A stretch of 64,000 nt of DNA from Shigella phage PSD9: the sequence record MZ561532, one strand, 5' to 3'. Below the pieces are notes generated by a model. It was not told where the DNA came from. It searched no databases and was given only the letters and a program-made list of their open reading frames with translations. A program made the translations under genes and the position numbers. How positions within the stretch are numbered: position 1 is the stretch's first letter; the number at the start of each line of letters is the position of its first letter. Positions 1-64,000 of this stretch are shown one piece after another.

Positions 1-200
1 GTGTATTTATCACTCAATTTCTCAAAGAAATATTTGTCACGACGTTTTTGGTAAGCCGTATCAGAGATTCGCATGACCCAGTTGTATTTGATAACGTCGT
101 ATTTGGCATTGAAGTGATGTTTGAGCATTAAGTATAGTGAATATACGCTCTTACCATTCACCATACGGTTATTGTTTGGTGGCATGCGAATCTTAATCAT
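1..200 (-). CDS. 59: Helicase loading protein gp59, N-terminal part (gene continues beyond window start)
   Basis: Minus-strand ORF from ATG at 200..198 running off the window; translation MIKIRMPPNNNRMVNGKSVYSLYLMLKHHFNAKYDVIKYNWVMRISDTAYQKRRDKYFFEKLSDKY matches recalled T4 gp59 N-terminus; ATGA overlap with upstream gene stop; synteny 59-33-dsbA-rnh. Confidence 0.7.
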   Translation of the reverse strand, partial: MIKIRMPPNNNRMVNGKSVYSLYLMLKHHFNAKYDVIKYNWVMRISDTAYQKRRDKYFFEKLSDKY

Positions 201-499
201 AACAAGAAATCCAGAGTATTAGTTTTTTGCGTTCGGGCCATTGAAGGTCGAAGCAAGTTATCATCAATGGCTTCGTTCATAATTTTATCAATAATTCCTG
301 CAGGCAAATAACGAGCAAAGTTACCTTCAGGGATGCTATTCTCTTCCAACCATGCGGTAGCCGCTTCGAGGTAACTACAACCTTCAGCTTCAACAAAGGC
401 CTCAATATCAAGGCCATTCTGTTGTTTGTTTACGAGCACATGGACAGGTTCGGAAGCGGTATTAACCGCTCCATCAAAATCATTCAAAGATTGTGTCAT
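197..499 (-). CDS. 33: Late transcription co-activator gp33-like protein (assigned by position)
   Basis: 100-aa acidic ORF between dsbA and 59 as in T4; sequence identity to T4 gp33 not verifiable from memory. Confidence 0.5.
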   Translation of the reverse strand: MTQSLNDFDGAVNTASEPVHVLVNKQQNGLDIEAFVEAEGCSYLEAATAWLEENSIPEGNFARYLPAGIIDKIMNEAIDDNLLRPSMARTQKTNTLDFLL

Positions 500-749
500 A
501 CAGTTCTACCACTTCAGTTTTTTCGTCTTCGAAACGTTCACGAGTGCCTTTATGGTACAGTGAGAACAGCTGGTTAAACATTTTACCGTCTACACCAAGT
601 TCAGTCTTAGCACGGTCTTTGATATCTTTAATTTCGTCGCCATAAGCTTCCATTTTTAATTTAGTATCGGAAGCAGACTTAATCAGTTGTGCCAATGTGT
701 TACCATGTTCTTCTTGATTGAATTCAACTTTCACTTTTTCTTTAGCCAT
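480..749 (-). CDS. dsbA: dsDNA-binding protein DsbA (late transcription enhancer)
   Basis: Track ORF 480..758 begins at GTG; ATG at 749 gives MAKEKVKVEFNQEEHG...ELGVDGKMFNQLFSLYHK...EVVELYDTIFE, closely matching recalled T4 DsbA (89 aa). Confidence 0.8.
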   Translation of the reverse strand: MAKEKVKVEFNQEEHGNTLAQLIKSASDTKLKMEAYGDEIKDIKDRAKTELGVDGKMFNQLFSLYHKGTRERFEDEKTEVVELYDTIFE

Positions 750-759
750 TATATTCACC

Positions 760-1707
760 TTAATAAAAATCAGCTACTGTAGCGGTTAGTTTAGACAAAC
801 CAGATTTAACGAAATAAGGATAGACTTTAGATTTCGAAGGTTTGTTATACGTATTATATCTTTCAGTAATTAAAGCAACAATATCATCTGGAATAAAGTC
901 CATATCAATTAAGATTTGGTTTTCACAGAAACGTTCATATTGTTCTTCAGTAAGAAGTGTTTTAATTATATCATGGTCGTAATAATTCAGAGCAATCGCT
1001 TCAAGTTCCTTGGCACGAGTGCTAGGAGTACGTTCGCCTTCAACCATCGTCAACCAGTAATCACCACGAACTTTAATACTCGCGACGTTATCCTTGCGGT
1101 CGCCTTTAACAACCTTAGTTACACAATCTAATAATGAATCGCCAGATTTTGTTTTGACGAATTTTTTCTGCATTGGAGACCATTGTTTTACCCCAGGGAA
1201 TTTATGGAGTTGAGTAAAGTCGCCATCCGAAGAACCAATCATAACTGGATGGCCTAAAGCCGTGAGGATTCGGGTTAAAACAGCAATATGGTCATCGGCC
1301 TCGACAGTATCGATATTCATAACAATATAAGGCATGTTTTGTTCCAGTTCATCAACAATAATATGCATTGCTGTGAATAAACCTTCCCAATCAAATAATG
1401 ATTCTTCACGAGCCTTAGCACGGTTTTTCTTATAATAAGGTGAATAGCGACGACGCCAATAACCTGATTTAGAGTTGTCAACACAAATAACCAGTTGGCT
1501 GTAACCTTGTTTTTTAAAGTCTTTAATATTTTTCTTAATTGAATTCAGCACGAGGTGCCGAAGCATTGCTGTAGTTACTTTAGGAAATCCAGCATTCTCA
1601 CCAAACTCTTGGAAAGCTGCAGCCATAATGATTTGGCTGAAATCTAGGAGTAAAAATCCATCTTTTTGTTGGTCTTCTTCGGGAAGTAAAAAATCTAAAT
1701 CGTTCAT
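760..1707 (-). CDS. rnh: RNase H / 5'-3' flap exonuclease
   Basis: Track ORF 760..1740; start moved to ATG 1707 (MNDLDFLL...) matching T4 RNase H N-terminus; conserved LLLDFSQI and ICVDNSKSGYWRR...YYKKNR motifs. Confidence 0.85.
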   Translation of the reverse strand: MNDLDFLLPEEDQQKDGFLLLDFSQIIMAAAFQEFGENAGFPKVTTAMLRHLVLNSIKKNIKDFKKQGYSQLVICVDNSKSGYWRRRYSPYYKKNRAKAREESLFDWEGLFTAMHIIVDELEQNMPYIVMNIDTVEADDHIAVLTRILTALGHPVMIGSSDGDFTQLHKFPGVKQWSPMQKKFVKTKSGDSLLDCVTKVVKGDRKDNVASIKVRGDYWLTMVEGERTPSTRAKELEAIALNYYDHDIIKTLLTEEQYERFCENQILIDMDFIPDDIVALITERYNTYNKPSKSKVYPYFVKSGLSKLTATVADFY

Positions 1708-1738
1708 ATGAACCTCTGTCCAATTAGTGTAGAGGTTC

Positions 1739-1767
1739 ATTATATCACGACCCTAGAAGAAGTAAAC
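1739..1767 (-). promoter_or_regulatory. Early promoter (T4-type, GTTTAC -35 / TATAAT -10) for rnh
   Basis: Minus strand reads GTTTAC-N17-TATAAT; plus gtaaac 1762..1767 and attata 1739..1744; upstream of rnh ATG at 1707. Confidence 0.55.
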
Positions 1768-1774
1768 ACTTTGC

Positions 1775-1782
1775 TATAAATA
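1775..1782 (+). promoter_or_regulatory. Late promoter TATAAATA for gene 34
   Basis: Exact TATAAATA 33 nt upstream of the gene 34 ATG (1815); T4 late promoter consensus recognised by gp55. Confidence 0.6.
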
Positions 1783-1814
1783 GTTCTATACCCTGAAAAC
1801 GAAAAGGAAATAAA

Positions 1815-4800
1815 ATGGCCGATATTTTAAAACCTGCCTTCCGTGCTACATCCGGACTCGATGCTGCAGGCGAGAAAGTTATCAATGTTGCCAAAGCCGA
1901 TTACAATGTATTAGACGACGGCGTCAACGTTGAATTCTTTATAGATGAGAACACCATCCAGGCGTACGACGAGACGCGCGGATATAAGAAAGGGTTTGCC
2001 GTAATCCATGACCAACGTATCTGGGTTGCTCAACGTGATATCGATGCTCCAGCAGGAACCTTTGTACCGGGTTATTGGACTGCAACTCGTACTGACCCTA
2101 AATGGATTACCGTAGCATCTCCTACACGCCAGCTGGCTTCCGGTGAATATATTGCTGTGGATTCTGCTGCTAGCTTTACTACATTTACCCTGCCTCCGAA
2201 CCCTACTGATGGTGATACCATCGTAATCAAGGATATTGGTGGCCGTGTAGGTTATAATGAAATTAAGCTCCAGTCTAGTTCTGCTCCAGGTGGTGGTAAT
2301 CAGAAAATTGTCCGTTTCGGTAACCAGTTCACTGAGACCTTAATTACGAAGCCTTTTTCCTATAATATGATTATCTTTGCCAACCGTTTATGGCATTTCT
2401 GGGAAGCAGCTAATGAAGAACGTGGTATTCGTGTAGAACCGAACACTGCCCAGTTCCAATCACAAGCGGGTGATAACGTTTTACGTCGTTATACTTCAGG
2501 TGCAGTAATTAAGTTTACTCTTCCTAAGTATGCGAACCAAGGTGATATTATTAAAACCGTTGATATCGATGGTTTAGGAAGTAAATTCCACTTAATCGTT
2601 GAAACATTTGATGCGTCATCTTCATTAGGTAAGCCTGGCCAGCATAGCATGGAATTCCGTACTTCAGGTGATGGATTCTTTGTTTATAACTCTACCGAAA
2701 AATTATGGTATGTTTGGGACGGCGACCGACAAACTCGTTTACGTGTAATTCGTGACGATGTTGAACTCTTGGCTAACGAAAGTGTTATTGTTTTTGGTCC
2801 TAATAACACGACACCCCAGACAATTAATATCACATTACCTACCGGTGTGGCCCAGGGTGATGTCGTTAAGATTGCTCTGAACTATCTCCGTAAAGCTCAG
2901 ACGGTAAATATTAAGGCTGCCGTAGGAGATAAGATTGCTTCATCCGTCCAGTTGCTTCAATTCCCTAAACGTTCAGAATATCCACCAGAAACCGAATGGG
3001 TATTGAATGACGTACTGACCTTTAATGGCAATATAAGTTATACTCCGGTTATTGAACTGAGTTATATCGAAGACACCACTACAGGTGGCAAATATTGGGT
3101 TGTTGCTCAGAACGTTCCTACTATAGAACGTGTGGATTCTAAAGATGATTTAACTCGTGCTCGTCTCGGTGTTATTGCCCTTGCGTCGCAGACTCAGGCA
3201 AACGTTGACCATGAAAATAACCCTGAGAAAGAACTTGCAATTACTCCACAGACTTTAGCTAATCGTGTAGCGACTGAATCTCGTCGTGGTATTGCTCGTA
3301 TTGCTACTACTGCTCAGGTGAACCAGGACACAACCTTCGCATTCCAGGACGATTTGATTATTTCTCCTAAGAAATTAAACGAACGTACTGCAACCGAAAC
3401 TCGCCGTGGTGTTGCTGAAATTGCTACGCAAGTTGAAACTAACACGGGTACAGATGATACTACAATCATCACTCCTAAGAAGCTACAAGCGCGCCAGGGT
3501 TCGGAAAGTCTTTCAGGTATTGTAACATATACCTCTACTGTAGGAACCGCTCCTGCGACTGCTAGGGACACCGTAGGTACTAACGTTTATAATAAGAACG
3601 TAGGCAATTTGGTTATTTCTCCTAAAGCTCTTGACCAGTATAAAGCTACCCAAGTTCAACAGGGTACGGTATATCTTTCTAACCAATCTGAAGTTAACGC
3701 AGGCCAATCGGCAAGTGGATTTGCCAACAGTGCTGTTTCTCCGGAAACATTACATGCTCGTGTGGCTCTTGATACTCGTACAGGGTTAATTGAAATTGCT
3801 ACGCAACAGGAAACTGATACTGGAACAGATTATACTCGTGCGGTAACACCTAAGACGTTAAATGATAGGAAAGCTACGGAAGGATTGACTGGTATTGCTA
3901 GAATTGCAACACAGGTAGAATTTGATGCAGGTACGTTAGATAATGTTATTTCAACTCCGTTGAAAATTAAAACAAGATTTAATGATACTGCTAGAACTTC
4001 TGTCTCAGCAGCCAGTGGTTTGGTTGAATCAGGAACCTTATGGAACCATTATACACTAGATATTAGAGAAGCAAATGAGACACAACGTGGTACTGCTCGC
4101 CTGGCAACCCAGACCGAAGTCAACGTTGGTACTGATGACAAAACCATCATCACTCCTTTGAAATTACACTCTAAAAAATCTACTGAAAGTTCTGAAGGTA
4201 TTATTCGTGTTGCAACCAATACCGAAACAACCGCAGGAACTTCTAAAGTTTTGGCTGTAAGCCCTTCTGGTTTAAAATATGTAGTACAGACCGAAACTAC
4301 TTGGGAAGCTACTGCACTTCGTCGTGGATTTGTTAAACTAACCGAAGGTGCTTTAACCCATTCAGGAAATAAAGTTACTGGTTCTGGTGTTAAATTTAAC
4401 TCAGGTACAGGCCTTTACGAGAACGATGATACTGTTCTGAATGCAGCGAACTATCCTAAAACAGGTTATGCTGTTTCATCTTACGAGATGAATAAAACTT
4501 TACAGAACTTTTTACCTATAAATGCTACGGCTGTGAACTCCGAGAAATTGGATGGCCTAGATTCACTTCAGTTCATTCGTAGAGACGTTGACCAAACGGT
4601 TAATGGTTCTTTAACGTTGACAAAACAATTGAACCTGGCAGCTCCTCTAGTGTCTTCTAGTACTGCTAATATTACCGGCAATACTATTTTAGGTTCTCTG
4701 GAAGTAACCGGAAATTCTACTTTTAAAAATGATGTATCTGTTAGCTCAGGTAAATCTATTAAATTTGTAGGCCCTCAGTCAGGCGCTGGTACTTGGAACT

Positions 4801-5864
4801 CTCAAGGTGATACTTTAGCTCCGATTTTTGCCGAGATAAATTCGACCCCAGATGCCAAGTTCCATCCTATTGTTAAACAACGTTTAGGGCAAGGTACGTT
4901 CTCTTTAGGCACTGTAAATGATGGAACTCGTGATTTTAAAATACATTATCTTCCATCGCCGGGTTCTTTAGAATCTTTCTACTGGACCTTTAATACGACT
5001 GGTGACTTTGCTGTTAATAGTGGTTCCATTAGTATTTCTAAGAATGCTAATATCACAGGTATAACCACTTCTAACGGTGTTTCTACAACTACATTAAATG
5101 CTTCTGCTCTGTCTTCATTACAAAACGTAACTACTTCAGGTACTATCGTTTCCACCGGACAGGTATCGGCAAATAATGGTTTGGTTGCTCAAAAATACGT
5201 CCGCTCTGTTGGTGTTAAACCTACATTAGCATCGCAGGCCCCTACTGCAGAAACAGTTGGCTTCTGGTCTGTCGATATCAATGATTCGGCTACATTTAAC
5301 CTATTCCCAGGTTATTGGACGATGAAAACTAAACGTCAGGTTAATATTGATACGGTCCAAACTAAACCTGCCGGTGTTTCTGATGAGATATGGAATGCTT
5401 CTGGTTGGTTGACGGAAACGGGTGCATTTAGTTCTCCGGCTATTCGTTATCGTAACGAAGACGGTAGTTTTGGTGACGAAGTTCTCAGTACGACGGGTCA
5501 GAAATTACGTGGTACTTGGTTTGATTATTCTGTTCGTGATAAGGAAGTTAAATATCCTGGTACGTTAACTCAGTTTGGTAATACATTGGATTCATGTTAT
5601 CAGGATTGGGTGTGCTATCCTACAGGACTGAATGGTGGTACTATTCGTTATACACGTACCTGGCAGAAAAATAAAAACGCATGGACTACGTTCTCTATGG
5701 TCTATACGGCAGATAACCCTCCTTCTGCGGAAGAGGTTGGTGCATTGCCTGCTGATAACGCCACAATGGGTAACATTACAATCCTTGATTGGTTACGTAT
5801 TGGTAACGTTCGTATTATTCCTGACCCGGTCACTAAATCCGTTAAGTTTGAGTGGATTGAATAA
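1815..5864 (+). CDS. 34: Long tail fibre proximal subunit gp34
   Basis: 1349-aa ORF; extensive match to recalled T4 gp34 (N-terminus MADILKPAFRATSGLDAAGEKVINVA, repeated ...TETRRGIA(R/E)IAT... motifs, C-terminus GNVRIIPDPVTKSVKFEWIE). Confidence 0.95.
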   Translation: MADILKPAFRATSGLDAAGEKVINVAKADYNVLDDGVNVEFFIDENTIQAYDETRGYKKGFAVIHDQRIWVAQRDIDAPAGTFVPGYWTATRTDPKWITVASPTRQLASGEYIAVDSAASFTTFTLPPNPTDGDTIVIKDIGGRVGYNEIKLQSSSAPGGGNQKIVRFGNQFTETLITKPFSYNMIIFANRLWHFWEAANEERGIRVEPNTAQFQSQAGDNVLRRYTSGAVIKFTLPKYANQGDIIKTVDIDGLGSKFHLIVETFDASSSLGKPGQHSMEFRTSGDGFFVYNSTEKLWYVWDGDRQTRLRVIRDDVELLANESVIVFGPNNTTPQTINITLPTGVAQGDVVKIALNYLRKAQTVNIKAAVGDKIASSVQLLQFPKRSEYPPETEWVLNDVLTFNGNISYTPVIELSYIEDTTTGGKYWVVAQNVPTIERVDSKDDLTRARLGVIALASQTQANVDHENNPEKELAITPQTLANRVATESRRGIARIATTAQVNQDTTFAFQDDLIISPKKLNERTATETRRGVAEIATQVETNTGTDDTTIITPKKLQARQGSESLSGIVTYTSTVGTAPATARDTVGTNVYNKNVGNLVISPKALDQYKATQVQQGTVYLSNQSEVNAGQSASGFANSAVSPETLHARVALDTRTGLIEIATQQETDTGTDYTRAVTPKTLNDRKATEGLTGIARIATQVEFDAGTLDNVISTPLKIKTRFNDTARTSVSAASGLVESGTLWNHYTLDIREANETQRGTARLATQTEVNVGTDDKTIITPLKLHSKKSTESSEGIIRVATNTETTAGTSKVLAVSPSGLKYVVQTETTWEATALRRGFVKLTEGALTHSGNKVTGSGVKFNSGTGLYENDDTVLNAANYPKTGYAVSSYEMNKTLQNFLPINATAVNSEKLDGLDSLQFIRRDVDQTVNGSLTLTKQLNLAAPLVSSSTANITGNTILGSLEVTGNSTFKNDVSVSSGKSIKFVGPQSGAGTWNSQGDTLAPIFAEINSTPDAKFHPIVKQRLGQGTFSLGTVNDGTRDFKIHYLPSPGSLESFYWTFNTTGDFAVNSGSISISKNANITGITTSNGVSTTTLNASALSSLQNVTTSGTIVSTGQVSANNGLVAQKYVRSVGVKPTLASQAPTAETVGFWSVDINDSATFNLFPGYWTMKTKRQVNIDTVQTKPAGVSDEIWNASGWLTETGAFSSPAIRYRNEDGSFGDEVLSTTGQKLRGTWFDYSVRDKEVKYPGTLTQFGNTLDSCYQDWVCYPTGLNGGTIRYTRTWQKNKNAWTTFSMVYTADNPPSAEEVGALPADNATMGNITILDWLRIGNVRIIPDPVTKSVKFEWIE

Positions 5865-5872
5865 GAGGTATT

Positions 5873-6994
5873 ATGGAAAGATTTATGGCAGAATTTGGAC
5901 AAGGATATGTCCAGGTTCCTACATTATCTGAAAACAATGCTGTAAGGTATAAACTTAGTATAGCGGGTAGTTGTACTAAGTCTACCACAAAAGCATATGT
6001 TAAATTTCAAGATGGGAACTTCGGTTCCCAGAATTTTCAAAATGGATTAAACCTTATAGAAATTGATGTTAGTGCTGAACCTAAAATAGTGGCTAACAAA
6101 ACTTATAGTTTTACAAAAGATTTTGATGTTATTTCTGAAGCTTTTATAACGTATATAAATTCTATACCGGCCAATAGAATAGTTTGTTTAGTATCTTCTG
6201 GTAGATTAAATGCTTCACAAAAACTTATTGATTGGTTCCGTGCAGCAGGAAGTACCGCATTCCCGACTAAATGGTTAATAGACCGGTTTGAGCCATCTTA
6301 TTCTGCATTTTATGTTTCAGGAAGGAATGCCATAGTAATGGAACATGTGCTTTATAATGATGGGGTATTGGTCGAAGATGTTTCTACCCCATTAGAAGTG
6401 GTATTTGATGATATCAGCGACGTTGGTGGTACAGGATATCCTGTCAGAATTGTTGAAGACGAAAGCACTTATCTAAGCAATGATGGAGATGAAATTAAGC
6501 GATTTCCTACCGAATCTCCTACCACCCCATTAACAGATTATAATATGAAACCAGGTGAATTCTTTTACCTTAAGTTTCAATTAATGCGCGACCAAGCTTT
6601 AAAAGACGTAGGGACTTCTCAGATGTCTGTTAGATTTTTTAATGCCTCAGGTGCTTTAACTGGGACAGTTAATATGGACGTTCCTTCCAACGTTCCTGCT
6701 GGCGCATGGATGACATTTGAACGGGTAGTAATGGTTCCTGAAGGTACTACAGACTTTACTCTTTATGCCAGAAAAACAGCTTCGGCTGGCCAAGGCGGAG
6801 TTCGAAATGTTATGTTCGGTGAGATATCTGAATCAGAACCTCAGCCAAAACCTGCTGAATTTGGTGTTAACGGTATTCGTATGAACTTTGGTACGGAAAC
6901 TAAAAATATGGGTACTACCATAGCCCAGCTATATGATAAAACAGGCACTAAACCTGGTCAGGTTTGGGTCGCTGAATTTAGAGAAAAATATTAA
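5873..6994 (+). CDS. 35: Long tail fibre hinge connector gp35
   Basis: 373-aa ORF directly after gene 34 (T4 gp35 about 372 aa); synteny. Confidence 0.8.
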   Translation: MERFMAEFGQGYVQVPTLSENNAVRYKLSIAGSCTKSTTKAYVKFQDGNFGSQNFQNGLNLIEIDVSAEPKIVANKTYSFTKDFDVISEAFITYINSIPANRIVCLVSSGRLNASQKLIDWFRAAGSTAFPTKWLIDRFEPSYSAFYVSGRNAIVMEHVLYNDGVLVEDVSTPLEVVFDDISDVGGTGYPVRIVEDESTYLSNDGDEIKRFPTESPTTPLTDYNMKPGEFFYLKFQLMRDQALKDVGTSQMSVRFFNASGALTGTVNMDVPSNVPAGAWMTFERVVMVPEGTTDFTLYARKTASAGQGGVRNVMFGEISESEPQPKPAEFGVNGIRMNFGTETKNMGTTIAQLYDKTGTKPGQVWVAEFREKY

Positions 6995-7015
6995 GGAACC
7001 TTCGGGTTCCTTTTT
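6995..7015 (+). terminator. Intrinsic terminator, GGAACC-UUCG-GGUUCC hairpin plus U-tract
   Basis: ggaaccttcgggttcc followed by ttttt immediately after the gene 35 stop codon. Confidence 0.6.
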
Positions 7016-7028
7016 CGTTTTCTACGGC

Positions 7029-7036
7029 CATAAATA
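7029..7036 (+). promoter_or_regulatory. Late promoter-like element (cATAAATA) for gene 36
   Basis: Near-consensus TATAAATA 34 nt upstream of the gene 36 ATG, directly after the terminator. Confidence 0.4.
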
Positions 7037-7069
7037 TATAAAAGGCTATAACTCCCAAAGGAAACTCAA

Positions 7070-7717
7070 ATGGCAGATTTAAAATTAGGTTCTACAGCAG
7101 GAGGTTCAGTATTATGGCACCAAGGTAATTTTCCCTTAACGCCTGTATCAAATGACCTTCTTTACAAAACATATAAAGTTTATACCGAATATAATAAACC
7201 GCAAGCCACTGATAACGACTTTGTTTCAAAAGCAAATGGTGGTAATTATAAGAATAACGTGTATTTTGAAAAAGGGCTGACCTTTAATGATACTAATGGA
7301 TACGGTATTAAATTAGGAACAAGAACTGGTGGAGCACCGTTCACGGCTTCTTTCCGTATTAAAGGCGCTTTTGGATATGAAACGGAAGATGGTACTCCGT
7401 TCATGATATTCAACCCAAGTACAGTAGTAGGTGCTAAACGCCTCACAGTAATGGGTGATTCATTATTCAGACAAGTATATGACGAATCAGGTCGTGTATT
7501 CAGTCCAGGCAACACCCCTACTAAAGCTCAAGTAGGATTATCGTTAGTAGATAACGCAAAACAGGTCCAAATAAATAATACTAACATGCAAACAATGACC
7601 GGAGTACTTGCTGCTCCTAACTTTATTTCGCTGAATCCGGCCTCTGACGCAGGACACGTTCCTCGTTTTGACCAGATTGTTATTAAAGATTCTATTCAAG
7701 ATTTTGGTTATTATTAA
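7070..7717 (+). CDS. 36: Long tail fibre hinge protein gp36
   Basis: 215-aa ORF between gp35 and gp37 (T4 gp36 about 221 aa); synteny. Confidence 0.8.
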   Translation: MADLKLGSTAGGSVLWHQGNFPLTPVSNDLLYKTYKVYTEYNKPQATDNDFVSKANGGNYKNNVYFEKGLTFNDTNGYGIKLGTRTGGAPFTASFRIKGAFGYETEDGTPFMIFNPSTVVGAKRLTVMGDSLFRQVYDESGRVFSPGNTPTKAQVGLSLVDNAKQVQINNTNMQTMTGVLAAPNFISLNPASDAGHVPRFDQIVIKDSIQDFGYY

Positions 7718-7725
7718 GAGGCATT

Positions 7726-10700
7726 ATGGCTACTTTAAAGCAAATCCAATTTAAAAGAAGTAAAGTAGCCGGTGTACGTCCGACACCGGCCCAGTTGGCT
7801 GAAGGTGAACTGGCTATTAACTTAAAGGACCGATTACTTTTTACTAAAGACGATACTGGAGCGATTATCGACCTTGGCTTTGCTAAAGGTGGTAATATTG
7901 ACGGTAATGTTATTCATAACGGTAACTACAACCAGACTGGCGATTACACCCTAAATGGTACCTTTACCCAAACAGGTGATTTTAATTTAACCGGTATTGC
8001 TCGTGTAACTCGTGACATTATTGCCGCTGGCCAGATAATGACCGAAGGTGGCGAGCTTATTTCTAAGAGTGCATCGACGTCCCATTTGAGATTTTTTGAC
8101 GGCGCATCCCGCGAACGTGGCATTATCTTTTCGCCAAATAATGCTGGAGCGACCACTCAGGTAGTTAATATTCGCGTACAAGATTATGCGACAAGTGGCG
8201 AAAGCACTTATGCATTTTCAGGCAATGGACAATTTACTTCACCTGAAGTATCAGCATTGAAATCTATTTCGTCTCCACAAATTCTGACCGATAAAGTTAT
8301 TACAAACGGGAAGAAGACAGGCGATTATGATATCTATTCATTGGCAAATAATAATTCTAACACAGATAAAAATAATTTACGCGTTGTGCGTACTGATCCA
8401 GCGGCCGCAATGCTCCATGAAATTTGTGAAAATAACGGTATCAGTTGGTATTCCGGTTCAACCCCTACTGATTATATGATATCTTTTGCTTATTCCGGTG
8501 GTTTTCAAGCTGGACATTCGATTGCAGTAGGTATGGAATCAGGGCCTATGACCTATTCAACCTTAGGTAAAGGTTCTATTGTTTTAGGTGATAATGACAC
8601 TGGGCTAAAATGGCATCAGGATGGATATTATTTCAGCGTTAATAACGGCACAAGAACTTTCCTGTACGGCCCTGCAGAAACCACCAGTCTTAGAAAAATG
8701 GTTATGGGTTATTCTGTAAACGGTACCGATTTAACTACTCCTCCAACTGAAAACTATGCTTTGGCTACTGTTGTTACTTACCATGATAATAACGCATTTG
8801 GTGATGGTCAAACTCTTTTAGGTTATTACCAAGGTGGCAATTATCACCACTATTTCCGCGGTAAAGGTACTACAAACGTTAACACCGCTGGTGGTTTGTT
8901 AGTTACTCCTGGTAATATTGATGTTGTTGGTGGTTCTGTTAATATCGATGGTCGTAATAATGCTTCTACGCTGATGTTTAGAGGTAACACGACCGGAAGT
9001 AGTTCAGTTGATAATATGACTATCGCCGTTTGGGGTAATACCTTTACTAATGTTGATGGCGACCGTAAAAACGTAATGGAAATATCTGATGCCACTAGCT
9101 GGATTCAATATTATCAACGACTGTCTTCAGGTGCTATTCAAAGCCATTTAAATGGAACTTTGGGTGTAAACGAAAGTATAAATGTCGGCCAGGAAGTTAA
9201 CGTCTCCGGCACTATTGCTGGTAATGCGGTCAATGCTCTTAGAATTTGGAACGACGATTACGCCGCTATTTTCCGCCGTTCAGAAAACAGTCTTCATATT
9301 ATTCCTACCGCCTTTGGCGAAGGTAAAACTGGTGATATTGGTCCACTTCGCCCGTTTCGTATGGACCTTGATACAGGTAAAGTAAGTATTCCTAATATGG
9401 ATACTACTAATTTGACTATGAACCCAAATGGCTATATTAAATTTGCTGGTCATGGCTCAGGCGCTGGTGGTTATGATATTCAGTATGCACAAGCAGCTCC
9501 TGTTTTCCAGGAAATCGATGATGATGCTGTAAGTAAATATTATCCTATTGTTAAACAGAAGTTTTTAAACAGTAAAGCTGTTTGGTCTTTAGGTACTGAA
9601 ATTAATTCCGGGGATTTTGTTTTACACCATATGAAAGAAGATGGAACACAATCTCATCTCTCAAGATTTAATGCTGACGGTACAGTTAACTTCCCGGATA
9701 GCGTTAAAGTCGGTGGCGATAAAGCTACTATCGGCAAAGATGGTAACATCTGGTCTGATATCTGGAAAACGTTTACTTCTGCCGGTGACGTAACCAATCT
9801 TCTTGGTGCTGTCTATAGCCGGGTTTCTAAAGAAGGCGATACGTTGACAGGCCGCTTAACTCTTAAAACCAACTCAGACGCCGTTGTTATTGATTATCCA
9901 GCAGATGAAGCAGGTTATGTTAAGGGTAAAAAAGGTGGTGTTAATAACTGGTATGTTGGTAATGGCGGTGCTGATAATAACTTATCGTTTTATAGTTTCC
10001 AAACTAATTCAGGCGTTAATATTCATAATAGTGGAGAAATTGGTTTAGCTCCTCAAGGGTCGGATACTTTTTATTTTAATAGGGACCGACTTTATATAAA
10101 GGGTGCACAATGGACAGCTCATCAATCTGGTGCATGGGGTGACCAATGGGGTTTAGAAGCGCCTGTATTTGTGGATTTTGGCAATGTCAGTAATGACTGT
10201 TATTATCCAATTATCAAAGGAAGATCTGGTATTACTAACGAAGGATACATATCGGGTGTAGATTTTGGTATGCGACGCATTACTAATACCTGGGCACAAG
10301 GTATTATTCGTGTAGGTAACCAGGAAAATGGTCAAGACCCACAAGCTATATATGAATTCCACCATAATGGGGTTTTTTATGCTCCAAGCTTACTTAAGAG
10401 CGGCAGAGTATCGGCCGGTGGTGGTGACCCGGCATGGACTGGGCCATGTATTGTTATTGGTGATAATGATACTGGTTTAGTCCATGGCGGTGATGGTCGT
10501 ATTAACATGGTTGCCAATGGTGTGCATATTGCATCTTGGTCTGACTCTTACCATATCCATGAAGGTCTTTGGGATACCAATGGTGCTTTGTGGACTGAAC
10601 ACGGAAGAGCTATTATTTCTTTTGGCCATTTAGTCCAACAAAACGATAGCTATTCAACATTTGTTCGTGACGTTTATGTTCGTTCTGATATTCGTGTTAA

Positions 10701-11019
10701 AAAAGACCTTGTTAAATTTGAAAATGCTTCACAGACACTTTCAAAAATTAACGGTTACACTTATATGCAGAAACGTGGCCTGGATGAAGAAGGTAATCAG
10801 AAATGGGAACCTAATGCCGGTTTAATTGCTCAAGAAGTTCAAGCTATTTTACCGGAATTAGTTGAAGGTGACCCTGATGGTGAAGCTTTACTTCGTTTGA
10901 ACTATAACGGTGTAATTGGTTTAAATACGGCTGCAATCAATGAGCACACTGCAGAAATAGCAGAATTGAAATCAGAGATTGAAGAACTTAAAGCACTAAT
11001 TAAATCATTGTTAAAATAA
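7726..11019 (+). CDS. 37: Long tail fibre distal subunit gp37 with C-terminal intramolecular chaperone domain
   Basis: N-terminus [36 protein letters not shown] matches T4 gp37; C-terminal about 110 aa carries the S74-type auto-cleaving chaperone signature (SDIRVKK...[15 protein letters not shown]... then a coiled coil). Confidence 0.9.
10684..11016 (+). other. Intramolecular chaperone / auto-proteolytic domain (peptidase S74-like) at the gp37 C-terminus
   Basis: SDIRVKKDL...[17 protein letters not shown]...[18 protein letters not shown]; motif family of endosialidase and T5 pb1 C-terminal chaperones; consistent with reported proteolytic processing of T2 gp37. Confidence 0.6.
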
Positions 11020-11024
11020 TAAGA

Positions 11025-11038
11025 GGGGCTTCGGCCCC
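11025..11038 (+). other. GGGGC-UUCG-GCCCC stem-loop between genes 37 and 38 (no U-tract)
   Basis: Perfect 5-bp stem with UUCG tetraloop 5 nt after the gp37 stop and 12 nt before the gp38 ATG; followed by the SD ggagg rather than a U run. Confidence 0.45.
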
Positions 11039-11050
11039 TTGGAGGTTTAT

Positions 11051-11845
11051 ATGGCAGTAGTAGGACCATGGGTTGGAGGGTCTGCAGTAGCTAATACAGG
11101 ACAAAACTGGATGGGTGGCGCTGCCCAGCGATTGAGAATGGGTATTCCGTTTTGGATGAGTAATATGAACGGTCGGTCTGTTGAAGTAATTCATACTTTA
11201 GGTGGGGACCATAACTTTAATGGGCAATGGTTCCGCGACCGTTGCTTTGAAGCCGGTAGTGCGCCTATTGTGTTTAATCTTACAGGTACATTAGTATCTT
11301 ATACCCGTGATGTTCCATTGTTCTTTATGTATGGGGATACTCCAAACGAATATGTTCAATTGAATATTGGTGGTGGGGTTCATATATGGGGCCGAGGTGG
11401 TCAAGGTGGATGGACCCACTCGGGTGGCGATGGCAACGGCCAATGGGGTGGAACTTGTATTGTAAATGATATTGGCGGTCGTTTAAGAATTAATAATGGT
11501 GGGGTTATCTGTGGCGGTGGCGGTGGCGGTGGCGGCATTGCGTGGCGTCCTTACTCAGGTGCTAACTGGCAAGATATCGGTGGTGGTGGTGGACGTCCAT
11601 TTGGTCCTGATGGCGGTGGTAGATTCTCCGGTGGTGGTGCTTCTTATGAAAGCCCTGGCGGTGGATACGATTTGGATAGAGCCCACTCAGGACATGGCGG
11701 TGATGCTGGTGCCTCAGGCCAGAACGCATGGTCTTATGGTGGTAAAGTTCTTAAAGTTGGGGCTGGGGGCGGCGCAGGAGCTGCTGTTGCTGGAAGTTCT
11801 CCTACTTGGCATAATACAGGTGTTATCTACGGTTCCTGGCTATAG
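11051..11845 (+). CDS. 38: Tail fibre tip adhesin gp38 (T2-type, glycine-rich motifs)
   Basis: Track ORF starts at TTG 11039; ATG 11051 with SD ggagg gives [21 protein letters not shown]...[23 protein letters not shown]...[18 protein letters not shown]... then poly-Gly segments, matching the recalled T2-type gp38 adhesin architecture. Confidence 0.85.
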
Positions 11846-11856
11846 TGCATAAGCTC

Positions 11857-11864
11857 TATAAATA
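11857..11864 (+). promoter_or_regulatory. Late promoter TATAAATA for holin gene t
   Basis: Exact TATAAATA 19 nt upstream of ATG 11883, followed by SD aaaggag. Confidence 0.6.
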
Positions 11865-11882
11865 TCTTTAAAGGAGAAAAGT

Positions 11883-12536
11883 ATGGAACCAAAAGTAGGA
11901 TTTTCATTATCAGACCTACTTTTTGGACTTCTTGATAGAATTTTTAAAGATACTTCTTCCGGGAAAGTAGTTTTTTCCCGGGTCCTAGTCGTGATATTAT
12001 TGTTCTTTATGGCATTGGTTTGGTATAAAGGCGAGTATATTCTAAACTTTTATAAAGAGACTACTTATGCCTCTTATACTGAAATGATTAGACAAGACCA
12101 GGACAATAGATTTAAAATTGCGGCTATCGAGCAGCTCCGAATAGTGCATTCTTCTTCAGGCGCAGACTTCACAGCAATATATTCTTTTAGACCAACCAAC
12201 ATGAATTATTTTGTGGATATGGTGGCTTACGAGGGTAAATTACCGGAAACGGTAGACGCAAAAAACACGGGAGGGTTTCCAATTGACAAAACGTCAGTAG
12301 AATATATGGCGGGAGTTAACGGGAACTATTTTGAATCAAGTACCGAAACTGTATTCCTTCCTACAAAGAAGAAAACACAATTCACGTATATGTTTTCATG
12401 CCCGTTTTTTAATTTGGATAACGTCTACGCCGGCTCGATATCGTTGTACTGGTATGATATCAAACCGGATTTAGGATTTCCTAGACTTTCGTCTATGTGC
12501 GGTCAGGCTGGGAGGACATTAGGTCGAACACGTTAG
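11883..12536 (+). CDS. t: Holin T
   Basis: 217-aa ORF; strong match to recalled T4 holin T (SLSDLLFGLLDRIFKD, single N-terminal TMD, VDMVAYEGKLPETV, C-terminus CGQAGRTLGR). Confidence 0.9.
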   Translation: MEPKVGFSLSDLLFGLLDRIFKDTSSGKVVFSRVLVVILLFFMALVWYKGEYILNFYKETTYASYTEMIRQDQDNRFKIAAIEQLRIVHSSSGADFTAIYSFRPTNMNYFVDMVAYEGKLPETVDAKNTGGFPIDKTSVEYMAGVNGNYFESSTETVFLPTKKKTQFTYMFSCPFFNLDNVYAGSISLYWYDIKPDLGFPRLSSMCGQAGRTLGRTR

Positions 12537-12808
12537 AAATTGGAGGTATACATCATTAAGTAACGGTGTATATCTTCATACCCTTCATTAAATTGCTCAA
12601 TAAGAGTGTCACGTTCATCTTCAGTTAATGACTTAAATAATTTGTTATAAGACAAACCGTTAAGTTCCTTTCCGTGTTCATTACGAATACCTAACTCATT
12701 CAAAAAGGCAATAAACTCATCACGACGTTGCATGATGTCTTCACAATCCGTTTTAATCAAAATGGAAACAATAGTAGCAATTTCGGAAACAATTTCAATT
12801 TTAGTCAT
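12533..12808 (-). CDS. asiA: Anti-sigma70 factor AsiA
   Basis: 91-aa ORF; IATIVSILIK...FIAFLNELGI...LIEQFNEGYEDIHRYLMMYT matches recalled T4 AsiA. Confidence 0.85.
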   Translation of the reverse strand: MTKIEIVSEIATIVSILIKTDCEDIMQRRDEFIAFLNELGIRNEHGKELNGLSYNKLFKSLTEDERDTLIEQFNEGYEDIHRYLMMYTSNF

Positions 12809-12838
12809 AATATTCTCTTCAATTCAGTACGTCATTAT

Positions 12839-12878
12839 CTGATAGGGCTATACTAACATATCCTTAGGGATTGTAAAC
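12839..12878 (-). promoter_or_regulatory. Early promoter with downstream conserved box, upstream of asiA
   Basis: Minus strand GTTTAC-N17-TAGTAT-AGCCCTATCAG; about 40 nt upstream of the asiA ATG (12808). Confidence 0.5.
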
Positions 12879-13022
12879 ATGTTTTTCGTTCTTTTTAACA
12901 TATTCCTGATACATCTCTTCTATTGGTTCCTGGAACTTAAAATCAGCTCCCAGGAATTCCTCAAAGCACTCCTGCTCACGTGTACGCATGCCTGTTACGG
13001 TATTCTCTAAGTTATGACTCAT
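12864..13022 (-). CDS. Small hypothetical protein (52 aa, below the ORF-track cutoff)
   Basis: ATG at 13022 preceded by AAGGG/AAAGG; translation MSHNLENTVTGMRTREQECFEEFLGADFKFQEPIEEMYQEYVKKNEKHVYNP; ends inside the asiA promoter. Confidence 0.25.
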   Translation of the reverse strand: MSHNLENTVTGMRTREQECFEEFLGADFKFQEPIEEMYQEYVKKNEKHVYNP

Positions 13023-13111
13023 AGCCTTTACCCTTATGTTTCTGTTTACGTTTAGACTCTTTAAGGTTTTTCTTTTTGTCCTTGTGGACCGAAGCCTTAT
13101 TGAAATCGTGC

Positions 13112-13393
13112 TTAGCTACCAGATTGTTCACGTAATTTCCTTAATTGATATTCAAGAGAGCTGATAATTTCTTTATTAGTTGCAATATACATATCACGTA
13201 GGAACGGCTTCAACCCTTCCATATTACCATGGATTGTCTTAGAACTAATATTCTTTATATATTCGTGGTCTAAGGCATCCCAAGCCGGTTGGTTGACATA
13301 AGTTCCCCAGTTGTCTTCCACCATGACATTAAGACGTTTAACATGATTAATATGGGCTTCGATTGCATCAATCTGGAGTTGTTTAAGATTCAT
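13112..13393 (-). CDS. Hypothetical protein (93 aa) in the asiA-motA interval, where T4 carries arn
   Basis: Track ORF; co-oriented and tightly packed; no motif recognised. Confidence 0.45.
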   Translation of the reverse strand: MNLKQLQIDAIEAHINHVKRLNVMVEDNWGTYVNQPAWDALDHEYIKNISSKTIHGNMEGLKPFLRDMYIATNKEIISSLEYQLRKLREQSGS

Positions 13394-13881
13394 TAGTAAA
13401 GGTCCTCAGAGTAAAGTTCTTTTTCACTGCCACCACGTTCAATACGAACTTGATTAGCATAAGTCGCAATAATCATTGCTTCTTCGCGAGTCCAATAGTT
13501 TGAATATTGGTCAATAAATCCTTGGTCATCACCACAAACATGGTCTGATACAAGTTTATCACTTACCTGGTCGAGAACTTCAGCCATATCTTTAGAATAA
13601 TGACGAGCACCAGGAATAACCAGAGTCCCACCGTCTTTTAACTTAAAGCGGTTGGCAGCACACACAATCCTGCGCTGATATTTTTCATTGTTGTTCCAAT
13701 AGGCAATCTGCCAACATATTTCAGGAACCTCTTCTAAAACATCCTCTTCTGTATATTCGGTGTAATCACCATATGCCCGTAATTTAGCTGCTAGACTTTC
13801 AGGCGTCTCACGAGAAAGAGCTTTATCTAATAAAGCCATACGGTCTTTAAAGGATAATGCTTTACCTTTTAATAGATTCAT
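13393..13881 (-). CDS. Hypothetical protein (162 aa)
   Basis: Track ORF; start overlaps the upstream stop (translational coupling). Confidence 0.5.
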
Positions 13882-14225
13882 TTGAAAATCACCTTATGGC
13901 CGTTATCTTTAGCAAATTCTTGAATTTTGGTGGCAGTTTCAATTAAATCACCTTTATAATAGGATGATAATTTAATATTAACTGTTTGGCCCTCGCCATA
14001 CGAAGTTATATTTACCTTTTCAATAAAAATAATCTCAAGAAATCGTAATAACTGCATACCAAATTCAAGATAAACGTTATCAATCTGGAGATCGAGTTGG
14101 TAAATTTTCTTAATACCGCTTACCAAAGCTACACGCTCGTCCCAATCATTACGTTGTTCTTCAATCAATTTAAGGGAATGACCTTCACCGTCCCAGTTAA
14201 GTTCCATCGGAATCATTTGAACCAT
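13878..14225 (-). CDS. Hypothetical protein (115 aa)
   Basis: Track ORF; ATGA-type overlap with neighbour. Confidence 0.5.
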
Positions 14226-14542
14226 CCTTTAATACGCTGCCATAAAGATTTCTGTTGAGCTTTATTAACACCAATTGAACGGATAACCGGTTGTGATTCT
14301 TGGTATTCTTTGTAGTCCGCTTTATAGACTTCATAAGCCGCTGGGACAAAGGTGCTGATTGCCGCCATAAAGTTTTTGCGAATTCCCATAGAAGCTTCAG
14401 AACCACCACGGATGATTAAGTATTTACCTGCTTTAATCTTAACAATAGTGCCGAGATAAGCACCGTGGTACCAAATGTCCCAACCTTCTTGAGTAGGTTC
14501 TGCACAACGACGAAGTTCATTAACAATATTAAGCTTGTTCAT
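14213..14542 (-). CDS. Hypothetical protein (109 aa)
   Basis: Track ORF; tightly packed downstream of motA. Confidence 0.5.
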   Translation of the reverse strand: MNKLNIVNELRRCAEPTQEGWDIWYHGAYLGTIVKIKAGKYLIIRGGSEASMGIRKNFMAAISTFVPAAYEVYKADYKEYQESQPVIRSIGVNKAQQKSLWQRIKGWFK

Positions 14543-14560
14543 AATAATTTCCTCAGTCAG

Positions 14561-15193
14561 TTAAATTGCGTTGGTTACGGTTTTGATAACTTCAGATGAT
14601 ACGTTTTGGAAGTCGATATAAGTATTCTTACCACCAGTCTTAATCTTAACATCAAGATTCAAGGAAGTAAACACTTGTTTTTCTTTATCAGTCATATTAT
14701 AACCGAAGATGCGCATCATTCCGTCACGACGGACTTCAATTTGACGAATACCATTGGTACGTTTAGCGAATCGAACTTCAAGGTTGCTACGGTTTTCAGC
14801 AATTTCACGAATCTCGATACGGTCTTCTAATAAAGCTTTAACTTCATCAGCCAGTGTTACCATTTCAGGAGTAACACCACGTGAACTACGCGTTTTACGT
14901 TTTTCCAACATCTCTGGAGCATTTTCAGAAGCGAACAAGTCAGCAGCTTTTTGAACTAGGTCCATTGCTTCACCCGTAGCCACTAAACCATCACCGGATT
15001 TTTCGATGAATCCTTTCTTAATCAATACACCGATGTTAGAGTTAACTACCGCAGCACTAAATTGCTCACTCAGGGCTTCACGGACTTCGCCTGAAGTGAT
15101 GAAGTTATGCTTGATGATATGTACTAAGATCGAAGCAGTTTTTTCATTCAGGACGTCTTCAGAAGCTTTGATGATATAAGTAATTTTAGACAT
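14561..15193 (-). CDS. motA: Middle transcription activator MotA
   Basis: Track ORF starts at GTG 15211; ATG 15193 gives MSKITYIIKASEDVLNEKTASILVHI...NSNIGVLIKKGFIEKSGDGL, matching recalled T4 MotA. Confidence 0.85.
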   Translation of the reverse strand: MSKITYIIKASEDVLNEKTASILVHIIKHNFITSGEVREALSEQFSAAVVNSNIGVLIKKGFIEKSGDGLVATGEAMDLVQKAADLFASENAPEMLEKRKTRSSRGVTPEMVTLADEVKALLEDRIEIREIAENRSNLEVRFAKRTNGIRQIEVRRDGMMRIFGYNMTDKEKQVFTSLNLDVKIKTGGKNTYIDFQNVSSEVIKTVTNAI

Positions 15194-15220
15194 TTTGTAT
15201 CTCCATTTCACTCTGTTGTT

Positions 15221-15260
15221 TTGATAGGTCTATAGTATCATGTTTAAAGCAGATGTAAAC
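15221..15260 (-). promoter_or_regulatory. Early promoter with conserved box, upstream of motA
   Basis: Minus strand GTTTAC-N17-TACTAT-AGACCTATCAA. Confidence 0.55.
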
Positions 15261-15278
15261 TCTTTTTGCACTAAACCC

Positions 15279-15300
15279 AAAAAAGGAACCCGAAGGTTCC
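15279..15300 (-). terminator. Intrinsic terminator, GGAACC-UUCG-GGUUCC hairpin plus U6
   Basis: ggaacccgaaggttcc preceded on the plus strand by aaaaaa; on the minus transcript the hairpin follows the small ORF stop and is followed by UUUUUU. Confidence 0.6.
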
Positions 15301-15405
15301 TTACTTTTTAAAGTTGGCTGCTATTAAACCTATAGCTAAGCCTGTTGCCAGGCCTAGGATAACAGCAAAGATACAGAGTAACAAGAACTCGACTCCAAGG
15401 CTCAT
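15301..15405 (-). CDS. Small hydrophobic peptide (34 aa, single predicted TM helix)
   Basis: ATG 15405 overlaps the gp52 stop (ATGA); translation MSLGVEFLLLCIFAVILGLATGLAIGLIAANFKK; stop abuts the terminator hairpin. Confidence 0.35.
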   Translation of the reverse strand: MSLGVEFLLLCIFAVILGLATGLAIGLIAANFKK

Positions 15406-16781
15406 AGAGCCTCCAAATCTTTAACATACTCAGTTACAACATCAGTGGTTTTCCAATATTGATGCTCTTCTTTCTTAGCCTTGGCTTCCAAAGCCAGTTT
15501 CTTGGCTTCATCAGAAGTGATATGGAAAATGTTCATGGCCACTAGTTTATCAGCGTATTCGCCATAGACTTTATTACTAGCCAATTCTTCGGTTAAAACC
15601 TTGCGAGTCTTACCTTGGATAACCACTACACCATCAATAACATCTTTGATGAATGTGGCTTTAGCTAATGCCAGTTTGAAAGCTTCTTCGGTTTCGATGA
15701 TTTTACCATCAATACGTTTCTGTACAAAGGTCTTACGGACCTCAACGAAATCACGAATCAGTTCAACTGCATCTTCGTAAACCTTAAGTTTACCTTTCTC
15801 ATTAATGACGGTCAGGTTTTGTGAACGACGTTCGATTAACCCGAAGTCCTTCATGATTTTTTCATGCTTCTTGTTTTCATCAGTAGGCAATTCGTATTCT
15901 TTACGAATCTTAACCTTGAAGCCAAAACCGTTCTCGTCACAGTCATCATCATATGTGATGTACCCTTTGTCTTCCAGAGGGTCTAATACCTTAGCCACAT
16001 ATGTTTCACGGTCATATTTGTATGGGATTTCCGTGATATGCATTTGGGTTCGAGATGTGAACTTATACGTTCCACGAATCTCATAACTACCAGGTTCAAT
16101 CTCAACAACTTCACCACGGAATTCAGGATAAGCCACTTTGGGTTTGGTTACTCGTTTTTCCTGAAGAACTTGCAGTACAGCTTTCTTAACAGAATCAAAA
16201 CTATGAGGAAGAATATTAGTTGCATAACCAGTTGCAATACCGGAAACGCCATTAAGAAGAACAGTAGGAATAATAGGCAGATAAAAAGCCGGTGGCTTAT
16301 GTTCAACATCCGCATGAACCGGAGCATATTCTGTGTCCTTATAAACTTTTGCAAAGTTACTTCCAATACGAGCAAAAATATAACGAGAGGCTGCAGCCTT
16401 TTGAACCAATCGAGAACCGAAGTTACCTTGACCGTCTAACAATGGATAGTTGTTGTTCCATGTGTTAGCCATCAAAGCCCCTGCTTCCTGAGCAGAACCT
16501 TCACCGTGGTGATATCCGAGGTCGGCTACACCACCAGCGATAGAAGCCAGTTTGTGGAATTTTTCTTTATTACCACGAGCCATATCAAGACAACGAGCCA
16601 CTACAAAACGTTGTACAGGTTTAAAGCCATCAATCATATTTGGAATGGCTCGGTTTTCGACAGTATACATTGCATAAGCCAATGCTTCGTTGTCGATAAT
16701 ACTTTTTAAGTCACGACGAGTAAAAGTATCATCGTAAACATCTAAAGCCTGTTTAAAAAGGGTATCAATTACATCAGCCAT
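15402..16781 (-). CDS. 52: DNA topoisomerase II medium subunit gp52
   Basis: 459-aa ORF; GyrA-like N-terminal motifs (AMYTVENRAIPNMIDGFKPVQRF...) match recalled T4 gp52. Confidence 0.9.
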   Translation of the reverse strand: MADVIDTLFKQALDVYDDTFTRRDLKSIIDNEALAYAMYTVENRAIPNMIDGFKPVQRFVVARCLDMARGNKEKFHKLASIAGGVADLGYHHGEGSAQEAGALMANTWNNNYPLLDGQGNFGSRLVQKAAASRYIFARIGSNFAKVYKDTEYAPVHADVEHKPPAFYLPIIPTVLLNGVSGIATGYATNILPHSFDSVKKAVLQVLQEKRVTKPKVAYPEFRGEVVEIEPGSYEIRGTYKFTSRTQMHITEIPYKYDRETYVAKVLDPLEDKGYITYDDDCDENGFGFKVKIRKEYELPTDENKKHEKIMKDFGLIERRSQNLTVINEKGKLKVYEDAVELIRDFVEVRKTFVQKRIDGKIIETEEAFKLALAKATFIKDVIDGVVVIQGKTRKVLTEELASNKVYGEYADKLVAMNIFHITSDEAKKLALEAKAKKEEHQYWKTTDVVTEYVKDLEAL

Positions 16782-16785
16782 AATT

Positions 16786-16926
16786 TTACCATACTAGTGA
16801 ATGAATAGCCATAATAACATCGGAAATAAAAAGCACAACTTGGATAAGTCCGAACATTACTCCGTAATACAGCGCTACTAATAATGCAGCAAGGGCTAAA
16901 GAGTAGCCCAAGATTTTATTAATCAT
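16786..16926 (-). CDS. Small membrane protein (about 46 aa; start uncertain)
   Basis: Track ORF 16786..16974; internal ATG at 16926 (MINKILGYSLALAALLVALYYGVMFGLIQVVLF...) overlaps the stop of the upstream small ORF; two predicted TM segments; locus corresponds to the ac/stp region of T4. Confidence 0.35.
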   Translation of the reverse strand: MINKILGYSLALAALLVALYYGVMFGLIQVVLFISDVIMAIHSLVW

Positions 16927-17080
16927 TTTTAATCGTCTTAAGTAAACCGACAAAAGTAGAAAGAACCCAACCAATAAGCAGAAAACTTAAGAATATCGGA
17001 CCAGGGGCCCACACACCTAAAAAGAAGCAAACTGAACAGACTATAGCCATAATAAGTTCAATAAAAACTAGGATAACCAT
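16919..17080 (-). CDS. Small membrane protein (53 aa, below the ORF-track cutoff)
   Basis: ATG 17080 with SD GAGGA; translation MVILVFIELIMAIVCSVCFFLGVWAPGPIFLSFLLIGWVLSTFVGLLKTIKND. Confidence 0.35.
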   Translation of the reverse strand: MVILVFIELIMAIVCSVCFFLGVWAPGPIFLSFLLIGWVLSTFVGLLKTIKND

Positions 17081-17167
17081 ATTTTCCTCATTAGCGTCCG
17101 AAGACGCCTTTAGTTTTAAGATTGTTACTATAGAACTGCATCACATGCTCGTTATGGAAATTACTCA

Positions 17168-17617
17168 TTAGTAAGCCTGCAGGATGAATTTAAAGTTATC
17201 AGCCAACATACGGTTCATTTCTTCCAGTGTCTGGAGGTCGGAACTATGATTACGAGTGAAAGCCATTGCAATTTGACCCTTACCAAAACCTGTAGTCAGG
17301 GGTTTCATCTTAGAAGCCGGTACATAAAGAACTTCATACACAACACCGTTCACTGCCATAGTGCGAGCTGATTGAGAACGTTTCTTACGAATGTTAGCCA
17401 CGATACCGTCGAGCCCTTGGGCCGAACGTTGATTACCGACATAAAAACGAGCCGCTACGACACGAGAATCAGCGCCGCCTTTAACAAAGAAGTAGAAGCC
17501 TGGCTGAGCAGAGATTTCTTTAGAAGGTTTACCATTTTGGTATTCACCGTTCTTAACATAAGCAACAGTAGTAGCACCAGCAGACAGAACGTTACGGCGA
17601 GTCATATAAGTATTCAT
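17168..17617 (-). CDS. ndd: Nucleoid disruption protein Ndd
   Basis: 149-aa ORF; [10 protein letters not shown]...[15 protein letters not shown]...[30 protein letters not shown] closely matches recalled T4 Ndd. Confidence 0.85.
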
Positions 17618-17666
17618 ATCAATTTCCTCAGTAGATTAATGTTTTGTTATCCGGTCAACGAGAACC

Positions 17667-17695
17667 ATTATAACATGATTCTCGAGGTTGTAAAC
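17667..17695 (-). promoter_or_regulatory. Early promoter (GTTTAC-N17-TATAAT) upstream of ndd
   Basis: Plus gtaaac 17690..17695 and attata 17667..17672. Confidence 0.55.
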
Positions 17696-18063
17696 TATTT
17701 TTGTAGCTGTTCTAAAATAAATCCGCTGGTGTAAAGGCTTGCATTATACAGGCGGTCAAGAGACAACGAATCCAATCCATAAGCTTCGCGAATTGCATTG
17801 ATAACACTTTCATAACTTGTATAATAAACGTCACGATAATCGCGGTCCATAGTCATGCGGAACTTAATAAATTTGTAGAAACCAGTTTCAGGGTCCTGAT
17901 AGAATGCAAATTCTGCAGACGCTAAATTTTTAAGGTTAACAGCTTTTGAGTCACCCGAATAACTTAAATCAAATGTTTCTGACATGCTAATCTGTTTAAA
18001 GAACATAATGTTGCGATTACCAAAAAATAATTTAGACATAATATTTTCCTTATTCAGCGTCAA
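17695..18063 (-). CDS. Hypothetical protein (122 aa; start uncertain)
   Basis: Track ORF; co-oriented early-region gene. Confidence 0.45.
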   Translation of the reverse strand: MTLNKENIMSKLFFGNRNIMFFKQISMSETFDLSYSGDSKAVNLKNLASAEFAFYQDPETGFYKFIKFRMTMDRDYRDVYYTSYESVINAIREAYGLDSLSLDRLYNASLYTSGFILEQLQK

Positions 18064-18262
18064 CAGAAATAGCCATCAGTTCATCAACAGTAAGGCATTG
18101 CACACTAGGGCCTACACAAAAACGCTTAGTTGAATCATAAAGGTCTGTAGCATTAACAGGTTGTAATTCAGTCCCAACTTGCAAAGGAGAAATACGAATT
18201 AATTGTTGACCGTTATGTAATACAAAGCTCTCACCAACTGCAACATCTTTAAAAAGTTTCAT
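18050..18262 (-). CDS. Hypothetical protein (about 70 aa)
   Basis: Track ORF 18050..18304 starts at TTG; ATG 18262 (MKLFKDVAVGESF...) preceded by SD gaggaaaat. Confidence 0.5.
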   Translation of the reverse strand: MKLFKDVAVGESFVLHNGQQLIRISPLQVGTELQPVNATDLYDSTKRFCVGPSVQCLTVDELMAISVDAE

Positions 18263-18272
18263 AATATTTTCC

Positions 18273-18383
18273 TCAGAAGTTAAAGAATACACGTACATGG
18301 TCAATCATAAAAACGATTGGGAAAATGCTCAATACCAAAAATAACACAAACATGTTCCAAATTGCTTTAAGTAAGTTTTTCAT
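18273..18383 (-). CDS. Small hydrophobic peptide (36 aa)
   Basis: ATG 18383 with SD GGAG; translation MKNLLKAIWNMFVLFLVLSIFPIVFMIDHVRVFFNF; directly downstream of an early promoter. Confidence 0.3.
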   Translation of the reverse strand: MKNLLKAIWNMFVLFLVLSIFPIVFMIDHVRVFFNF

Positions 18384-18398
18384 AATCATCTCCATTAG

Positions 18399-18438
18399 TT
18401 GATAGGTCTATAATATCATGATTAATGGAGATGTATAC
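18399..18438 (-). promoter_or_regulatory. Early promoter with conserved box (variant -35 GTATAC)
   Basis: Minus strand GTATAC-N17-TATTAT-AGACCTATCAA. Confidence 0.45.
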
Positions 18439-18528
18439 TGATTTATGCCAATTTCCACAACAATAAACTAAAACATACGCAAATCACTGGGATACAGGCC
18501 ATCCAAATAAGGCACCACATTTTGCTAC

Positions 18529-18795
18529 TCAAAACACCACCTCTTTTATCTCAATTAATCCCCTGTGCAATGCAGTACGAAGGTCATAAAGAATATCTAT
18601 GCCGTCAACATTATCCAGTTTTCCATCAATAAGCTTTTCTAAATCTTCCTTGGATGCGATTAAGGGGCGGAGAAATTTACATTCAGAAAGAGATAACTCT
18701 GTAGTAACATCATCACCTTCACCTGATGCATCATACATAGCGGCAACAACCATACCTGTAACTTTGTGTTTAGCGTAATATAATTTGATATCCAT
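18529..18795 (-). CDS. Hypothetical protein (88 aa)
   Basis: Track ORF 18529..18855 starts at GTG inside the promoter; ATG 18795 (MDIKLYYAKHKV...) preceded by SD gaggagaacaaa. Confidence 0.5.
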   Translation of the reverse strand: MDIKLYYAKHKVTGMVVAAMYDASGEGDDVTTELSLSECKFLRPLIASKEDLEKLIDGKLDNVDGIDILYDLRTALHRGLIEIKEVVF

Positions 18796-18812
18796 TTTGT
18801 TCTCCTCATTAG

Positions 18813-18853
18813 TTGATAGGAAGATAGTAACACCATCCATGGCGTATGTAAAC
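18813..18853 (-). promoter_or_regulatory. Early promoter with conserved box
   Basis: Minus strand GTTTAC-N18-TACTAT-CTTCCTATCAA. Confidence 0.5.
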
Positions 18854-18868
18854 ACCTATTTTAAAAAA

Positions 18869-19450
18869 TTATAAGGCGAGATACCAGCCGTTGTAATTGC
18901 TCTTACGGACTAGCTTTGTGATGGCTTCTCTGTCACCAGAGAACTTAGGAGTGAACAGGACATCGCCTGCCTCATTTACCGAAGTGTCGAATATAATTAT
19001 ACAATCTGCAACTTTATGATTCAAGAGCGGGCCCAGGTTAATCCCTGTTCCATAAGGGAAGTCACCGGAGTATCCTGTAGTGCAGGAAATCCACTTAGAA
19101 TCCGACTGATGGGTCTTGACCTCTACGCGTAGTCCACAGTACATAGGATGAGCTAAAACATCCCATGCATAGGTATAAGGGTCGTCATGGTCTTCCAGAC
19201 CACTGTTAACATATCCTTTCAACCAATCAGCAACCATGTACTCGGCATACGTTGCAATGACACACCGAGTCAATACTTCTTTCTTATCTTGGGACGGGTC
19301 TTGGCTTAAGGAATACAATACGGTATCCTTAATCTTGACCTTCATTTCGCCTGTTAAATCAGATGTCTTCAGGGTAAATGTCGGCATCGCTGCCAATCGG
19401 AGTAGTCCCGGGTTCGTCTTCACCATAAATGCCTCGAATATGAAGTTCAC
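18869..19450 (-). CDS. Hypothetical protein at the position of T4 denB (endonuclease IV); identity unverified, start uncertain
   Basis: 193-aa track ORF between ndd-side genes and rIIB; assignment by synteny only. Confidence 0.4.
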   Translation of the reverse strand: MNFIFEAFMVKTNPGLLRLAAMPTFTLKTSDLTGEMKVKIKDTVLYSLSQDPSQDKKEVLTRCVIATYAEYMVADWLKGYVNSGLEDHDDPYTYAWDVLAHPMYCGLRVEVKTHQSDSKWISCTTGYSGDFPYGTGINLGPLLNHKVADCIIIFDTSVNEAGDVLFTPKFSGDREAITKLVRKSNYNGWYLAL

Positions 19451-19658
19451 CGTAATAAATTCGGTCGTCGGGTTCTAAAGTATCAGAATCTGCTAAAGGA
19501 AATTCGCCTTCGACCACCTCATCGCATTCTAGAAAAGCGTAATGAACATCACCCGGGTGTTTAACGAGCTTAGCACAATAAACAGTACCTGCTTTATGGA
19601 ATCCACGCAAATTAGAAATCTTGATACCACGTTCACCGACATTCAGGTAATTAATCAT
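19359..19658 (-). CDS. Hypothetical protein (about 99 aa)
   Basis: Track ORF 19359..19667 starts at GTG; ATG 19658 directly follows the upstream gene stop. Confidence 0.45.
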   Translation of the reverse strand: MINYLNVGERGIKISNLRGFHKAGTVYCAKLVKHPGDVHYAFLECDEVVEGEFPLADSDTLEPDDRIYYGELHIRGIYGEDEPGTTPIGSDADIYPEDI

Positions 19659-19659
19659 T

Positions 19660-19857
19660 TTACTCACCGAAATAAGAAATACGAACCTCTAAACAATGAG
19701 CATAAGCGCCCATCGCATCCAGTTGTGCAATCAGTAACCCTTGTTGACGGATATCAAGAGTTTCAAAAACACCACCTTCAATAAAGGTTTCTAGTGCGTT
19801 AATTTTAAGAACCAACTGGTCGTATTCTTCAACTACACGTGCTTGGTAACCTAACAT
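19660..19857 (-). CDS. Hypothetical protein (65 aa)
   Basis: Track ORF; SD gagga then ATG immediately downstream of the stem-loop at 19870..19885. Confidence 0.5.
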   Translation of the reverse strand: MLGYQARVVEEYDQLVLKINALETFIEGGVFETLDIRQQGLLIAQLDAMGAYAHCLEVRISYFGE

Positions 19858-19869
19858 AATTCCTCATTA

Positions 19870-19885
19870 GGAGGCCGAAGCCTCC
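19870..19885 (-). other. GGAGGC-UUCG-GCCUCC stem-loop between rIIB and the downstream gene (no U-tract)
   Basis: Perfect 6-bp stem with UUCG loop; followed on the minus strand by an SD and start codon rather than a U run. Confidence 0.45.
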
Positions 19886-19894
19886 ATTATTGAT

Positions 19895-20863
19895 TTAGTA
19901 TTTGTATTCGTTTGCGAACTGTTCGGTGACGTCTTCTAGAACTTCATAATAACATACACGCATTTTAGCATCACCGTAATCGACCGGAATACTAACAACA
20001 TCACGTGGGTTAACTTTACATGAAACCACTTTACAGCTTGAGTTACCAAAATGACCGATATAACTACGAGAGCAAACGTGCAGACCACTTGAACAGGTTA
20101 CTTCATCATCGTCATTTACACGAGAACGAGGCATTTTAACCGGTTTGCCTGGTGAGTTATCAAACGTACCGGTACGGCAGTCGGTGTAATCGGAGTTAAC
20201 CACCTTCCACGTAATAAAGTGACCATCTTCAGTAATTTTGATGTCGTTTGCCACCAAGAAGTCGAACAAACGTTGTACAGCTTTTTCGCTTGGGTTTTCT
20301 AACAGGTTCTCAAGGAACGGCAGGTAGAATTCAAAGTCTTCACCATTTTCCATTGAAGTAATAATACGGTCAATCAATCCTGAACGCAATTCAATGCCTT
20401 GGTAAACCAGACGTCCACCTTCAATACGAACGTTACCTTTGACGAAGGCCTTAACGGCTTCTTTAATGGAAATCAGTTTAATCGCGTCATCGAAACGAGA
20501 TTCTTTAAGAGCCTGTACGATGGCATCAAAATGTTTGTTCTTATTAGTGGTGTTCCATACTGTACGACCTTCAGTGATGGATACGAATTTAGAACTCGCG
20601 TTCCAGATAATTTCAGGGCGAGAGCCGCCAATAGTAACTTCAACGGGAACTTCACGAGGCTCGTTAGGAACTGTTACTTTGATATTTCCGGTAATAACTA
20701 CCTGGGCCCGTCCAGCTCCTTTAGCATTTTTCAGGACTTTACGGATTGTATCAACTGATACACTGTACCAGTCAGCCAACTCATTCTGAGTATAATTACC
20801 AGAAATATATAACTTAACGATTTCAACTTGCTCAGCGGAGGTCAAACACTTAATATTGTACAT
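19895..20863 (-). CDS. rIIB: rIIB protein
   Basis: 322-aa ORF; N-terminus MYNIKCLTSAEQVEIVKLYISGNYTQNELADW and C-terminal region (KMPRSRVNDDDEVTCSSGLHVCSRSYIGHFG...YEVLEDVTEQF) match recalled T4 rIIB. Confidence 0.9.
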   Translation of the reverse strand: MYNIKCLTSAEQVEIVKLYISGNYTQNELADWYSVSVDTIRKVLKNAKGAGRAQVVITGNIKVTVPNEPREVPVEVTIGGSRPEIIWNASSKFVSITEGRTVWNTTNKNKHFDAIVQALKESRFDDAIKLISIKEAVKAFVKGNVRIEGGRLVYQGIELRSGLIDRIITSMENGEDFEFYLPFLENLLENPSEKAVQRLFDFLVANDIKITEDGHFITWKVVNSDYTDCRTGTFDNSPGKPVKMPRSRVNDDDEVTCSSGLHVCSRSYIGHFGNSSCKVVSCKVNPRDVVSIPVDYGDAKMRVCYYEVLEDVTEQFANEYKY

Positions 20864-20877
20864 AATATTTCCTTAGA

Positions 20878-23088
20878 TTAAGCCGCTTCCACGGCTTTCA
20901 TGAATTTAACAATTTGAGCTACAGAAGCCTCGGTAATGGATGTTCCACGACGATACATGTAGTCCGAAACTAAATGGTAATCAGATTCAAACTGTACAGT
21001 CATTTTATCATTGTTGCTTGAAGCATTATCAGTCAACTTAAAAAAAGTATTGTTACAAATTTTCTTGATAACGGAAAGCTTATCATCAGTGATATAACCA
21101 TGGAAATTCATATAACGGAATATATCATAGAAATTACTCAGACGAGTATATGCTTCAGTTACCGGCTTATCACTGAAATACTTGGTCATGAAATTAAGCT
21201 GAGGGAACTTAGCAATGATTTCAAGGTAATACCGAGCTCGAGTATTGCTACCAAGGTAGTCATCAACATCTACCGCGTCTAAGGCTTCAGCATAGGCTTC
21301 TAATGTAGCTTCCATCAAGCATTCGCACTGGCCTAACTTTTTAATCTTTTTGGCAATCTGAGGGCGAATGATATGGAATTCGGTAGCACCAATCAAATTA
21401 GCCATACGACACATGGTAGTGGTATTGATGTCAAAGATACCATAAGCTTCATCCATTCCCATGATATCAGAACGACTGCCAAACAGAACATAACCTGTAA
21501 TTTCTTCTGCTTCGGCAGCAGTCAAATACATGGTCTCTTGTTGCCAGCGCCCGTCTTTAATGAACCAACGATAAGCACTCGGTGTTTTAGGACGCGGTTC
21601 TGATGAACGGACAGTAACCGGAATCCATGGCTTAACAATTTTATTCAGTTCAGAGACTTTATAAAAATGAATTGTGTCACCTTTAAAAAGTTCTTTAACC
21701 TTTTCAAGTTGTTGCATTTGCAACATTGAATTTGGGTCGACAAAAATAAGGTCAGTTCCGTATTTAGGAATATTGTTCTCTTTAACAATTTTCTTAGCCG
21801 AAGCACTGTTGTCCATTGCCAGAGCCCAAAGACCTCGAACTAATGGCACACGACCTTTTTCATCATCATAAACAACATGGATTTCTTTCTTATTAATGCC
21901 TAATAAATTACTAAGTCCTGCTACCGAAGAAGTATTACCACTTGACTTAATTCGTTTCAAACGTGGGTCTGAAACGACTTCGTAAACCACACCTAAATTA
22001 ATAAGGTCGTTTTGAAGGGTATAACGCTGGTATAATTTCTCATATGTCAATTTTTCTGTAGTAAACAGGCTAGTTCCACCTTTTTTGGTAAGATAGTCAC
22101 GAGCACTGTAACCAAGGTTAGAAAGGTCACGATAAACATGGCGTGGATTATCAGATTCAACCCATTCCTGTGTATCGTTTTTAAAGACCACTGCATCCAG
22201 TGCTTCGATACGGGTTGCAATATTTTCCATCGTACGTTTATCAAGAGACAACACTTCACGAGAAGGAGCAATATCCAGTGAACCCATAGGGAACTTAATA
22301 TAAACTACATCATGGCGAGTACGCATCCACGTGCCTTTATTATAGGCGGAATCCAATGGATAAACAATACCACCATAAACTGCATAAAGTCCTGAACGTT
22401 CGAAGCTGCCATAATTTGTAGTGGTTACAGGATGGTAATCGTCAAATTCAGGGAAATAATCAACTTCAACACCGTCTACATCACCAAGACCAATGAAAGG
22501 CCGCATGATATAACGAACTTCAGTTTCAAACTTACGGAAATCTTCTTCATCAACAGGAACCGTGATTTCGATACCTGTTTTATCACCTGGCTGCATAGGT
22601 TCTACGAAAGTAGGTTTAATCTGCGGGCCATCACCATCCATATATGCTACATAACCGCGAACTTCGCCATTGTGCCATGAGGTAATATTAAACGTTTCGG
22701 TATAACTGAACGGAGATTTTGAACCAAGGCCAAAGCCGCCGATGAAATCGTTAGAAGCGGTTTTGGACGACGCGAAATAAGAGTTATACAAACCTGTTTC
22801 GTTTTCATCACCACGAATTTGGAAATCACTCATACCCGGCCCGAAGTCACGGCATACAAAGCGAGGGTCCAGTTTACCAGGAACCTGTACTTTCCAACGT
22901 TCTTTATTACCATTTAGAATATGGGCATCAATCATGTTAGTAATCAGTTCACGAACTACGGCACGTACTTTATTACTATAAAGGTCTGATGACAAAATTT
23001 TAAAGACCTTAGGCGATGCCTGAATAGTAAAGCCTGTGGACTTAGCACCATTACCAATGATTTGTTCTTTTTCGGTTTCAATAATCAT
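20878..23088 (-). CDS. rIIA: rIIA protein
   Basis: 736-aa ORF; N-terminal ATPase-like region (MIIETEKEQIIGNGAKSTGFTIQASPKVFKILSSDLYSNKVRAVVRELITNMIDAH) as in T4 rIIA. Confidence 0.9.
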   Translation of the reverse strand: MIIETEKEQIIGNGAKSTGFTIQASPKVFKILSSDLYSNKVRAVVRELITNMIDAHILNGNKERWKVQVPGKLDPRFVCRDFGPGMSDFQIRGDENETGLYNSYFASSKTASNDFIGGFGLGSKSPFSYTETFNITSWHNGEVRGYVAYMDGDGPQIKPTFVEPMQPGDKTGIEITVPVDEEDFRKFETEVRYIMRPFIGLGDVDGVEVDYFPEFDDYHPVTTTNYGSFERSGLYAVYGGIVYPLDSAYNKGTWMRTRHDVVYIKFPMGSLDIAPSREVLSLDKRTMENIATRIEALDAVVFKNDTQEWVESDNPRHVYRDLSNLGYSARDYLTKKGGTSLFTTEKLTYEKLYQRYTLQNDLINLGVVYEVVSDPRLKRIKSSGNTSSVAGLSNLLGINKKEIHVVYDDEKGRVPLVRGLWALAMDNSASAKKIVKENNIPKYGTDLIFVDPNSMLQMQQLEKVKELFKGDTIHFYKVSELNKIVKPWIPVTVRSSEPRPKTPSAYRWFIKDGRWQQETMYLTAAEAEEITGYVLFGSRSDIMGMDEAYGIFDINTTTMCRMANLIGATEFHIIRPQIAKKIKKLGQCECLMEATLEAYAEALDAVDVDDYLGSNTRARYYLEIIAKFPQLNFMTKYFSDKPVTEAYTRLSNFYDIFRYMNFHGYITDDKLSVIKKICNNTFFKLTDNASSNNDKMTVQFESDYHLVSDYMYRRGTSITEASVAQIVKFMKAVEAA

Positions 23089-23095
23089 ATTTTTC

Positions 23096-23299
23096 TCAAT
23101 TCAGGTTACGTTTAAAAATGTCTGCCACTTCAAGGAGCTCGTCCTTAGTAGCGATGTCGTTGAGTATTTTATATCTGATTTCTTTAAAGCGTTCTTTAAA
23201 ATCCTCAGCCGCATTGATATCAAAAAATCGTTGGATTAACCGGAATTCTTTATGGACAGCTTTATCGAACAAATCAATATTCACTTTAAAGTTTGTCAT
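23096..23299 (-). CDS. Hypothetical protein (67 aa)
   Basis: Track ORF immediately upstream of rIIA. Confidence 0.5.
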   Translation of the reverse strand: MTNFKVNIDLFDKAVHKEFRLIQRFFDINAAEDFKERFKEIRYKILNDIATKDELLEVADIFKRNLN

Positions 23300-23609
23300 T
23301 TTTAACTACCTCATGTTGAACATATTCTCTGGTAGAACCTAGTTCAGCCAGAATTCTTCTCATAGAACCCATTGTACTTTTGTGCTCTCTGTGGCGATAC
23401 ATTATCTCTAAAACCTTTTCCTGGACCACAGGAGAGAGCGCCTGGTTATCTTTAATCTTTAAGGCAATAGATTTTACAGCCTTAAGGTATTCAAGTCCCT
23501 TACCGCTTGTAGTCACTACTCCTTCATCTTTACAGTTACGAATGGCCGTTTCCATAAAGGATAAAGCTAGATTGTCAGTGTTCACTATACTGTTATCTTG
23601 CATAATCAT
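23286..23609 (-). CDS. Hypothetical protein (about 107 aa; start uncertain)
   Basis: Track ORF 23286..23642 starts at GTG; ATG 23609 (MIMQDNSIVN...) preceded by SD GAGGTGA. Confidence 0.45.
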   Translation of the reverse strand: MIMQDNSIVNTDNLALSFMETAIRNCKDEGVVTTSGKGLEYLKAVKSIALKIKDNQALSPVVQEKVLEIMYRHREHKSTMGSMRRILAELGSTREYVQHEVVKNDKL

Positions 23610-23660
23610 ATTCTCACCTCTAGATAATCCTATCATAACCACAGGTCTTTGTAAACCCCG

Positions 23661-23678
23661 AAAAGGGCCCGAAGGCCC
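23661..23678 (-). terminator. Intrinsic terminator GGGCC-UUCG-GGCCC plus U4
   Basis: gggcccgaaggccc preceded by aaaa on the plus strand; on the minus transcript it follows the small ORF stop. Confidence 0.55.
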
Positions 23679-23686
23679 TTATTAGT

Positions 23687-23848
23687 TTAGTTACTTGAAT
23701 CGACCTTATAGACTTGTCCGCGGGTTTGGTAAACTTCGCCGTCCCATGTCTCGACTGTAATAGTCACGTATTCTGCAAACTGAGGTCTAGTATCAGTCCA
23801 GATATAACCGTATTCACCGGTGACGAGCGTAACCCAGTACTTTCTCAT
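23687..23848 (-). CDS. Small hypothetical protein (53 aa, below the ORF-track cutoff)
   Basis: ATG 23848 with strong SD AAAGGAG; translation MRKYWVTLVTGEYGYIWTDTRPQFAEYVTITVETWDGEVYQTRGQVYKVDSSN; frame cross-checked against the overlapping plus-strand track ORF. Confidence 0.4.
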   Translation of the reverse strand: MRKYWVTLVTGEYGYIWTDTRPQFAEYVTITVETWDGEVYQTRGQVYKVDSSN

Positions 23849-23892
23849 AAAGTCTCCTTTTGTATGGCACCAATTAGTACCATACGTATTTA

Positions 23893-25710
23893 TTACGACA
23901 TCCAGGCCTTACGGAGTTGTGGGTCATTACCAAGGAGCATTTCGAACTGTTCTTTCCAATCTTCAGGTAATTGAACCACATCAAATTTAGGGTCTTGAAT
24001 CATTCGACGGTATTCAGCTTTCTCAAGAGAACCTAGTCCTTTGATATACCGAATAGAATGTTTTGGTAGAGAGTCCTTAGCTTTGGTATAACTAGGAACA
24101 TCATAGAACCATTCTTGTTCTTTACCAACCTGGGCAATAATTACAGGTGTTTTACAGAAACGTACTCGGCCTTGTTCGAACAATTCAGGCCATTGGCTAA
24201 AGAAGGCTAGCAATGATGGATAAATCGAGCCAGTACCATCCACATCGGCATCAGTCATAATAGCAATATTACGATAGTTAGTTTTCTCTGCAGGTTCACC
24301 AATAACCAATCCAGTGATTGCACAGATATCAAATAGTTCTTTGTTCTTCATGATATCTGTTGCTGTCATTCCCCAGGTATTCATAACCTTACCACGTAAT
24401 GGGTAACCGCCTTGAAGGTCTTTATTACGGACTTCAATGAAAGGACCCATAGCGGAATCACCTTCGGTTAGGAACAGGGTTGTATCAGCATCTTTGCCGT
24501 ATAGGTTAGCTTTAATATGCTTATGGACCTTGGCTTTAGAAGCTTTCTTAGCGGCTTTAGTTTCGGCAGCCTTTTCAGCTGCCAATTTACGTGCTAAAGC
24601 AGCTTCAACGATAGGCATAATCAACCCATCAACTTTAAGAATGGCTTGAGCAATTTTCTTAGCATCAATTTGGATATGATTGCGAATCTCACCAAAAGGA
24701 GAGGTCAAACGTTCTTTAGTCTGTGAATCAAAACGCATGTTGCTCATATCACGAATGAACATCACCATCGTAAGGCATTCTTTAACACGAGCTTTAGTTA
24801 CTTCAATTCCACGGTATTTCTTTTTAATGCCTGGCAGAAGGTGTTCACAAATATCATCGAATACACATTCAACGTGGTGGCCACCATTCTTGGTGTGGAT
24901 ATTGTTTACATAAGTCAGTTGACGGAATCCATCCGGAGAAGGAGTAAATGCCATCGAAACATTATCGGTTTCTTGGATTACAAAGTCTTCACCAAATTGC
25001 TTAGCATACTTTTTAAAGTTGCCATCTACTTTTTTACCATTAAAAGTAAATTGAATATCAGGATAAACTACGGCCAGAGTTTGCAATCGGTCTAATGTAA
25101 TATCCAGATAAATTTGTGACAGGCTATTTTCTTCGAAATGATTAAAGTCTGGGGTGAATATAACCGAAGTACCCTTACCTTTAGATTTCTTAGTAGACCA
25201 ACCTTTGTTTTCCATTCCGTTTGAACAGTTAACAGTAATCTCATTCTCACCATCAGAGGTGATGCCTGTGAACAAAACAGAGAAGATATTAGTTAAACTA
25301 CTACCGACACCATTCATGCCGCCTGTCTTACGCTCAGCGTCATCTCCAAAGTTACCACCTGCCTTTGGAATAGTCCATGCAGCTACAGGACCTGGAATCT
25401 GTTCACCATTTTGGTCGGTGACCATTGCTTGTGGAATACCACGACCATTATCAGAAACTGAAACCTGGTTATTCTTAATTTGAACATCAATTTTATTTGC
25501 GAATTTAAAATTGGTACGAATAGCTTCATCGACAGAGTTATCAATGATTTCGTCAATTAATTTAACCAGTCCAGGAACATAGTTTACCTGTGTAAAATTG
25601 CCAAACAGGAATCGACCGTGAGCTTCATTAGCACTGGAGCCAATATACATCCCACTACGTTTTTTGATATGTTCAATGTCGGACAGTACTTTAATTTCAT
25701 TCTTAATCAT
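23893..25710 (-). CDS. 39: DNA topoisomerase II large (ATPase) subunit, genes 39 and 60 fused
   Basis: 605-aa continuous ORF; GyrB-like N-terminus (MIKNEIKVLSDIEHIKKRSGMYIGS...); longer than T4 gp39, consistent with a C-terminal gp60-equivalent segment and no separate gene 60. Confidence 0.9.
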   Translation of the reverse strand: MIKNEIKVLSDIEHIKKRSGMYIGSSANEAHGRFLFGNFTQVNYVPGLVKLIDEIIDNSVDEAIRTNFKFANKIDVQIKNNQVSVSDNGRGIPQAMVTDQNGEQIPGPVAAWTIPKAGGNFGDDAERKTGGMNGVGSSLTNIFSVLFTGITSDGENEITVNCSNGMENKGWSTKKSKGKGTSVIFTPDFNHFEENSLSQIYLDITLDRLQTLAVVYPDIQFTFNGKKVDGNFKKYAKQFGEDFVIQETDNVSMAFTPSPDGFRQLTYVNNIHTKNGGHHVECVFDDICEHLLPGIKKKYRGIEVTKARVKECLTMVMFIRDMSNMRFDSQTKERLTSPFGEIRNHIQIDAKKIAQAILKVDGLIMPIVEAALARKLAAEKAAETKAAKKASKAKVHKHIKANLYGKDADTTLFLTEGDSAMGPFIEVRNKDLQGGYPLRGKVMNTWGMTATDIMKNKELFDICAITGLVIGEPAEKTNYRNIAIMTDADVDGTGSIYPSLLAFFSQWPELFEQGRVRFCKTPVIIAQVGKEQEWFYDVPSYTKAKDSLPKHSIRYIKGLGSLEKAEYRRMIQDPKFDVVQLPEDWKEQFEMLLGNDPQLRKAWMS

Positions 25711-25734
25711 GTTATTTCCTCATGTAGTAGGAGA

Positions 25735-25759
25735 ATATTATCCCATTTCACTTAAAGCA
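25735..25759 (-). promoter_or_regulatory. Candidate MotA-dependent middle promoter for gene 39
   Basis: Minus strand aTGCTTTA (MotA-box consensus) then 12 nt then TAATAT, 25 nt upstream of the gene 39 ATG. Confidence 0.4.
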
Positions 25760-25777
25760 TAAAAGGGCCGAAGCCCT
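25760..25777 (-). terminator. Intrinsic terminator GGGC-UUCG-GCCC plus U4
   Basis: gggccgaagccc immediately 3' of the lipoprotein stop on the minus strand, followed by UUUU. Confidence 0.5.
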
Positions 25778-26037
25778 TAATCAAATCGAATGGTCGACTT
25801 TTTAAAGAATAACCCAGAACAAACGGTTCCTTCAACCCTTTTACCCGTCGGACCGACAGCAATAAAGCCTGTACGTTGGAAATCATCTTCAGAGCAGCCA
25901 AATAGGTTGTATCCTGTGATTTGAATTTGTTCGTAGCCATTTGCATCCAATACACGGGTAGCATTATCGGCATCAGTACAACCAACCAACGAAACGGCTA
26001 GTACAAGAGCTGCAATAGAACGATTAATATATTTCAT
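25777..26037 (-). CDS. Predicted lipoprotein (86 aa)
   Basis: Signal peptide with lipobox MKYINRSIAALVLAVSLVGC; ends at the terminator hairpin. Confidence 0.6.
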   Translation of the reverse strand: MKYINRSIAALVLAVSLVGCTDADNATRVLDANGYEQIQITGYNLFGCSEDDFQRTGFIAVGPTGKRVEGTVCSGLFFKKSTIRFD

Positions 26038-26043
26038 AATTTC

Positions 26044-26220
26044 TCACTTAGTCAGCAGGTCGTAAAAACCGCCATTAACATGTTTAGGAGCCGAGACTAA
26101 CCGAACAGCCAGCCGATGGCAATCAGGGCAAACATCATTATCTCTTTCAGAGATTTTCTTGATTTTTTCGTATTCTTTTGCACAGTCTTCAGATTGGCAT
26201 TTGTAATCATAAAGTGGCAT
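26044..26220 (-). CDS. Small zinc-ribbon protein (58 aa, FmdB-like CxxC...CxxC; below the ORF-track cutoff)
   Basis: ATG 26220 with SD AAGGA; translation MPLYDYKCQSEDCAKEYEKIKKISERDNDVCPDCHRLAVRLVSAPKHVNGGFYDLLTK. Confidence 0.45.
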   Translation of the reverse strand: MPLYDYKCQSEDCAKEYEKIKKISERDNDVCPDCHRLAVRLVSAPKHVNGGFYDLLTK

Positions 26221-26221
26221 A

Positions 26222-26617
26222 TTATTCCTTAAAGTGGGCTTTCAACATCTGGTAAACGGTCCAGGCTTCAGAATTATTAGAGATAGTGATTTTAGTCAAA
26301 GGGAAATCACTTGGTTCGGACGGTTCATCACTATCATCGTAGTCATAATCACGGTCTTCGTCGCACTCAACTTCAACCATTTCGGTAAAAAATTTCCTCT
26401 CACTAGCGTATATAACCATATCTTTATTATCGCCGTAAACCAGGTCGAAGTTGATTACACATCCATTTGAAATTTTAACCGGGGAAAAACCTTCACCTTC
26501 AATAATAACATCGGCTACAATATTATTGATATCTCTACGACGGAATTCAGCTTCTGCCGCATCATCTTTAAAATAATACCATTTACCTTTTTCAAATTCA
26601 AGTTCTTGATTAAGCAT
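26222..26617 (-). CDS. Hypothetical acidic protein (about 131 aa; start uncertain)
   Basis: Track ORF 26222..26710; start placed at ATG 26617 to minimise overlap with the upstream gene. Confidence 0.45.
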   Translation of the reverse strand: MLNQELEFEKGKWYYFKDDAAEAEFRRRDINNIVADVIIEGEGFSPVKISNGCVINFDLVYGDNKDMVIYASERKFFTEMVEVECDEDRDYDYDDSDEPSEPSDFPLTKITISNNSEAWTVYQMLKAHFKE

Positions 26618-26828
26618 TATAAGTTTCCTTCCAGAAGTCGGTGCCTTCAGCAGTGATTTCACGGAACACCGCATAGATAGGGTTTTCATCACCTTGGTTT
26701 TCGTATACATAAACCGACGATAAATGAGAAAACGTATCAGAATGTTCCTTTTGAACCACGATTAAATCAGGGTTGAACAGAACATCTTCAAATTCTTCAC
26801 GAGTCGAGTTCACAGTAACTTTAGCCAT
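26610..26828 (-). CDS. Hypothetical protein (72 aa)
   Basis: Track ORF; ATG 26828 downstream of an early promoter. Confidence 0.5.
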   Translation of the reverse strand: MAKVTVNSTREEFEDVLFNPDLIVVQKEHSDTFSHLSSVYVYENQGDENPIYAVFREITAEGTDFWKETYNA

Positions 26829-26847
26829 TTTATTTTCCTCTCATTTG

Positions 26848-26888
26848 TTGATAGGGTAATAGTATCACACTACTACCCTGTTGTATAC
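26848..26888 (-). promoter_or_regulatory. Early promoter with conserved box (variant -35 GTATAC)
   Basis: Minus strand GTATAC-N18-TACTAT-TACCCTATCAA. Confidence 0.45.
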
Positions 26889-26900
26889 TGTTTTTAAACT

Positions 26901-27452
26901 TTATGCAAAATGAATATCAGCGTACTCAACAATAAAACTTTCAGGAACTACTTTAAAGGTGCCAAGGAACACGATGTTATACAGCTTACCACCTTCTTCA
27001 ACCCATTGGTCTGTGATGTAACCGGACATACTAGTGGTTTCATAAGTCGGACCGTACTTGCACTTGTATTCAAACGGTTTAGGTGAAACGAAAAAGACAC
27101 CTTTACCTAATTTCCATTTGAAATCAACACCAACATGAGATTGGTCAATAGTTTCAACGTCTTGAGCTACTACGCCACGGATATCATTGCTTTCACACAC
27201 ATACCCATCATGGGATTCAACTTCTTCAACTACAGGAGCGATGTATCCGGTAAATTCAGTCGATTCCAAGAATTTAGGATGCACATAGGCAAATTCGGTT
27301 TCGGTATGGCCATTTTTAGGAATGATACGCACTTTAACTTCTTTAATTCCACCTACTAAATTAGTACGAATACCTGCAACTTCAACAAAACGACCCGCGG
27401 CTTTTGAGCGAGATTCTTTGGATACACGAACAATTTCACCGATAGTAATCAT
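26901..27452 (-). CDS. Hypothetical protein, paralog A of a tandem pair (183 aa)
   Basis: C-terminal about 45 aa (ITDQWVEEGGKLYNIVFLGTFKVVPESF) is clearly related to the C-terminus of the adjacent ORF 27526..28074. Confidence 0.55.
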   Translation of the reverse strand: MITIGEIVRVSKESRSKAAGRFVEVAGIRTNLVGGIKEVKVRIIPKNGHTETEFAYVHPKFLESTEFTGYIAPVVEEVESHDGYVCESNDIRGVVAQDVETIDQSHVGVDFKWKLGKGVFFVSPKPFEYKCKYGPTYETTSMSGYITDQWVEEGGKLYNIVFLGTFKVVPESFIVEYADIHFA

Positions 27453-27494
27453 AATTTTTCTCTCTTGGTTAAAGGTTTATTCTCCATGAGAGCC

Positions 27495-27523
27495 ATTATA
27501 ACATGGCCCTCGATAAAGTAAAC
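27495..27523 (-). promoter_or_regulatory. Early promoter (GTTTAC-N17-TATAAT)
   Basis: Plus gtaaac 27518..27523 and attata 27495..27500. Confidence 0.5.
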
Positions 27524-27525
27524 TA

Positions 27526-28074
27526 TTAATTCAATACATTAACCACTGCACTACGAGGTACTACACTAAAATCACCAGCATGTACAACGTTCAACAGCTC
27601 AACCCCATCTTCAACCCATTGGTCTGTTACCCATCCACAGATAGGATTATCAAAAGGACGACGGATAGACACAGCACGAGTTAGAAGGTCGGTAGGGCCT
27701 TGTTCTTCAACTTCTTGGAACAGGATGAACTCTGCTTCATAAACCAGGGTTTGCTCAATTTTGTTATTGTCTAAACGACGGCCGTGGAGAATATAGGCTT
27801 TAGAGAACCACTCACTTTTGGCAAATTCTTCAACAATAAATTCGCCTTCGCCAAAAACATCAGTCAGGGTTTTATGGCCGGAAATCAAGGCCTTAGTTTT
27901 AATTTCAGGTTCAACCAGTTTGTAGGTTTTGCCGATTTCGATAGTCTGAGTAGTCATAGTAGGTTCCTTAATTTCCAGTGGTTTAACAGGGCATACATAA
28001 GTGCTTAAAACATCAAAATCAATCAGTTTAGCTGCAGGATTTGGTGTATATTCAGGGTTATAATTAAATTTCAT
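27526..28074 (-). CDS. Hypothetical protein, paralog B of a tandem pair (182 aa)
   Basis: C-terminus VTDQWVEDGVELLNVVHAGDFSVVPRSA shares a domain with ORF 26901..27452. Confidence 0.55.
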   Translation of the reverse strand: MKFNYNPEYTPNPAAKLIDFDVLSTYVCPVKPLEIKEPTMTTQTIEIGKTYKLVEPEIKTKALISGHKTLTDVFGEGEFIVEEFAKSEWFSKAYILHGRRLDNNKIEQTLVYEAEFILFQEVEEQGPTDLLTRAVSIRRPFDNPICGWVTDQWVEDGVELLNVVHAGDFSVVPRSAVVNVLN

Positions 28075-28580
28075 AATTTTCTCATTTCAATAAAATCTAC
28101 GAGTTCGGCATAGGATTTGCGGAACATTAATTGTCGGCCACCGATGACAACCTCATCTTCTGGTATTTCGTAAACAGCAAGATAGAATCCTTTAGAAGAT
28201 AATTCTTCACGCTCTTCACGAGTGAACCAGCGCATCATATCATACTCGCTGGCAAAAGCAAAATGGTAAAGATTAACAAACCAACCTGGAATATAATCAT
28301 CACAGCCTTCATAATCAGGCTGGTCCCACTTAGTTCGAATGGTTTTATTAGAATTTTCCACCAACAACTTGTCTTGACCTGGTAGCGGAATATTTTTATT
28401 ATTGGTATGGTGGTGTCTAAAATTAGGTTTGTCGAAACCTACTTCTAATAACCAACCTTCGCTCCATTCATCAAACGAGCCTCTATACGGTGTTAATTGG
28501 CGGCACTGTTGGTGAGTGATTGCTATAACATCGCTGTTATCTAAGATACTGAACGATGACTCCACTCGATAAATTTTCAT
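28071..28580 (-). CDS. Hypothetical protein (about 169 aa)
   Basis: Track ORF 28071..28622; ATG 28580 (MKIYRVESS...) with SD gaggagaacaaa. Confidence 0.5.
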   Translation of the reverse strand: MKIYRVESSFSILDNSDVIAITHQQCRQLTPYRGSFDEWSEGWLLEVGFDKPNFRHHHTNNKNIPLPGQDKLLVENSNKTIRTKWDQPDYEGCDDYIPGWFVNLYHFAFASEYDMMRWFTREEREELSSKGFYLAVYEIPEDEVVIGGRQLMFRKSYAELVDFIEMRKL

Positions 28581-28596
28581 TTTGTTCTCCTCATGT

Positions 28597-28636
28597 TGAT
28601 AGGGTAGATAATAACATGTCATGAGGAGAAGTAAAC
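28597..28636 (-). promoter_or_regulatory. Early promoter with conserved box
   Basis: Minus strand GTTTAC-N17-TATTAT-CTACCCTATCAA. Confidence 0.5.
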
Positions 28637-28640
28637 ACTT

Positions 28641-29315
28641 TTATCTATTTTTTATACTTAATGGGTCCGGATTCTCAGGGACATCTTCCAGGCCTAAGGC
28701 ATAACGTTGGGCATATTTCAGCATCAAGATATCCTTAGCACAGTCATGGATGGAGTCATGAGCAACAAAGCCATTCAATGTTCCGTTAGGCAGAGGACAC
28801 ATGCTCAATCCACGAGTTAGTGAATATGCTTCAATAGCTGTACGGATGTCACGTTGGTTCCAGAATTTAACCGGTTCTAATTTACTGGTATCGATTTCAT
28901 TCTCAGGAACCCCTTCAGAACGATAAGCATCACGAATAAGGTCGACTAAGATAGGAAAGTCAAAGGACATTCCACGACACCACATCTGGGATTTCCATTG
29001 GTCTACTTCGTTTTTACGGCAGTATTCCAGGAAATTACCGAGACCAATAGAAGTGGACACATCAATTTCAGATGGAGCCAGGTTTTTACGCGCTTCAGGC
29101 CCTTGCTCTTTCCACCACTGCAACGTGCTTTTAGAAAACAGTCGTTTATCACGTTGAGAAGCGAGGTCAAATTTAATACGAAGGCCTCGTTGAGTAAGCT
29201 CTTCAAACGTTTCTACAACCTCTGGATTAGGGTCGTAAGCAATTACGGCTAGGTCGATAACCGCTGCATTTTGAGTAGTGGCAAAGGTTTCAAAGTCAAT
29301 AATTATATCTTTCAT
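28641..29315 (-). CDS. dexA: Exonuclease A (DexA, DnaQ-like 3'-5' exonuclease)
   Basis: 224-aa ORF; N-terminal IIDFETF...AVIDLAVIAYDPNPEVVETFEEL resembles recalled T4 DexA; position next to dda. Confidence 0.75.
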   Translation of the reverse strand: MKDIIIDFETFATTQNAAVIDLAVIAYDPNPEVVETFEELTQRGLRIKFDLASQRDKRLFSKSTLQWWKEQGPEARKNLAPSEIDVSTSIGLGNFLEYCRKNEVDQWKSQMWCRGMSFDFPILVDLIRDAYRSEGVPENEIDTSKLEPVKFWNQRDIRTAIEAYSLTRGLSMCPLPNGTLNGFVAHDSIHDCAKDILMLKYAQRYALGLEDVPENPDPLSIKNR

Positions 29316-29602
29316 TTAACGTACCTCATAAGGTCTCGGATTTGACCGACGGTGTAGTCTTCAATATAAACTGAAGAGATATTGTCGTCCAATAGACGCT
29401 GTACAGCAATAAAATCACTCTCAATCTCTTTAAGAGAGTTCAGGACAGTATGGGCCTTTTGCCTAATGCTGATATTATTTTGGTTGACTTTAATAATATG
29501 TTCGGTTTCAAATTTCAACTTATAAAATTGGTCTTTAGTTACTTTAATCATATTTTCCTCAAACGTAGTAGGCGTCAGTACGAGCACGAGTAATACTAAC
29601 AT
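29312..29602 (-). CDS. Hypothetical protein (96 aa)
   Basis: Track ORF; overlaps the dexA start. Confidence 0.5.
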   Translation of the reverse strand: MLVLLVLVLTPTTFEENMIKVTKDQFYKLKFETEHIIKVNQNNISIRQKAHTVLNSLKEIESDFIAVQRLLDDNISSVYIEDYTVGQIRDLMRYVK

Positions 29603-30890
29603 AAGCCAGCTGTGAAGCTAAATTCGCATCAGCCATATGCATGCATGGAGTATAGATGAAACTGTTTTGGACTGTAAGTCCTTGGGATTTATGAACAGTG
29701 CTCACAGGAAGAGCTCGAACCTTACTGAACATTCGCTTGGCTTTCCAGAAATCAGCCCACTTAGGTTTCTTACCACTACCACGCATGGCTTTGTATTCAG
29801 TAGCAACCTTAGCCAAGAAATAATGGAACTTCTCGACTGAAGCCTCGTCAATAACCTTTAAATGCTCTACGTAATACTCATCGTCTTCATCGATAGATTC
29901 TACTTGCAGGTCCCAGTAATTAATCATTTGTCGAGTGCCTACATCCTTGGCAGACAAGAACAATGAGGTGTGGTTCACATCCAGAATACGAACCATTTGT
30001 CCATTATTAAAAATGGTTTCAGAGAATTTCTTACCATCGTATTCAAGTTCCTTCATAAAAGGCTCTTGCATCACTAGGATTTCGCCCTTGATATAAGGTG
30101 CATCGGTTTCATAAAGCTTTTTACGAATAATGCTATTCAGCTTTTCAACCGATTTATTGGTATAAGCAAACATCCTATTCTCAAACAGGGCATCAGCATC
30201 TTTTACAATGGAAAAATAATTCATCATAAAATCTTTTAATGCTGTTTGGGATTTAAAACCATGGACACCATGTCCTTCGAATACACAATCTCTAAACCAC
30301 CCACCATTACGGATTTCAGTAGCCACCTCAATGATAGGAGCATTACTACGCATCACTTCAGTCAAATGTAATTGTTTGATTTTTGGATGTGTAAAGAATG
30401 GAGACAACTGAGGGCTACCATCACTTCCAGGTTCCACTGGCTGTAGCTGAGCTCTGTCGCCAATCCCTAATACAGTACACCATGGTGGCACGGAGGATTC
30501 AATAATCTTAAACAGCTTACCGTCAATCATCGAGCCTTCATCAACAACTAGCACATTACATTTACTCAAATCAGGAGCTTCGCGTTGTTCAAAGATGTCC
30601 TGGTCTTCGTATGTAGTAGGGTTAATTTTTAGAATTCTGTGGATTGTTGATGCTTCTTGACCTGCGAGTTTCGACAACACCTTTTTGGCCGCATGGGTGG
30701 GTGCAGTCAAAATAACTCCGAGTTCACCATTCTTGACTAGATGGTCAAGAATAAATTTGGTAAGGGTTGTTTTACCTGTACCGGCAGGACCGTTCAATGT
30801 AATCCATTCGCCCTTACGTCGTTTAATAGCTTCAATGATTTCTTTAAAAGCCGTCCTCTGGCCGATGTTCAAGTCTTCAAATGTAATCAT
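29559..30890 (-). CDS. dda: DNA helicase Dda (SF1)
   Basis: 443-aa ORF; Walker A NGPAGTGKTT and extensive match to recalled T4 Dda (ILTAPTHAAKKVLSKL..., C-terminus ITRARTDAYYV). Confidence 0.9.
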   Translation of the reverse strand: MITFEDLNIGQRTAFKEIIEAIKRRKGEWITLNGPAGTGKTTLTKFILDHLVKNGELGVILTAPTHAAKKVLSKLAGQEASTIHRILKINPTTYEDQDIFEQREAPDLSKCNVLVVDEGSMIDGKLFKIIESSVPPWCTVLGIGDRAQLQPVEPGSDGSPQLSPFFTHPKIKQLHLTEVMRSNAPIIEVATEIRNGGWFRDCVFEGHGVHGFKSQTALKDFMMNYFSIVKDADALFENRMFAYTNKSVEKLNSIIRKKLYETDAPYIKGEILVMQEPFMKELEYDGKKFSETIFNNGQMVRILDVNHTSLFLSAKDVGTRQMINYWDLQVESIDEDDEYYVEHLKVIDEASVEKFHYFLAKVATEYKAMRGSGKKPKWADFWKAKRMFSKVRALPVSTVHKSQGLTVQNSFIYTPCMHMADANLASQLAYVSITRARTDAYYV

Positions 30891-31186
30891 GCCAATTTTA
30901 CTCGCTTAACATATAAAGTGTCTAAAACCAATTTAAGTTCTCGAGCCCGTTCTTCAGTAGGATATACGGTTTTTGTTTCCCTCTTATCAAACCACCATTT
31001 TCTAGGCGTGTACACTGTTTCAATGCGTCCCTTACTTAAATATTGTTTTGTAGTGTATGAATACCCAGCACATTCGAAATCAGCAGCGGCTTTTGTGGAA
31101 TATAAGGTCACCTTTCCTTCATATTCCAATGGAATTTCATACCCATCTTTGTCCTTGTGAACTAATACGTATGCATAGTACATCAC
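30887..31186 (-). CDS. Hypothetical protein (99 aa)
   Basis: Track ORF; ATGA overlap with the dda start. Confidence 0.5.
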   Translation of the reverse strand: MMYYAYVLVHKDKDGYEIPLEYEGKVTLYSTKAAADFECAGYSYTTKQYLSKGRIETVYTPRKWWFDKRETKTVYPTEERARELKLVLDTLYVKRVKLA

Positions 31187-31187
31187 G

Positions 31188-31922
31188 TTAACCTCTAATC
31201 AGTGAAAAAATTGAAGCATTCAGTGGAAGACCTTTTTTCAACTTCATTTTGTCAATAAAAGAAAGGTGTTCTAAACGCTCCAGACCTTGAATAATTTTAT
31301 CATACATATCGTAACGCGTTTCTGCTTCAGACAATTTAAACTTGACACGCCAATCAGGCCCACCAATTAAAGATTTAAGACCCTTTTCCATAGTACCGAT
31401 TGAAGCGTTAGAACCATGGATACGGGCCTTAACCGCGATGACAGAAGGGGTGTTATCAGTGGCTCCTGATTTAATAAGGTCCTTAAGACGTTTTTCACGC
31501 TTTTTAAGACCTCTTTGGGTATCTTTAATATTTTTAACTATTTTACGAATTTTATAATAATTATCGGGAGTAACTTTAAAACTATTAGGCATTTTAGAAC
31601 CACCTGAAATACGGGTCGCCAAACGGGTCTGGGCCCGCTTCAATTCATCTAGAGACAAATCGGCACGTAAGCTATTGTACTTGACTTTAACTGGGATTAC
31701 ATTACCTTCGATATAACCAATATCATTGTTAAAACGTTCAAATGAAATCTTATCACTAACTGAATTCTCATCAAAGCGCTCGCCTGAATAAGCACACACT
31801 TTTTGTTCGAGAAGTCTACGAACATAATTACTAGACAGATTGAAGTCCTTACCACGTTTATAAGCAGAAGCTTTGGTATGTTTGCGGCGGTTGTAAACCT
31901 TTAATTCAAATTCAGGGGTCAT
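31188..31922 (-). CDS. Hypothetical basic protein (244 aa) at the position of T4 srd
   Basis: Track ORF between dda and the modA/modB pair; identity to Srd unverified. Confidence 0.45.
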   Translation of the reverse strand: MTPEFELKVYNRRKHTKASAYKRGKDFNLSSNYVRRLLEQKVCAYSGERFDENSVSDKISFERFNNDIGYIEGNVIPVKVKYNSLRADLSLDELKRAQTRLATRISGGSKMPNSFKVTPDNYYKIRKIVKNIKDTQRGLKKREKRLKDLIKSGATDNTPSVIAVKARIHGSNASIGTMEKGLKSLIGGPDWRVKFKLSEAETRYDMYDKIIQGLERLEHLSFIDKMKLKKGLPLNASIFSLIRG

Positions 31923-31951
31923 GATATTTTTCTCATCTTACGGACGATTAG

Positions 31952-31991
31952 CTGATAGGTCTATAGTATCATGTTGCTCGGTAAAGTAAAC
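31952..31991 (-). promoter_or_regulatory. Early promoter with conserved box
   Basis: Minus strand GTTTAC-N17-TACTAT-AGACCTATCAG. Confidence 0.5.
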
Positions 31992-32060
31992 ACTTTTTTG
32001 CTTTAAATTTTCGACGGTATAATGAATCAAGGACTTTGCCTTTCAATTAAACCGGGTGGT

Positions 32061-32675
32061 TCAGTAAGAAAGAACGGAAAGATTCCAAATGGTGTAATTA
32101 TTCCATTTAGGATTTCTCTCAATAGAGTCTACGCGCAGCGTAGTTCCCGCAGGGAACATCATCTCATCTTCATCATTTATTAATTGTAAGTTTGCTACAC
32201 GGGTAGATTCAGGAAATGCGCCAGGGAACTCTTCAGGGGGTGCAGCACATAACATTTTAAAGATTTCTTCCTGATAATTGTACACAAACGGTGCATCATT
32301 AATACAAAAGATATTAAATGTGCCGTAGAAGTTATAAGATGCGAAGTTACGAGCTACATTGAAATCTTTTGAGAAGCTCATTACTCGGTCGAATTCAATT
32401 ACGGCACCTACACACATTGTGGACTCTAGATACTTCATAGTCTTTTTAGATATGCCGCGATAGAGCTTATCAGGCACTACAGAAGTCAGGTTCTTACGGA
32501 TGATTTTGTTCAGAGTTTCCTGGATAGTATCTGGTTTATTTTCCATACACTGCCAGAGCGTGCTCTGTTCTAAATCAGAATACACCTCATCAATTTCTAT
32601 CTGAGTATTCTCACGGAAATCATCGCATTTGGCATTGTTGATAAATTCTGCTAATTTATGGCTTGGATATAACAT
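32061..32675 (-). CDS. modB: ADP-ribosyltransferase ModB-like
   Basis: 204-aa ORF with an R-S-EXE toxin-type triad (LYRGIS, MSFSKD, DEDEMMF); paralogous to the upstream ORF; position as T4 modB. Confidence 0.65.
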   Translation of the reverse strand: MLYPSHKLAEFINNAKCDDFRENTQIEIDEVYSDLEQSTLWQCMENKPDTIQETLNKIIRKNLTSVVPDKLYRGISKKTMKYLESTMCVGAVIEFDRVMSFSKDFNVARNFASYNFYGTFNIFCINDAPFVYNYQEEIFKMLCAAPPEEFPGAFPESTRVANLQLINDEDEMMFPAGTTLRVDSIERNPKWNNYTIWNLSVLSY

Positions 32676-32689
32676 ATTATTCTCCTCAG

Positions 32690-32730
32690 TTGATAGAAAG
32701 ATAGTACCACAAGCTTCCTTGCCTGTAAAC
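32690..32730 (-). promoter_or_regulatory. Early promoter with conserved box, upstream of modB
   Basis: Minus strand GTTTAC-N18-TACTAT-CTTTCTATCAA. Confidence 0.5.
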
Positions 32731-33299
32731 TAAAAATCCAACATTTTTAAATGAATTGTTTTGTACTCGATTTCGTACGGGTCCCTTTTGACGGTTTCGA
32801 TTTCAACAATCTCAAATCTTGATAGGCTGGAGACCATGAACTCACATTCAGTTTCAACCATATCATAGAGGTCAATACGGGTTTCATCTATTTCAAGCTC
32901 ATCCACATTCCCTGCAAGAACAAGGTCGATAGCATGATTGTAGTAGTCGAAAATGAACGGTGCATTCCTGAGACTTAAAATGGTTTTGGTTCCATATTCC
33001 CATGCCCCTGCGAATTGACGAGCCTGAGAGTATTGTGTACTAAAAGAAGTAACTCGACCAGGAGACCATTGACAACCTACTGAAAGGAGCTCTAATTGCT
33101 CAAGTTCTCTGGTGGTAATCCCACGATACAACTCTACTGGAACCGCTGAAGTAACATGCTTGCGAACCAGTTTGTCAAGGTCGTAATGGAAGTTAGGGTC
33201 TTTTTTAGCATCCAGACATTTTTCTAAAAGATTCTGTTCGTGTTTTGAGAATTTGGAATTGATTCGGTCTTGATAAAGACATTTTTGTTCGATGTTCAT
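32730..33299 (-). CDS. modA: ADP-ribosyltransferase ModA-like
   Basis: 189-aa ORF with an R-S-EXE triad (LYRGIT, TSFSTQ, ECEFMV); position as T4 modA. Confidence 0.65.
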   Translation of the reverse strand: MNIEQKCLYQDRINSKFSKHEQNLLEKCLDAKKDPNFHYDLDKLVRKHVTSAVPVELYRGITTRELEQLELLSVGCQWSPGRVTSFSTQYSQARQFAGAWEYGTKTILSLRNAPFIFDYYNHAIDLVLAGNVDELEIDETRIDLYDMVETECEFMVSSLSRFEIVEIETVKRDPYEIEYKTIHLKMLDF

Positions 33300-33323
33300 A
33301 TGACCTCCGGTGATTTAGAGGTC

Positions 33324-33353
33324 ATTATAACATGAAGGGAGGAGGTGTAAAAC
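33324..33353 (-). promoter_or_regulatory. Early promoter (GTTTTAC / TATAAT) upstream of modA
   Basis: Plus attata 33324..33329 and gtaaaac 33347..33353. Confidence 0.45.
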
Positions 33354-33354
33354 T

Positions 33355-33543
33355 TTATTTTACCCAAGGGGCCCAGGGTGGAGGGTCTAAGTAATAAGAA
33401 GCAAGGTCGCTAAGAGCATCTTTAGGCAACTTAAAACCGTGCTTCTGTATAATCATATCAAGTTCATTGACAAGGTCAACAGGCGGCTCCTGAGTTGTTT
33501 CAGGCTCAGGGTCCGGAATGACAAACATATCAAATAAGTCCAT
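33355..33543 (-). CDS. Hypothetical protein (62 aa)
   Basis: Track ORF. Confidence 0.45.
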   Translation of the reverse strand: MDLFDMFVIPDPEPETTQEPPVDLVNELDMIIQKHGFKLPKDALSDLASYYLDPPPWAPWVK

Positions 33544-34031
33544 TAGTAACCACCGATAGGACCGTACTCGTACATACGAGCTCGTACCTTAGCATCACGA
33601 ATAGCGTCTTCAGTCATGGTAAAGCGCAATCCAATATCAAAGTGCTTCCAAATCTGACGTTCAACTTCAATAAGGTCTTCGGTAGCGGAAATAAGATAAG
33701 TACGACCTTTAAGACGTTCGTTGGACATTCTATCGGTATCTTTATAGAAAATGTCCATTGTTCCTTCGCCATACGGGTCCGGATGGCGATAACCCTTGAT
33801 ATGTAATGCTTCAGCCAGGCTAAAAGGACAATCTTCAGCAACATCAACATTTTTGTTATGGTAAGCCTTCATCATAATATTTTCTGGAAGCTTAATATCT
33901 TTTAATCGTGTTTCTAACTGGGTTATAGAATTCGTACCATTGTCGACAAAGATAAGACACACTGTAGCATCATAAGGACGTGTCTGTCCAGATGAATCAC
34001 GTACATGGAATTCTAGTTCATAAACTTTCAT
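33543..34031 (-). CDS. Hypothetical protein (162 aa)
   Basis: Track ORF. Confidence 0.5.
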
Positions 34032-34181
34032 TATGATTTCCTCTTCTTAGTTTACCTACTAAAGGACCATCCGGAATTTTATTTTCTTGGATGTATTTCT
34101 CGTTTTCTTCCATCATTTTACTACCAATTTTAAGAAGCAAATCCAGTGCCTCTTTAGCTTGTTTTTCGGCCTCTTCAGTAG

Positions 34182-34382
34182 TCATGATTTATCCCCATAG
34201 ATGTCACGCATAATTCTAAGAGCTTCGCGTTCTAATTTCTTTTCGCGTTCTTCACGGATACCTTTAAGAATCCATTCTTCGGACTCGCGTTTCATTTCTG
34301 CATTAGCTTGGTCCAACCACCCGTCATCAAGATAATCACCAGGACGGTCCAGCCAATCTTTAAGCCATGATAAAGGTTTCAT
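34182..34382 (-). CDS. Hypothetical protein (66 aa)
   Basis: Track ORF. Confidence 0.45.
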
Positions 34383-34705
34383 TAATCACACGAGCCGGAC
34401 GATGAGTCACAGCTTCCTGAGTCATAAGACGAATAAGAAGAATCACCAGTCCAAGAACTGACAGCAGCCGCAACCATAATAGGAGTACTATCAATATGGC
34501 TTGTGCGACGAGCTTCTAAATGTTCTTTAAACTTTTTAGAATTCAAAGGAAGGGCACCCGGGCCTACATTACCGGCTTTTTCAGGTTGACGGATAACTTC
34601 TTCCATCATACCATCGCCCACATAAACATATTCCTTCAGACCTGAGATAGGAACCACCCCTTCACCAGGTTTGGTCTTGAAAAAATTCTTAAGCCAACGA
34701 ATCAT
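34382..34705 (-). CDS. Hypothetical protein (107 aa)
   Basis: Track ORF; ATGA overlaps with both neighbours. Confidence 0.5.
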   Translation of the reverse strand: MIRWLKNFFKTKPGEGVVPISGLKEYVYVGDGMMEEVIRQPEKAGNVGPGALPLNSKKFKEHLEARRTSHIDSTPIMVAAAVSSWTGDSSYSSYDSGSCDSSSGSCD

Positions 34706-34947
34706 AGGAAACCTCGTTTAAATTCAACTTTATCGATATCATCAGTCTCGTGACGGATTTCGGCATTAAATTCGATAGAACCGTCTTCATGCATCATAAA
34801 TGAATGGACAATAACTTCGGTATACCAAGGAGTATAAAAGTACTTTTTCAATACATGATTAGCGATAATTTCATCCAAAGTTTTATTTGGTTTAATCCAA
34901 CGATTTAACATAGTGTTCTCCTCTATAAGATAAGACCATCTTAACAC
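34702..34947 (-). CDS. Hypothetical protein (81 aa; start uncertain)
   Basis: Track ORF. Confidence 0.45.
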   Translation of the reverse strand: MLRWSYLIEENTMLNRWIKPNKTLDEIIANHVLKKYFYTPWYTEVIVHSFMMHEDGSIEFNAEIRHETDDIDKVEFKRGFL

Positions 34948-34977
34948 GGCCTTCCTAGAAAGTAAACCCTTAAAACC

Positions 34978-35000
34978 AAAAAAAGGAACCCGAAGGTTCC
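34978..35000 (-). terminator. Intrinsic terminator GGAACC-UUCG-GGUUCC plus U7, after soc
   Basis: ggaacccgaaggttcc immediately 3' of the soc stop on the minus strand, followed by a U run. Confidence 0.6.
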
Positions 35001-35006
35001 TTATAA

Positions 35007-35240
35007 TTAAACTACTGGGGTCGGCGTGAACATTGCTGCGTTCTTAGTTCGCCAATCGGCTGCATCAGTCACTACAGTAGTATAGGCTGCAACGGCCGAA
35101 GGGAAAGTCTGATAATGAGAGTCTGCAATACGGTGCTCGTTTGAATAAATCTCAAACGGGACCGAAACCTCAGTACCTTTAACTTCTTTACCTTCACCAG
35201 CTGGATGTGTAAAGGTTTTGATATTAACGAAACCACCCAT
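35007..35240 (-). CDS. soc: Small outer capsid protein Soc
   Basis: 77-aa ORF; GFVNIKTF...KEVKGTEVSVPFEIYSNEHRIADSHYQTFPSAVAAYTTV matches recalled T4 Soc; has its own late promoter and terminator. Confidence 0.8.
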   Translation of the reverse strand: MGGFVNIKTFTHPAGEGKEVKGTEVSVPFEIYSNEHRIADSHYQTFPSAVAAYTTVVTDAADWRTKNAAMFTPTPVV

Positions 35241-35271
35241 AATTAACTCCTTTGTTGTTTAATTACAGGTG

Positions 35272-35279
35272 TATTTATA
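35272..35279 (-). promoter_or_regulatory. Late promoter TATAAATA for soc
   Basis: Minus-strand TATAAATA 32 nt upstream of the soc ATG. Confidence 0.55.
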
Positions 35280-35281
35280 AC

Positions 35282-35803
35282 TTAATAACCTCGGTCCTGG
35301 CGAGCAAAGTTCTCGGCATTTTTCAGGTAATACAATTTAAAGATTTCTTCAGCAGTCAGACCAAGACCCTGGAACATATTCAGAACGAAATGGAGAATAT
35401 CAATCATTTCAAATTTAATTTCGAGCTGGTCTTCAGGAGACAAATCGTTAATCAAGGTTTCACGACGTTCAGCATGTTGAGCTTTCCAAGGCTTCCATAC
35501 TGCTGATGCATCTTTTTCACCATTGCTCATACCGCCAAGAGAAGTCAGAAGTTCACGGAATTCATCATCAATATAATCTTTCTGATTACGCAGCCAATCA
35601 ACAACTTCACCTGCAGTAGCCAAATCATCAGGATGACGGTTATATTCAGGTTTATCTTTAGATAAACGAACCTGTAATGATTTCTGCATATCAAGCATAA
35701 CCTGCAGAGGGTCTTTATCTTCATGAATCAGAGCATTAAAATAAGCTTCCTCAGCTTTATCAACACCATCAATCAGGTTTGCGCATTCGTTAAAGTGTGC
35801 CAT
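35282..35803 (-). CDS. 56: dCTP pyrophosphatase (dCTPase/dUTPase) gp56
   Basis: 173-aa ORF; MAHFNECANLIDGVDKA...DPLQVMLDMQ...DDEFRELLTSLG...IFKLYYLKNAENFARQDRGY closely matches recalled T4 gp56. Confidence 0.9.
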   Translation of the reverse strand: MAHFNECANLIDGVDKAEEAYFNALIHEDKDPLQVMLDMQKSLQVRLSKDKPEYNRHPDDLATAGEVVDWLRNQKDYIDDEFRELLTSLGGMSNGEKDASAVWKPWKAQHAERRETLINDLSPEDQLEIKFEMIDILHFVLNMFQGLGLTAEEIFKLYYLKNAENFARQDRGY

Positions 35804-35867
35804 TATATTTTTCCTTTTTCAATTCATTAATAAGTTAGATAATTATAACATTAAAATTTGTAAGCAA

Positions 35868-36236
35868 TTAGGAAGACCAGCCGGTAAATTTACGTTGTCC
35901 TGAATCCCAGTGAACACCTACGTCAGGAGAATACCTATAATTAAAATCACCGTAGGATTCCGAAATTTCTAAAATATATCTTACAAAATATTCACAAAGC
36001 TCATTAGACCATGAATCAGAATACACCACGAAGTGGAAAGATGATTGGTCCTCATCATCGACATCAATCCATACCCGTTTTAATTTACCTTCCGGCGAAT
36101 CATAAACACCTGAAATATATTCACCTTTAACCGAAAGGCTTCCTTCTTCAAAAGCAGTATTCAAAACAAGCCCTAATTCTCCAGGGCTAGATTCTTCTAC
36201 CCAATCATCATGGGTATTCAATAAAATCTTAATCAT
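35868..36236 (-). CDS. Hypothetical strongly acidic protein (122 aa)
   Basis: Track ORF; 23 D/E versus 9 K/R residues. Confidence 0.5.
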   Translation of the reverse strand: MIKILLNTHDDWVEESSPGELGLVLNTAFEEGSLSVKGEYISGVYDSPEGKLKRVWIDVDDEDQSSFHFVVYSDSWSNELCEYFVRYILEISESYGDFNYRYSPDVGVHWDSGQRKFTGWSS

Positions 36237-36245
36237 AATATTTCC

Positions 36246-36728
36246 TTAAAAATCAAATATGTCTAATAACGAATTAGTGGTATTAATATGAACTACTGGG
36301 GCTACATAATCATCCATCCATTCGGGATATCTGCGCCCTTCAGATCGGTCATTAGGGTCTAATGTATTTGCATATGCAAAGTTATATGAAATTATATCTC
36401 GATGTTCTTTAGTGTCACCGACAATATTTAAGATACGTTGGCATAAAAAATCATAGTTATCTTTCATATACTCAATACAATACATATCCTTTAAAGCTTG
36501 GGTTGGCGATACTCCTATTTCCAATTTCTTACGGATAACGGCTTCAACAAGATTACCATCTCCTGCTGAAGGTTCAAAGAATGTATTACCGGCCTTAAAG
36601 GATTCTTCACCACAAAGCTTTAAAAGAATTTTTGTACAGTACTCATTAGTGAATACCTCGTCAGTAGATTGTTGACGCTCACGAGATATTTCACCGTTTT
36701 TTCTTGAATTATCAATTGCTAATTTCAT
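36246..36728 (-). CDS. Hypothetical protein with SAM-binding-like motif (FFEPSAGDGNLV), about 160 aa
   Basis: Track ORF 36246..36731; ATG 36728 lies inside the 3' end of the upstream 499-aa ORF (17-nt overlap); motif resembles MTase motif I. Confidence 0.45.
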   Translation of the reverse strand: MKLAIDNSRKNGEISRERQQSTDEVFTNEYCTKILLKLCGEESFKAGNTFFEPSAGDGNLVEAVIRKKLEIGVSPTQALKDMYCIEYMKDNYDFLCQRILNIVGDTKEHRDIISYNFAYANTLDPNDRSEGRRYPEWMDDYVAPVVHINTTNSLLDIFDF

Positions 36729-38211
36729 CAAGACTTACCCCATTCACAACATTTTCTGCATACTGCCATTCTAAATCGGTAATGTTGAAGCGTTCTTGAA
36801 TCATTTCACGGGTCCACTTCTTGGTAAAATCAACTACAGGAGCGTTTTGAACCATTTTTTTACCGCCGGTACCACCGCCAAGTCCTAAAAAATATTGACA
36901 TGCTACTTTAATAGGGGCGTATGAATAAAATTCAATAGCATTTTCGGCTTCTTCAAAAGTATCAAAAGAGGCCCAAGCCTGTAAAGGTGGCTTTTCTTTT
37001 GTAATACGGGTTTTGGTGTTTGTCATAGCACTATAAAATAACTTGCCCATAATAATTTCAGAATTATCAGATGTAGTTGATGAAGGACCCAATTTCCTAA
37101 TAAAGTTCACATAGTATTCTTTTTCTACACCTTCATAATTATTAAGTTTTTCTTTAGTTCGGGTTTTATCTGCTATAGATTTTGCACTTTTATTATTCAA
37201 AATAATAGAAACAAAATCGTCATTATTATAATTATATTTAGCTTTTGTTCTTCCATTAATTAGGGTAAATCCTTGGGTTTCATTTTTAGAAAATTTTGAT
37301 ATCGCCAAAGCTGTTGTCGGTGAAGCAGAAAAGTACTTATTACCGCCATTGCAATCTATAATAGCATAATTTAGCCTTTTTTTAGCTTCAGGCCTGTGAG
37401 ATATAACTCCCATTGAATATAAAAAAGATGCTGGGGTGATAGATATTACATTATCTGCACATTCCAAGGCTTTATCTAAAAATTTCACATCACTCGTAAA
37501 TGGAGGATTCATGATAACTGTATTAAATTTCATTTTCTTAGGGGCCTTAATGAATTCAAATCCAGAGAAACATCCGAAAGTATCAAATACATATCGAGCT
37601 TTATCTGAATCAGTTGAAATGAATAAGATATCGGAAGTATCGTATCCGATAAGAGATAATAATGAAACAATTTCAAGGGATTCAATAACACAAATACGCT
37701 GAGACCAACCCATTGAATATGCAACCATTATATCACTCATTTCAATAAGCGTTTTTGCTGCTTCAAAAGTCATTACATTAGAGGTTTCCGCTGTTTGGGT
37801 GAATTTACCATCCATGGAGTGGATATAACGGTCATAATGGATTTTGGTATCAGGTTCAGATAAATCAAATTTAACAAAGCAGCGTTTTTCTTCAGAAAGA
37901 CCACGGACGCGGTTTGTTATAGAATCCCAATACTCATCAATGTAAATACCTTCAAGAGAAAAAGCTTCATGCTCATTAAGATTTGATTTAATAATTTCAA
38001 TCATGTCTGAAGGCTTAAGGCCTGATTCAAGAAGCTCTTGGATTTTAGCCAATTTTTCAGCATTACCTTGAGGGTCGGCCTTATTGAATTTTTTAGCTTC
38101 TTCAAAATGTTGCTCAGGCCGAGCACTTACACCTTTACCAAAGTAGAAAGGTTTTTTGTCTTGGTCTACTAAGCGATATACCTGATAAATTGTTTCCTGA
38201 TTGTAAGCCAT
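36712..38211 (-). CDS. GIY-YIG nuclease-like domain fused to an amino-methyltransferase-like domain (NPPF motif), 499 aa
   Basis: N-terminus IYQVYRLVDQDKKPFYFGKGVSARPEQHF resembles the GIY-YIG signature (UvrC/I-TevI type); central FNTVIMNPPF resembles MTase motif IV; occupies the 56-61 interval where T4 has dam. Confidence 0.55.
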   Translation of the reverse strand: MAYNQETIYQVYRLVDQDKKPFYFGKGVSARPEQHFEEAKKFNKADPQGNAEKLAKIQELLESGLKPSDMIEIIKSNLNEHEAFSLEGIYIDEYWDSITNRVRGLSEEKRCFVKFDLSEPDTKIHYDRYIHSMDGKFTQTAETSNVMTFEAAKTLIEMSDIMVAYSMGWSQRICVIESLEIVSLLSLIGYDTSDILFISTDSDKARYVFDTFGCFSGFEFIKAPKKMKFNTVIMNPPFTSDVKFLDKALECADNVISITPASFLYSMGVISHRPEAKKRLNYAIIDCNGGNKYFSASPTTALAISKFSKNETQGFTLINGRTKAKYNYNNDDFVSIILNNKSAKSIADKTRTKEKLNNYEGVEKEYYVNFIRKLGPSSTTSDNSEIIMGKLFYSAMTNTKTRITKEKPPLQAWASFDTFEEAENAIEFYSYAPIKVACQYFLGLGGGTGGKKMVQNAPVVDFTKKWTREMIQERFNITDLEWQYAENVVNGVSLDEISN

Positions 38212-38228
38212 TTTTGTATCTCCAGTAG

Positions 38229-38268
38229 TTGATATGTCTATAGTATCATATCTAGCAGGGATGTAAAC
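38229..38268 (-). promoter_or_regulatory. Early promoter with conserved box, upstream of the 499-aa ORF
   Basis: Minus strand GTTTAC-N17-TACTAT-AGACATATCAA. Confidence 0.5.
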
Positions 38269-38275
38269 TGATTTT

Positions 38276-38283
38276 TATAAATA
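38276..38283 (+). promoter_or_regulatory. Late promoter TATAAATA on the plus strand
   Basis: Exact TATAAATA 21 nt upstream of the plus-strand ATG 38305, followed by SD aggagga. Confidence 0.5.
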
Positions 38284-38304
38284 ATAATTTAACAGGAGGA
38301 TAAC

Positions 38305-38505
38305 ATGGGCAGTATTTTTTACCAAATCTGGAAATTGGCTGAAAAGAAAGACAAGAAAATGATGTTAGGTTTTCTTGCACTAGATGTGTTCCTTTGGAAT
38401 CTTCTGGTAGTCCCTGTAGCCGCCAGCCAAGGGATAATTTTACCAGCGGTTACAATGGAGCACGTGTTAAGCATAATTGGATTCTTTAGCGGAATTCCTG
38501 CCTAA
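38305..38505 (+). CDS. Small membrane protein (66 aa), late-promoter driven, opposite strand to neighbours
   Basis: ATG with strong SD aggagga; hydrophobic segments (LGFLALDVFLWNLLVVPVAA, LSIIGFFSGIPA); TATAAATA upstream. Confidence 0.5.
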   Translation: MGSIFYQIWKLAEKKDKKMMLGFLALDVFLWNLLVVPVAASQGIILPAVTMEHVLSIIGFFSGIPA

Positions 38506-39530
38506 ATCTTGGAATATTTTGAAAGTCTCATTTTTGCCATTAAACCTTGGGCTATATTAGCTTTCATATATGCCAGTACATCATTTATATCAGCTTTATC
38601 TTTCATAATCATATCATTTATATCTTTAGAAGGCCATGGAGCCTTGTCCCAGAATAGAACCCTTTCGCCAGCATCAACTAATCGTTGCATACGCTTAATT
38701 GTGTCAGGATGGCGGGGTTCATTGTCCATTACCCAGGCACGAGTTTCTTTACACGGAACCATAGCCAAGTCCAACGACCCGCCAGTAATTGCTATTGCAT
38801 TCGGTACGAATAATGAATCGATAGGACCTTCCATTACCCACACCAACTGACGTTCGTCGACAGTATCCATTCCATATATTTTTGTAGCTTGGTCATGAGC
38901 TTTTATTGTAATATATTTTTGTGGAGCATCTTTACGTAAGGCTCGACCCTGAAAACTTTCAATTTGTTTATTCTTATTGAAAATTGGAATAACCAAACGA
39001 GGCTCAGGCATTTCTTTAGAATAGGTCCCTGGATTGACAGAGTTCACCAATGCCGGCCATTCTTTAGTAAACCATAAGCGATTCCATTTGTTTTCAGGAA
39101 TGCAACGTAGTGTTACATATTTGATAATAGGATGGTCCTTTGGCATTCTATCCAGACGTTCACAGAAATTAAGCTTTTCGATGACAGGCATCTTGGCTTT
39201 AATCTTTTCTGATATCTCCACCTTAGGTGCAGCTTGTCTCCCGAACGATTGCTCTTTATGTTTCTCAAGAATATATTCTCGATATAAATCAGGCTCATAT
39301 TCGTATAGATACTTCTTAATTCCTGCTGAATAGTCACAGTTAAAACAGTGCAGCATTACGGAGCCGTCATTGGCCGGATAGGCCCAAAAACGAGCTTTGT
39401 TCTCATCTTTTAGGGAGTCGCCACATACACGACAACGACAGTTTAATTTAAAATCACTACCAGTTACTTGTCTGAATTTAGGTTGATAATTCAAGGCACG
39501 TACAGCAAATTCTCTATCGACATATGACAT
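38502..39530 (-). CDS. 61: DNA primase gp61
   Basis: 342-aa ORF, same length as T4 gp61; zinc-binding CRCRVCGD...CFNC motif; position next to gene 41. Confidence 0.85.
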   Translation of the reverse strand: MSYVDREFAVRALNYQPKFRQVTGSDFKLNCRCRVCGDSLKDENKARFWAYPANDGSVMLHCFNCDYSAGIKKYLYEYEPDLYREYILEKHKEQSFGRQAAPKVEISEKIKAKMPVIEKLNFCERLDRMPKDHPIIKYVTLRCIPENKWNRLWFTKEWPALVNSVNPGTYSKEMPEPRLVIPIFNKNKQIESFQGRALRKDAPQKYITIKAHDQATKIYGMDTVDERQLVWVMEGPIDSLFVPNAIAITGGSLDLAMVPCKETRAWVMDNEPRHPDTIKRMQRLVDAGERVLFWDKAPWPSKDINDMIMKDKADINDVLAYMKANIAQGLMAKMRLSKYSKI

Positions 39531-39746
39531 TATTTTTCCTTGGGCTCTAAATTAATAGAGCCATTATATCATTCGTTTTCGGATTTTTCTTTACGCTTTT
39601 TAGATGGGATTTGTTCAGGCCCTTTGTTGACGACCGCGCCTGAGGTAGTTCCGGAGGCAATATTAGATGGGTTACCACCTGCATCGCCTGCGACCATATC
39701 TTCGTTCATAACTTCTTTAAAAGATTTCATAGGCTCCTGGCCTTAT

Positions 39747-39938
39747 TTATATTACGAAAATAGCTTTATCACCATTCGCATCAGTGACTTCATAGGTATC
39801 TTCATGATACAGTGGGATAATCCAAGTCACACCATCACCGGCAATAATATGGATAGCTTCTTGGTCCTTTGATACGATTTCATACTCTTCGAATAATTCG
39901 AATACAGAAATCTTAGAGCCCGTACACATTGCACTCAT
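39747..39938 (-). CDS. Hypothetical protein (about 63 aa; start uncertain)
   Basis: Track ORF 39747..39956. Confidence 0.4.
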   Translation of the reverse strand: MSAMCTGSKISVFELFEEYEIVSKDQEAIHIIAGDGVTWIIPLYHEDTYEVTDANGDKAIFVI

Positions 39939-40134
39939 ATTGTTCCCTTCTCTCAATCAGTTGGCGATGGGCCTTTTTAAGTTTACGAAGCTGGCGCTTA
40001 GTTGGCCGTGCAACATAAGCTTGAGTAGTTACTCGACCAAAAACACCGTACTTAGGTGAAGGAGAATCGATAAAGACTTCCCACTGACAAGAGTAACTAT
40101 ACACCGCTTTAGAGAATTGAGTTAAGACAAACAT
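39913..40134 (-). CDS. Small basic protein (73 aa), paralog of ORF 40922..41161
   Basis: Shared C-terminal motif ...(V)ARPTKRQLRKLKK... versus ...VKPTKRQIRQTKRK... Confidence 0.45.
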   Translation of the reverse strand: MFVLTQFSKAVYSYSCQWEVFIDSPSPKYGVFGRVTTQAYVARPTKRQLRKLKKAHRQLIERREQYECNVYGL

Positions 40135-40135
40135 A

Positions 40136-40576
40136 TTAACCTCGATTCATAAAGGCATTAAAAATCTGGTCATCTATTGAATAAACCGGAGCTTCCAGAA
40201 TTTTCAACAGACTGTTTTTGATATACTTGCTAGGGATGTCCATATTAACGCGGTCGTTCAATTCGTTGTCTGGGAGGATGTCTTTAAATTCGAATCCATC
40301 AAACTCAACCTTGTCAGGAATACCTTCAGCGAAAAAATAAACCAATTGGTGCATTGTATTGCACGAAAATAATTTAGACCTCACCGCGATAAGTTCTTGC
40401 CAATGGTTTAATTCTCTGTTAAGAAGTTTATGAGCCATTGTAATTCGATCATCGCTATCAACAAGAAAATAACCCAGGTATTGGTGGTCGTCGCTCCAAA
40501 ACATCCTGTATGCTTGTGCATTTGGATTTTTACAACGAAGTTTTTTGATAACTAAATTTCTGTTAATCTTATTCAC
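40136..40576 (-). CDS. Hypothetical protein (146 aa)
   Basis: Track ORF. Confidence 0.5.
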   Translation of the reverse strand: MNKINRNLVIKKLRCKNPNAQAYRMFWSDDHQYLGYFLVDSDDRITMAHKLLNRELNHWQELIAVRSKLFSCNTMHQLVYFFAEGIPDKVEFDGFEFKDILPDNELNDRVNMDIPSKYIKNSLLKILEAPVYSIDDQIFNAFMNRG

Positions 40577-40862
40577 CTGTCACCTCTTTAACGATATTTT
40601 TGTTATCGAAATTGGCATCACAATACAAATTCCAGTTATATTGCATAACACCACCTGAAGCTAATTGGTCTGACACTTCTTTAGCCATGTCAGGACGGTC
40701 GCGTTTAGTGATGTTCATGATATCAGCATAAATCTGATGCTCAACCGCTTCTTGATCGGCAGTCATAGACCATTCACAAAGGTCTTTATCCAATCCAGCC
40801 GTAACTGGAGCCGTGCCACATGACGCTACTGTAAGGATTGCTGCGATTAATAACTTTTTCAT
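40569..40862 (-). CDS. Predicted lipoprotein (about 97 aa)
   Basis: Track ORF 40569..40892; ATG 40862 gives MKKLLIAAILTVASCG (signal peptide plus lipobox); directly downstream of an early promoter. Confidence 0.55.
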   Translation of the reverse strand: MKKLLIAAILTVASCGTAPVTAGLDKDLCEWSMTADQEAVEHQIYADIMNITKRDRPDMAKEVSDQLASGGVMQYNWNLYCDANFDNKNIVKEVTGE

Positions 40863-40879
40863 AATGTTCTCCTCGGTAG

Positions 40880-40920
40880 TTGATAGGTCCATAGTATCAC
40901 TACCATAGACCGTTGTAAAC
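40880..40920 (-). promoter_or_regulatory. Early promoter with conserved box
   Basis: Minus strand GTTTAC-N18-TACTAT-GGACCTATCAA. Confidence 0.5.
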
Positions 40921-40921
40921 T

Positions 40922-41161
40922 TTATTTTAATGAATCTTCCAAAGAAATTTTACGGAATTTACGTTTTGTCTGACGAATCTGACGCTTAGTGGGCTTCACA
41001 GGAAATTCGAAGAACTCTACGTATTCTTGTTCATAATCGTTGTGGCCCACTGAAAGAACTAGTTCCCAGTTGTTTACGGTACGTTGGATAAACATATTAT
41101 GCTTACCGAAAGATTTATTCCAAAAAGAGCTAGGAGTTGGTTTCATTAGTACGATATTCAT
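40922..41161 (-). CDS. Small basic protein (79 aa), paralog of ORF 39913..40134
   Basis: Track ORF; shared PTKRQ(I/L)R motif. Confidence 0.45.
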   Translation of the reverse strand: MNIVLMKPTPSSFWNKSFGKHNMFIQRTVNNWELVLSVGHNDYEQEYVEFFEFPVKPTKRQIRQTKRKFRKISLEDSLK

Positions 41162-41302
41162 TTATTCCTCGCCTTCATGTTTATGAGCAATTTCTTCGAA
41201 TTCGCTGTCACAGTCTAAACAGGTTGCGTTGTCCCAAGCATCAAATACCGCCTGGTCTTCACAGACCGAACAACCACATACTACACATTCAAATTCTTCC
41301 AT
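41162..41302 (-). CDS. Small zinc-ribbon protein (46 aa, below the ORF-track cutoff)
   Basis: ATG 41302 abuts the upstream stop, and its stop abuts the downstream ATG; translation MEEFECVVCGCSVCEDQAVFDAWDNATCLDCDSEFEEIAHKHEGEE. Confidence 0.45.
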   Translation of the reverse strand: MEEFECVVCGCSVCEDQAVFDAWDNATCLDCDSEFEEIAHKHEGEE

Positions 41303-41497
41303 TTAGATTTCCTCAATGCGAGCATCATGTTCATAAACTTCTACGTCGTCGACATAGGCCTTGACTAGAATACTATTGACTTCAGCGAATTGGGTAGCCA
41401 CCCACACAATATCGTTTTCACGCACTGAAGCTTCTTTGGTAGCGGTATCACCGTTGGCGAAATGGCCGACAAATTTTACTTTAATTGATTCAGACAT
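41303..41497 (-). CDS. Hypothetical protein (64 aa)
   Basis: Track ORF. Confidence 0.5.
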   Translation of the reverse strand: MSESIKVKFVGHFANGDTATKEASVRENDIVWVATQFAEVNSILVKAYVDDVEVYEHDARIEEI

Positions 41498-41815
41498 TTA
41501 GATTTCCTCACAGAAGGCCCATTCAGCATGATAAACCGTAGCGCCTTTAGTATCATTTAAACAAACCACATCCACCGGAGCAATTACACGATAAAGACGA
41601 GGTTCTCCTCCCACTGAACGAGCTGCACGTCCAGCATAAATCTTAGCCAAACCGATATCTTCAGTAAAGAACACACGATTTAGGTTTTTCTTACGACCGG
41701 TTTCAGACAGAACTCCTGTTTCCTCAGGAGGACAAAGCATATTACCGATATTAGCGACACTACAACTTCCATGGTAATACACTTTATATTCTGCTTTACA
41801 GTCGATGGTTTTCAT
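41498..41815 (-). CDS. Hypothetical protein (about 105 aa)
   Basis: Track ORF 41498..41827 starts at TTG; ATG 41815 (MKTIDCKAEYKV...) downstream of an early promoter. Confidence 0.5.
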   Translation of the reverse strand: MKTIDCKAEYKVYYHGSCSVANIGNMLCPPEETGVLSETGRKKNLNRVFFTEDIGLAKIYAGRAARSVGGEPRLYRVIAPVDVVCLNDTKGATVYHAEWAFCEEI

Positions 41816-41828
41816 TTTGTTCTCCAAG

Positions 41829-41868
41829 TTGATAGGTCTATAGTATCACGCCTACAGGAGATGTAAAC
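41829..41868 (-). promoter_or_regulatory. Early promoter with conserved box
   Basis: Minus strand GTTTAC-N17-TACTAT-AGACCTATCAA. Confidence 0.5.
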
Positions 41869-41878
41869 CCTTAAAAAC

Positions 41879-41898
41879 AAAAAAGGAGCCGAAGCTCC
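41879..41898 (-). terminator. Intrinsic terminator GGAGC-UUCG-GCUCC plus U6, after gene 41
   Basis: ggagccgaagctcc immediately 3' of the gp41 stop on the minus strand, followed by UUUUUU. Confidence 0.6.
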
Positions 41899-43338
41899 TT
41901 AAAATTTGATAGATGCTGCTAAATCGTCCAAATCACTTCTATTAACACGCGTCTGTCGATTGACCTCGGCCTGGCGATTCATCTCACCTGTAGCCTCACG
42001 AACAGTGTTCACTGGGCCTGGGTTGGAATCATCTTCAACTTCGTACCAACGTTGATTTCCTTTCTTAACGCCAATCTTAAATTTGTTGTAGTAGCTCTTA
42101 TCGCCATAACGAGATTTAAGCTGCTTAACCATCTGCATACCCATCTGAGCGAACTCTTCTGTCTCGACCACACCCAACATGAAGTCTGCAGTATGTGCAA
42201 TACCAAAGGATTCAGCAATATCGGCCATATCGATTTCGGCTGCAACGTTCGCACCACGAGTAGTCTGGGCTGCAGTCCACAACAGTAATTTCTTCTCTAC
42301 TGCAAGTCCACGTAGTTCTTCAGCAACCATCTTAATCAATCCGTAACTGTTTTCAGAGAAAACTTTCGTACGAGACGATGCACAGATAGCCAAGTAGTCA
42401 ACGATAACGACCTGTGGGACAAAGTTTTGTTTGAGCTTGTATTCGTTTAATAATGCACGGAATGTATCGGCATTAGCACCGCCAGTAGGATACTGTTTAA
42501 TCTTTAAACGACCTAAAGTAGCAGTTGAACGCCATTTATCCATCTTAGCTTTATATTCAGGCCACGAGACGTGACCATCATCGATATCATCCAGCGACAC
42601 GTCCAGAAGGTTGGCATCGATACGCTTAGCACATACTTCCTCTGCCATCTCCATGGAGATATAAAGAACATCGTAACCAGATTGAAGGTAATCAGCAGCC
42701 AATGAACAAAGACCAAGAGACTTACCTACGTTTGTTCCTGCCAACAATACGTTTTCAGTACCAAACTCAGCACCACCCTTGGTAATCTTATTCAGAATAT
42801 TAAGACGGAATGGAACCTTACGTGCTTTATCAGAATAACTTTTGAAACGTTCTTCATAGTCATCCATCCAGTCATGACCTAATTCAGAATCGAAACAAAT
42901 CGATAATGCATCACGCATGATATCCGGAATAGCACCAATACCTGGAAGTTTTCTATTTTGTTGCTCAACCGGAAGGTCGGCATTAGTTTGGATTTCAATG
43001 ATTTTTGAAGTTGCATTATACATCGCTGCTTTCTGAACGTATTTCTCCGTCTCTTTAACCAACCATTCTTGGTCTTCAGGTCCGGCATTCAGCGAACTTA
43101 AAAGCTCTTTAGCGCCTTGGTGTTCAACTTCTGAAAGCGTACTGTTATCTAATGCAATGCTCAATGCGTTCTTAGAAGGCACTGCATTATATTCATTGAC
43201 ATGTTTTTTAATTTCTTTGAAAAGGGTCTTTGCAGGACCCTGGTCAAAATAAGAATCATTCATATAAGGCCAGACCTTAGTGAAATAATCACTATTGCCT
43301 AGCAGTTGAGCCAAAATAGTTTCTACCACTTCCACCAC
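41899..43338 (-). CDS. 41: Replicative DNA helicase gp41 (DnaB-like)
   Basis: 479-aa ORF; Walker A LLAGTNVGKS and RecA-fold motifs; N-terminus resembles recalled T4 gp41; adjacent to primase and gene 40. Confidence 0.9.
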   Translation of the reverse strand: MVEVVETILAQLLGNSDYFTKVWPYMNDSYFDQGPAKTLFKEIKKHVNEYNAVPSKNALSIALDNSTLSEVEHQGAKELLSSLNAGPEDQEWLVKETEKYVQKAAMYNATSKIIEIQTNADLPVEQQNRKLPGIGAIPDIMRDALSICFDSELGHDWMDDYEERFKSYSDKARKVPFRLNILNKITKGGAEFGTENVLLAGTNVGKSLGLCSLAADYLQSGYDVLYISMEMAEEVCAKRIDANLLDVSLDDIDDGHVSWPEYKAKMDKWRSTATLGRLKIKQYPTGGANADTFRALLNEYKLKQNFVPQVVIVDYLAICASSRTKVFSENSYGLIKMVAEELRGLAVEKKLLLWTAAQTTRGANVAAEIDMADIAESFGIAHTADFMLGVVETEEFAQMGMQMVKQLKSRYGDKSYYNKFKIGVKKGNQRWYEVEDDSNPGPVNTVREATGEMNRQAEVNRQTRVNRSDLDDLAASIKF

Positions 43339-43652
43339 CTCTTAGATTTAATTTTATCCAGTTCTTCTTGTATTTGCATTGTAACACATTTTTCTACATG
43401 AAGCGCCAGCTCTTCTTTTCGGTCTTCGGAAGGTGTTCCGAAATCAACCGACACTTTTCCATCTTTCTCAATAACAATATTCATCACATAAACGATGTGA
43501 GCAGTGCCATCGGGTAAAGTAAGCATAATTTCCTGCTTAACCGATCCCATTGACTTACGGATTATATCTAATGATTTCTCATAATAACGAGGGTCACTAG
43601 GACCCTCTTCGGTATCTTTAACGAAATTATCTAAATCAGATAAATCAGTCAT
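43323..43652 (-). CDS. 40: gp40-like protein (assigned by position between uvsX and 41)
   Basis: 109-aa ORF; synteny 41-40-uvsX as in T4; sequence identity unverified. Confidence 0.5.
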   Translation of the reverse strand: MTDLSDLDNFVKDTEEGPSDPRYYEKSLDIIRKSMGSVKQEIMLTLPDGTAHIVYVMNIVIEKDGKVSVDFGTPSEDRKEELALHVEKCVTMQIQEELDKIKSKRWWKW

Positions 43653-44817
43653 CTAAATCCATCTCTTCCAAATCGTTTTCGATATCAGCGGCGCTTTGGG
43701 CATTACCACCTAATTTAACAGCAACGTTCTTAGAGACACGAGAGTTAATAAGGTCGTTCACTGCATCGTCAACTTCTTTAATAGAATTAATTGCACCGAG
43801 CTTATACTTATTCTCGATTGCTTCACGGAACGGGGCATGTTTAAACAGCGGTCCCCAGAACTCGACACAATCGGTAGCTTTAGCACGCCATGCTTTTTCT
43901 TCTTGAACCATTTCGCCTGTGGTTTCGTCAAGGAATGCACGATTATACCAGCCAGCTTTAGGTTTCACGACAAAGCCAATATCAGTAGCCATTTCAAGCA
44001 ATCCACTGAATGGGTCGATACCACCTTCGAAGTTCACTGTAATCGGGAACGTTGATTTCTCTTTAACCGTACGAGATTTCTCGGCCTTCAGTGTGAAGTC
44101 ATAACCAGTGAGCTCAGTACCATCTTTAACCTGACGTTTAGAGATAAAGAACACGGTAGAAGCAGAGTACAGAATACCAGTACCACCACCCATAATCTCT
44201 TTAGGGTACATTCCACCAATTTCCATAGCCGTGTGGTTAATTGCTACACAAGGGATATCTTTGATAGTCAGATAAGGTGTTACGATACGGAACAGAGATT
44301 TCAGTGACTTAGCACGGGTCATATCACCTACAACTTTCTCGTTCAAAGCATCTTCGGTTTCTTTCTTAGAAGCAGTGTTACCAATGGAGTCGATAAAGAT
44401 AATAACCTTTTCGCCACGAGTAATTTCTTCTAACTGGTTGGTCATATCAACTTTAAGCTGTTCGACTGACTGGATTGGTGTATGAACCACACGTTCCAAA
44501 TCAACACCCATCGAACGGAAATAAGATTCTGAAGCACCAAACTCAGAGTCATAGAACAAACAAATTGCGTCTGGATATTTCTTCATATATGCCGCAACCA
44601 TGGTAAGTCCAAACAACGTTTTAAAGTGTTTAGATGGAGCAGCAAAGATTGTCAAACCTGATTGTAAGCCTGCATTCAACGCACCGCCTAATGCAATATT
44701 CAGCATAGGGATACGAGTAGGAACTTCGTCACGACCATTAAACAATTTAGATTTGGTCAGGTCGGCGGTCATTTTAGAAGTAGAAGCTTTAATCAAACGG
44801 GATTTTAAATCAGACAT
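43645..44817 (-). CDS. uvsX: Recombinase UvsX (RecA-like)
   Basis: 390-aa ORF; N-terminus MSDLKSRLIKASTSKMTADL and much of the body match recalled T4 UvsX. Confidence 0.9.
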   Translation of the reverse strand: MSDLKSRLIKASTSKMTADLTKSKLFNGRDEVPTRIPMLNIALGGALNAGLQSGLTIFAAPSKHFKTLFGLTMVAAYMKKYPDAICLFYDSEFGASESYFRSMGVDLERVVHTPIQSVEQLKVDMTNQLEEITRGEKVIIFIDSIGNTASKKETEDALNEKVVGDMTRAKSLKSLFRIVTPYLTIKDIPCVAINHTAMEIGGMYPKEIMGGGTGILYSASTVFFISKRQVKDGTELTGYDFTLKAEKSRTVKEKSTFPITVNFEGGIDPFSGLLEMATDIGFVVKPKAGWYNRAFLDETTGEMVQEEKAWRAKATDCVEFWGPLFKHAPFREAIENKYKLGAINSIKEVDDAVNDLINSRVSKNVAVKLGGNAQSAADIENDLEEMDLDD

Positions 44818-44894
44818 TATATTTTTCCATAGGCATCATTATATTTTACTCACGTTTTAAGATAGGGTAATTATATCACTTCACATTTACAGCG

Positions 44895-45788
44895 TTAAAG
44901 GACCACGTCCTCATAACTTGGCATTTCGTGCTCAGAATGGATGTGGGCACCGAAATAAATGAATTCAGCCAGACCAGGATGAAATACTAAACTGGGATTC
45001 TCATGATAAATGATATGAGGTCTTGATTTCAGAATCTGATAATATTCAACCTTACTCGGTTTGAATTTAATAATCTCTACATCAGGACGATAGTCTTCAC
45101 GCTTAAATGAATCATTCGGATCGGTGATATAAAGGCGAGAACCTTCAGCCGCAGCTTGGTCTACAACTCTTTCGAATTGATAACATTTATCAGAGATACG
45201 GAATGGATGGAAAATACCATCAATTTTAATAGGCGCTAGACCTTCAGAGTAACGCTCAATTACTGCGGGATTAATTACCTTTTGGTCTACAAAAATCTTA
45301 TCAGAGGACGCACCTCGTGACACCAGGACGTCTTTCTGACATTGATTCAAGACTGTAGTATAAATCGAACGTTCAACTGAACCCACGTCGGTATCAATAA
45401 ACTCATCGATGTAATAACGAGGAACTTCAGGGTCCATTGTAATGTTAAAGTTGAATTGTACGGTATGAGCACCATCATAACCTGTGATATCGGTTACCAA
45501 TCCTGAGCAGTCATAGTATTCGATTAACGAATCAACAACGAACTCATTTTCAGACCAAAAATGTTTACGAGTTTCATAAGCATTTTCTTTATACCAAAGA
45601 GGTACAAAATTCAGTTCAGGAAATAATTCAATGCATTCTTTGATATCGCTCGAATTTCTAGGATAAGCCAGATAATCACCTGGGCAAGCACGGTTTAAAT
45701 GGAGTTGAAAATTACCGTCCTTAAGGACGGCATATTCACCTGTTTCGTAACTACGCATACTGAAAATAGGAACGATAAACAAACTCAT
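44895..45788 (-). CDS. Hypothetical protein (297 aa) occupying the T4 beta-glucosyltransferase position; candidate DNA-modification enzyme
   Basis: Lies between uvsX and gene 42 where T4 encodes beta-gt; no similarity to recalled beta-gt; start overlaps the gp42 stop (ATGA coupling). Confidence 0.5.
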   Translation of the reverse strand: MSLFIVPIFSMRSYETGEYAVLKDGNFQLHLNRACPGDYLAYPRNSSDIKECIELFPELNFVPLWYKENAYETRKHFWSENEFVVDSLIEYYDCSGLVTDITGYDGAHTVQFNFNITMDPEVPRYYIDEFIDTDVGSVERSIYTTVLNQCQKDVLVSRGASSDKIFVDQKVINPAVIERYSEGLAPIKIDGIFHPFRISDKCYQFERVVDQAAAEGSRLYITDPNDSFKREDYRPDVEIIKFKPSKVEYYQILKSRPHIIYHENPSLVFHPGLAEFIYFGAHIHSEHEMPSYEDVVL

Positions 45789-46483
45789 TTCAGGAATCCT
45801 CGAACGTAGTCAAAATCACGTTCAAATACGTGTGCACTAACCATAGTATGGGAATACGTACCCAGACCAACACCACACTGTTCAGCAATAAAGGCCATCA
45901 GTTTACCCTGCAGATAGAAATCCAGCTGCATAACAATAGCACAGTTCTGTGAACGCATATGGGTATGTGCATAAAGACGTCCATCACGAATATAATATGT
46001 CACTGAATCAGTACATGGATATTCTAAGGATTCGTCAGAATCAAGGAGGGCTTGGTCTTGTTCTTGGAGAATTTGGAACACAACTCGTCTTGAGTTAGGC
46101 TTCTCTTTAAGCTCTTTAAGTAAGGCTGGGAGTTGGGCCACAATTCTAGGTCCATAGAAAGTGTTGAAGTTTGCAGGCAATACGTCACTTTTCGGCTTAT
46201 CAATGAACTTAGCAACATTAGGGTATTCCTTAAATGCTTCGGCGGCGTCAGTACCACCAGAAATCATAAACTTCCAGAAAGATTCGGCATAATCATAGCT
46301 GATACGATTAATACGAGGGTCGGTGAATTTATAGGTGCTTGCATCCAGTACTTCTACCGAAGCAGAACCAATTTCATAACAACGGCCGATACGAGAATCA
46401 ACTGCAAACTGTGGAGCTTCCAGGATTTCTTCGTTCATTTGCTTAAACGCGTTTTCAAAACTAACAGCGGTAATGTGTTTCAT
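45785..46483 (-). CDS. 42: dCMP hydroxymethylase gp42 (thymidylate-synthase fold)
   Basis: 232-aa ORF; KPNSRRVVF, CTDSVTYYIRDGRLYAHTHMRSQNCAIVM and SAHVFERDF align with recalled T4 gp42 (NPDSRRGIM, CTNTVQYLIRDKKINAVVNMRSNDVVFG, GSLHVYSRHF). Confidence 0.8.
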   Translation of the reverse strand: MKHITAVSFENAFKQMNEEILEAPQFAVDSRIGRCYEIGSASVEVLDASTYKFTDPRINRISYDYAESFWKFMISGGTDAAEAFKEYPNVAKFIDKPKSDVLPANFNTFYGPRIVAQLPALLKELKEKPNSRRVVFQILQEQDQALLDSDESLEYPCTDSVTYYIRDGRLYAHTHMRSQNCAIVMQLDFYLQGKLMAFIAEQCGVGLGTYSHTMVSAHVFERDFDYVRGFLK

Positions 46484-47016
46484 TTATTCACCTTATTTTC
46501 AATATATTCATTCAGACGTTTTAATTCTACCATATCGACGTTAAGCAAGTTATTATGGCCGTCGTGATTTAAGATTTTAAACACGTTTTCAAAACATGTT
46601 TCGTATTGGCGGATAGTTAGGTTGAACTCATCTTTGGTTAATTTAATAAGGTCATCTTCAAAGTCTTTATCCAGTGGATTACGGGTTAAAATAACCTCAA
46701 TAATATTGAATTCAGATTTAAACCTTTTCCAATCTTCCAGTTCTACATAAGGGTCCATTTCACCGCGAAGGAATCCCGAGTAAACAATATTACTTGGATA
46801 ACCACGGTCAAGGATGTAAACGAAATTAGGGTCTAAAAACTTATACAACGTCTCGACTAAAGCCTTGTCATTATCGGTCCCTAATGAAATGCATTTGCCA
46901 TTAATCTTTTTAGGGAAATCAATAAGACGATATTTCTTATCAGATAAAAGTGATTCAATTAAAGTAGACTTCCCGGAATTATCCGGGCCGTCGATAACAA
47001 TGATTTTTGGTTTCAC
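46480..47016 (-). CDS. P-loop nucleotide/nucleoside kinase-like protein (thymidylate-kinase fold)
   Basis: Walker A IVIDGPDNSGKSTL at the N-terminus and a downstream LDRGYPS (DR motif); ATGA coupling to gene 42. Confidence 0.6.
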   Translation of the reverse strand: MKPKIIVIDGPDNSGKSTLIESLLSDKKYRLIDFPKKINGKCISLGTDNDKALVETLYKFLDPNFVYILDRGYPSNIVYSGFLRGEMDPYVELEDWKRFKSEFNIIEVILTRNPLDKDFEDDLIKLTKDEFNLTIRQYETCFENVFKILNHDGHNNLLNVDMVELKRLNEYIENKVNK

Positions 47017-47387
47017 GGATGATATGCCTTATAGGTTTCAAGAGTTCCTTCACGAACCATTTCTTTAAAGTGGTCAGGACGGATTGCTCGGTCATCGATG
47101 ATAAAAGTATAACTCGGCTTATGTGTAAGCAGATTGTGATATTTCAATCCAATCTTTTCAAGGTTCTTAACTAATGCAGGAACTACTTCAACCAAGATTC
47201 GACCCGGGCCGCATGAAGTCATACCACGGGCAGTGAACAAGGTAATCTCGTACCCTTCATCATAAAGCTTATTAATCATGGACACCATTTCGGTGTCCGG
47301 TTTAAAGTTTTCGTAATCACGGTCATCTTGCCAGTGAGTAATGGTATTATCGATATCAAAACACAGATGCATTAAATTTTCTTCCAT
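47013..47387 (-). CDS. HAD-superfamily phosphatase-like protein
   Basis: HAD motif I CFDIDNTIT (DxDxT), motif II LFTARG, motif IV FIIDDRA; ATGA coupling to the kinase gene. Confidence 0.6.
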   Translation of the reverse strand: MEENLMHLCFDIDNTITHWQDDRDYENFKPDTEMVSMINKLYDEGYEITLFTARGMTSCGPGRILVEVVPALVKNLEKIGLKYHNLLTHKPSYTFIIDDRAIRPDHFKEMVREGTLETYKAYHP

Positions 47388-49045
47388 TGTTTGTGGAGTT
47401 CGGTAGAACCTGTAGGTTTATATTTTACACCAGTTTCCTGGTCAAGCAAAACCCACTTATCAGGACAACGAGTGATAATTTGAGCCGTGATAGGGTCGCG
47501 AACTTCATCAACGAATTCACCTGTGATAAGCTTACGCTTACGAGGATGCCGCTTCAGCAGCACACTCAGTTGATATAGCCCATTGTAATAAGCGCCCAGA
47601 GCTTTCAGAGGGTTATTTTTAAAGTAACCTGCCAATGCCATCCAAATAACGGCAATCCAGAGCTTGTGCTTAAATGTACACATCGGAATATCATCTAAAG
47701 GCATAACCTTTTCAATATCAACGAATACACGAGTTCCGTTACGAGTTAAGCCACCCCATAGAGGGTCAGAGTTAAATTTGTCATAACCATCGATAGAATA
47801 AAGCACCTTAGCTTCATCATAAATCGCAGGGCCTTTAGAACTATTACCAAAATAACCACGTGGGTCGATGATTTTAATATTACCTTCGTCCGACAACATA
47901 ATATTACTGTAGTGCGGGTCGCCATGAATAAGTTGGTACGGTTCTTTATGTTCAGACAGAATTTCTAGTGCATGACGAAGAAGTTTTTCAGGGTCGCCTA
48001 CCTTAAAGTCATTGACATGGGTAATGCCCTGTGGAGCAAAGCCTTCAATCAATCCGGCAATAGAAGCATTACGAATAAGGACCTTGTCCAATACTTCTTT
48101 CTTAACATCAGAATACCATTGCTCATCGGACGGATTATCGATAGTCCCACCGAACGAACGTAATGCACTAATAACCTTATAAACCATTAGGACTTTAGTT
48201 TCTTTAGACATAAACCGGTAGGCATCTGCCATGGTTCGACCAAAGATACGTTCCATTTTAATGAATTCGCCTGGAGCAAAGTCTACAATGCTAGGAACGA
48301 ATTCGGAATCAATAGAATTATACCAATTGATTTCTTTAGATTGGATTTCTTTACCCAATTCGTTAGTTGGTACTTTAATAGCTAGATTCTCGGTGAACTC
48401 TAATTTATTAAATTCACGGTTAATTTCAGAATCTTCATGCGCCTTAGCCAGTTTCAGTTTGTCACCAACATCAACTACAAAGTCTAACTTACGTTCAGTC
48501 AAATGGACCATTGAATCCAGGTTGTCAGCAAGGTCTTCACCATAATTAGAACGGTCGAAACCTGTCCAATTAGCCACCTGATACAAGCCAACTACGCCAC
48601 CACCGGTACCAATTTCACGCAAGTACGGTTCTTCAAATGTAAAACGACAGTCAGTCCCATAGGTATAACAGTAGTCGTTATCCCACTCAACTTTATGACC
48701 TTCAGGAATAATATCACACCAGTTAAACAAGACATTGTGCCCAATGATATCTTCGGCAATGCAATCGATAGCATGAGCCGAACCATTGGCAACATCAACG
48801 TTACGAATAGTGAATTTAGGCTTATCACTATTAATCATGTTAATGGATTTAATATAGCCTTTAACGAGGTCGTTAAATTTGCTGTGAATAACCAGAATAA
48901 TTTCATCTGATTGATTACTATACAAATCATACAAATGTTTTAATACAGTATGTTGTTTGTAGTTAACCAGTACCTTCGGGATTTCGTTGGTAATTGGATA
49001 CAACCGTGAGCCAAGACCCGCGCCTAAAATAACAACCTTTTTCAT
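47372..49045 (-). CDS. Bifunctional sugar-1-phosphate nucleotidyltransferase / APH-type anomeric sugar kinase-like protein
   Basis: Track ORF 47372..49075; ATG 49045 with SD GAGGAAC gives MKKVVILGAGLGSRLYPITNEIPKVLV (nucleotidyltransferase G-x-G-x-R-L motif); C-terminal HGDPHYSNIML and IDPRGYFG are kinase catalytic and metal-binding motifs of the aminoglycoside-phosphotransferase fold. Confidence 0.6.
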   Translation of the reverse strand: MKKVVILGAGLGSRLYPITNEIPKVLVNYKQHTVLKHLYDLYSNQSDEIILVIHSKFNDLVKGYIKSINMINSDKPKFTIRNVDVANGSAHAIDCIAEDIIGHNVLFNWCDIIPEGHKVEWDNDYCYTYGTDCRFTFEEPYLREIGTGGGVVGLYQVANWTGFDRSNYGEDLADNLDSMVHLTERKLDFVVDVGDKLKLAKAHEDSEINREFNKLEFTENLAIKVPTNELGKEIQSKEINWYNSIDSEFVPSIVDFAPGEFIKMERIFGRTMADAYRFMSKETKVLMVYKVISALRSFGGTIDNPSDEQWYSDVKKEVLDKVLIRNASIAGLIEGFAPQGITHVNDFKVGDPEKLLRHALEILSEHKEPYQLIHGDPHYSNIMLSDEGNIKIIDPRGYFGNSSKGPAIYDEAKVLYSIDGYDKFNSDPLWGGLTRNGTRVFVDIEKVMPLDDIPMCTFKHKLWIAVIWMALAGYFKNNPLKALGAYYNGLYQLSVLLKRHPRKRKLITGEFVDEVRDPITAQIITRCPDKWVLLDQETGVKYKPTGSTELHKQWKKI

Positions 49046-49105
49046 TATCTGTTCCTCAAGTGAATGTAGGTACATTATACACTATTTTTAATAAATTGGT
49101 ATTGC

Positions 49106-49606
49106 TTAAATCTTATCTTTACCGATTTCAATACACTGTTCTATTGCCGCCGGTACTTTGGTCTTGAGCTTATCGATTTGTTTCTTATAATCACGAGCTT
49201 TACCGAAGCTCTCGGTTTCGAGCATTTCGTAATAACGAGCCTCGTGGATGGAAATCTGTAGATTGATATGGTTTACGCACATCGCATACAGTTTCTGCTT
49301 TTTGTACAAATCATCTTGACGCTTCATTTCTGCCTGGTGTTTGGCTAGTACCGCTTCACGCTTGGACTCTTGTTCACGTTGGAATTCGATTTCTTGTTGA
49401 GCATATTTTGCACAGTTATTACCGCATTGATTATTAGCTCGGGTGTACACAAGTCCAGAACCTGCACGGAATTTCATTTCGCCATCGAATTGTTTCTGTT
49501 CAGCTGCGATACGAGCTTTACCAACTTCATCGGCCGAAACTGTATCACCATATTGGACCGCGCAACCTGATAGGAGCATACTCATTGCGATAATTAACTT
49601 TTTCAT
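49106..49606 (-). CDS. Predicted lipoprotein (166 aa)
   Basis: Signal peptide and lipobox MKKLIIAMSMLLSGC; downstream of the imm-like genes. Confidence 0.55.
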   Translation of the reverse strand: MKKLIIAMSMLLSGCAVQYGDTVSADEVGKARIAAEQKQFDGEMKFRAGSGLVYTRANNQCGNNCAKYAQQEIEFQREQESKREAVLAKHQAEMKRQDDLYKKQKLYAMCVNHINLQISIHEARYYEMLETESFGKARDYKKQIDKLKTKVPAAIEQCIEIGKDKI

Positions 49607-49613
49607 AATATCC

Positions 49614-49751
49614 TCAATTAAAACAGTTATACTTAATTTGTGCTATAAGAATAATCCATCCAATGATGAGTGTCGGAATCATTGGCGGAATTGCCACTGC
49701 CCAATAAACGGTAAAGGCAGCCATTATAAGAAATAAAACAATTATTTTCAT
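49614..49751 (-). CDS. Small membrane peptide (45 aa), imm.1-like by position
   Basis: ATG 49751 overlaps the imm stop (ATGA); translation MKIIVLFLIMAAFTVYWAVAIPPMIPTLIIGWIILIAQIKYNCFN. Confidence 0.35.
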   Translation of the reverse strand: MKIIVLFLIMAAFTVYWAVAIPPMIPTLIIGWIILIAQIKYNCFN

Positions 49752-49984
49752 TGTTTAACAATAATGATTTGTGCGTTTGATTTACGTTCAGCGACGATAG
49801 CCCAGATTAAAGCCACTACCCAACCAATCATCGTCCAGCCTAACAGGAGATTAAGGAAGAAAATTCCTACATTACTACGAGTGCCTCGCAGAAGAGCCAG
49901 AATCCATGGTAAAAAGTAACCGATGAACATAATAACCAGAGAACCGAATCCTAAAACACCAGCACTAACGATTAAAGCTTCCAT
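49748..49984 (-). CDS. imm: Superinfection immunity protein Imm-like (two TM helices)
   Basis: 78-aa membrane ORF immediately downstream of gene 43 as in T4; assignment by position and topology. Confidence 0.55.
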   Translation of the reverse strand: MEALIVSAGVLGFGSLVIMFIGYFLPWILALLRGTRSNVGIFFLNLLLGWTMIGWVVALIWAIVAERKSNAQIIIVKQ

Positions 49985-50002
49985 TGTAATTTCCTCATGT
50001 AG

Positions 50003-50044
50003 TTGATAGGAAGGATACTACCACGTTCCTTGTGGTATGTAAAC
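50003..50044 (-). promoter_or_regulatory. Early promoter with conserved box, upstream of imm
   Basis: Minus strand GTTTAC-N18-TAGTAT-CCTTCCTATCAA. Confidence 0.5.
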
Positions 50045-50046
50045 AC

Positions 50047-52758
50047 TTAAAAGTCGAACATATCAAATAATGTTGCTTTTTTCTCGTAGTCGATTTTAGC
50101 AGACTCAGTAAAACCGGTCAGAGGTTTGATAAAGGTCTTTTGGAACAGTACGTTGTAGTCCATCCAACGGAGGACTTGGTCACGAATCTGAACCGGAAGT
50201 TCAATACCTGACGGCCATGCCATACAAGCTTCACCAAACGGGTTGCCTTCTTTAAGTGGCAGTACATATACCTTTTCACCATCAACGATACGAGGCATAG
50301 TCAAATCACCTGCAGAAGCACGCATGTAAGCTAAGCAACCTTTGATGTGGTATGGACATTTAGAACCCGGGAATCCACCTTCATTATATTTCTCGATGTT
50401 GTTAGCACTGGATACTGCTGCAATGCTTACATAATCGAGTTCGTTAAATTCCTTATTAAACTGTTTGAAATATTCTTGCAAAGATGCCTCGCCTTCCTGA
50501 AGCATACGACGGATACATTCCTTCAGAGCTTTCTGAACTGCTTTAGGTGTACTTGATTTCTGAGTTTCGAGACCCATGATTTTCAAGTGTGGTTCAGCAT
50601 AACGAGTACCTTCCATGTCCCAAACGTTAAGTGCATAACGTTTCTTGCCTGTCCAGAATCCACCAAGGCCTTTAGAACCAAGTGGAGGACCTGCGATAGC
50701 TTCTCGGTCCATGAACATCAAGTGTTGTTTGTTGTTCATGTATTCGCACATCTCACGGAAGCCTGCATCAATAGCTGGTTCCATACGTTCACGTGCAAAT
50801 TTATCTAAGAAGTCGACCCAGTGGTTAGTATCACGGAATTTATCTTCGCCTACTTTATTGATGATTGCATCTGCCTTAACATAAATGGAGTCAGTATCAC
50901 CGTAGAGCACGAACTTCTGGTTTTCAGTCTTACACACACTATTCAGATATTCGTTAACCTTACGTTCAATCCATTGGAGGGCCATTTGACCAAACAATGT
51001 GATTGCAGTTGCGTTCCTGAGGTCATAGTAACGGAACCATACGTTACCAAGTGCACCATAAAGGGAGTTGATAAGCAACTTACGGTTAATCTGAGCAGTG
51101 TTACCTGCAACTTCAGTGAGCTCGGCTTTCTTCAACATTTCTCTTAAAGAAGGCGCTGACAGTGCTTTAATCTGGGCTTTGATTTCGTCAGAGAAGTCAA
51201 AACGATAATCGATATCCAGTGGACTATCAACTGAGAGATTAGGATTTTCCAATGCTTCTTTAATTAACTCGCCATTACGTTGAGCTGCAAGCATGTAACC
51301 TTTATGTTCTTTACGCTGCAAGAATACCTTTGTGATTTCTGTCGGAATCACACCTTCACGGTCTTTATAATACATCATGCCGTTAGGAGAGCAACTGTAG
51401 GTGTCGCTAGGACGCGGAGCTGTTCCGGCAATATATTCATGTATCGGTGCGTTAGCGAATGTCCCTGCGATGGTCTCTGGGCTTATATTCACTTGTCGAA
51501 TGATACTCGGATACAGAGATGTAAGGTCGAAACTCATTACATATTTGTAAGCGTTAGGAATCGGTTCCTTAACGAAAGCACCAGGATAAGGTTGGACCAC
51601 GTGTGAGCGAGCTTGTGGAATTACCTTGCCTTGTTCTTTAAGGCTATTAAAGATAATAGCGTCCCAAGTCTTAATTGGGCTGAACACCGACTGAATCTGC
51701 ATCTTGGCATAATAACCCATGTCCAAACTCAGAAGAATGAACTGACGCTTCATATCAATCTGCACTACACGATATACGTCGATAATGTTATAGGAAATAT
51801 ATCGTTGGTGGTTCGTCTCACGTAACTTAGAGATTGGACCATCATATTTCAACTTACCCACTTTCAATTCATATTCAGAAACATAATCCAGAGAATAAGA
51901 AGGCTGGTTGGTGAAGCTGAATTTTTTATAGAGGTCGATATAATCCAGAACAGAGATACCGAACAATGTAATGATTTCACGAGCACCGTACATGTTCTCA
52001 ATAACTTTAACACGAGTTTTACGATGTGGGCTTAATCGCTTAGCAGTGTTCTCACCGAACAGATTTTTCAGACGGTTATAAACGTACGGTACGTCAAACG
52101 ACTCAACGTTCCATCCAGTCAAAATCACAGGAGTTTTCTGTTGCCAGAAATTCAAGTACTCAAGCATCATTTCTTCTTCAGAATTAAACGGAAGATAAAC
52201 GATTTTGTCAATGATTTCCTGTGGAACTTCGTCACCGCCTTCGTCTTGGAGTTTCTCAGCGATTTTAATCGACCACTCTTCGACAGTACCATAAGGCGAA
52301 ACTAAAAGGTCGAATACATAGAATTTATCGTCAATCGAGTCGTAGTGGGTAATGGCATCGATAGGATGTTTAGCCTGAGCTGGTTCAGGGAATCCATCAG
52401 GAGATGTTACCTCGATGTCGAAGTTAGCAATACGAATCTTAGAAGAATCATATCTGATTTCTTTACGATAGGTATCAGACAAATAGGCTAATTTATAGTC
52501 GTCCATACCCAGGGCTTCGAGACCCATATCGTCCATACGTTTCATCCATTGGGATGCATCACGCATAGAGTCGAATTCTTTCTTAACACAACCCTTACCA
52601 TAGATATCAATGTATTTTACGGCTTGCTCTGGATTAGCATGCATAAACATTGTAGGCTTGTAAGGAACTTCACGACTACGTTCGTTACCATTTTTATCGA
52701 TGTAACGTTCGAGAATATTATCACCGATTTGTTCGACTGTCAAATAGAATTCTTGCAT
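50047..52758 (-). CDS. 43: DNA polymerase gp43 (family B)
   Basis: Track ORF 50047..52818; ATG 52758 gives MQEFYLTVEQIGDNILERYIDKNGNERSREV..., matching the recalled T4 gp43 N-terminus (MKEFY...); exonuclease and polymerase motifs (e.g. YGDTDS) conserved throughout. Confidence 0.95.
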   Translation of the reverse strand: MQEFYLTVEQIGDNILERYIDKNGNERSREVPYKPTMFMHANPEQAVKYIDIYGKGCVKKEFDSMRDASQWMKRMDDMGLEALGMDDYKLAYLSDTYRKEIRYDSSKIRIANFDIEVTSPDGFPEPAQAKHPIDAITHYDSIDDKFYVFDLLVSPYGTVEEWSIKIAEKLQDEGGDEVPQEIIDKIVYLPFNSEEEMMLEYLNFWQQKTPVILTGWNVESFDVPYVYNRLKNLFGENTAKRLSPHRKTRVKVIENMYGAREIITLFGISVLDYIDLYKKFSFTNQPSYSLDYVSEYELKVGKLKYDGPISKLRETNHQRYISYNIIDVYRVVQIDMKRQFILLSLDMGYYAKMQIQSVFSPIKTWDAIIFNSLKEQGKVIPQARSHVVQPYPGAFVKEPIPNAYKYVMSFDLTSLYPSIIRQVNISPETIAGTFANAPIHEYIAGTAPRPSDTYSCSPNGMMYYKDREGVIPTEITKVFLQRKEHKGYMLAAQRNGELIKEALENPNLSVDSPLDIDYRFDFSDEIKAQIKALSAPSLREMLKKAELTEVAGNTAQINRKLLINSLYGALGNVWFRYYDLRNATAITLFGQMALQWIERKVNEYLNSVCKTENQKFVLYGDTDSIYVKADAIINKVGEDKFRDTNHWVDFLDKFARERMEPAIDAGFREMCEYMNNKQHLMFMDREAIAGPPLGSKGLGGFWTGKKRYALNVWDMEGTRYAEPHLKIMGLETQKSSTPKAVQKALKECIRRMLQEGEASLQEYFKQFNKEFNELDYVSIAAVSSANNIEKYNEGGFPGSKCPYHIKGCLAYMRASAGDLTMPRIVDGEKVYVLPLKEGNPFGEACMAWPSGIELPVQIRDQVLRWMDYNVLFQKTFIKPLTGFTESAKIDYEKKATLFDMFDF

Positions 52759-52814
52759 TTCATTTCCTTTATAGACGAGTGATTGTCTTTTGTTTGTTGA
52801 TGAATCATTATACT

Positions 52815-52834
52815 CCAAAAGGGACCGAAGTCCC
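52815..52834 (-). terminator. GGGAC-UUCG-GUCCC hairpin plus U4 between regA-side genes and gene 43
   Basis: gggaccgaagtccc followed on the minus strand by UUUU, then a TATAAT-like hexamer (plus 52807..52812) upstream of the gene 43 leader. Confidence 0.5.
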
Positions 52835-52839
52835 TTTGC

Positions 52840-53055
52840 TTAAATTTCTATTGTAAAACGTTTAATGGATGGATTGCCATATTCGTCTTTAGTTCTAATC
52901 ATAACCTGGAAGACTTGCTGTCCGGGATGTAATAACTTATGGAGGTCCTTTTGAAATTCTATTTGGAGCTCTTCGGAAAGGTCAAAAACAGTTTGAGTTG
53001 GAGAAAGTCCGTATACCTCTTTAAGACGTTCACATGTTTCAATTTCAAGAATCAT
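52840..53055 (-). CDS. Hypothetical protein (about 71 aa; start uncertain)
   Basis: Track ORF 52840..53121; ATG 53055 (MILEIETCERLKEV...) just downstream of the regA stop. Confidence 0.4.
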   Translation of the reverse strand: MILEIETCERLKEVYGLSPTQTVFDLSEELQIEFQKDLHKLLHPGQQVFQVMIRTKDEYGNPSIKRFTIEI

Positions 53056-53056
53056 A

Positions 53057-53419
53057 TTAATTACCAATGGTGTACTTAGACAGTAGTTCCCAGTCATTTT
53101 TCTGCTTAAAGGAAATGACACGGAAGTTATTGGTGATTTCGAACAGTTCAGAGTCGTCTACGATATCAATCAGTCCCCACTCCTTAAGAAGCTGGGCAAT
53201 TGAATCACGACGTTGGTAGTCTTCACCATCGATATCAACTTGGCGGCCATCCATACGCAACATCTCTTTAAAGTGGACGATATAGTATAGCCCTTGCTTT
53301 TGCAGAATGTGGCAGGATTGATATAGTTTCTTTTCTTTATTATTAGCGATACCCATACGAGTTAGGGTCTCTTTCACTTTCAAGAAGTCTTCAGGTTGTT
53401 TCAGAGTAATTTCAATCAT
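53057..53419 (-). CDS. regA: Translational repressor RegA
   Basis: 120-aa ORF; N-terminal 60 residues nearly identical to recalled T4 RegA (MIEITLKQPEDFLKVKETLTRMGIANNKEKKLYQSCHILQK...). Confidence 0.9.
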   Translation of the reverse strand: MIEITLKQPEDFLKVKETLTRMGIANNKEKKLYQSCHILQKQGLYYIVHFKEMLRMDGRQVDIDGEDYQRRDSIAQLLKEWGLIDIVDDSELFEITNNFRVISFKQKNDWELLSKYTIGN

Positions 53420-53425
53420 TTTAAT

Positions 53426-53998
53426 TTACCATTCCAATGCTTTCTTTTTCAAGTCTTTTTGTTCTTTAACATTTTTAGTTACGGATTTCAGGAACTCGTC
53501 AGTAACCAGCCCTTTCATCTTCTTAAGAACCGCTGGAAGATGTCCTTTAATTTTATAAGTCTCGAGATAACGATAAGCGTCATCATTATTAATTGAATGG
53601 TATTTCATCAATAAACGAGTAATAAAAACTACACTAACTTCATCATCATGGGCCTTAGCCCATTTACCAAATCTCTTACCCTTAGGAACTGTGTGTAAAA
53701 GATAGTTGAAATGACTTTGGTCATCAAGTTTCAAACAGTTAACCATTGCAGCTTGCATAATGCAATCCACATGTTGGCTCAAACTATTATCGAGCCAAAA
53801 TTGATTATAGTTTTCCGATTGAGCCAGGTTACGTTGGTTCTTACCATACGTGATATCGTTCATAATAGCGAACAGTTCGTTTTCAGCCTTTTCTTTAAAT
53901 GAATCGGCCAAGGCTTGAATTGCAGCGTCATTACGTGATTTCCAAGCAACTTCATGTTCGTTCAGTTCGACGTCATCATCAAAAAGACTTATAGCCAT
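53426..53998 (-). CDS. 62: Clamp loader small subunit gp62
   Basis: 190-aa ORF between regA and gene 44, overlapping the gene 44 3' end as in T4. Confidence 0.8.
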   Translation of the reverse strand: MAISLFDDDVELNEHEVAWKSRNDAAIQALADSFKEKAENELFAIMNDITYGKNQRNLAQSENYNQFWLDNSLSQHVDCIMQAAMVNCLKLDDQSHFNYLLHTVPKGKRFGKWAKAHDDEVSVVFITRLLMKYHSINNDDAYRYLETYKIKGHLPAVLKKMKGLVTDEFLKSVTKNVKEQKDLKKKALEW

Positions 53999-54948
53999 TG
54001 GAGCTCCAGAGCAAGTTGGATGAACAGATAAGTCATGTGAATTTCTGGGTTAGCCGCAATACCATGGTATTGGTTATTTTCACCGACAATTTCGTACATT
54101 CTAACAATGCTTGGCCCAGGCAATTTACCATAGAGTTCGTTAGCCAGCGACATAATAAAGTTGGAATAATCGTTGACATGACGTGGAGCTAACGCACGGA
54201 GTTCTTTAAAGTTTTTATCTTTAAGTGCAGCCACTACTTCATCAATAGGCGAATTGGTATTCATTACAATACTCAAAATGCCTGTATCGATTTTACCACT
54301 GGATGAGTAACGGTCTAGTTGGTTAACTGTTTTACGGAAGTCAGGAAAGTTTTGTTTAACTAAGGCAGCAATAACTTTAAGGTCTTCGACTTCGATATTT
54401 TCGTTTTTACAGATTGCTACAGCACGATGAATCATTTCTTTCATCATGGATGTTTGGTCGGCCGGAGTGGCTTCACCAAATTTAATAACACGACAACGGG
54501 ATTGAAGTGGGCCGATAATACCATCAATATTGTTTGCTGTAATAATTACAGAACAGTTTGAGGAATAGGCTTCTAAGAACGAACGAAGGTGACGTTGAGC
54601 TTCAGCAACACCGGCGCGGTCGAATTCGTCGATAACAATTACCTTACGCTTACCTTCGATAGATTTAGAAGATGCAAAACGAGTAAGTTCATTACGAACG
54701 AAATCAATACGGCAGTCAGAACCGTTAACAAACAGCATATCTGAATTTGTATCAGCACACAATGCTTTAGCTACGGTAGTTTTACCTGTGCCTGGTGAAG
54801 CAGAGACTAGGATAATGTTAGGGATTAGACCCTTATTAACAATGGCTTGGAGGGTTTCTTTATCATGCGCAGGCAGAATACACTCAGATAAAGTACCTGG
54901 ACGATATTTCTGTTCCCACATGAATTCATTATTGTTTACTGTAAGCAT
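53989..54948 (-). CDS. 44: Clamp loader large subunit gp44 (AAA+)
   Basis: 319-aa ORF (T4 gp44 is 319 aa); Walker A SPGTGKTT and an AAA+ sensor region. Confidence 0.9.
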   Translation of the reverse strand: MLTVNNNEFMWEQKYRPGTLSECILPAHDKETLQAIVNKGLIPNIILVSASPGTGKTTVAKALCADTNSDMLFVNGSDCRIDFVRNELTRFASSKSIEGKRKVIVIDEFDRAGVAEAQRHLRSFLEAYSSNCSVIITANNIDGIIGPLQSRCRVIKFGEATPADQTSMMKEMIHRAVAICKNENIEVEDLKVIAALVKQNFPDFRKTVNQLDRYSSSGKIDTGILSIVMNTNSPIDEVVAALKDKNFKELRALAPRHVNDYSNFIMSLANELYGKLPGPSIVRMYEIVGENNQYHGIAANPEIHMTYLFIQLALELQWL

Positions 54949-55009
54949 ATTAATTTCCTCAGGTTTGTTTTTACATTATACTCCAAGGGAGGAATTTCCT
55001 CCCTATGCT

Positions 55010-55708
55010 TTAGAACGAGTGGCTTGAGCCTGCTTCCATAGCCAATACATAAGAAGCTTGTGAACCTTCAAACTTGGCTGCGAAACGAGCGTCCTGGCCT
55101 TCACCACGGGCCCATAACAATACATGGTAATCGGCAGGCATCATTTTCATATTAGTTTTGTTGATAATGAATTTGAATTCAGGGCCATCATGGTCTGCAA
55201 CCACTAAGGAATACAATGGACGTGCCAGGTCCTTATCATCAACTTGTTTGTAGCCATTGATTACAATTTTACCATTGTCTACAGTAATAGCAAATGTATC
55301 AATACTCAGTCCAGAGGACACACGCATCAACTGTTGGTAATCTTCGGCTTTAAGGTCAAAAATAACTTCAGCCACCGGGAACGGAATAGCTTTGCTTGGG
55401 AATGCAATTGTACTTGGGTCGGCAATAGGCCACTTAATAGTTGAACGTTGGTCTTTAATAATTAGAGTGGTTTGGTCTTCACTTACCGAAACTTCAGCAC
55501 TTTCAGATACCAATGACAGAATACTTAAGAAGCCGTTCAAATCATAGATTGCGGCTTCGATATCAAAGGTATCACTTACAGTAGCTTCACCATAACTTGC
55601 ACCCGTTACTGAACGAGTTAGAATAGTGTTACCAGGCTTAAGCATGATACCTGGGTTAATACTGGAGAAGTTTTTCAGAATGTTCAGAGTTTCTTTAGAG
55701 AATTTCAT
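55010..55708 (-). CDS. 45: Sliding clamp gp45
   Basis: 232-aa ORF; MKFSKETLNILKNFSSINPGIML...IYDLNGFLSILSLV...FKFIINKTNMKMMPADYHVLLWA matches recalled T4 gp45. Confidence 0.9.
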   Translation of the reverse strand: MKFSKETLNILKNFSSINPGIMLKPGNTILTRSVTGASYGEATVSDTFDIEAAIYDLNGFLSILSLVSESAEVSVSEDQTTLIIKDQRSTIKWPIADPSTIAFPSKAIPFPVAEVIFDLKAEDYQQLMRVSSGLSIDTFAITVDNGKIVINGYKQVDDKDLARPLYSLVVADHDGPEFKFIINKTNMKMMPADYHVLLWARGEGQDARFAAKFEGSQASYVLAMEAGSSHSF

Positions 55709-55736
55709 AATGTTTCCTTATCAAGTCAAAAATTAA

Positions 55737-56150
55737 TTAAGCAATAACGATCATTTGTTTACGAATGGATTCAGGCAGAGATTCAATATACTCTGGAATC
55801 TGGGAAGCAACAATAGCACCGGCTTCAAGCAGTTGTTCGTCAAAATCTACGCAATAATCATCTTCGAGACGTTCAGAACCATCACGGTCGATAACCAGTT
55901 TAGCACCTGCGGCCAATGAATCATTATAATGGCGACGCATAATTTCTACCCACTTATCAGATACGTCGTTATCAATGATACCGTAGAGCATGAACTTAGT
56001 TTCTTGTGGAAGAGACTGCAGACGACGTGCAGAGTCGGTATCAATATTCAGTACCCATGATTTACGGATACGGTTTTGATTATGTGGGTTGGAATCAGTA
56101 CGAATGGTTTTAACTTGGATATCTTTAACAGTAATAGCGTTAGCAAACAT
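55737..56150 (-). CDS. rpbA: RNA polymerase-binding protein RpbA-like (assigned by position; start uncertain)
   Basis: Track ORF 55737..56192; ATG 56150 preceded by SD GAGAGAAAA; lies between genes 45 and 46 as in T4. Confidence 0.5.
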   Translation of the reverse strand: MFANAITVKDIQVKTIRTDSNPHNQNRIRKSWVLNIDTDSARRLQSLPQETKFMLYGIIDNDVSDKWVEIMRRHYNDSLAAGAKLVIDRDGSERLEDDYCVDFDEQLLEAGAIVASQIPEYIESLPESIRKQMIVIA

Positions 56151-56210
56151 AATATTTTCTCTCATTTGGTTGGTAGATGTATTATAAATCAATATTTTAA
56201 AGCACTTAAT

Positions 56211-56402
56211 TTAATCAAAGTATTCATAAACGAACCAGGCAGGATTCCTGTTCGACATGATTCTATCATACTCTGACTTAAAAGCATTTCGGAGATAATC
56301 TTCAGTAACAAGATGTTCGTCTCCAGAGAAGTTATTAACTAAAACATACCGCTTTAGTTCAGGAACGGCCAACAAATGCTGGCCTGTTATAAAATCACTC
56401 AT
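56211..56402 (-). CDS. Hypothetical protein (63 aa)
   Basis: Track ORF; ATGA overlap with the gene 46 stop. Confidence 0.5.
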   Translation of the reverse strand: MSDFITGQHLLAVPELKRYVLVNNFSGDEHLVTEDYLRNAFKSEYDRIMSNRNPAWFVYEYFD

Positions 56403-58081
56403 TCCATCACCGTGAATCGTCCAACTTTCTTCATTTGAAGATGTTGGCCATAAGCTTGTGGGTCATGGTCTCGGTGAGAGATAATGAACACGTTCGTATC
56501 CTCAAGGCTATTCAAGATGGTTGCAATGGTCTTAACGCCTTCAGCGTCAGTAGCACTGTCAAATACCTCATCAAGAATTAACGTGCTGATATTAACACCT
56601 GATACCTTAGAAGCAATATCGCGCCATGTAAAAAGTAGTGCGATATCAATACGTGCTTTCTCACCCTGTGAAAATGAAGCATAACTAAAGTCTTCACGTC
56701 CACGTGATTTAATCGTCTCATTGAACTCTTCGTCTAGTGTAAAGACGTAGTCCGCTTCCATAATCTTCAAATAAGAATTTATCTGCTTATTAAAGATAGG
56801 AATGTATTTCTTAATAATGGAACCTTTAATACCGGTATCCTTCAACATTTCTGTTAGAATTCCACGATGATATTTTTCCATTACCAATGTGGATTTGGTA
56901 GAGACGATTTTATCAAGCTCTGCTTGAAGCGCGGCAATCTCTTCGGCATTACTTACGAACTCAGCAGCTGCTTGGTCGATTAATACTTTAACTTTTTTAG
57001 CTTTCTCTACGGCAGTAATGGCTTGTTGCTTATGAGTAGCTATCTGAGATTTAATAGCCAGCGCTTTATTACGTTGTTCGGTTACTTGGTCCTTAATGAG
57101 CTTGAGTTCTTGGTACTGTTCGTTAATCTTATCCAAAGATTTTTGAAGCTCAAAGTTCTTATCCTTAATTTTAGTAAGGATATTTCCATGCTCTTCCAGT
57201 CCTTGCATACATGTAGGACAACTACCACCGGTTTCGTATAATTTCACGACCTTAGTAAAGGTTGCCATATCATTCTTGATTGCAAATCCTTTATTGCTCA
57301 GGTCACTCATAGAGTTGCTAGGGTCATCATCGACGATGACATTGAGTAATTCATCAGTCAGTTTTTCTATATTGCCCTTCGCAGTCCTGGCTTCTTTAAC
57401 TAGCTCGTCATACATTACTTGTAGACGTGCTGCGTTCTCGCCGGATAATTTACGCTGACGTTCTTCGTTGTCATTATAAATTTTAATCTGTTGGGTAATA
57501 GAATCCTGTTTAACGTCGATTACTTGGATTTGGCTATTAGTCTCACGAATCAAAGATTTGTTCAACTTATCCATATCCGCTAATACAGAAACCTCTAAAA
57601 GGTCTTCCACCAGCTTTCGACGCGCTGGGGTTGACAAACCCATGAAAGGGGTATACCCTGCCGTGCCAAGAACGACAATCTGTTTGAAGCTTGCATAGGA
57701 CATTCCGATAAGCTGTTCAAATTCTGCTTGGAAGTCTTTACTGCTGGCAGATTCATCAAGACGTTCACCGCCACAAGAGATTTCAAAAATATTGGGTTTT
57801 TGCCCGCGCTTGATATAGTATTCTTTGCCATCATATTCCATCCACAGTTCGACCAAAAGGTCTTTCTTATTACTTGAGTTAATCAACTGCCCTTTCTTAA
57901 CATCACGAAAAGGCTTACCGAACAGAGCAAATGTAACGGCTTCAAGGAACGTAGATTTACCAGCGCCGTTTTTACCGGTGACTAAGGTCTTTTGGACCTT
58001 ATCAAGTTGGATTGTAATAGGTTGCTGGCCTACCGACATAATATTTTTATACGTTACTTTCTTTAACTTAAAAGTCTTCAT
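56399..58081 (-). CDS. 46: Recombination endonuclease subunit gp46 (SbcC/Rad50-like ATPase)
   Basis: Track ORF 56399..58093; ATG 58081 gives MKTFKLKKVTYKNIMSVGQQP as in T4 gp46; Walker A GKNGAGKST; long coiled-coil middle; C-terminal LILDEVFDS (Walker B/D-loop). Confidence 0.9.
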   Translation of the reverse strand: MKTFKLKKVTYKNIMSVGQQPITIQLDKVQKTLVTGKNGAGKSTFLEAVTFALFGKPFRDVKKGQLINSSNKKDLLVELWMEYDGKEYYIKRGQKPNIFEISCGGERLDESASSKDFQAEFEQLIGMSYASFKQIVVLGTAGYTPFMGLSTPARRKLVEDLLEVSVLADMDKLNKSLIRETNSQIQVIDVKQDSITQQIKIYNDNEERQRKLSGENAARLQVMYDELVKEARTAKGNIEKLTDELLNVIVDDDPSNSMSDLSNKGFAIKNDMATFTKVVKLYETGGSCPTCMQGLEEHGNILTKIKDKNFELQKSLDKINEQYQELKLIKDQVTEQRNKALAIKSQIATHKQQAITAVEKAKKVKVLIDQAAAEFVSNAEEIAALQAELDKIVSTKSTLVMEKYHRGILTEMLKDTGIKGSIIKKYIPIFNKQINSYLKIMEADYVFTLDEEFNETIKSRGREDFSYASFSQGEKARIDIALLFTWRDIASKVSGVNISTLILDEVFDSATDAEGVKTIATILNSLEDTNVFIISHRDHDPQAYGQHLQMKKVGRFTVME

Positions 58082-58331
58082 CGTTATAAGCATCCTTGAT
58101 GCATGATTCGGCCATATGGATTAATGTTTCTGGAGTATCATCTACCATTACATTAAAGCTAAATTCCACAGCCCAATCAGTAGCAACATAAACTTTAATA
58201 AGCTCGTTGGTGTCGCGAGTGCTCACGGCTTCAAACCAGAACTTAATGATATTCGTTTGGTTATCGTCATCAATAACGATGCAGTCGTGTTCTAGTTCAA
58301 GGCCTGATTTTTTGAATTCATCTAAAGTCAT
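58068..58331 (-). CDS. Hypothetical protein (87 aa)
   Basis: Track ORF between genes 47 and 46. Confidence 0.5.
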   Translation of the reverse strand: MTLDEFKKSGLELEHDCIVIDDDNQTNIIKFWFEAVSTRDTNELIKVYVATDWAVEFSFNVMVDDTPETLIHMAESCIKDAYNDEDF

Positions 58332-59350
58332 CGTGTAACCTCATTATAAAGTTGTGCGGCCATAGTCTTAAGGGCTTTAACATCGTCTTCAGTGTGGCCA
58401 TCAGGAAGGGCATCGATATAATCATACATCATATCCAAGAGGGACTTAACTTCATCTTCCTCTTCAGAATCATCGATATCAACACTGTTATCTACCTTAG
58501 ACACAATACGTAAAGAGTGAACAACCTTTTCAAGTTCAGATTCGAACTTGGTAAGCCCGTCATCAATTTTATCGACTATAACACGAACCGCAATATTTGT
58601 AAAATCTTTGTAATCGATAGTCGCATTCGGATAATGAATCTTACGATGCCAACAAGTTTCATTGATGATGAAATCCATTTTATGGGTTTCTGTATCGAAA
58701 ATCCAGAAGCCACGAGGGTCGTTCTCATCACCTGCAGTCAGGGTCCATGGCGTACCAATATACTTGACGTTTGCTGCATCAGAAATGGTGTGGAAGTGAC
58801 CAGACCATACTTGCTTATACTTCTTAAGGAAATCAGGTTCTAAACCATGTGATTTCATTCCTTTATAGAAATAGAAACCATTTAATTCCCAGTGGCCAAT
58901 GCAGAAATCTGCTGTAGTATTTTTGATATGGTCCATGATATCGGTCGTGTTTTCTTCACACATCCATGGAATCAAATCAATTTCGGTGCCATCAAAGTTA
59001 ACAGTAGTAGGTTTCTCGTAAACAGTAAAATTTTCATACTGAGTAAGAAGTTCAGAAACCGCATTAGGAGTTATGCTATTTTTAAACGTTGCATCATGGT
59101 TACCAATTATAACATGGACTTTAATACCTGCATCGCTGATAATTTCCACCAGACCACGATTAAATTCCATACATTTATGGGTGATAGCCTTGCGTACATC
59201 GAACCAATCACCATATTGAATCCATGTATCAATATTGTTTGCTTTAGAATATTCTACAGCCTGTTTAATACCGTTAAGCTGGATTTCCTGAATCCAAGGG
59301 TCATCGGCTTTTACTCCGATATGCAAATCACCTATATTCAAAATTTTCAT
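58328..59350 (-). CDS. 47: Recombination endonuclease subunit gp47 (SbcD/Mre11-like)
   Basis: 340-aa ORF; calcineurin-like phosphoesterase motifs (MKILNIGDLHIG, GNHD, GHWE/GHFH). Confidence 0.9.
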   Translation of the reverse strand: MKILNIGDLHIGVKADDPWIQEIQLNGIKQAVEYSKANNIDTWIQYGDWFDVRKAITHKCMEFNRGLVEIISDAGIKVHVIIGNHDATFKNSITPNAVSELLTQYENFTVYEKPTTVNFDGTEIDLIPWMCEENTTDIMDHIKNTTADFCIGHWELNGFYFYKGMKSHGLEPDFLKKYKQVWSGHFHTISDAANVKYIGTPWTLTAGDENDPRGFWIFDTETHKMDFIINETCWHRKIHYPNATIDYKDFTNIAVRVIVDKIDDGLTKFESELEKVVHSLRIVSKVDNSVDIDDSEEEDEVKSLLDMMYDYIDALPDGHTEDDVKALKTMAAQLYNEVTR

Positions 59351-59404
59351 AATCTACCTTTATAATGTATTTCATAGATTCATTTTATCATCCAAATATA
59401 AAGC

Positions 59405-59424
59405 AAAAAAGGAGCCTAAGCTCC
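59405..59424 (-). terminator. GGAGC-UUAG-GCUCC hairpin plus U6
   Basis: ggagcctaagctcc preceded by aaaaaa on the plus strand; on the minus transcript it overlaps the stop of the small ORF. Confidence 0.5.
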
Positions 59425-59589
59425 TTTACCAACTAATACACCGTACAGAGGTTCGTGATTAGACCTGAACTTGATAGGCTTATAGGTAATAGTACCTTCA
59501 TTTTCTGCTTTAATACGAGCGGCTTCAAATTGAAGTATCATCTCATTTTTGTCAGATTTAATCTTATCAAAATCCATCGAATTCGTCAT
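59416..59589 (-). CDS. Small hypothetical protein (57 aa, below the ORF-track cutoff)
   Basis: ATG 59589 with SD AGAGG; translation MTNSMDFDKIKSDKNEMILQFEAARIKAENEGTITYKPIKFRSNHEPLYGVLVGKGA; stop codon sits inside the terminator loop. Confidence 0.35.
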   Translation of the reverse strand: MTNSMDFDKIKSDKNEMILQFEAARIKAENEGTITYKPIKFRSNHEPLYGVLVGKGA

Positions 59590-59647
59590 TCATACAACCT
59601 CTTAAACTTTTTCGTATTCGTCTTTCATTAGCCGCCTGTCCACGTTA

Positions 59648-59848
59648 TCATCGTTGCCACCATTTCTTAAGTTGATGAGAATCTACCCAAACCTTGGCTA
59701 CGGGCTCAATCCGAAAAATTCCATCGGAATACTGGCCGACCATTTTATATTCGGTTTCGGACTGCTTAATACAGATATTACCGTATGAGCGAAGTCTAAA
59801 GGCGGCTCCAATAAGAAGCCGTTTAAAGGGTTTATTTACTAGGGCCAT
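59648..59848 (-). CDS. Hypothetical protein (66 aa)
   Basis: Track ORF. Confidence 0.45.
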   Translation of the reverse strand: MALVNKPFKRLLIGAAFRLRSYGNICIKQSETEYKMVGQYSDGIFRIEPVAKVWVDSHQLKKWWQR

Positions 59849-60143
59849 TGACGATTTCCCAAATTTGTTTGCGGGTAGATTCCCACATCAATTGAACAAG
59901 TTCATCAGTAACAGGTTGACGGTAAATACCACGTAATTTAATTAAAGCGTACTTATATGCTTCAAAGTTGTTTTCAAGTACAGCGCCTTGGGCATGGAGA
60001 TTTAAACGACGGATTTCACGAGCATTCTTCTTAAGAATCTTAGCCGCTTGAGAATTAGCTTCTTTAATATTGTGCTCTTCTAAACGTTGCTGGGCTTCTT
60101 CAATTTGCTCATCAGTCAATTGAGAAATGTCATGGCTTTGCAT
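59832..60143 (-). CDS. Hypothetical protein (103 aa)
   Basis: Track ORF. Confidence 0.5.
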   Translation of the reverse strand: MQSHDISQLTDEQIEEAQQRLEEHNIKEANSQAAKILKKNAREIRRLNLHAQGAVLENNFEAYKYALIKLRGIYRQPVTDELVQLMWESTRKQIWEIVNGPSK

Positions 60144-60144
60144 A

Positions 60145-60336
60145 TTAATCCTTTGGAGTCAATTCAATAGTGAAGTAGAAATTAGCGTTCTCAACATGAT
60201 AACGGTAATCTACGTTATTGTCAGGAGAAGTGAATTCAATATTCCTGACGTTAAGTGGGTCAATATCAATAGGAAGGCCTTTAACATCCCGTAATATCAA
60301 TTTAATAAAATAAGGGAGTGCTTCGAAGTCTTCCAT
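60145..60336 (-). CDS. Hypothetical protein (start uncertain)
   Basis: Track ORF 60145..60411 would overlap the gene 55 3' end; an internal ATG at 60336 avoids this. Confidence 0.4.
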   Translation of the reverse strand: MEDFEALPYFIKLILRDVKGLPIDIDPLNVRNIEFTSPDNNVDYRYHVENANFYFTIELTPKD

Positions 60337-60358
60337 TCCATCTAAAAGTGGAGTGATA

Positions 60359-60916
60359 TTAATCTGATGTTCCATATAAAAAATCCAGTTCACCGACTTT
60401 AGGTTCGGCACTCTTATCAGACCCTGGTGCTTTAGTTAAAGAGGTTTCATACTGAGTCATTTTGTCGTAGATATCTTGGATAAAGGTTTCATCTGCAATA
60501 CCTACCATGTCGTCATCATTACTGTCATAGACATTATGGACGAAGTAGCTATATTTCTTTGCCATTTCTTTACGTTCTTTTTTGATACGCTGAACGAAGG
60601 CATTAAAACAAGCCATAGTGATATATGCATGTGGGTTGTCGTATTTTGTTTCGTCGAAGTTGTGAAGACCTTTAATCGAAGCTTCGATTCCATCAGCAAT
60701 CATTTCTTGCTTCCAAGATTGGGTATATCCTGAGAAGTTGAAACGTTTACTTAGTCCTTCAGCAATGAGCATAATAGCCAAGCCGATAACGTCGTTCTGG
60801 CGAACTATTTTATTAGGATCGGTATTTTCTCTGAGTTCTGTTTTCCATTGGGTGATAGCTTTCAGAAGCTCCTTATTATTTACATAGTTATTTTTAGTCA
60901 GTTTAATTTCGGTCAT
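60359..60916 (-). CDS. 55: Late-promoter sigma factor gp55
   Basis: 185-aa ORF; [19 protein letters not shown]...[58 protein letters not shown]... nearly identical to recalled T4 gp55. Confidence 0.9.
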
Positions 60917-60982
60917 TGTTACCTCAGATAACTCAAATCATAGGTCTATTATATCATAGTATTTGAAGACCCTTTTAAAGCA

Positions 60983-61246
60983 TCAACGGAGTAAGCAATA
61001 AGCCTGAAATACGGTTTCAAGGATTTGTGTGAACTCGGAATAAGAAATTGTATCAGTACATCCATGTTCAGACATATATCCACAAAATTCTTTAAAAAGA
61101 CCTGGATATTCGCGATGGTTGTATTTGGAAATATGAGACTTCCATACTAAAGAAGTCTCACCACAAACAAACTCAACATCCATACAGTTATCTATTAAGA
61201 AAAATCCGAGACCTTCGTAGGCGAGGGTGGTGGATATGGGTTTCAT
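60983..61246 (-). CDS. Hypothetical protein (87 aa)
   Basis: Track ORF. Confidence 0.5.
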   Translation of the reverse strand: MKPISTTLAYEGLGFFLIDNCMDVEFVCGETSLVWKSHISKYNHREYPGLFKEFCGYMSEHGCTDTISYSEFTQILETVFQAYCLLR

Positions 61247-61509
61247 TGTAGGAATCGAGCTCCTTCCAATGCGTCATCTAGGTTATCGAACTCGTCGACG
61301 TAATCAACACCGCCAACCTCATCTTTTGCATACAGCCAATACTGTTTAAACTCGTATTCAATAATAAAGTGGTCGCCTTCAATTTGAAGAACCCCATCAC
61401 CATTAAATTGAACTGCATAACCTGTAAAGCGGACATCATTCAAGAGTTCTTCTTTCATAGCAATCATTTCCAAGTTTTTATCGTAATTAGAGAGTTTTAT
61501 TTTAATCAT
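61243..61509 (-). CDS. Hypothetical protein (88 aa)
   Basis: Track ORF; ATGA overlaps with neighbours. Confidence 0.5.
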   Translation of the reverse strand: MIKIKLSNYDKNLEMIAMKEELLNDVRFTGYAVQFNGDGVLQIEGDHFIIEYEFKQYWLYAKDEVGGVDYVDEFDNLDDALEGARFLQ

Positions 61510-61835
61510 TTCGCTGCCTTAACAATTTTCAGGTCAACGAATTTTTTCTTACGTTGGTTTTTCATACGACGGATAGTTTTATCAGAGATTTCACCAGGGG
61601 CCCAAGCTTTAGATTCTACACCAAAGGCAGCGACATCGAATTCATCGAGGATATATTGAACCAGAATTTCACGAATACCGTTCTTACCAATTTTCTGGTC
61701 TTTAGAGTGCATGATAGGTAACAGTTCAGCAACCCATTGGTCAAGAACCTGAGGAGTTACAAAACCTGTTTTCATCAGTTCGTTTACTTTATCGAAAGCG
61801 AAAGAGTTCAGTACGTTTTTAATAGCTTGTGACAT
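61506..61835 (-). CDS. Hypothetical protein (about 109 aa)
   Basis: Track ORF 61506..61997; ATG 61835 (MSQAIKNVLN...) preceded by SD gaggaaatt. Confidence 0.45.
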   Translation of the reverse strand: MSQAIKNVLNSFAFDKVNELMKTGFVTPQVLDQWVAELLPIMHSKDQKIGKNGIREILVQYILDEFDVAAFGVESKAWAPGEISDKTIRRMKNQRKKKFVDLKIVKAAK

Positions 61836-61903
61836 AATAATTTCCTCAGTTTTAAAGTTATAATCCGTAGGACCATTATACTCTGGTCCCAAGAGTTTGT
61901 AAA

Positions 61904-62104
61904 CTATTTTTGACTCATTGCACCTTTCCAGCCTTCGTACATAGATGCAGCTGAAATTAATAAAGCGCCTGAACAACTTGAATATTTGTGGTTCCAAAAC
62001 CAGTTCAGAAAAACTTCGTCATCAATACCTTGGGCTATCATATTTTCAAAGAACTGACGACGAGCTTCAGCAATTCGCTGTGATAATTTAGATTCAGGAT
62101 TCAT
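61904..62104 (-). CDS. Hypothetical protein (66 aa)
   Basis: Track ORF. Confidence 0.45.
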   Translation of the reverse strand: MNPESKLSQRIAEARRQFFENMIAQGIDDEVFLNWFWNHKYSSCSGALLISAASMYEGWKGAMSQK

Positions 62105-62236
62105 TTAAATTTTCCAGTTTCCGTGTTTATCAATGAATTTAATCCAGTCATTTACTGACCACGTGGTTGTATCGCCCTTTGGACTAACATTTAAAGTGTA
62201 TAGTCCTTGCTTAAAAAGCATTCGTTTGATATTCAT
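62105..62236 (-). CDS. Small hypothetical protein (about 43 aa)
   Basis: Track ORF 62105..62329; ATG 62236 preceded by SD GAGGAAAAT. Confidence 0.4.
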   Translation of the reverse strand: MNIKRMLFKQGLYTLNVSPKGDTTTWSVNDWIKFIDKHGNWKI

Positions 62237-62243
62237 ATTTTCC

Positions 62244-62537
62244 TCAGCTATAACGATAACATTCGTTTGATTTACGTTTTGCAACTCGATGAGAAGTATT
62301 GTAATCAGGTTCATCGTCATTGTAAACATCTTTTTTCAGCTTTCTCACTTCTTTACGAAGCTGGCGGTTCATTTCGTTCTTAACTTCAGAATCAACACCG
62401 CGCATACGTTTCCACTTGTCGGAACGGAAGATATTTTCTTCAACCAGTTCCTGACTTACTCCGTCCGGTGCTTTACGACGTCCGGAATAATAAAAATCTT
62501 TTACAGACAATTCTTTACGACGAATAGTTTTACCCAT
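62244..62537 (-). CDS. Hypothetical basic protein (97 aa)
   Basis: Track ORF; lysine/arginine-rich. Confidence 0.5.
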   Translation of the reverse strand: MGKTIRRKELSVKDFYYSGRRKAPDGVSQELVEENIFRSDKWKRMRGVDSEVKNEMNRQLRKEVRKLKKDVYNDDEPDYNTSHRVAKRKSNECYRYS

Positions 62538-62539
62538 AG

Positions 62540-62794
62540 TTACCTCAGCAGTTTGTATCCAATAAGATTTTTAATGTATTGGACATCTTTGACATCCAAA
62601 TCTAACTTAATATCTTTCAGACGGTCGCACAGGGTCAAAAAGGTTACATGTTTCCAATTCTTCACTGGGCAACAATAAGTCTTAGGACCATTTGCAATTT
62701 CAATATTCTTATCAGTGACGGTGAGAAAAATCAGGCGCTCATCATCCAGATTAAGGGTAACGATATTTTTCATTGAATGTAATTTCAGACTCAT
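62540..62794 (-). CDS. Hypothetical protein (84 aa)
   Basis: Track ORF. Confidence 0.5.
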   Translation of the reverse strand: MSLKLHSMKNIVTLNLDDERLIFLTVTDKNIEIANGPKTYCCPVKNWKHVTFLTLCDRLKDIKLDLDVKDVQYIKNLIGYKLLR

Positions 62795-62973
62795 GATTTA
62801 ATTTCCTTAGCTACTGAACAAAATAAAGAACGGTCGCACACCATCAATGGAGCATCAGGGTGAGTCAAAGGTTGATACCATACATCGAGATTTGTTACCT
62901 TTGTTACTTGAACAGGGTAGCCATTTACTGAATAATACTGGTCGGCTTTAATTTCTTTATCTTGGATAGTCAT
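62791..62973 (-). CDS. Hypothetical protein (60 aa)
   Basis: Track ORF downstream of an early promoter. Confidence 0.5.
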   Translation of the reverse strand: MTIQDKEIKADQYYSVNGYPVQVTKVTNLDVWYQPLTHPDAPLMVCDRSLFCSVAKEIKS

Positions 62974-62990
62974 AATGTTCTCCTCATGTG

Positions 62991-63031
62991 TTGATAGGAT
63001 AGACTATAACACGTGAGGAGAGGAAGTAAAT
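62991..63031 (-). promoter_or_regulatory. Early promoter with conserved box (variant -35 ATTTAC)
   Basis: Minus strand (GT)ATTTAC-N17-TATAGT-CTATCCTATCAA. Confidence 0.45.
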
Positions 63032-63032
63032 A

Positions 63033-63350
63033 CTAATCTTCAATTAAATCTTGGTCATAACCAAGTTCAATCAAAAGCGATTTGAAGGCAGGAATATTTT
63101 CTATTTTCTTATTATCGACAAATATGACAGGATAGCGTATCGCTAAGCTCTTGAAGCCTGCACGTTTGGCCAATGATACTATAAGAGGCTTGTCGTATAC
63201 TGCGCCTGACGGCGTCTGGTTAATCACAGGATAGAAAGTATGTGGGATAGAAAGGGAATTTAGGAGCGATAGAACAGCAATGCACCCTGGACAGCGCATG
63301 ACTGTCTCAGGGATACCGTAAATCTCAATTTTAGTTAACTTTTGGTCCAC
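63033..63350 (-). CDS. Glutaredoxin/thioredoxin-like protein (CPGC active site)
   Basis: 105-aa ORF; KIEIYGIPETVMRCPGCIAV is a typical redoxin N-terminus with a CxxC motif. Confidence 0.55.
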   Translation of the reverse strand: MDQKLTKIEIYGIPETVMRCPGCIAVLSLLNSLSIPHTFYPVINQTPSGAVYDKPLIVSLAKRAGFKSLAIRYPVIFVDNKKIENIPAFKSLLIELGYDQDLIED

Positions 63351-63627
63351 AGGAAATAACTCCTTGGTAGTCCCAAGTTTTTAGAACTTCGTCTTCATTA
63401 GTTCCGTATGGGACGTAAATCTGGATAAGGAACCCGGTATCATCAAAAGAGAAATAGACAGTAGGTTTAATACCATGAATCTCTGACAGAGCATAGATGT
63501 CCTTGAGGTCGTCTTCCTTACCTTTAAAGAATTCAGGGTTCAGGTCACAGTCATGGAAGTACCAATCATCACCAAACTTGTCCCAAGCGGTCCAATTCAA
63601 AGCTACATATTCTTCAAAACGTTTCAT
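63331..63627 (-). CDS. Hypothetical protein (98 aa)
   Basis: Track ORF. Confidence 0.5.
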   Translation of the reverse strand: MKRFEEYVALNWTAWDKFGDDWYFHDCDLNPEFFKGKEDDLKDIYALSEIHGIKPTVYFSFDDTGFLIQIYVPYGTNEDEVLKTWDYQGVISCGPKVN

Positions 63628-63851
63628 TCTTTCACCTTCATCATTTTTGCAATAACACTATGAACAGCCTGGATTCGTTTGTCGAACTCGGACCCTTCAA
63701 GACCTTTTTCAGTACTCAGAGCACCAATAATCATGAACAGCAATCCAAACGGAATAGCCAGGATTAAAAGGCATACGATAAACAGAACCAATGTTATATT
63801 AGCCAGGATATCAGAAACAGCATTACGAAATTTATTCATTAAAGAACCCAC
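63624..63851 (-). CDS. Hypothetical membrane protein (75 aa)
   Basis: Track ORF; central hydrophobic segment ITLVLFIVCLLILAIPFGLLFMIIGAL. Confidence 0.5.
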   Translation of the reverse strand: MGSLMNKFRNAVSDILANITLVLFIVCLLILAIPFGLLFMIIGALSTEKGLEGSEFDKRIQAVHSVIAKMMKVKE

Positions 63852-64000
63852 ATGTTAGTTACAACAAATAACCATTGAGCAGGATACTCAACACCCATGC
63901 GCCGGATAATATCATTCATAGATTCGGTTAAAGCATAAAATGTGTAGCCATAAAAATTAATCATTTAAGCGATTTCCTCATTAAGATTTCAAATAAGTTA

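Follow-up and report, generated by a model that had tools for sequence, protein, structure and literature searches.

The stretch of the Shigella phage PSD9 genome in which g37, encoding the distal subunit of the long tail fibre, is followed by g38 raises the question of how the fibre tip is built, which outer-membrane protein it recognizes, and what purpose is served by the stable hairpin between the two genes. The reading preferred here, at a probability of about 90%, is that the locus encodes an ordinary T2/T6/S16-type receptor-recognition module in a Dhakavirus-like T-even phage, and nothing observed contradicts that assignment. The window analysed is a stretch of 64,000 nucleotides from sequence record MZ561532, in which the gene order is g34-g35-g36-g37-g38-t. 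Exact matches to the T4-type late promoter on the + strand of the tail-fibre area are found only at 1775 (before g34) and 11857, with none between them that could serve g38, and the tail-fibre transcription unit is bounded at its 3' end by the box at 11857. The features of the locus, with the evidence for each, are as follows:

7726-11019, + strand: gp37, distal long-tail-fibre subunit (open reading frame of 1097 aa)
7726-10683, + strand: predicted mature part of gp37, residues 1-986 (open reading frame; match to the S16 tip; alignment to T4 gp37)
10684-11019, + strand: C-terminal intramolecular chaperone of gp37, residues 987-1097 (111 aa), with the stop codon (Pfam PF13884)
11023-11040, + strand: C(UUCG)G hairpin with a 7-bp stem, loop at 11030-11033 (folding; covariation)
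11041-11045, + strand: Shine-Dalgarno sequence GGAGG of g38 (read from the sequence, 5 nt ahead of the ATG)
11051-11845, + strand: gp38 adhesin gene, from ATG to the stop codon TAG at 11843-11845 (Pfam Gp38_N and GP38)
11051-11170, + strand: N-terminal attachment domain of gp38, residues 1-40 (Gp38_N, residues 1-39)
11171-11404, + strand: linker and beta-helix domain of gp38, approximately residues 41-118 (PF05268; alignment to 9V85 and 6F45_D)
11405-11767, + strand: polyglycine sandwich with hypervariable receptor-binding loops of gp38, approximately residues 119-239 (alignments)
11768-11845, + strand: conserved C-terminal strand of gp38, residues 240-264, with the stop codon TAG (alignment identity)
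11857-11864, + strand: T4-type late promoter box TATAAATA, upstream of the holin gene t (exact match)
11883-12536, + strand: holin gene t (Pfam Phage_holin_T, E 3.6e-66)

The C-terminal chaperone of gp37

An earlier note on this DNA, made from the sequence alone, had described gp37 as ending in an S74-type intramolecular chaperone, with the motif SDIRVKK followed by a coiled coil, and this description was borne out. The Peptidase_S74 family (PF13884) matches residues 987-1046 with an E-value of 9.4e-12 and 45.5 bits, against a Pfam cut-off of 22 bits, and the domain occupies the last 111 of the 1097 residues, i.e., the extreme C-terminus. Profile comparison matched it to the chaperone domain of MYRF (7DC3, 2.4e-10), a tail fibre (8JOV, 7e-7) and the chaperone of phage GA-1 (3GUD, 1e-3), aligning the helical C-terminal tail of gp37 with the C-terminal helix of 7DC3. 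Within the SDxRxK motif, the serine, aspartate, arginine and lysine are invariant in an alignment with T2, T6, S16 and five relatives. The codon of Ser987 (nucleotides 10684-10686) is exactly where the interval singled out by the earlier note begins, and Lys992 stands five residues further on (SDIRVK). These two residues are the predicted catalytic pair of the chaperone, presumably acting as a Ser/Lys dyad by analogy with the K1F endosialidase. The chain in 3GUD, which is the released GA-1 chaperone, has as its residue 1 a serine that aligns with Ser987. The gp37 of S16 cleaves itself at the aligned site, DLNVS^SDRRIKK, to free 113 aa, which exposes the surface on which gp38 docks (PMC7917993); by homology, the PSD9 protein is predicted to be cut at DVYVR^S987, leaving Arg986 as the mature end.

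The tip of the fibre is likewise of T2 type and not T4 type, as had been proposed. The C-terminus of gp37 matches 6F45_A, a construct of the S16 gp37 tip and chaperone, with an E-value of 3.8e-43 (1.4e-60 by profile), the residues just ahead of the chaperone corresponding to the trimeric tip, whereas T4 gp37 can be aligned only with residues 1-635, at 34% identity. The exact protein is present in the database as QXV72340.1, "long tail fiber protein [Shigella phage PSD9]".

The adhesin gp38 and its domains

The mechanical list of open reading frames starts gp38 at TTG 11039, but translation almost certainly begins at ATG 11051, given that the Shine-Dalgarno sequence at 11041-11045 lies 5 nt upstream and the match to Gp38_N begins at residue 1. 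The protein is matched by PF05268 (GP38; E 2.4e-63, 214.3 bits) and PF21721 (Gp38_N; E 1.6e-20, 73.3 bits), the cut-off for both being 25 bits, and the gene is already deposited in MZ561532.1 as "receptor-recognizing protein". T4 gp38 is unrelated to it (E 3.2). Full-length sequence alignment to entries in the structure database gave PP01 gp38 (9V85) at 4.1e-69 and S16 gp38 (6F45_D) at 1.5e-49, implying a three-domain fold with a polyglycine-II sandwich, in which the domain boundaries taken from alignment are approximate.

Both features that had been attributed to this adhesin are present. The conserved N-terminal attachment domain is recognized by the Gp38_N match and contains W7, W20 and W35, invariant in an alignment of 12 adhesins that includes T2, T6 and S16; the three corresponding tryptophans of S16 gp38 insert into pockets of gp37 (PMC6851490). 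The polyglycine string quoted by the note occurs verbatim, and the glycine runs G156-G162 and G177-G181 (the latter followed by RP) are invariant in the alignments and flank variable segments. Location at the tip of the virion fibre and receptor binding have been shown for the gp38 of the relatives S16, PP01 and LHE83 (antiserum block), and it is established that an architecture of gp37 chaperone and gp38 adhesin determines host range in T2/T6/S16-like phages (PMC12032242, PMC12892980, PMC6851490), as the note had stated.

Receptor prediction and the variable loops

Aligning the variable segments to characterized adhesins, as had been suggested, places the gp38 loops of PSD9, N-terminus excluded, in one family with those of LHE83, AV119 and FL08, phages that were found by experiment to depend on OmpA (the classical OmpA phages K3, Ox2 and M1 were left out of this comparison). 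Over the polyglycine/loop region, PSD9 shares 86% identity with LHE83 and 83% with AV119 and FL08; the figure falls to 40-45% for T2, T6, S16 and PP01, which bind FadL/OmpF, Tsx or OmpC. A tblastn search with the C-terminal 150 aa found AV119 at 82.3% identity, level with many other Tequatrovirus records at 82-83% among the matches listed. Adhesins of the same family are 79-90% identical to PSD9 in the loop region and 79-100% in the beta-helix; those of E33, PSD2002, LHE83 and LQ5 reach 95-100% in the beta-helix and 100% in the C-terminal strand. OmpA was identified as the receptor of LHE83 by a frameshift resistance mutant and by knockout, complementation and overexpression adsorption assays (PMC10987938), and the "type 1" adhesins of AV119 and FL08 depend on OmpA in tests with deletion mutants of MG1655 (Lutz et al. 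2025, PMC12032242). By homology, gp38 of PSD9 most likely binds OmpA as well.

That prediction is weakened by residues in which PSD9 differs from its own family. Eleven residues are unique to PSD9 among nine same-family adhesins, and ten of them (W165, Y168, D187, R191, F192, L208, D209, R210, S222 and Y229) fall within residues 165-229, a clustering with a chance of ~7e-6 by a binomial estimate. These ten align with or beside the loop B, the loop D cross-link site and the loop E of PP01 (PMC12892980), i.e., they occupy the receptor-contact loops or positions adjoining them. The prediction is further qualified by the isolation host of PSD9, which was the multidrug-resistant Shigella dysenteriae KUST9 and not E. 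coli (PMC8882861), and by a second receptor of LHE83, which must exist because LHE83 adsorbs ~50% to BL21 lacking OmpA (PMC10987938). The clustered substitutions and the isolation host would suit a shift of the adhesin from OmpA of the E. coli K-12 type to another OmpA allele (such as that of S. dysenteriae) or to a different outer-membrane receptor, as would the finding that PSD9 gp38 is a singleton at 90% clustering among ~15 billion proteins. Single loop changes can reportedly switch the receptor of gp38, as in the Ox2 host-range mutants of the Henning laboratory. However, the loop scaffold and most of the loop residues of PSD9 are those of OmpA binders, pN/pS in the loop region is 0.54 and not above 1, and the gp38 clade (phylogeny without the N-terminus) generally predicts the receptor (PMC12032242). 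A shifted receptor is possible but doubtful, and OmpA is retained as the most likely receptor.

The hairpin between g37 and g38

The note had also described a UUCG stem-loop without a U-tract between the two genes, and such an element is there. The hairpin GAGGGGC-UUCG-GCCCCUU has a predicted stability of -12.5 kcal/mol and an arm pairing probability of ~0.99; it lies between the double stop TAATAA (11017-11022) and the Shine-Dalgarno sequence of g38, directly adjoining both, and the GGAGG of the latter has a mean unpaired probability of 0.79 in the ensemble. A hairpin is found at the equal position in T2, T6, S16, Mosigvirus, Tequatrovirus and Dhakavirus loci, and a Shine-Dalgarno sequence downstream of it is kept in all adhesin-type loci examined. 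Across the alignment, 93.5% of cells are paired and compensatory changes occur in 5/7 pairs, a covariation equalled in none of 500 shuffles; the hairpin is real and under selection. The terminator scan made no + strand call for an intrinsic terminator at 11023-11040, where the hairpin is followed by UU only, and a T-rich stretch follows only the - strand reading of the palindrome. The WFK record labels the equivalent hairpin "putative transcriptional terminator".

The motif SSCTTCGGSS occurs five times in the window against 0.66 expected, a count reached in 0 of 100 shuffles. Two other CUUCGG hairpins in the window stand after stop codons, have U-tracts and look like real terminators. An rIIB-like gene is followed by a layout of stop codon, hairpin, Shine-Dalgarno sequence and AUG identical to that after g37, and because of this identity the motif is judged to be generic in PSD9.

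What the hairpin does in PSD9 is a matter of conjecture, and no experiment on this hairpin in any T2-type phage was found in the literature. The suggestion that it tunes the stoichiometry of gp38 to gp37 is unsupported as written. To set a ratio near 3:1, the hairpin would have to act by partial late termination after g37, or by protection from 3' exonucleases such that g37 mRNA outlasts g38 mRNA. It does lie, within a single transcription unit that offers g38 no exact late promoter, between a gene needed as three copies and a gene needed as one; its great stability and compensatory changes, the label given by the WFK annotators, and the resemblance of the two other CUUCGG hairpins to real terminators could all be cited in favour. 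The missing U-tract and the absence of a + strand terminator call at this site argue against termination, and the strong and exposed GGAGG, at its 5-nt spacing, does not look like down-tuning. A specific role in adhesin stoichiometry is weakened by T4, in which gp38 is a non-structural chaperone that needs no 3:1 ratio, yet a near-identical hairpin is present and is documented as a translation-initiation element that raises gene 38 translation (PMC3014915). With the same layout recurring after the rIIB-like gene, control of a 3:1 ratio is judged improbable, and the evidence neither requires nor demonstrates a role confined to adhesin stoichiometry.

The T4 precedent itself suggests another role, that of a "split" ribosome-binding site in which an upstream Shine-Dalgarno sequence is brought near the AUG by structure. 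T4 carries TAAGGAGAGGGGCTTCGGCCCTTCTAAATATG at its g37/g38 junction, and this is the published split site, in which the hairpin between the Shine-Dalgarno sequence and the AUG cuts their spacing from 22 to 5 nt (PMC3014915). PSD9 also has UAAGAGG, the Shine-Dalgarno-like motif of its g34/g35 and g36/g37 junctions, after the stop codon of g37. The 5' arm of the PSD9 stem, however, takes up four of the six AAGAGG bases, and the canonical GGAGG at ideal spacing, which lies 3' of the hairpin, has its counterpart in all adhesin-type loci examined. Because the Shine-Dalgarno sequence is downstream and the upstream AAGAGG mostly buried, PSD9 lacks the defining feature of a split site, a hairpin between Shine-Dalgarno sequence and AUG, and this role was rejected as highly improbable. 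Most likely the hairpin is a fixed structure where g37 meets g38 that would insulate the ribosome-binding site of g38, and perhaps also a barrier to 3' exonucleases.

A model of the module and its significance

As a T2/T6/S16-type module, the locus is predicted to work as follows. The S74 chaperone with which gp37 is made would drive trimerization of the distal beta-helix and then cut itself off between Arg986 and Ser987 by means of the Ser987/Lys992 dyad, exposing the trimer tip. [quoted passage not shown] The gene g38 would be read from the late mRNA of g37, through a stable C(UUCG)G hairpin that has no terminator U-tract and would leave the Shine-Dalgarno sequence single-stranded.

Published work already covers the architecture, the self-cleaving chaperone, the polyglycine fold of the adhesin and the prediction of the receptor from the gp38 clade, so that the module is textbook T2/T6/S16 biology; to basic science it adds nothing new, and the gene was already annotated. 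The new details are the OmpA receptor prediction for PSD9 gp38, the ten loop residues as candidates for recognition specific to Shigella, and the finding that the hairpin of T4 gene 38 is retained in T2-type phages but with the Shine-Dalgarno sequence on its other side. It is rather doubtful that either the junction of stop codon, hairpin and Shine-Dalgarno sequence is a post-transcriptional set-point for the adhesin in T2-type phages (distinct from the T4 split site, the apparent ancestor) or the substitutions in loops B, D and E retarget an OmpA-family adhesin to the S. dysenteriae allele; either one, if true, would refine known biology modestly and not amount to a new kind of system. The module decides which bacteria PSD9 attaches to, and therefore matters for choosing or engineering therapeutic phages.

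Comparison with known systems

The gp37-gp38 tip of S16 (6F45; Dunne et al. 2018, described in PMC6851490 and PMC7917993) resembles that of PSD9 in its autocleaving SDxRxKK chaperone and in a gp38 with a three-tryptophan attachment domain, a beta-helix and a polyglycine sandwich. Gene order is also alike, as is the presence of a hairpin between g37 and g38, but the S16 hairpin reads AGAGCC-UACG-GGCUCU, the phage belongs to the genus Gelderlandvirus, and its gp38 is 50% identical overall and 43% in the loop region. The receptor of S16 is OmpC. PP01 gp38 (9V85), an OmpC binder (PMC12892980), is the best structural match, with a beta-helix 87% identical and glycine-rich motifs in common, but its loop region is 45% identical and the OmpC-contacting loops B, D and E differ in sequence.

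LHE83 (Dhakavirus; gp38 is GP213, PMC10987938) has the same genus-level backbone as PSD9, and its gp38 is identical at 95% in the beta-helix, 86% in the loop region and 100% in the C-terminus, with common loop-family sequences that include NAWSDGGKVLKV; it differs in a T6-type N-terminal attachment domain (60% identical) and does not have the ten private loop substitutions of PSD9. AV119 and FL08 (Tequatrovirus, PMC12032242) are of the same loop family (83% polyglycine/loop identity) and, despite the different genus and phage backbone, are 85-94% identical in nucleotide sequence to PSD9 over the segment from the chaperone through the hairpin to the gp38 N-terminus, the beta-helix being 87-88% and the C-terminal 25 residues 64% identical.

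In T4, as in PSD9, the stop codon of g37 is immediately followed by a C(UUCG)G hairpin; the two have a 16-nt core AGAGGGGCTTCGGCCC in common, and the T4 hairpin pairs in register with the adhesin-type hairpins. The T4 Shine-Dalgarno sequence is upstream, with the hairpin between it and the AUG, whereas that of PSD9 is downstream of the hairpin, and neither the gp37 tip nor gp38 of T4 is homologous to its PSD9 counterpart. Other S74 chaperones (those of the K1F endosialidase, the GA-1 neck appendage 3GUD, the T5 L-shaped fibre and MYRF 7DC3) belong to the same Pfam family as that of gp37 and align with it in the cleavage-site serine, the lysine five residues on and the helical C-terminal bundle. 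They are distant from it (profile E-values from 2e-10 to 1e-3), and the upstream passenger domain in PSD9 is neither a sialidase nor a T5 fibre but the beta-helix of a T-even gp37.

The long-tail-fibre cluster

The long-tail-fibre genes of PSD9 form a cluster of the standard T-even type:

1815-5864, + strand, g34 (ORF/Pfam scan)
5873-6994, + strand, g35 (ORF/Pfam scan)
7070-7717, + strand, g36 (ORF/Pfam scan)
7726-11019, + strand, g37 (1097 amino acids)
11023-11040, + strand, hairpin GAGGGGC-UUCG-GCCCCUU, after the double stop TAATAA and abutting the Shine-Dalgarno (SD) sequence
11051-11845, + strand, g38 (264 amino acids)
11883-12536, + strand, holin gene t (Pfam Phage_holin_T, E = 3.6e-66)

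The core genes of the window are approximately 96% identical to those of Dhakavirus phages such as WG01, PSD2002, E33 and LHE83. PSD9 (MZ561532.1) came from chicken intestine, with multidrug-resistant Shigella dysenteriae KUST9 as its isolation host; the only paper on this phage concerns its lysozyme and makes no mention of the tail fibres (PMC8882861). Exact-sequence look-up identified two Shigella phage PSD9 proteins, QXV72340.1 ('long tail fiber protein') for gp37 and QXV72341.1 ('receptor-recognizing protein') for gp38. At 90% clustering both are singletons, and the top full-length match in the phage BLAST collection, which is without PSD9 itself, is 91%. The start codon of g38 is almost certainly the ATG at 11051, as opposed to the TTG at 11039 in the mechanical ORF list, because GGAGG is present at 11041-11045 and the Gp38_N match begins at residue 1. 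Several alternative-frame ORFs fall within g38, one on the + strand (11496-11852, VAVAVA-rich) and two on the - strand (11401-11538, poly-Pro, and 11562-11729, His-rich); they were rejected as genes, being by-products of the GGY-rich glycine codons. Residues 57-130 of the hinge connector gp35 match Pfam ILEI (PF15711, 'Interleukin-like EMT inducer'; E = 2.6e-6), an unexpected domain for a tail-fibre hinge protein, with a score (28.3 bits) barely over the cut-off of 27.

The gp37 chaperone and the gp38 adhesin

The receptor-recognition module extends from 10684, the first base of the codon for Ser987 (SDIRVKK) of gp37, to 11845, where the stop codon of g38, TAG, ends. Residues 987-1046 of gp37 match Peptidase_S74 (Pfam; E = 9.4e-12, 45.5 bits versus a cut-off of 22), and in an alignment of the 140 C-terminal gp37 residues of PSD9, T2, T6, S16, PSD2002, E33, WFK, FL08 and AV119 there is no variation in the S, D, R or K of SDxRxK. 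A profile of that alignment matches 6F45_A, the tip construct of S16 gp37 (1.4e-60), 7DC3, the intramolecular chaperone of MYRF (2.4e-10), the tail fibre 8JOV (7e-7) and 3GUD, the chaperone released from the GA-1 neck appendage (1e-3), a chain that starts with a Ser aligned to Ser987. From the alignment, cleavage of PSD9 gp37 is predicted at DVYVR^S987DIRVKK, which would free 111 residues. The gp38 protein matches the Pfam families GP38 (E = 2.4e-63) and Gp38_N (E = 1.6e-20) and the solved adhesins of PP01 (9V85, 4.1e-69) and S16 (6F45_D, 1.5e-49); its variable segments are bordered by invariant glycine runs, and W7, W20 and W35 are invariant in all 12 aligned adhesins. In S16, these three tryptophans fill pockets of gp37 (PMC6851490). 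In contrast, T4 gp37 can be aligned to PSD9 gp37 over residues 1-635 only (34% identity), and T4 gp38 is without similarity to PSD9 gp38 (E = 3.2). These results bear out the earlier note, which had placed an S74 chaperone at the end of gp37, a tip of the T2 type and not the T4 type, and a gp38 adhesin with an N-terminal attachment domain and polyglycine motifs, for which the protein string that it quoted is found verbatim. The module as observed is confirmed and its interpretation is supported; its biology is established knowledge, and the gene already carries an annotation. The contributions made here are a receptor prediction, candidate specificity residues, and a comparison with the T4 hairpin.

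Receptor prediction and candidate specificity residues

The receptor can be predicted from gp38 phylogeny when the N-terminus is left out (PMC12032242). When the polyglycine/loop region of PSD9 gp38 (approximately residues 119-239) was compared with characterised adhesins, as the earlier note had suggested, with the classical OmpA phages K3, Ox2 and M1 outside the comparison, it was closest to the OmpA group, having 86% identity to LHE83 and 83% identity to AV119 and FL08 versus 40-45% identity to T2, T6, S16 and PP01. The latter four have other receptors, which are FadL/OmpF for T2 and OmpC for S16. The receptor of PP01 is OmpC (PMC12892980), and T6-like adhesins recognize Tsx (PMC12032242). 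OmpA was assigned to LHE83 by a frameshift resistance mutant and by adsorption assays with knockout, complementation and overexpression (PMC10987938), and AV119 and FL08 are OmpA-dependent on MG1655 deletion mutants (PMC12032242). Because of the difference in loop-region identity, OmpA is the best receptor prediction for PSD9 gp38, with a probability of approximately 0.65. The estimate is kept at this level because adsorption of LHE83 to BL21 without OmpA is still approximately 50% (PMC10987938), and because of private residues of PSD9 gp38 and their location. Eleven residues are absent from all eight same-family adhesins, and ten of them are within residues 165-229 (W165, Y168, D187, R191, F192, L208, D209, R210, S222 and Y229), at positions that align at or next to three PP01 sites: Q161 in loop B, the G208/Y209 cross-link site of loop D, and Y230 in loop E (loops: PMC12892980).

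Positive selection on the gp38 loops was sought by pN/pS versus E33, which was raised in residues 165-239 (0.54, versus 0.26 in residues 1-118) and not greater than 1. Synonymous divergence from PSD2002 along g38 is 0.08 in residues 1-118, 0.55 in residues 165-239 and 0 in residues 240-264, and this abrupt change indicates putative recombination breakpoints inside g38, rather than selection. In 100-nt windows compared with phages of three genera, identity is 85-99% at 10700-11100 (chaperone, hairpin and gp38 N-terminus), 57-86% at 10300-10600 (the gp37 tip immediately upstream of the chaperone), and 67-96% at 11500-11700 (the gp38 loops), down to 67-86% at 11600-11699. This mosaic, with exchangeable specificity segments between conserved linkers, is a known pattern.

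The hairpin between g37 and g38

The hairpin folds with -12.5 kcal/mol, a pairing probability of approximately 0.99 in the arms and an SD that is approximately 0.79 unpaired, but the folding z-score of its 71-nt context (-1.16) is not significant; it is conservation and covariation, rather than energy, that make the hairpin significant. A G+C-rich hairpin is found at the equivalent site in T2, T6, S16, Mosigvirus, Tequatrovirus and Dhakavirus loci and IMG/VR contigs, in at least ten distinct stem/loop versions, and is missing only from the most distant loci. A MAFFT alignment of the full intergenic region put the triloop variants (T6 and comparison loci L025 and L026) out of register. It was replaced by an alignment in which 11 tetraloop versions were anchored at the loop, built by the author around the hairpin and so biased to the structure; here 93.5% of cells are paired, five of the seven pairs have compensatory changes, and the covariation score is 0.416, with none of 500 shuffles as high. 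Slid-register controls gave at most 66% paired and a score of at most 0.14, which still favours the hairpin structure. An Rfam search of 10500-12600 found no family over the hairpin; the only match, c-di-GMP-I (20.4 bits versus a gathering score of 35), was dismissed as chance. In T6-like loci (T6, which is L001, and L025 and L035), the hairpin is lengthened, in the 45 nt upstream of g38, by a predicted outer helix between the stop-codon region of g37 and the SD of g38; this helix is not found in PSD9. This hints that termination-dependent translational coupling may occur in the T6-like lineage.

The record of phage WFK labels the equivalent element a putative terminator. For PSD9, this reading was rejected on the + strand, where there is no U-tract and no scan call; exact late-promoter boxes on the + strand of the tail-fibre area are at 1775 and 11857 only, so transcription of g38 has to pass through the hairpin, which is therefore no strong terminator. 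When the same palindrome is read on the - strand (11021-11040), CTTATTATTT comes after it, and the scan calls it terminator-like. Antisense transcripts reading through from the leftward early genes might be stopped there, or the call might merely result from the A/T-rich stop region. Elsewhere on the - strand, C(UUCG)G hairpins at 23662-23681 and 25762-25779 follow stop codons and are each followed by a U-tract, appearing terminator-like, and a GGAGGC-UUCG-GCCUCC hairpin at 19868-19887 comes immediately after the stop of an rIIB-like ORF (19895-20863) and is followed by an SD and ATG, the same stop-hairpin-SD-AUG order as at g37/g38. The presence of such hairpins with and without U-tracts in the window implies that the phage uses one hairpin type both ways.

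The g34/g35 (5860-5872) and g36/g37 (7716-7725) junctions consist of TAAGAGGnATT-ATG, with the SD overlapped by the stop codon. TAAGAGG is also present after the g37 stop (11017-11026), broken by the hairpin and followed by a second SD. Part of this UAAGAGG, the motif that is SD-like at the other two junctions, is buried in the 5' arm of the hairpin. The favoured function is that of a generic fixed fold that would insulate the g38 ribosome-binding site and perhaps also act as a barrier to 3' exonucleases. The earlier note had described a UUCG stem-loop without a U-tract, which holds for the + strand, and had proposed that it may tune the stoichiometry of gp38 to gp37, which is not required: T4, whose gp38 is non-structural, carries TAAGGAGAGGGGCTTCGGCCCTTCTAAATATG at the g37/g38 junction, the same hairpin, and a dedicated role in adhesin stoichiometry is accordingly unlikely. 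The UUCG tetraloop was first described in T4 mRNA (PMC4371310), and the T4 element is the 'split' ribosome-binding site of gene 38, in which the hairpin between the SD and AUG reduces the distance between them from 22 nt to 5 nt (PMC3014915). A split ribosome-binding site was rejected for PSD9: there, as in every adhesin-type locus examined (T2/T6/S16-type g37-g38 junctions), the SD is located 3' of the hairpin, whereas in T4 the hairpin is located between the SD and AUG.

Follow-up and report, generated by a model that had tools for sequence, protein, structure and literature searches.

The conserved box of Shigella phage PSD9 early promoters is the predicted transcription-start segment of ordinary T4-type early promoters

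The DNA analysed here (the window) is a stretch of 64,000 nucleotides of Shigella phage PSD9 (record MZ561532), and its source is a JS98-like T4-type coliphage of the genus Dhakavirus. Thirteen minus-strand intergenic sites of the window combine a GTTTAC -35 hexamer, a 17/18 bp spacer, a TAnnnT -10 hexamer and a box, (C)CTATCAAC, an arrangement far beyond chance. The CCTATCAAC box is real, yet its sequence and position identify it as the probable transcription-start segment of ordinary T4-type early promoters; it was judged ordinary because T4 and the T4-like phages of Serratia and Acinetobacter have the same box at the same position. The finding is thus not peculiar to PSD9. The promoters with a box are as follows.

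12838..12878, minus strand: asiA promoter (gene named via the WG01 annotation), GTTTAC-N17-TAGTAT-AGC-CCTATCAGA
15220..15260, minus strand: motA promoter, GTTTAC-N17-TACTAT-AGA-CCTATCAAA
18398..18438, minus strand: promoter of an ndd.4-like small ORF, GTATAC-N17-TATTAT-AGA-CCTATCAAC, z -4.6
18812..18853, minus strand: promoter of a WG01 ORF269 homologue, GTTTAC-N18-TACTAT-CTT-CCTATCAAC
26847..26888, minus strand: cef promoter, GTATAC-N18-TACTAT-TAC-CCTATCAAC, z -3.2
28595..28636, minus strand: motB.2 promoter, GTTTAC-N17-TATTAT-CTAC-CCTATCAAC, z -3.9
31951..31991, minus strand: srd promoter, GTTTAC-N17-TACTAT-AGA-CCTATCAGC
32689..32730, minus strand: modA promoter, GTTTAC-N18-TACTAT-CTT-TCTATCAAC
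38228..38268, minus strand: promoter of a 499-aa ORF with a GIY-YIG domain, box variant CATATCAAC
40879..40920, minus strand: sp (spackle) promoter, GTTTAC-N18-TACTAT-GGA-CCTATCAAC, z -2.8
41828..41868, minus strand: promoter of a JS98 orf34 homologue (then dmd), with box, repeat family D14
50002..50044, minus strand: imm promoter, GTTTAC-N18-TAGTAT-CCTT-CCTATCAAC
62990..63031, minus strand: promoter of a 60-aa ORF, ATTTAC-N17-TATAGT-CTAT-CCTATCAAC, z -6.4

A search of the window with CCTATCAA returned 11 matches where 2.4 were expected, every one of them on the minus strand, and no shuffle out of 100 gave as many. Nine of them lie directly 3' of a GTTTAC-N17/18-TAnnnT promoter, and the remaining two (32819 and 59471) are intragenic, a number that agrees with chance expectation. 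The earlier note, which had proposed the motif, spoke of twelve sites and listed thirteen; each of these has a box that differs from CCTATCAAC at no more than two positions, the probability of two mismatches or fewer in a given register being ~0.0013 per site. Variants occur at 12839 (CCTATCAGA), 15221 (CCTATCAAA), 31952 (CCTATCAGC), 32690 (TCTATCAAC) and 38229 (CATATCAAC). The distance of 5 nt from the -10 given in that note was wrong: the box starts 3 nt 3' of the TAnnnT hexamer in 10 promoters and 4 nt in three (63031, 50044 and 28636), and a literal search with 4-6 nt between the two elements found two sites only. The A of the box is consequently the 7th (or 8th) nucleotide past the -10, and a box starting 3 or 4 nt past the -10 spans approximately -3 to +6, at the predicted 5' end of the transcript, as had been suggested.

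A GAGGAG-type Shine-Dalgarno sequence follows the box at a variable distance; in the 13 promoters the -10 to Shine-Dalgarno match interval ranges from 13 to 32 nt, whereas that from the -10 to the box is fixed, and the box position is thus tied to the -10 element and not to the ribosome-binding site. Pairwise identity among the 13 promoters was 0.90 for the box, 0.93 for the -35 hexamer and 0.85 for the -10 hexamer, compared with 0.31 for the 3 nt 5' of the box, 0.37 for the spacer and 0.41 for the 9 nt 3' of the box; the box is therefore as conserved as the hexamers, while its flanks are near random.

These values bear on the explanation that the box has no function of its own, and is the same everywhere through recent duplication or recombinational homogenisation of whole promoter cassettes. 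Cassettes of 55-61 nt are indeed the largest direct-repeat families in the window, each genome has a favourite variant (AGA-CCTATCAAC in the window, ACA-ACTATCAAC in T4), and near-identical promoters stand at non-orthologous loci (61904 and T4 7215, 41868 and T4 65413, 26888 and T4 146143). Homogenisation has also been proposed for the PeSL (promoter-early stem-loop) cassettes, whose mediation of shuffling was shown experimentally in RB49 and phi1 (PMC2839356). However, spacer and box flanks are near random in the very cassettes in which the box is conserved, and the core CTATCAA keeps its register in another subfamily with a different host genus, which makes homogenisation as the whole explanation improbable.

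The closest class is that of the T4 early promoters (Pe; Liebig and Ruger, Wilkens and Ruger, Miller et al.), with which the window promoters share the GTTTAC -35, the 17/18 bp spacer, a TGn-type extended -10 with TAnnnT and the A/T-rich upstream region, confirming the earlier assignment to this type. They are codirectional and lie upstream of orthologues of the T4 early genes asiA, motA, cef, motB.2, srd, modA, sp and imm; motA, asiA, imm, motB.2, srd and sp are driven by such promoters in both phages, and some window promoters match their T4 counterparts almost base for base. The view that the T4 early consensus lacks the box did not survive this comparison: 12 T4 early promoters have CTATCAAC with at most one mismatch in the identical register, four more have it with two, and over all early promoters T4 and Acinetobacter phage 3014 have the same consensus at -2 to +8 as the window, CTATCAAc/aTA, so that the T4 start-region consensus C-T-A-T-C-A-A-C-T-A is also that of the window. 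In Acinetobacter phage 3014 the core CTATCAA was present with at most one mismatch in 12 of 16 clear promoters, and the box of the motA promoter has an identical register in the window, T4 (163673) and Serratia phage X20. When 42 nt spanning the -10, the box and the leader were used as the query, 1094 phage records matched, each Dhakavirus genome at 19-21 places. T4 early-promoter alignments in the literature are said to contain further consensus regions (PMC2988021), and C is reportedly preferred at -3 to -1 in RB69, RB49 and 44RR (PMC1524935).

The two phages differ in that the share of promoters with a box is larger in the window (13/~21) than in T4 (~12-16/38), a 17-bp spacer is common in the window and rare in T4, and the window mostly has AGA-CCTATCAAC where T4 prefers ACA-ACTATCAAC, often followed by the long leader CTACTGATACGGATTTGGAGAAT. 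In T4 the ACA-ACTAT segment repeats the -10 sequence TACTAT 9 nt downstream, and the box might on this basis be a second -10-like element causing sigma-dependent promoter-proximal pausing or serving as an alternative promoter. In the window, though, the corresponding hexamer is (A/C)CCTAT, whose second position lacks the essential A; being placed at -4 to +2, this hexamer is not within the transcribed region, and TATCAA lacks the essential final T, so that this explanation is hardly credible.

About a third to a half of the early promoters in the window and T4 have no box, and since these also work, the box is not essential. Six of those in the window, taken as comparators, are as follows.

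1732..1767, minus strand: box-free early promoter on the rnh side of the tail-fibre cluster, GTTTAC-N17-TATAAT
17660..17695, minus strand: box-free early promoter of ndd, -10 in a hairpin loop
27488..27523, minus strand: box-free early promoter of motB, -10 in a hairpin loop, z -5.1
33317..33352, minus strand: box-free early promoter of modB, TTTTAC-N17-TATAAT
34931..34967, minus strand: box-free early promoter, TAAGAT, then GGTCTTATCTTAT
61868..61904, minus strand: box-free early promoter, GTTTAC-N18-TATAAT-GGTCC, z -3.3

Box-free promoters with TATAAT had been noted before at rnh, ndd, 27495 and modA; the first three were recovered (1767, 17695 and, at motB, 27523), as were those at 33352, 34967 and 61904, but the modA promoter (32730) has the box, and the box-free one at 33352 belongs to modB. 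The promoter at 61904 equals the T4 motB promoter (GTTTAC…TATAAT-GGTCC) up to the fifth base past the -10, which lies in the loop of a GGGACC/GGTCC inverted repeat.

Inverted repeats that covary enclose many early promoters of the window; in some of these repeats the spacer pairs with the Shine-Dalgarno further downstream. At 18438 the spacer ATCTCCATTA is complementary to the leader TAATGGAGAT; at 28636 the leader CATGAGGAGAA matches the reverse complement of the spacer TTCTCCTCATG exactly; at 63031 the spacer pairs with the Shine-Dalgarno leader; and at 38268 the variant CATATC has its complement, GATATG, in the spacer. The -10 of the cef promoter (26888) lies between the arms GGGTA and TACCC, its spacer being almost the same as in T4 promoter 146143, and the promoter at 41868, near-identical to that upstream of T4 denV (65413), is preceded by an intrinsic-terminator-like hairpin (41874-41900). 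The PeSL cassettes of RB49 and phi1 (Arbiol et al. 2010, PMC2839356) are a related system: they too are repeated intergenic cassettes of ~60-100 nt with an A/T-rich tract, early promoter, stem-loop, Shine-Dalgarno and ATG, the stem-loop may overlap the -10, and sites upstream of small or novel ORFs are preferred. Similar sequences were noted in JS98, and T-even analogues are built on T4-type promoters (PMC2839356). PeSLs differ in their sigma-70-like TTGACA -35 and their G/C-rich stems working as terminators, whereas the window stems are weaker, have no U-run and in several cases pair spacer and Shine-Dalgarno. A second related system is that of the hairpins of T4 e, soc, 49 and I-TevI, which sequester the ribosome-binding site and contain an internal promoter (PMC3014915). 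As there, the 5' arm precedes the start site at 63031, 28636 and 18438, and likewise in T4 early promoters 65413, 62797, 166807, 53943, 136336 and 123093; the Shine-Dalgarno would therefore be hidden in read-through transcripts only. The internal promoter is late in the T4 genes and early in the window, where the putative anti-Shine-Dalgarno arm is the -35/-10 spacer itself.

The box was absent from 30 T4 middle promoters with mapped starts, which indicates that it is specific to the early class, although middle promoters often lie inside coding sequence, which alone might erase such a consensus. Early specificity and overlap with +1, a typical repressor position, would suit an operator, made up of the box alone or of the box plus a spacer segment complementary to it, to which a factor of the phage or the host binds, for example the one behind early-promoter shut-off 2-3 min after infection, a mechanism described as not understood (PMC2988021; PMC3014915). 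Against this, many early promoters without the box are shut off too, the flanking inverted repeats covary between promoters (GATATG/CATATC, GATAGAACC/GGTTCTATC), which argues for base pairing rather than a fixed protein site, and no candidate protein was identified. A regulator binding site, one of three functions put forward earlier, thus found no support and is very unlikely. By inspection, an IHF site (WATCAA-N4-TTR) was rejected, since its TTR part fails in every copy of the box.

The best fit among those three functions was the initially transcribed element. The T4 names Pe133295 and Pe57954 refer to the 7th nucleotide past the -10, the position of the box A, and the preferred start is A>=G at 7>8>9 nt past the -10 (PMC2613000); from T4 nomenclature and these general rules we infer +1 at the box A. 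The box contains no G and no TG. T7 A1 (AUCGAG...) and lambda PL (AUCAGC...), strong phage promoters read by E. coli RNA polymerase, similarly have an A-U-C start after a pyrimidine at -1, but they are single promoters and not a repeated family-wide box. Initial transcribed sequences strongly affect escape, and slow-escaping ones are T- and T-G-rich around +3 to +7, although T at +2, as in the box, was unfavourable for escape in the lacUV5 context (PMC5961368). Most likely, then, judging from studies on unrelated promoters, the box serves start-site selection and provides a G-free initial transcribed sequence for escape from very strong promoters.

Most of the box (+1 to +6) would be transcribed. 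The leaders, of just 18-35 nt, are predicted to lack structure and to leave their first 6 nt largely unpaired. Selection might therefore act on the RNA, on a conserved early-mRNA 5' end pppAUCAAC(UA) that would offer the ribosome or protein S1 an unstructured, C/A-rich place of entry, or would control 5'-end-dependent decay or stabilisation of the message. Related G-free starts such as CTTACACAAAC and CTCATACCAAAC in T4-like relatives from IMG/VR are consistent with this, as is the lack of the box at middle promoters for a feature of early mRNA. Nevertheless, -3 to -1 (C, C, T) are conserved like the transcribed part while lying outside the RNA, the spacing is fixed to the -10 and not to Shine-Dalgarno or AUG, and AUCAAC has no known recognising factor. 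RegB/S1 requires GGAGRAYARAA and nothing specific 5' of GGAG (PMC1702504), which also disfavours the processing signal suggested before. Selection at the RNA level is accordingly unlikely, if less so than the other alternatives.

Taken as a whole, a start segment at about -3 to +6 with a role in start selection and escape, together with cassette spread, is probably the best explanation. Promoters of the T4 early type are read by unmodified host sigma-70 RNA polymerase right after infection. Under this start-segment reading, the T(-1)A(+1) pair, 7 nt past the -10, would fix initiation at the box A. The initial transcript AUCAAC, G-free and T-poor, would avoid Y-G initiation pauses and so may allow fast polymerase clearance of promoters bound very tightly through UP, -35, TGn and -10. 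As a by-product, early mRNAs would share a common, unstructured, short leader of 18-35 nt, which would run into a GGAG(A/G)A-type Shine-Dalgarno doubling as a RegB site; that AGA-CCTATCAAC is nearly invariant in the window may also reflect spread or homogenisation of whole ~55-60 nt promoter cassettes. The box is a family-wide component of the early promoter class, common to T4, Mosigvirus, Winklervirus and Acinetobacter T4-like phages.

All 13 minus-strand intergenic sites at which the earlier note had placed promoters carrying the box, a conserved start-region motif after the -10, were confirmed, allowing one or two mismatches. The -35 element was an exact GTTTAC in 10 of them and had a single mismatch in three (GTATAC in two, ATTTAC in one), not TTGACA, and the spacer was 17 bp in eight promoters and 18 bp in five. 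G at -14, as in a TGn-type extended -10, was present in 90% of the 21 window promoters; T-12, A-11 and T-7 of the TAnnnT hexamer were invariant, and the 15 nt upstream of the -35 formed a UP-like region (A+T of 0.67-0.93), with A-runs such as AAAAAAGT and TAAAAGT directly ahead of GTTTAC. The 13 promoters are intergenic and codirectional, and lie upstream of orthologues of the T4 early genes asiA, motA, cef, motB.2, srd, modA, sp and imm, as well as of small ORFs. The -35, the spacer, the TGn/TAnnnT element, the A/T-rich upstream region, the early-gene location and a start consensus shared with T4 bore out the early-promoter reading, and the 13 sites are predicted to be T4-type early promoters, presumably active immediately on infection with unmodified host sigma-70 RNA polymerase. 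An identity as MotA/AsiA-dependent middle promoters, in which a MotA box (a/t)(a/t)TGCTT(t/c)A centred at -30 replaces the -35 element, was rejected: all 13 sites have the GTTTAC element at -35 and none has TGCTT at -30. A separate site upstream of uvsX possibly corresponds to the middle promoter of T4 uvsX:

44837-44879, minus strand: extended -10 and box-like start, GTGATATAAT-TAC-CCTATCTTAA, with no GTTTAC -35

An 8-kb piece of the window matched JS98-like T4-type coliphages of the genus Dhakavirus (LHE83, 95.8%; JS98, ~90%), with a gene order that includes rIIA, 39, cef, motB, dexA, dda, srd, modA and modB; the segment upstream of rIIB, containing asiA, motA, gene 52, ndd and denB, matched WG01 and Bp7. 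Three ORFs (122, 161 and 499 aa) were observed at 35868-38268, between gene 56 and gene 61, where JS98 does not have them. A GIY-YIG nuclease domain (PF22945, E = 3.8e-9) lies at the N terminus of the 499-aa protein, whose gene has a box promoter of its own, with the variant CATATCAAC.

Eleven copies of CCTATCAA were found in the window, all on the minus strand, against 2.4 expected, and none of 100 shuffles reached this number. Nine of them directly follow GTTTAC-N17/18-TAnnnT; the other two (32819 and 59471) are intragenic and correspond to the chance level, so that the box as an independent element away from promoters was rejected. The box had been described as lying 5 nt after the -10, but the real gap is 3 nt in 10 cases and 4 nt in three, and a literal search with the former spacing (N4-6) returned only two matches. 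Hence the box covers positions -3 to +6, approximately, with its A at the 7th (or 8th) nucleotide downstream of the -10. A set of box-free TATAAT promoters does exist, as proposed (1767, 17695, 27523, 33352, 34967 and 61904), although modA had been assigned to it in error: the box is present at the modA promoter (32730) and missing at that of modB (33352).

Pairwise identity among the 13 box promoters, by segment
Box: 0.90
-35 hexamer: 0.93
-10 hexamer: 0.85
3 nt preceding the box: 0.31
Spacer: 0.37
9 nt past the box: 0.41
Upstream region: 0.39

The box is fixed in its distance to the -10, whereas the gap between the -10 and the Shine-Dalgarno match varies from 13 to 32 nt; the box is a discrete element under constraint. 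Among the direct repeats of the window, the largest families are promoter cassettes of 55-61 nt. A longer repeat does therefore include the box, but it consists of the promoter with its leader and ribosome-binding site, and is not one unrelated to promoters.

The T4 genome was scanned with the same rule as the window, in three stretches that between them contain its early regions (~127 of 169 kb). In the same register, CTATCAAC was matched with no more than one mismatch by 12 T4 early promoters and with two mismatches by four others. The favoured variant is AGA-CCTATCAAC in the window and ACA-ACTATCAAC in T4, where the long leader CTACTGATACGGATTTGGAGAAT is often added.

T4 promoters by sequence form (T4 positions)
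TGGTACTAT-ACA-ACTATCAAC: 27080, 53943, 55384, 70696, 163673 (motA), 167086
TGATACTAT-TAC-CCTATCAAC: 73572, 146143, 166807
TACTAT-AGA-CCTATCAAC: 65413

A -2 to +8 consensus of C-T-A-T-C-A-A-C/A-T-A, computed over all early promoters, both box-bearing and box-free, was common to the window (21 promoters), T4 (38) and Acinetobacter phage vB_AbaM_3014 (16). The latter is a Lazarusvirus of a different subfamily (Twarogvirinae), and 12 of its 16 clear promoters had CTATCAA with at most one mismatch. A 42-nt query comprising the -10, box and leader matched 1094 phage records, from phages of Escherichia, Klebsiella, Shigella, Acinetobacter, Enterobacter, Salmonella, Yersinia, Serratia and Erwinia, at 19-21 places per Dhakavirus genome and ~10 per Mosigvirus genome. 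The motA early promoter has the box in T4, the window and Serratia phage X20. An IMG/VR scan anchored on GTTTAC-N15-TGnTACTAT yielded chiefly unrelated chance matches, and its T4-like subset had the box or related G-free variants. Conservation was assessed by comparison across genera, diverged Dhakavirus orthologues being few.

The premise that the box falls outside the T4 early consensus is refuted by T4's own sequence, since T4 early promoters hold the box in the same register. Consensus sequences from Liebig and Ruger (1989) and Wilkens and Ruger (1994) reportedly run beyond +1. The early-promoter logos of Nolan et al. (2006) reach through the start site, with C at -3 to -1 in RB69, RB49 and 44RR (PMC1524935), and reviews mention 'additional regions of consensus' in T4 early promoters (PMC2988021). 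To judge from these sequence comparisons, the consensus of T4-type early promoters has the box as its start region, and the suggestion that it is novel is not supported. The T4 GenBank records contained no annotated promoter features, but did include a note naming Pe133295. A full-text literature search for CTATCAAC returned one incidental occurrence only, in the IME08 termini paper. IME08 position 46215, among the 20 most frequent read starts, lies inside an IME08 box promoter (gatggatggaG/TATAATCTTTCTATCAACTTGAGGAG); such read starts have been taken as terminase cuts at TTGGA/G (PMC3105952), and the overlap is probably coincidental.

The T4 promoter names Pe133295 and Pe57954 (PMC6024815) agree with the 7th nucleotide past the -10 in the promoters found at 133331 and 57990, and this is where the A of the box falls. 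As a general rule, transcription starts 7>8>9 nt after the -10, with A>=G preferred (PMC2613000). In 30 mapped T4 middle promoters, the start is likewise 7 nt after the -10 and T(-1)A(+1) is preferred. CTATCAAC was absent from all 30, and the box is accordingly class-specific to early promoters, with the caveat that many middle promoters lie inside genes, where coding constraints might remove a consensus of this kind. The literature search found no genome-wide T4 start-site data set.

Several other identities were considered for the box. A processing signal was an option raised in the earlier note; one for RegB/S1 was rejected: the target is a single-stranded GGAG with an A-rich 3' side (GGAGRAYARAA) and nothing specific is needed 5' of GGAG (PMC1702504), so the box, which has no GGA, is not such a signal, and the Shine-Dalgarno regions that do fit are a separate element. 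An IHF site (WATCAA-N4-TTR) would share TATCAA with the box, but TTR is missing in all 13 copies (e.g., CTAA-TGA and CTAC-CGA). A second -10 or sigma-dependent pause element lacks its key bases and would be wrongly positioned.

The primary role of the box is most likely in initiation, because its position is tied to the -10 and because three of the conserved positions, -3 to -1, lie outside the transcript. T(-1)A(+1) at the optimal distance would set the start site, and the initial transcript, AUCAAC, would be free of G and of T-G steps; the latter were a mark of slow-escaping initial transcribed sequences in a large screen (PMC5961368). T4 early promoters hold the polymerase jointly through UP, -35, TGn and -10 contacts (PMC2988021), and escape could therefore plausibly be limiting and under selection. 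A limit at escape would also account for middle promoters, without the -35 contact, having T(-1)A(+1) but no CTATCAAC. We infer from these considerations a role of the box in start selection and escape. The literature yielded no mutational data on the box, and no experiment that accounts for its absence from middle promoters or for a start region conserved, across host genera, as strictly as the -35 and -10 hexamers.

The transcript leaders would be 18-35 nt long, are predicted to be unstructured, and would continue into Shine-Dalgarno sequences of the GGAGAACAAAA type that fit the RegB/S1 target GGAGRAYARAA. Regions with GGAGAACAAAA or GGAGAACATTA matching this target were observed, for example, at 18790-18812, 28573-28595 and 62966-62990, and early mRNAs that carry them are probably RegB substrates.

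Across 56 early promoters from the window and T4, the spacer paired much better with its own -6 to +8 region than with those of other promoters (mean -6.1 vs -3.3 kcal/mol, p = 1e-4). The inverted repeats flank the -10, with a loop of ~12-16 nt, at six window promoters:

61868-61904, box-free; -10 in the hairpin loop
27488-27523, box-free; -10 in the hairpin loop
17660-17695, box-free; -10 in the hairpin loop
34931-34967, box-free
26847-26888, minus strand, box promoter of cef
38228-38268, minus strand, box promoter

They were also found at 9733, 14965, 16157 and 30175 in the Acinetobacter phage, where the box itself forms the 3' arm (GATAGG...CCTATC; GATAGAACC...GGTTCTATC). The two arms covary: at 38268 the box variant CATATC stands opposite GATATG, as GATAGAACC stands opposite GGTTCTATC in the Acinetobacter phage, and the motB.2 promoter of the window differs from its T4 orthologue in both arms, with pairing possible in each.

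Pairing between the spacer and its own Shine-Dalgarno leader characterises a second group (own-versus-other control, p = 0.045; 10 of 56 ranked first or second):

28595-28636, minus strand: spacer TTCTCCTCATG opposite leader CATGAGGAGAA
18398-18438, minus strand: spacer ATCTCCATTA opposite leader TAATGGAGAT
62990-63031, minus strand: spacer-Shine-Dalgarno pairing, z = -6.4
40879-40920 and 41828-41868, minus strand: further window cases
T4 65413, 62797 (regB), 166807, 53943, 136336 and 123093: T4 cases

Read-through transcripts could hide the ribosome-binding site and proximal ones cannot, because the 5' arm is present only in read-through RNA. The arrangement is similar to the sequestration of ribosome-binding sites known for T4 e, soc, 49 and I-TevI (PMC3014915), except that an early promoter is inside the hairpin.

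[quoted passage not shown] The window promoters may form comparable units: spacer pairing exceeded the cross-promoter control over the window and T4, though a clearly significant hairpin was found in only ~5 of the 13 box promoters. PeSL have a sigma-70-like TTGACA at -35 and a G/C-rich (GGGG...CCCC) terminator stem, whereas the window promoters have GTTTAC, and their stems are A/T-rich or Shine-Dalgarno-based with no U-run. Three minus-strand G/C-rich hairpins resembling intrinsic terminators, with a T-run (AAGGAGCTTCGGCTCCTTTTTT), were also observed:

41874-41900, minus strand: adjoins the promoter-like -35 at 41868
59400-59426, minus strand: no neighbouring promoter
23654-23680, minus strand: G/C-rich stem only, no clear T-run; adjoins the promoter-like -35 at 23656

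By sequence these look like intrinsic terminators, and the terminator-then-promoter layout, where a promoter follows, resembles PeSL cassettes.

Near-identical promoters, spacers included, front different genes in T4 and the window. The window promoter at 61904 (61868-61904) equals the T4 motB promoter (7215) from the -35 through the first five bases past the -10; that at 41868 (41828-41868) resembles the T4 promoter upstream of denV (65413), and that of cef at 26888 (26847-26888) resembles T4 146143. This points to promoter cassettes that may have spread or been homogenised, exchanged between loci, on top of selection on the box. Cassette spread has likewise been proposed for PeSL, which are associated with recombination, ORF shuffling and mini-circle formation (PMC2839356); in the window, the likeness would lie in the near-identical promoters at loci non-orthologous to those of T4.

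The box is class-specific to early promoters yet kept from coliphages to Acinetobacter phages, and on these grounds it could conceivably be a cis-element read by something beyond plain RNA polymerase, either a mechanism of early shut-off 2-3 min post infection or a factor marking early mRNA 5' ends; we consider this very improbable. The abrupt shut-off of T4 early promoters is described in reviews as not understood (PMC2988021, PMC3014915). If such a cis-element were real, it would, together with the covarying inverted repeats, make the expression of each early gene dependent on initiation at its own promoter. Taken instead as a standard part of T4-type early promoters, the box has little weight as a discovery; in this JS98-like phage it flags 13 early transcription units, and for annotation it offers predicted +1 positions, short leaders and RegB-type Shine-Dalgarno sequences.

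Follow-up and report, generated by a model that had tools for sequence, protein, structure and literature searches.

Results

Gene organization of the gp61-gp56 slot in PSD9

The window that we analyzed, a stretch of 64,000 nucleotides of Shigella phage PSD9 (sequence record MZ561532), carries two overlapping genes on the minus strand, in the slot between primase (gp61) and dCTPase (gp56). The large ORF (PSD9_103, 36712-38211) codes for a protein of 499 aa, and the small ORF (36246..36728) for 160 aa counted from an ATG at position 36728, or 161 aa from a TTG at position 36731. The two genes share 17 nt, with the small ORF in the +1 frame, and the ORF coordinates agree on all these points with a preliminary description of the locus. 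A 122-aa ORF on the same strand (35868..36236) travels with the gene pair, forming a three-gene cassette. In 11 Klebsiella phages (55% identity) and at locus L020 it is likewise the next gene after the small one, and it remained unmatched in Pfam, PHROGs, NCBIfam and PADLOC.

Upstream of the large gene, a candidate promoter of the sigma-70 type, early-like in appearance (TTTACA-N16-TACTAT with an upstream TG; 38240..38267, minus strand), was found by a scan in which it did not by itself exceed chance. It is followed by a GGAG ribosome-binding site located about 8 nt ahead of the ATG at position 38211. In phage MX01 this promoter cassette stands ahead of other cargo, and PKO111 has one resembling it. 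The AT-richness initially ascribed to the gene body is real but modest, with a GC content of 0.30-0.34 compared to 0.38-0.43 in the surroundings.

The assignment of this region to the dam locus held, as Dhakavirus MX01 has Dam between primase and gp56. IME341 and about 45 further Dhakaviruses have nothing in the slot, which is filled by the cassette in PSD9 and L020 as well as in Klebsiella Jiaodaviruses. Compared to PKO111, the cassette shares 50-62% identity and its flanks 70-77%. Since the cassette is more diverged than the flanks, we see no sign of recent transfer.

A GIY-YIG nuclease domain at the N terminus of the large protein

Residues 1-105 of the large protein (37897..38211, minus strand) form a GIY-YIG nuclease domain. 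Residues 22-104 match the Pfam family LEM-3_GIY-YIG (PF22945; E=3.8e-9, 37.1 bits, for a curated cut-off of 27 bits), and a profile search of the PDB retrieved CMoRE (9U7U, E=1.7e-5) and T4 endonuclease II (E=0.034). The GIY motif (Y9/V11/Y12) and the YIG motif (Y23-x-G25) are separated by about 10 residues and followed by the catalytic residues R31, H35, E87 and N100. Y9, Y12, Y23, G25, R31, H35, E87 and N100 are invariant in eight homologues, down to approximately 51% identity. The AF2 model displays a b-b-a-a-b-a topology (strands 9-15, 21-28 and 71-78; helices 31-41, 51-62 and 80-93) with pLDDT values of 91-98, and Foldseek matched the domain to viral proteins that carry a GIY-YIG or COG3680 annotation.

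The large protein contains neither the I-TevI/UvrC-type GIY-YIG family of Pfam (PF01541) nor NUMOD/HTH modules at E<=1, and is not recognized by PADLOC or NCBIfam. The sequence matches assign its nuclease domain to the LEM-3/COG3680/CMoRE-like subgroup, and not to the UvrC/I-TevI Pfam family to which it had been likened when the domain was first spotted. With its catalytic residues all conserved, the nuclease of the large subunit is predicted to be active.

The methyltransferase module of the large protein retains a Gly-less pseudo N-half

The AF2 model of the large protein (pLDDT 86.9, pTM 0.83) comprises a Rossmann-type fold of seven strands and, C-terminal to it, a recognition domain. Both the GIY-YIG and the Rossmann methyltransferase folds anticipated from the sequence are present in the model. 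The best PDB folds retrieved by Foldseek were CamA (E=1e-8), PH1948, HsdM, M.TaqI, BpuSI and M.BseCI. The NPPF tetrapeptide (aa 235-238; 37498-37509, minus strand) directly follows strand b4 (residues 229-234) and is unchanged throughout a 20-sequence family alignment. Its reading as a true motif IV is upheld by the AF2 model and the CamA/M.TaqI-type fold matches. The rest of the catalytic half and the target-recognition domain (aa 239-499; 36715..37497, minus strand) are delineated by phrog_314, phrog_11371, fold matches and the comparison of alleles. Residues ~240-450 form a hypervariable stretch when close alleles are compared, and the C terminus carries a conserved 'APVVDFTKKWTREM..F.ITD.EW.YAE' tail.

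The PSD9 large protein scores 14.2 bits against Pfam Eco57I, for a threshold of 25.3, whereas two homologues exceed that threshold (P0064, 41.1 bits; P0163, 32.8 bits); the partner protein at locus L018 scores 26.8 bits against N6_Mtase (threshold 20.4). The module is, as modeled, a complete N6-adenine methyltransferase fold of the gamma class (Eco57I/CamA/TaqI-like). Pfam, PHROGs and NCBIfam reported no D12-class family, the type of T4 Dam, and kinship to T4 Dam was sought in these three resources and not found. The notion of a dam-like gene that had acquired a homing domain was therefore abandoned, since the methyltransferase belongs to a different, gamma-class family unrelated to T4 Dam.

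As noted in the preliminary description, the large chain lacks a Gly-rich motif I upstream of NPPF; it reads CVIESLEIV instead, with a loop about 3 residues shorter. What had escaped notice is that this segment belongs to a conserved, Gly-less copy of the N-terminal Rossmann half, hereafter N* (aa 166-227; 37531..37716, minus strand). N* consists of b1 (CVIES, strand 173-176), E177/E180, b2 (ILFIS) and b3 (FEF), and displays a conserved pattern 'hhhh-x-x-h-E-h' with a near-invariant Glu. In the AF2 model its b1-aA-b2-aB-b3 elements pack ahead of b4, and strands b2-b5 of PH1948 were aligned by profile. A profile-profile comparison between N* and the small-protein family aligned motif X alone, with a probability of 13.6%, so the label 'pseudo N-half' is structural and positional and does not denote sequence homology. 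N* occupies in the model the very position that the small subunit would need.

The small ORF is predicted to encode an intact N-terminal methyltransferase half

Four motifs are conserved in the small-protein family: TGEVFTP (X), EPxAGDG (I), IEYMKDN (II) and ANTLD (III). Their counterparts in PSD9 are DEVFT (X), FFEPSAGDGN (I; 36552-36581, minus strand), CIEYMKDN (II) and YANTLD (III), and the protein ends with a conserved DxSEGRxYPxW tail. The small ORF matches PHROG 21201 'DNA methyltransferase' (E=4e-64). Its PDB sequence matches are weak and only three in number (E=0.06-0.5), all of them to adenine DNA methyltransferases in the register of motifs X and I. It is unmatched in Pfam, and the model of the small subunit taken alone gave no significant fold match. 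The conservation of the motif, the PHROG match and the weak PDB matches show that EPSAGDG, earlier noted for its resemblance to motif I, is a true motif I. Taken together, the small ORF likely encodes the intact N-terminal half (motifs X, I, II and III) of the same gamma-class fold.

The large chain is not self-sufficient in sequence, as its motif I loop is degenerate and the intact SAM-binding half resides on the second protein. Furthermore, it does not merely lack an N-half: the pair provides two N-halves for one catalytic half.

The ATG of the small ORF lies within conserved ..SLDEI.. codons, with a conserved GGGG ahead, and its codon position is shared by PSD9 and PKO111. The dN/dS of this ORF is 0.04, and substitution patterns indicate that both ORFs are under purifying selection.

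The recognition module is swapped between close alleles

Comparison of the large genes of PSD9 and L020 revealed a sharp discontinuity: dS is 0.05-0.11 over codons 1-235, and rises to ~2.1 (dN 0.26) over codons 236-450, for a dS of 0.19 in the adjacent primase gene. The alignment indicates that recombination between close alleles has exchanged the catalytic-half/recognition module, with a breakpoint at NPPF. The GIY-YIG domain is 100% identical between the alleles that differ by this module. Together with the invariance of its catalytic residues, this identity suggests strong purifying selection on the nuclease.

Fused, split and permuted arrangements in a broad family

A word-indexed protein search returned only 8-9 close homologues for each query, also with a family alignment as input, and the family became visible only through an exhaustive representative search. 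A scan of genome collections yielded only 10 loci, all in metagenome-assembled genomes (MAGs). The homologues are labeled 'hypothetical', 'GIY-YIG domain-containing' or 'DNA methyltransferase' in UniProt and GenBank, by annotation only. Our literature searches found no characterized homologue, the sole mention being one line on a gene with a 'GIY-YIG nuclease domain' in KpV477. The family, made of N* joined to a catalytic half (N*-C) plus a separate N-half, is broad and wholly uncharacterized.

The gene pair recurs in at least 10 diverged systems. A gene for an intact N-half adjoins the N*-C gene in 10 of 13 contexts (PSD9, PKO111, phi-ST2, Ah1, L016, L018, L020, L021, L023 and L028), and was not found nearby in the other three (L026, L030 and L031). 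One protein carries N, N* and C in a single chain. The two genes of a pair meet through a +1 overlap, a -1 overlap, overlaps of 1-4 nt or gaps of 12-105 nt, and some junctions, among independent isolates and metagenomes, are in frame with a stop and a gap. These varied junctions indicate that the pair consists of separate, mostly translationally coupled genes and not of a single gene subjected to programmed or accidental frameshifting.

Relatives exhibit the two halves in different arrangements. P0163 is a fusion in the normal order (EPSAGDG at residue 44, NPPY at residue 123); L015 and L019 are N|C splits in which the C-half begins with 'MKFD..NPPF'; and permuted C-N fusions occur in Aeh1 (L010), PX29, phiAS5 (415 aa), L014, P0021 and phrog_11371. 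Split N- and catalytic halves are found in either gene order. The two halves therefore appear separable and mutually complementing. The intact SAM-binding partner and NPPF are retained down to about 20% identity, and a few members seem to be broken (KpV477 and P0019).

The domains attached to N*-type proteins also vary. GIY-YIG is found in PSD9, the Klebsiella phages, phi-ST2 and P0041, and T5orf172 in Ah1, P0028 and P0037; in MAGs, a ResIII helicase is fused or adjacent, with PLD or T5orf172::ResIII nucleases. Other relatives are free of any nuclease, such as the Aeh1 C-N fusion, the L015/L019 N|C splits and N*-C proteins of ~400 aa. The distribution of these domains suggests that N*-C modules acquired nuclease or helicase domains on repeated, independent occasions.

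The phi-ST2 copy is adjoined by an HNH gene and lies inside a Que/Dpd cluster. Formation of mdPreQ1 in phi-ST2 has been assigned to DpdM (DUF3109) and validated with the VH7D homologue (PMC10516641). Because of this assignment, and because no such cluster lies near the PSD9 cassette, a role in 7-deazaguanine modification was set aside.

Discussion

We describe here a gene pair of PSD9 whose domain identities and folds, conserved catalytic and SAM-binding residues, conserved pairing and swapped recognition module are established. Of the alternatives raised at the outset, the evidence favors two: a methyltransferase that is split or permuted, and a nuclease-methyltransferase fusion of restriction-modification-like character. 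We give about an even chance to the reading that the pair encodes a two-subunit, early-expressed nuclease-methyltransferase of the restriction-modification kind, lodged in the variable primase/gp56 slot. According to this model, the large subunit would contribute the GIY-YIG nuclease together with a methyltransferase module supplying the NPPF adenine pocket and the recognition domain, its own SAM-binding half (N*) having lost the glycine loop. Translation of the small subunit would be coupled to that of the large one via the 17-nt overlap, so that both are produced together. The small subunit would associate with the large one and provide the SAM-binding half in intact form (motifs X and I-III); it and N* would share the one catalytic half. 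The complex would recognize a specific DNA sequence and, upon engagement of the small subunit loaded with SAM, methylate its adenine; the GIY-YIG domain would do the cutting. In its logic the complex would resemble a Type IIG/IIL enzyme, but with a nuclease of another kind and a divided cofactor site. The cassette may be transcribed from its own early-type promoter as exchangeable cargo of the slot between gp61 and gp56, where other T-even-type phages have Dam or nothing. Host DNA or the DNA of co-infecting phages would be the likely targets, and the phage's own DNA could be guarded by methylation by the cassette, by a cytosine modification that we presume from gp56 only, or by both.

Like the Type IIG/IIL enzymes Eco57I, MmeI and BpuSI, the large protein strings a nuclease, a connector, a gamma-class methyltransferase with NPP(Y/F) and a recognition domain along one chain. 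BpuSI and CamA, a member of the Eco57I family, are among its fold matches, and homologues pass the Pfam Eco57I threshold. In contrast, its nuclease is of the GIY-YIG type instead of PD-(D/E)XK, its SAM loop is Gly-less with the intact half located on a second, co-translated protein, and it is encoded by a T4-like phage whereas the known enzymes are bacterial. With split or permuted methyltransferases, the family shares motifs that are distributed over two overlapping ORFs or ordered IV...X-I, and fused permuted relatives are found in Aeromonas T4-like phages. M.AquI and M.EcoHK31I are reportedly two-polypeptide DNA methyltransferases. The known split methyltransferases are C5-cytosine enzymes cut in the variable region, whereas the PSD9 enzyme is an adenine methyltransferase cut between b3 and b4, with a catalytic half that keeps a pseudo-copy of the missing half and has a nuclease attached.

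T4 Dam, an alpha-class enzyme with a DPPY motif, shares with the pair the gene 61/gene 56 locus, the promoter cassette seen in MX01 and a presumed adenine-methylating activity. Nevertheless, there is no kinship in sequence or architecture: class and motif order are unlike, and Dam is a single chain of 259 aa without a nuclease. Chloroviruses provide a precedent for a lytic virus equipped with a site-specific nuclease and a methylase (e.g. CviAI), host DNA being cut and viral DNA methylated. PSD9 is predicted to resemble them in carrying both activities. However, the chlorovirus systems consist of separate, conventional Type II enzymes. Among solved structures, CMoRE/PD-T4-3 (9U7U and 9U75; E=1.7e-5 for the domain) comes closest to the GIY-YIG domain; it is a type IV enzyme of bacteria with a sensor for 5hmC or glucosyl-5hmC (PMC12923530). 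In PSD9 the partner domain is instead a methyltransferase-type reader, in a phage with presumably cytosine-modified DNA. The combination of a GIY-YIG nuclease, a gamma-class methyltransferase and a SAM-binding half predicted to act in trans is not known from earlier work.

A more elaborate version of this mechanism, which is decidedly speculative, would exploit the presence of two N-halves. N* and the SAM-loaded small subunit would compete for the b4 edge, and this exchange of half-domains would toggle the enzyme between methylating and cutting, making it a restriction-modification weapon of a lytic phage. In the methylating state the small subunit would be docked with SAM beside NPPF; in the cutting state N* would be docked and GIY-YIG licensed. 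Self-protection and attack would then be tied to SAM availability or subunit stoichiometry, and the quickly swapped recognition module would serve phage-phage or phage-host conflict. If true, such a toggle would introduce a mode of regulation new to methyltransferase-nuclease enzymes and would account for a large family that keeps dead and live N-halves side by side.

Another explanation, unlikely but worth consideration, is that the cassette is a mobile, homing-type element. GIY-YIG would use the methyltransferase module with its dead cofactor site for sequence-specific DNA binding and base flipping, cutting relatives without the cassette in mixed infections so that the cassette is copied in on repair, and the small subunit would serve as a methylase in an accessory or immunity role. 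T5orf172 and GIY-YIG are domains typical of phage homing nucleases (PMC10448857, PMC8263062), and PHROGs names the related phrog_314 'homing endonuclease'. The presence/absence polymorphism at a conserved locus among Dhakaviruses, the occupation of the same slot in Jiaodaviruses, the degenerate cofactor loop of the large protein, the broken copies, which are frequent in selfish genes, and the HNH gene beside the phi-ST2 copy all fit this explanation. However, homing nucleases normally come without a methylase, the insertion destroying their own target site. An intact SAM partner retained alongside an invariant NPPF at ~20% identity argues for real methyl transfer. The divergence of the cassette relative to its flanks, and the absence of the Pfam I-TevI/UvrC-type GIY-YIG and Seg-type NUMOD modules, also speak against homing.

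It is quite improbable that the pair acts solely as a protective orphan adenine methyltransferase, a two-chain analogue of Dam in which GIY-YIG is inactive or serves a non-cleaving function such as DNA binding. The slot and promoter cassette shared with Dam in MX01 and the existence of nuclease-free relatives agree with such a role, and EcoKI-like adenine methylases with a circular permutation are already known from T4-like jumbo phages (PMC7824862). Conversely, the invariance of the GIY-YIG catalytic residues within the clade, the complete identity of the domain between swapped alleles, and the repeated independent fusion of nucleases or helicases to N*-C modules are difficult to reconcile with a dispensable nuclease.

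Finally, a single gene broken by a frameshift (sequencing error or pseudogene), or joined by programmed +1 frameshifting into a permuted methyltransferase, might be suspected from the fused C-N relatives, the +1 frame of the overlap and the few broken members; this is extremely improbable and is considered ruled out by a two-ORF layout conserved with three different frame relations (+1, -1, and in frame with a stop and a gap), by the small ORF's own conserved ATG and by the purifying selection acting on both ORFs.

If the nuclease-methyltransferase reading is correct, the classical Dam slot of a T-even-type phage would hold an enzyme of the restriction-modification type, with implications for the ways in which phages assault the DNA of hosts or rivals and shield their own. 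The pair also poses a structural question, namely the role of an intact second half when a dead copy already completes the fold. Across the family, nearly every stage of methyltransferase circular permutation is displayed, with fused, split and permuted forms and an apparent duplication intermediate, and these natural proteins make the long-standing circular-permutation model testable. Compact and equipped with a modular, swapped recognition domain, the enzyme may also become a useful tool if its specificity proves readable.

The cassette occupies an exchangeable cargo slot

The window derives from a T4-like phage, and the flanks of the locus share approximately 95% identity with the JS98/IME08/MX01 group of Dhakaviruses. 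Between the primase gene gp61 (38502-39530) and the dCTPase gene gp56 (35282-35803), three ORFs follow one another on the same (minus) strand: a large ORF (36712-38211, 499 aa), whose product has the same sequence as Shigella phage PSD9 'hypothetical protein PSD9_103', a small ORF (36246-36728, 160 aa from its ATG, extendable to a TTG at 36731) and a 122-aa ORF (35868-36236). The preliminary description of the first two was accurate in coordinates, 17-nt overlap and +1 frame of the small ORF, and its AT-rich gene body is reflected in a GC content down to 0.30-0.34 inside the large gene, compared to 0.38-0.43 in the surroundings. The small-ORF ATG is embedded in the codons for SLDEI, a conserved stretch at the large-protein C-terminus, and Klebsiella phage PKO111 has the same overlap arrangement.

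The primase-gp56 spacing is about 340 bp in IME341, where it is empty, and in most other Dhakaviruses. The same interval contains ORF28 (no known function) and Dam (259 aa) in MX01, which agrees with the earlier assignment to the dam locus, and the three-gene cassette in PSD9 and in L020, a second Dhaka-like metagenomic contig. PSD9 and MX01 share a leader, in which TTTACA-N16-TACTAT is followed by a GGAG ribosome-binding site and the ATG, and differ in cargo alone; short similar AT-rich sequences bound the insert. The interval (window 38240-38267 and 35804-35867; 1745-1840 in L004; 1745-1840 and 3178-3240 in L005) is an exchangeable cargo slot with a putative early-type promoter, predicted from consensus and conservation rather than from a statistical excess. 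Identity to PKO111 is lower in the cassette (50-62%) than in the primase (70%) and gp56 (77%) beside it, so there is no sign of recent transfer between the two genera.

The 122-aa ORF had no match in Pfam, PHROGs, NCBIfam or PADLOC. It follows the small gene in PSD9, L020 and 11 Klebsiella phages (55% identity), and is probably a third cassette component; its counterpart in PKO111 lacks annotation. On the plus strand, unlike every gene around it, lies a hydrophobic 66-aa ORF (38305-38505) with a 4-nt overlap at the primase stop codon. This ORF is kept in IME341 (gp250), MX01 (ORF29), L020 and, at 35% identity, PKO111 (gp113), always between primase and cargo slot.

The large and small ORFs are separate genes

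The pair was found in 11 Klebsiella Jiaodaviruses, there at the same primase/gp56 locus and with proteins 50% and 62% identical to those of PSD9, as well as in Vibrio phage phi-ST2, Aeromonas phage Ah1, L020, four other metagenomic contigs (L016, L018, L021 and L023) and a Bacteroidales MAG (L028). The junction is a +1 overlap in PSD9 and PKO111, a 4-nt -1 overlap in phi-ST2, a stop and a 39-nt gap in the same frame in Ah1, and a 1-4-nt overlap or a 12-105-nt gap in the remaining pairs. Because junctions vary between systems, no single slippery mechanism fits: the two ORFs are separate genes, mostly translationally coupled, and the recurrence of the pair with differing junction frames rules out the frameshift origin formerly envisaged.

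Some large-gene copies are apparently broken. In KpV477 (KX258185/NC_031087, 15184-16639) the gene was matched in two pieces (UniProt product of 381 aa), and P0019, at 151 aa, has only the GIY-YIG part and loses the frame after about residue 114. Decay or assembly error could account for such copies.

The large protein joins a nuclease domain to a methyltransferase module

Residues 1-105 of the large protein matched Pfam LEM-3_GIY-YIG (37.1 bits, cut-off 27 bits; E=3.8e-9). Against the PDB, a profile of eight homologues matched the solved GIY-YIG domain of CMoRE/PD-T4-3 (9U7U, 9U75; E=1.7e-5); T4 endonuclease II was a weak match to the same profile. In CMoRE, a type IV enzyme of bacteria, a separate DNA-sensing domain steers a GIY-YIG domain of this kind (PMC12923530). 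Y9/Y12, Y23-x-G25, R31, H35, E87 and N100 are invariant among homologues down to about 51% identity, and the AF2 model of the domain (β-β-α-α-β-α, pLDDT >90) matches viral proteins annotated as GIY-YIG. These results uphold the proposed nuclease domain, while its UvrC/I-TevI subfamily label needs a small correction: the Pfam search of the large protein reported no family of that type, giving the LEM-3 profile instead.

AF2 modeling of the large protein (pLDDT 86.9, pTM 0.83), which had been suggested as a check, revealed both the GIY-YIG fold and a complete Rossmann-type methyltransferase fold at residues ~170-300. NPPF (235-238) directly follows β4 (β1 173-176, αA, β2 195-198, αB, β3 215-217, β4 229-234) and precedes the C-terminal domain. 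The top PDB fold matches were CamA, PH1948, type I HsdM, M.TaqI, type IIG BpuSI and M.BseCI; apart from PH1948, a putative RNA methyltransferase, these are N6-adenine DNA methyltransferases of the gamma class that have a recognition domain. NPPF can thus be read as motif IV, as initially thought, and the absence of a Gly-rich motif I was confirmed: the loop reads CVIESLEIV, with zero glycine and about three residues fewer than in canonical relatives.

This Gly-less pseudo-N half (residues 166-227) is not a product of decay: it ranks among the best-conserved parts of the large protein. A large clade is defined by the signature 'hhhh-x-x-h-E-h', in which one Glu (E180) is nearly invariant, with a recognizable motif X before it (HTPxxLC in most members). 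The 150 best cluster representatives include 84 proteins with NPPx; by a crude motif scan, about 40 of these have a pseudo-N half, about 10 have a canonical Gly loop, and 31 start right at β4 ('MKFDxxIxNPPY').

The small protein is an intact, putatively SAM-binding half

Motifs X (DEVFT; TGEVFTP in relatives), I (FFEPSAGDGN), II (CIEYMKDN) and III (YANTLD) of the small protein are all conserved. Together with a match to PHROG 21201 'DNA methyltransferase' (E=4e-64), they substantiate the proposal that EPSAGDG is motif I. PADLOC type II methyltransferase models matched weakly, and Pfam N6_Mtase was matched by the partner proteins of relatives. Only three PDB sequences were retrieved, all adenine DNA methyltransferases with weak scores (E=0.06-0.5), aligning exactly across motifs X and I. 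The AF2 model (αX-β1-αA-β2-αB-β3; pLDDT 72.6 overall, >85 in the core) corresponds to half a Rossmann fold; alone, it gave nothing significant in a fold search of the PDB.

The intact SAM-binding (N) and catalytic (C) halves are interchangeable modules. They are fused as N-C in the related protein P0163, with EPSAGDG as in PSD9; split in conventional gene order, with a C half devoid of pseudo-N, in L015 (components 50-65% identical to those of PSD9) and L019; and fused as C-N, i.e. circularly permuted, in Aeh1, PX29, phiAS5, a second Ah1 gene, L014, P0021 and phrog_11371. Pseudo-N-C followed by N is found at the PSD9 locus and nine others. L027 (Nitrososphaeria MAG, 158-1924) encodes all three in one 588-aa chain: an intact N half (EVFTP ... 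DLCAGYG), a Gly-less pseudo-N (ILVLYNCEIV), then NPPY. The split and C-N forms imply that the catalytic half can be completed by a small-type half, either in trans or in permuted cis. For T4-like jumbo phages, an EcoKI-like adenine methylase with circular permutation had already been noted (PMC7824862); we found no earlier mention of the pseudo-N-C/N arrangement or of the nuclease fusion in the searchable literature. Ah1 has both a permuted methyltransferase (415 aa; L011 3155-4402) and a pair whose large protein carries T5orf172 (L002 2643-4820).

The recognition module is mosaic

Set against its closest alleles, the large protein divides into three zones of identity: 93-100% at residues 1-235, 43-80% at ~240-450 and 87-100% over the last ~50. 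Between PSD9 and L020 (5001-6494), dS is 0.05-0.11 for codons 1-235 and about 2.1 (dN 0.26) for codons 236-450 (window 36862-37506); it is 0.95 for the small gene and 0.19 for the primase. These values indicate that the catalytic-half/recognition module and, less extensively, its small partner were replaced by recombination. The breakpoint lies at NPPF, the point where the family divides into two genes. Recognition-module swapping is typical of enzymes with DNA specificity under conflict-driven change.

Relatives associate with nucleases and helicases

The domain attached to pseudo-N-C is GIY-YIG in PSD9, phi-ST2, P0041 and the Klebsiella phages; in Ah1, P0028 and P0037 it is T5orf172, which belongs to the GIY-YIG clan. 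L028 (3391-11601) encodes a 1160-aa ResIII-helicase fusion to pseudo-N-C, then small N, then a PLD-family nuclease. In L032 (4827-9904) and L033 (1174-3385), a T5orf172-ResIII protein (966 aa) comes after the gene of an N half and a methyltransferase of the Eco57I type that contains a Cys-rich insert. This neighbourhood is that of restriction-modification systems. These three MAG relatives look like restriction-modification operons. ResIII/DEAD helicase genes also adjoin pseudo-N-C genes in L018 and L026. Both phage-like contigs (694-4796 and 1300-4131, respectively) carry pseudo-N-C genes without a nuclease domain, and a PDDEXK_15 gene and a lysozyme gene lie near that of L018.

In phi-ST2 (L003 3486-5644), the pair sits inside a 7-deazaguanine cluster (QueF, FolE ... 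QueD, QueC), beside the gene of an HNH endonuclease and a 458-aa ORF with no assigned function. This placement may be incidental, as dPreQ1 methylation there is attributed to DpdM.

A scan of 185,579 species genomes retrieved only 10 loci, all in MAGs; therefore, phages appear to be the main carriers of the family.

A proposed two-subunit enzyme of the restriction-modification type

The best-supported reading, whose chances we put at about even, is that the large and small proteins form a two-subunit enzyme of restriction-modification type. A homing-type selfish nuclease, with a dead methyltransferase serving as its DNA-binding domain, is unlikely, and a protective methylase akin to Dam, with a GIY-YIG domain that does not cut, slightly more so. 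A frameshift artefact is highly improbable given the recurrent pair, its differing junctions and the small-gene dN/dS of 0.04 (PSD9 vs L020).

In the two-subunit enzyme, the GIY-YIG domain would cut DNA, the methyltransferase and recognition module would choose the site and hold the target adenine, and the small subunit would bring SAM. Sequence recognition, cleavage, subunit association and biological target all stand as inference here, and cytosine modification of PSD9 DNA is presumed solely from the presence of gp56. In the AF2 model of the large protein, pseudo-N sits where the small subunit would have to go; the two are kept together across very deep divergence, once within a single chain. 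Pseudo-N and the small subunit could exchange, as a possible switch, or the small subunit could dock elsewhere.
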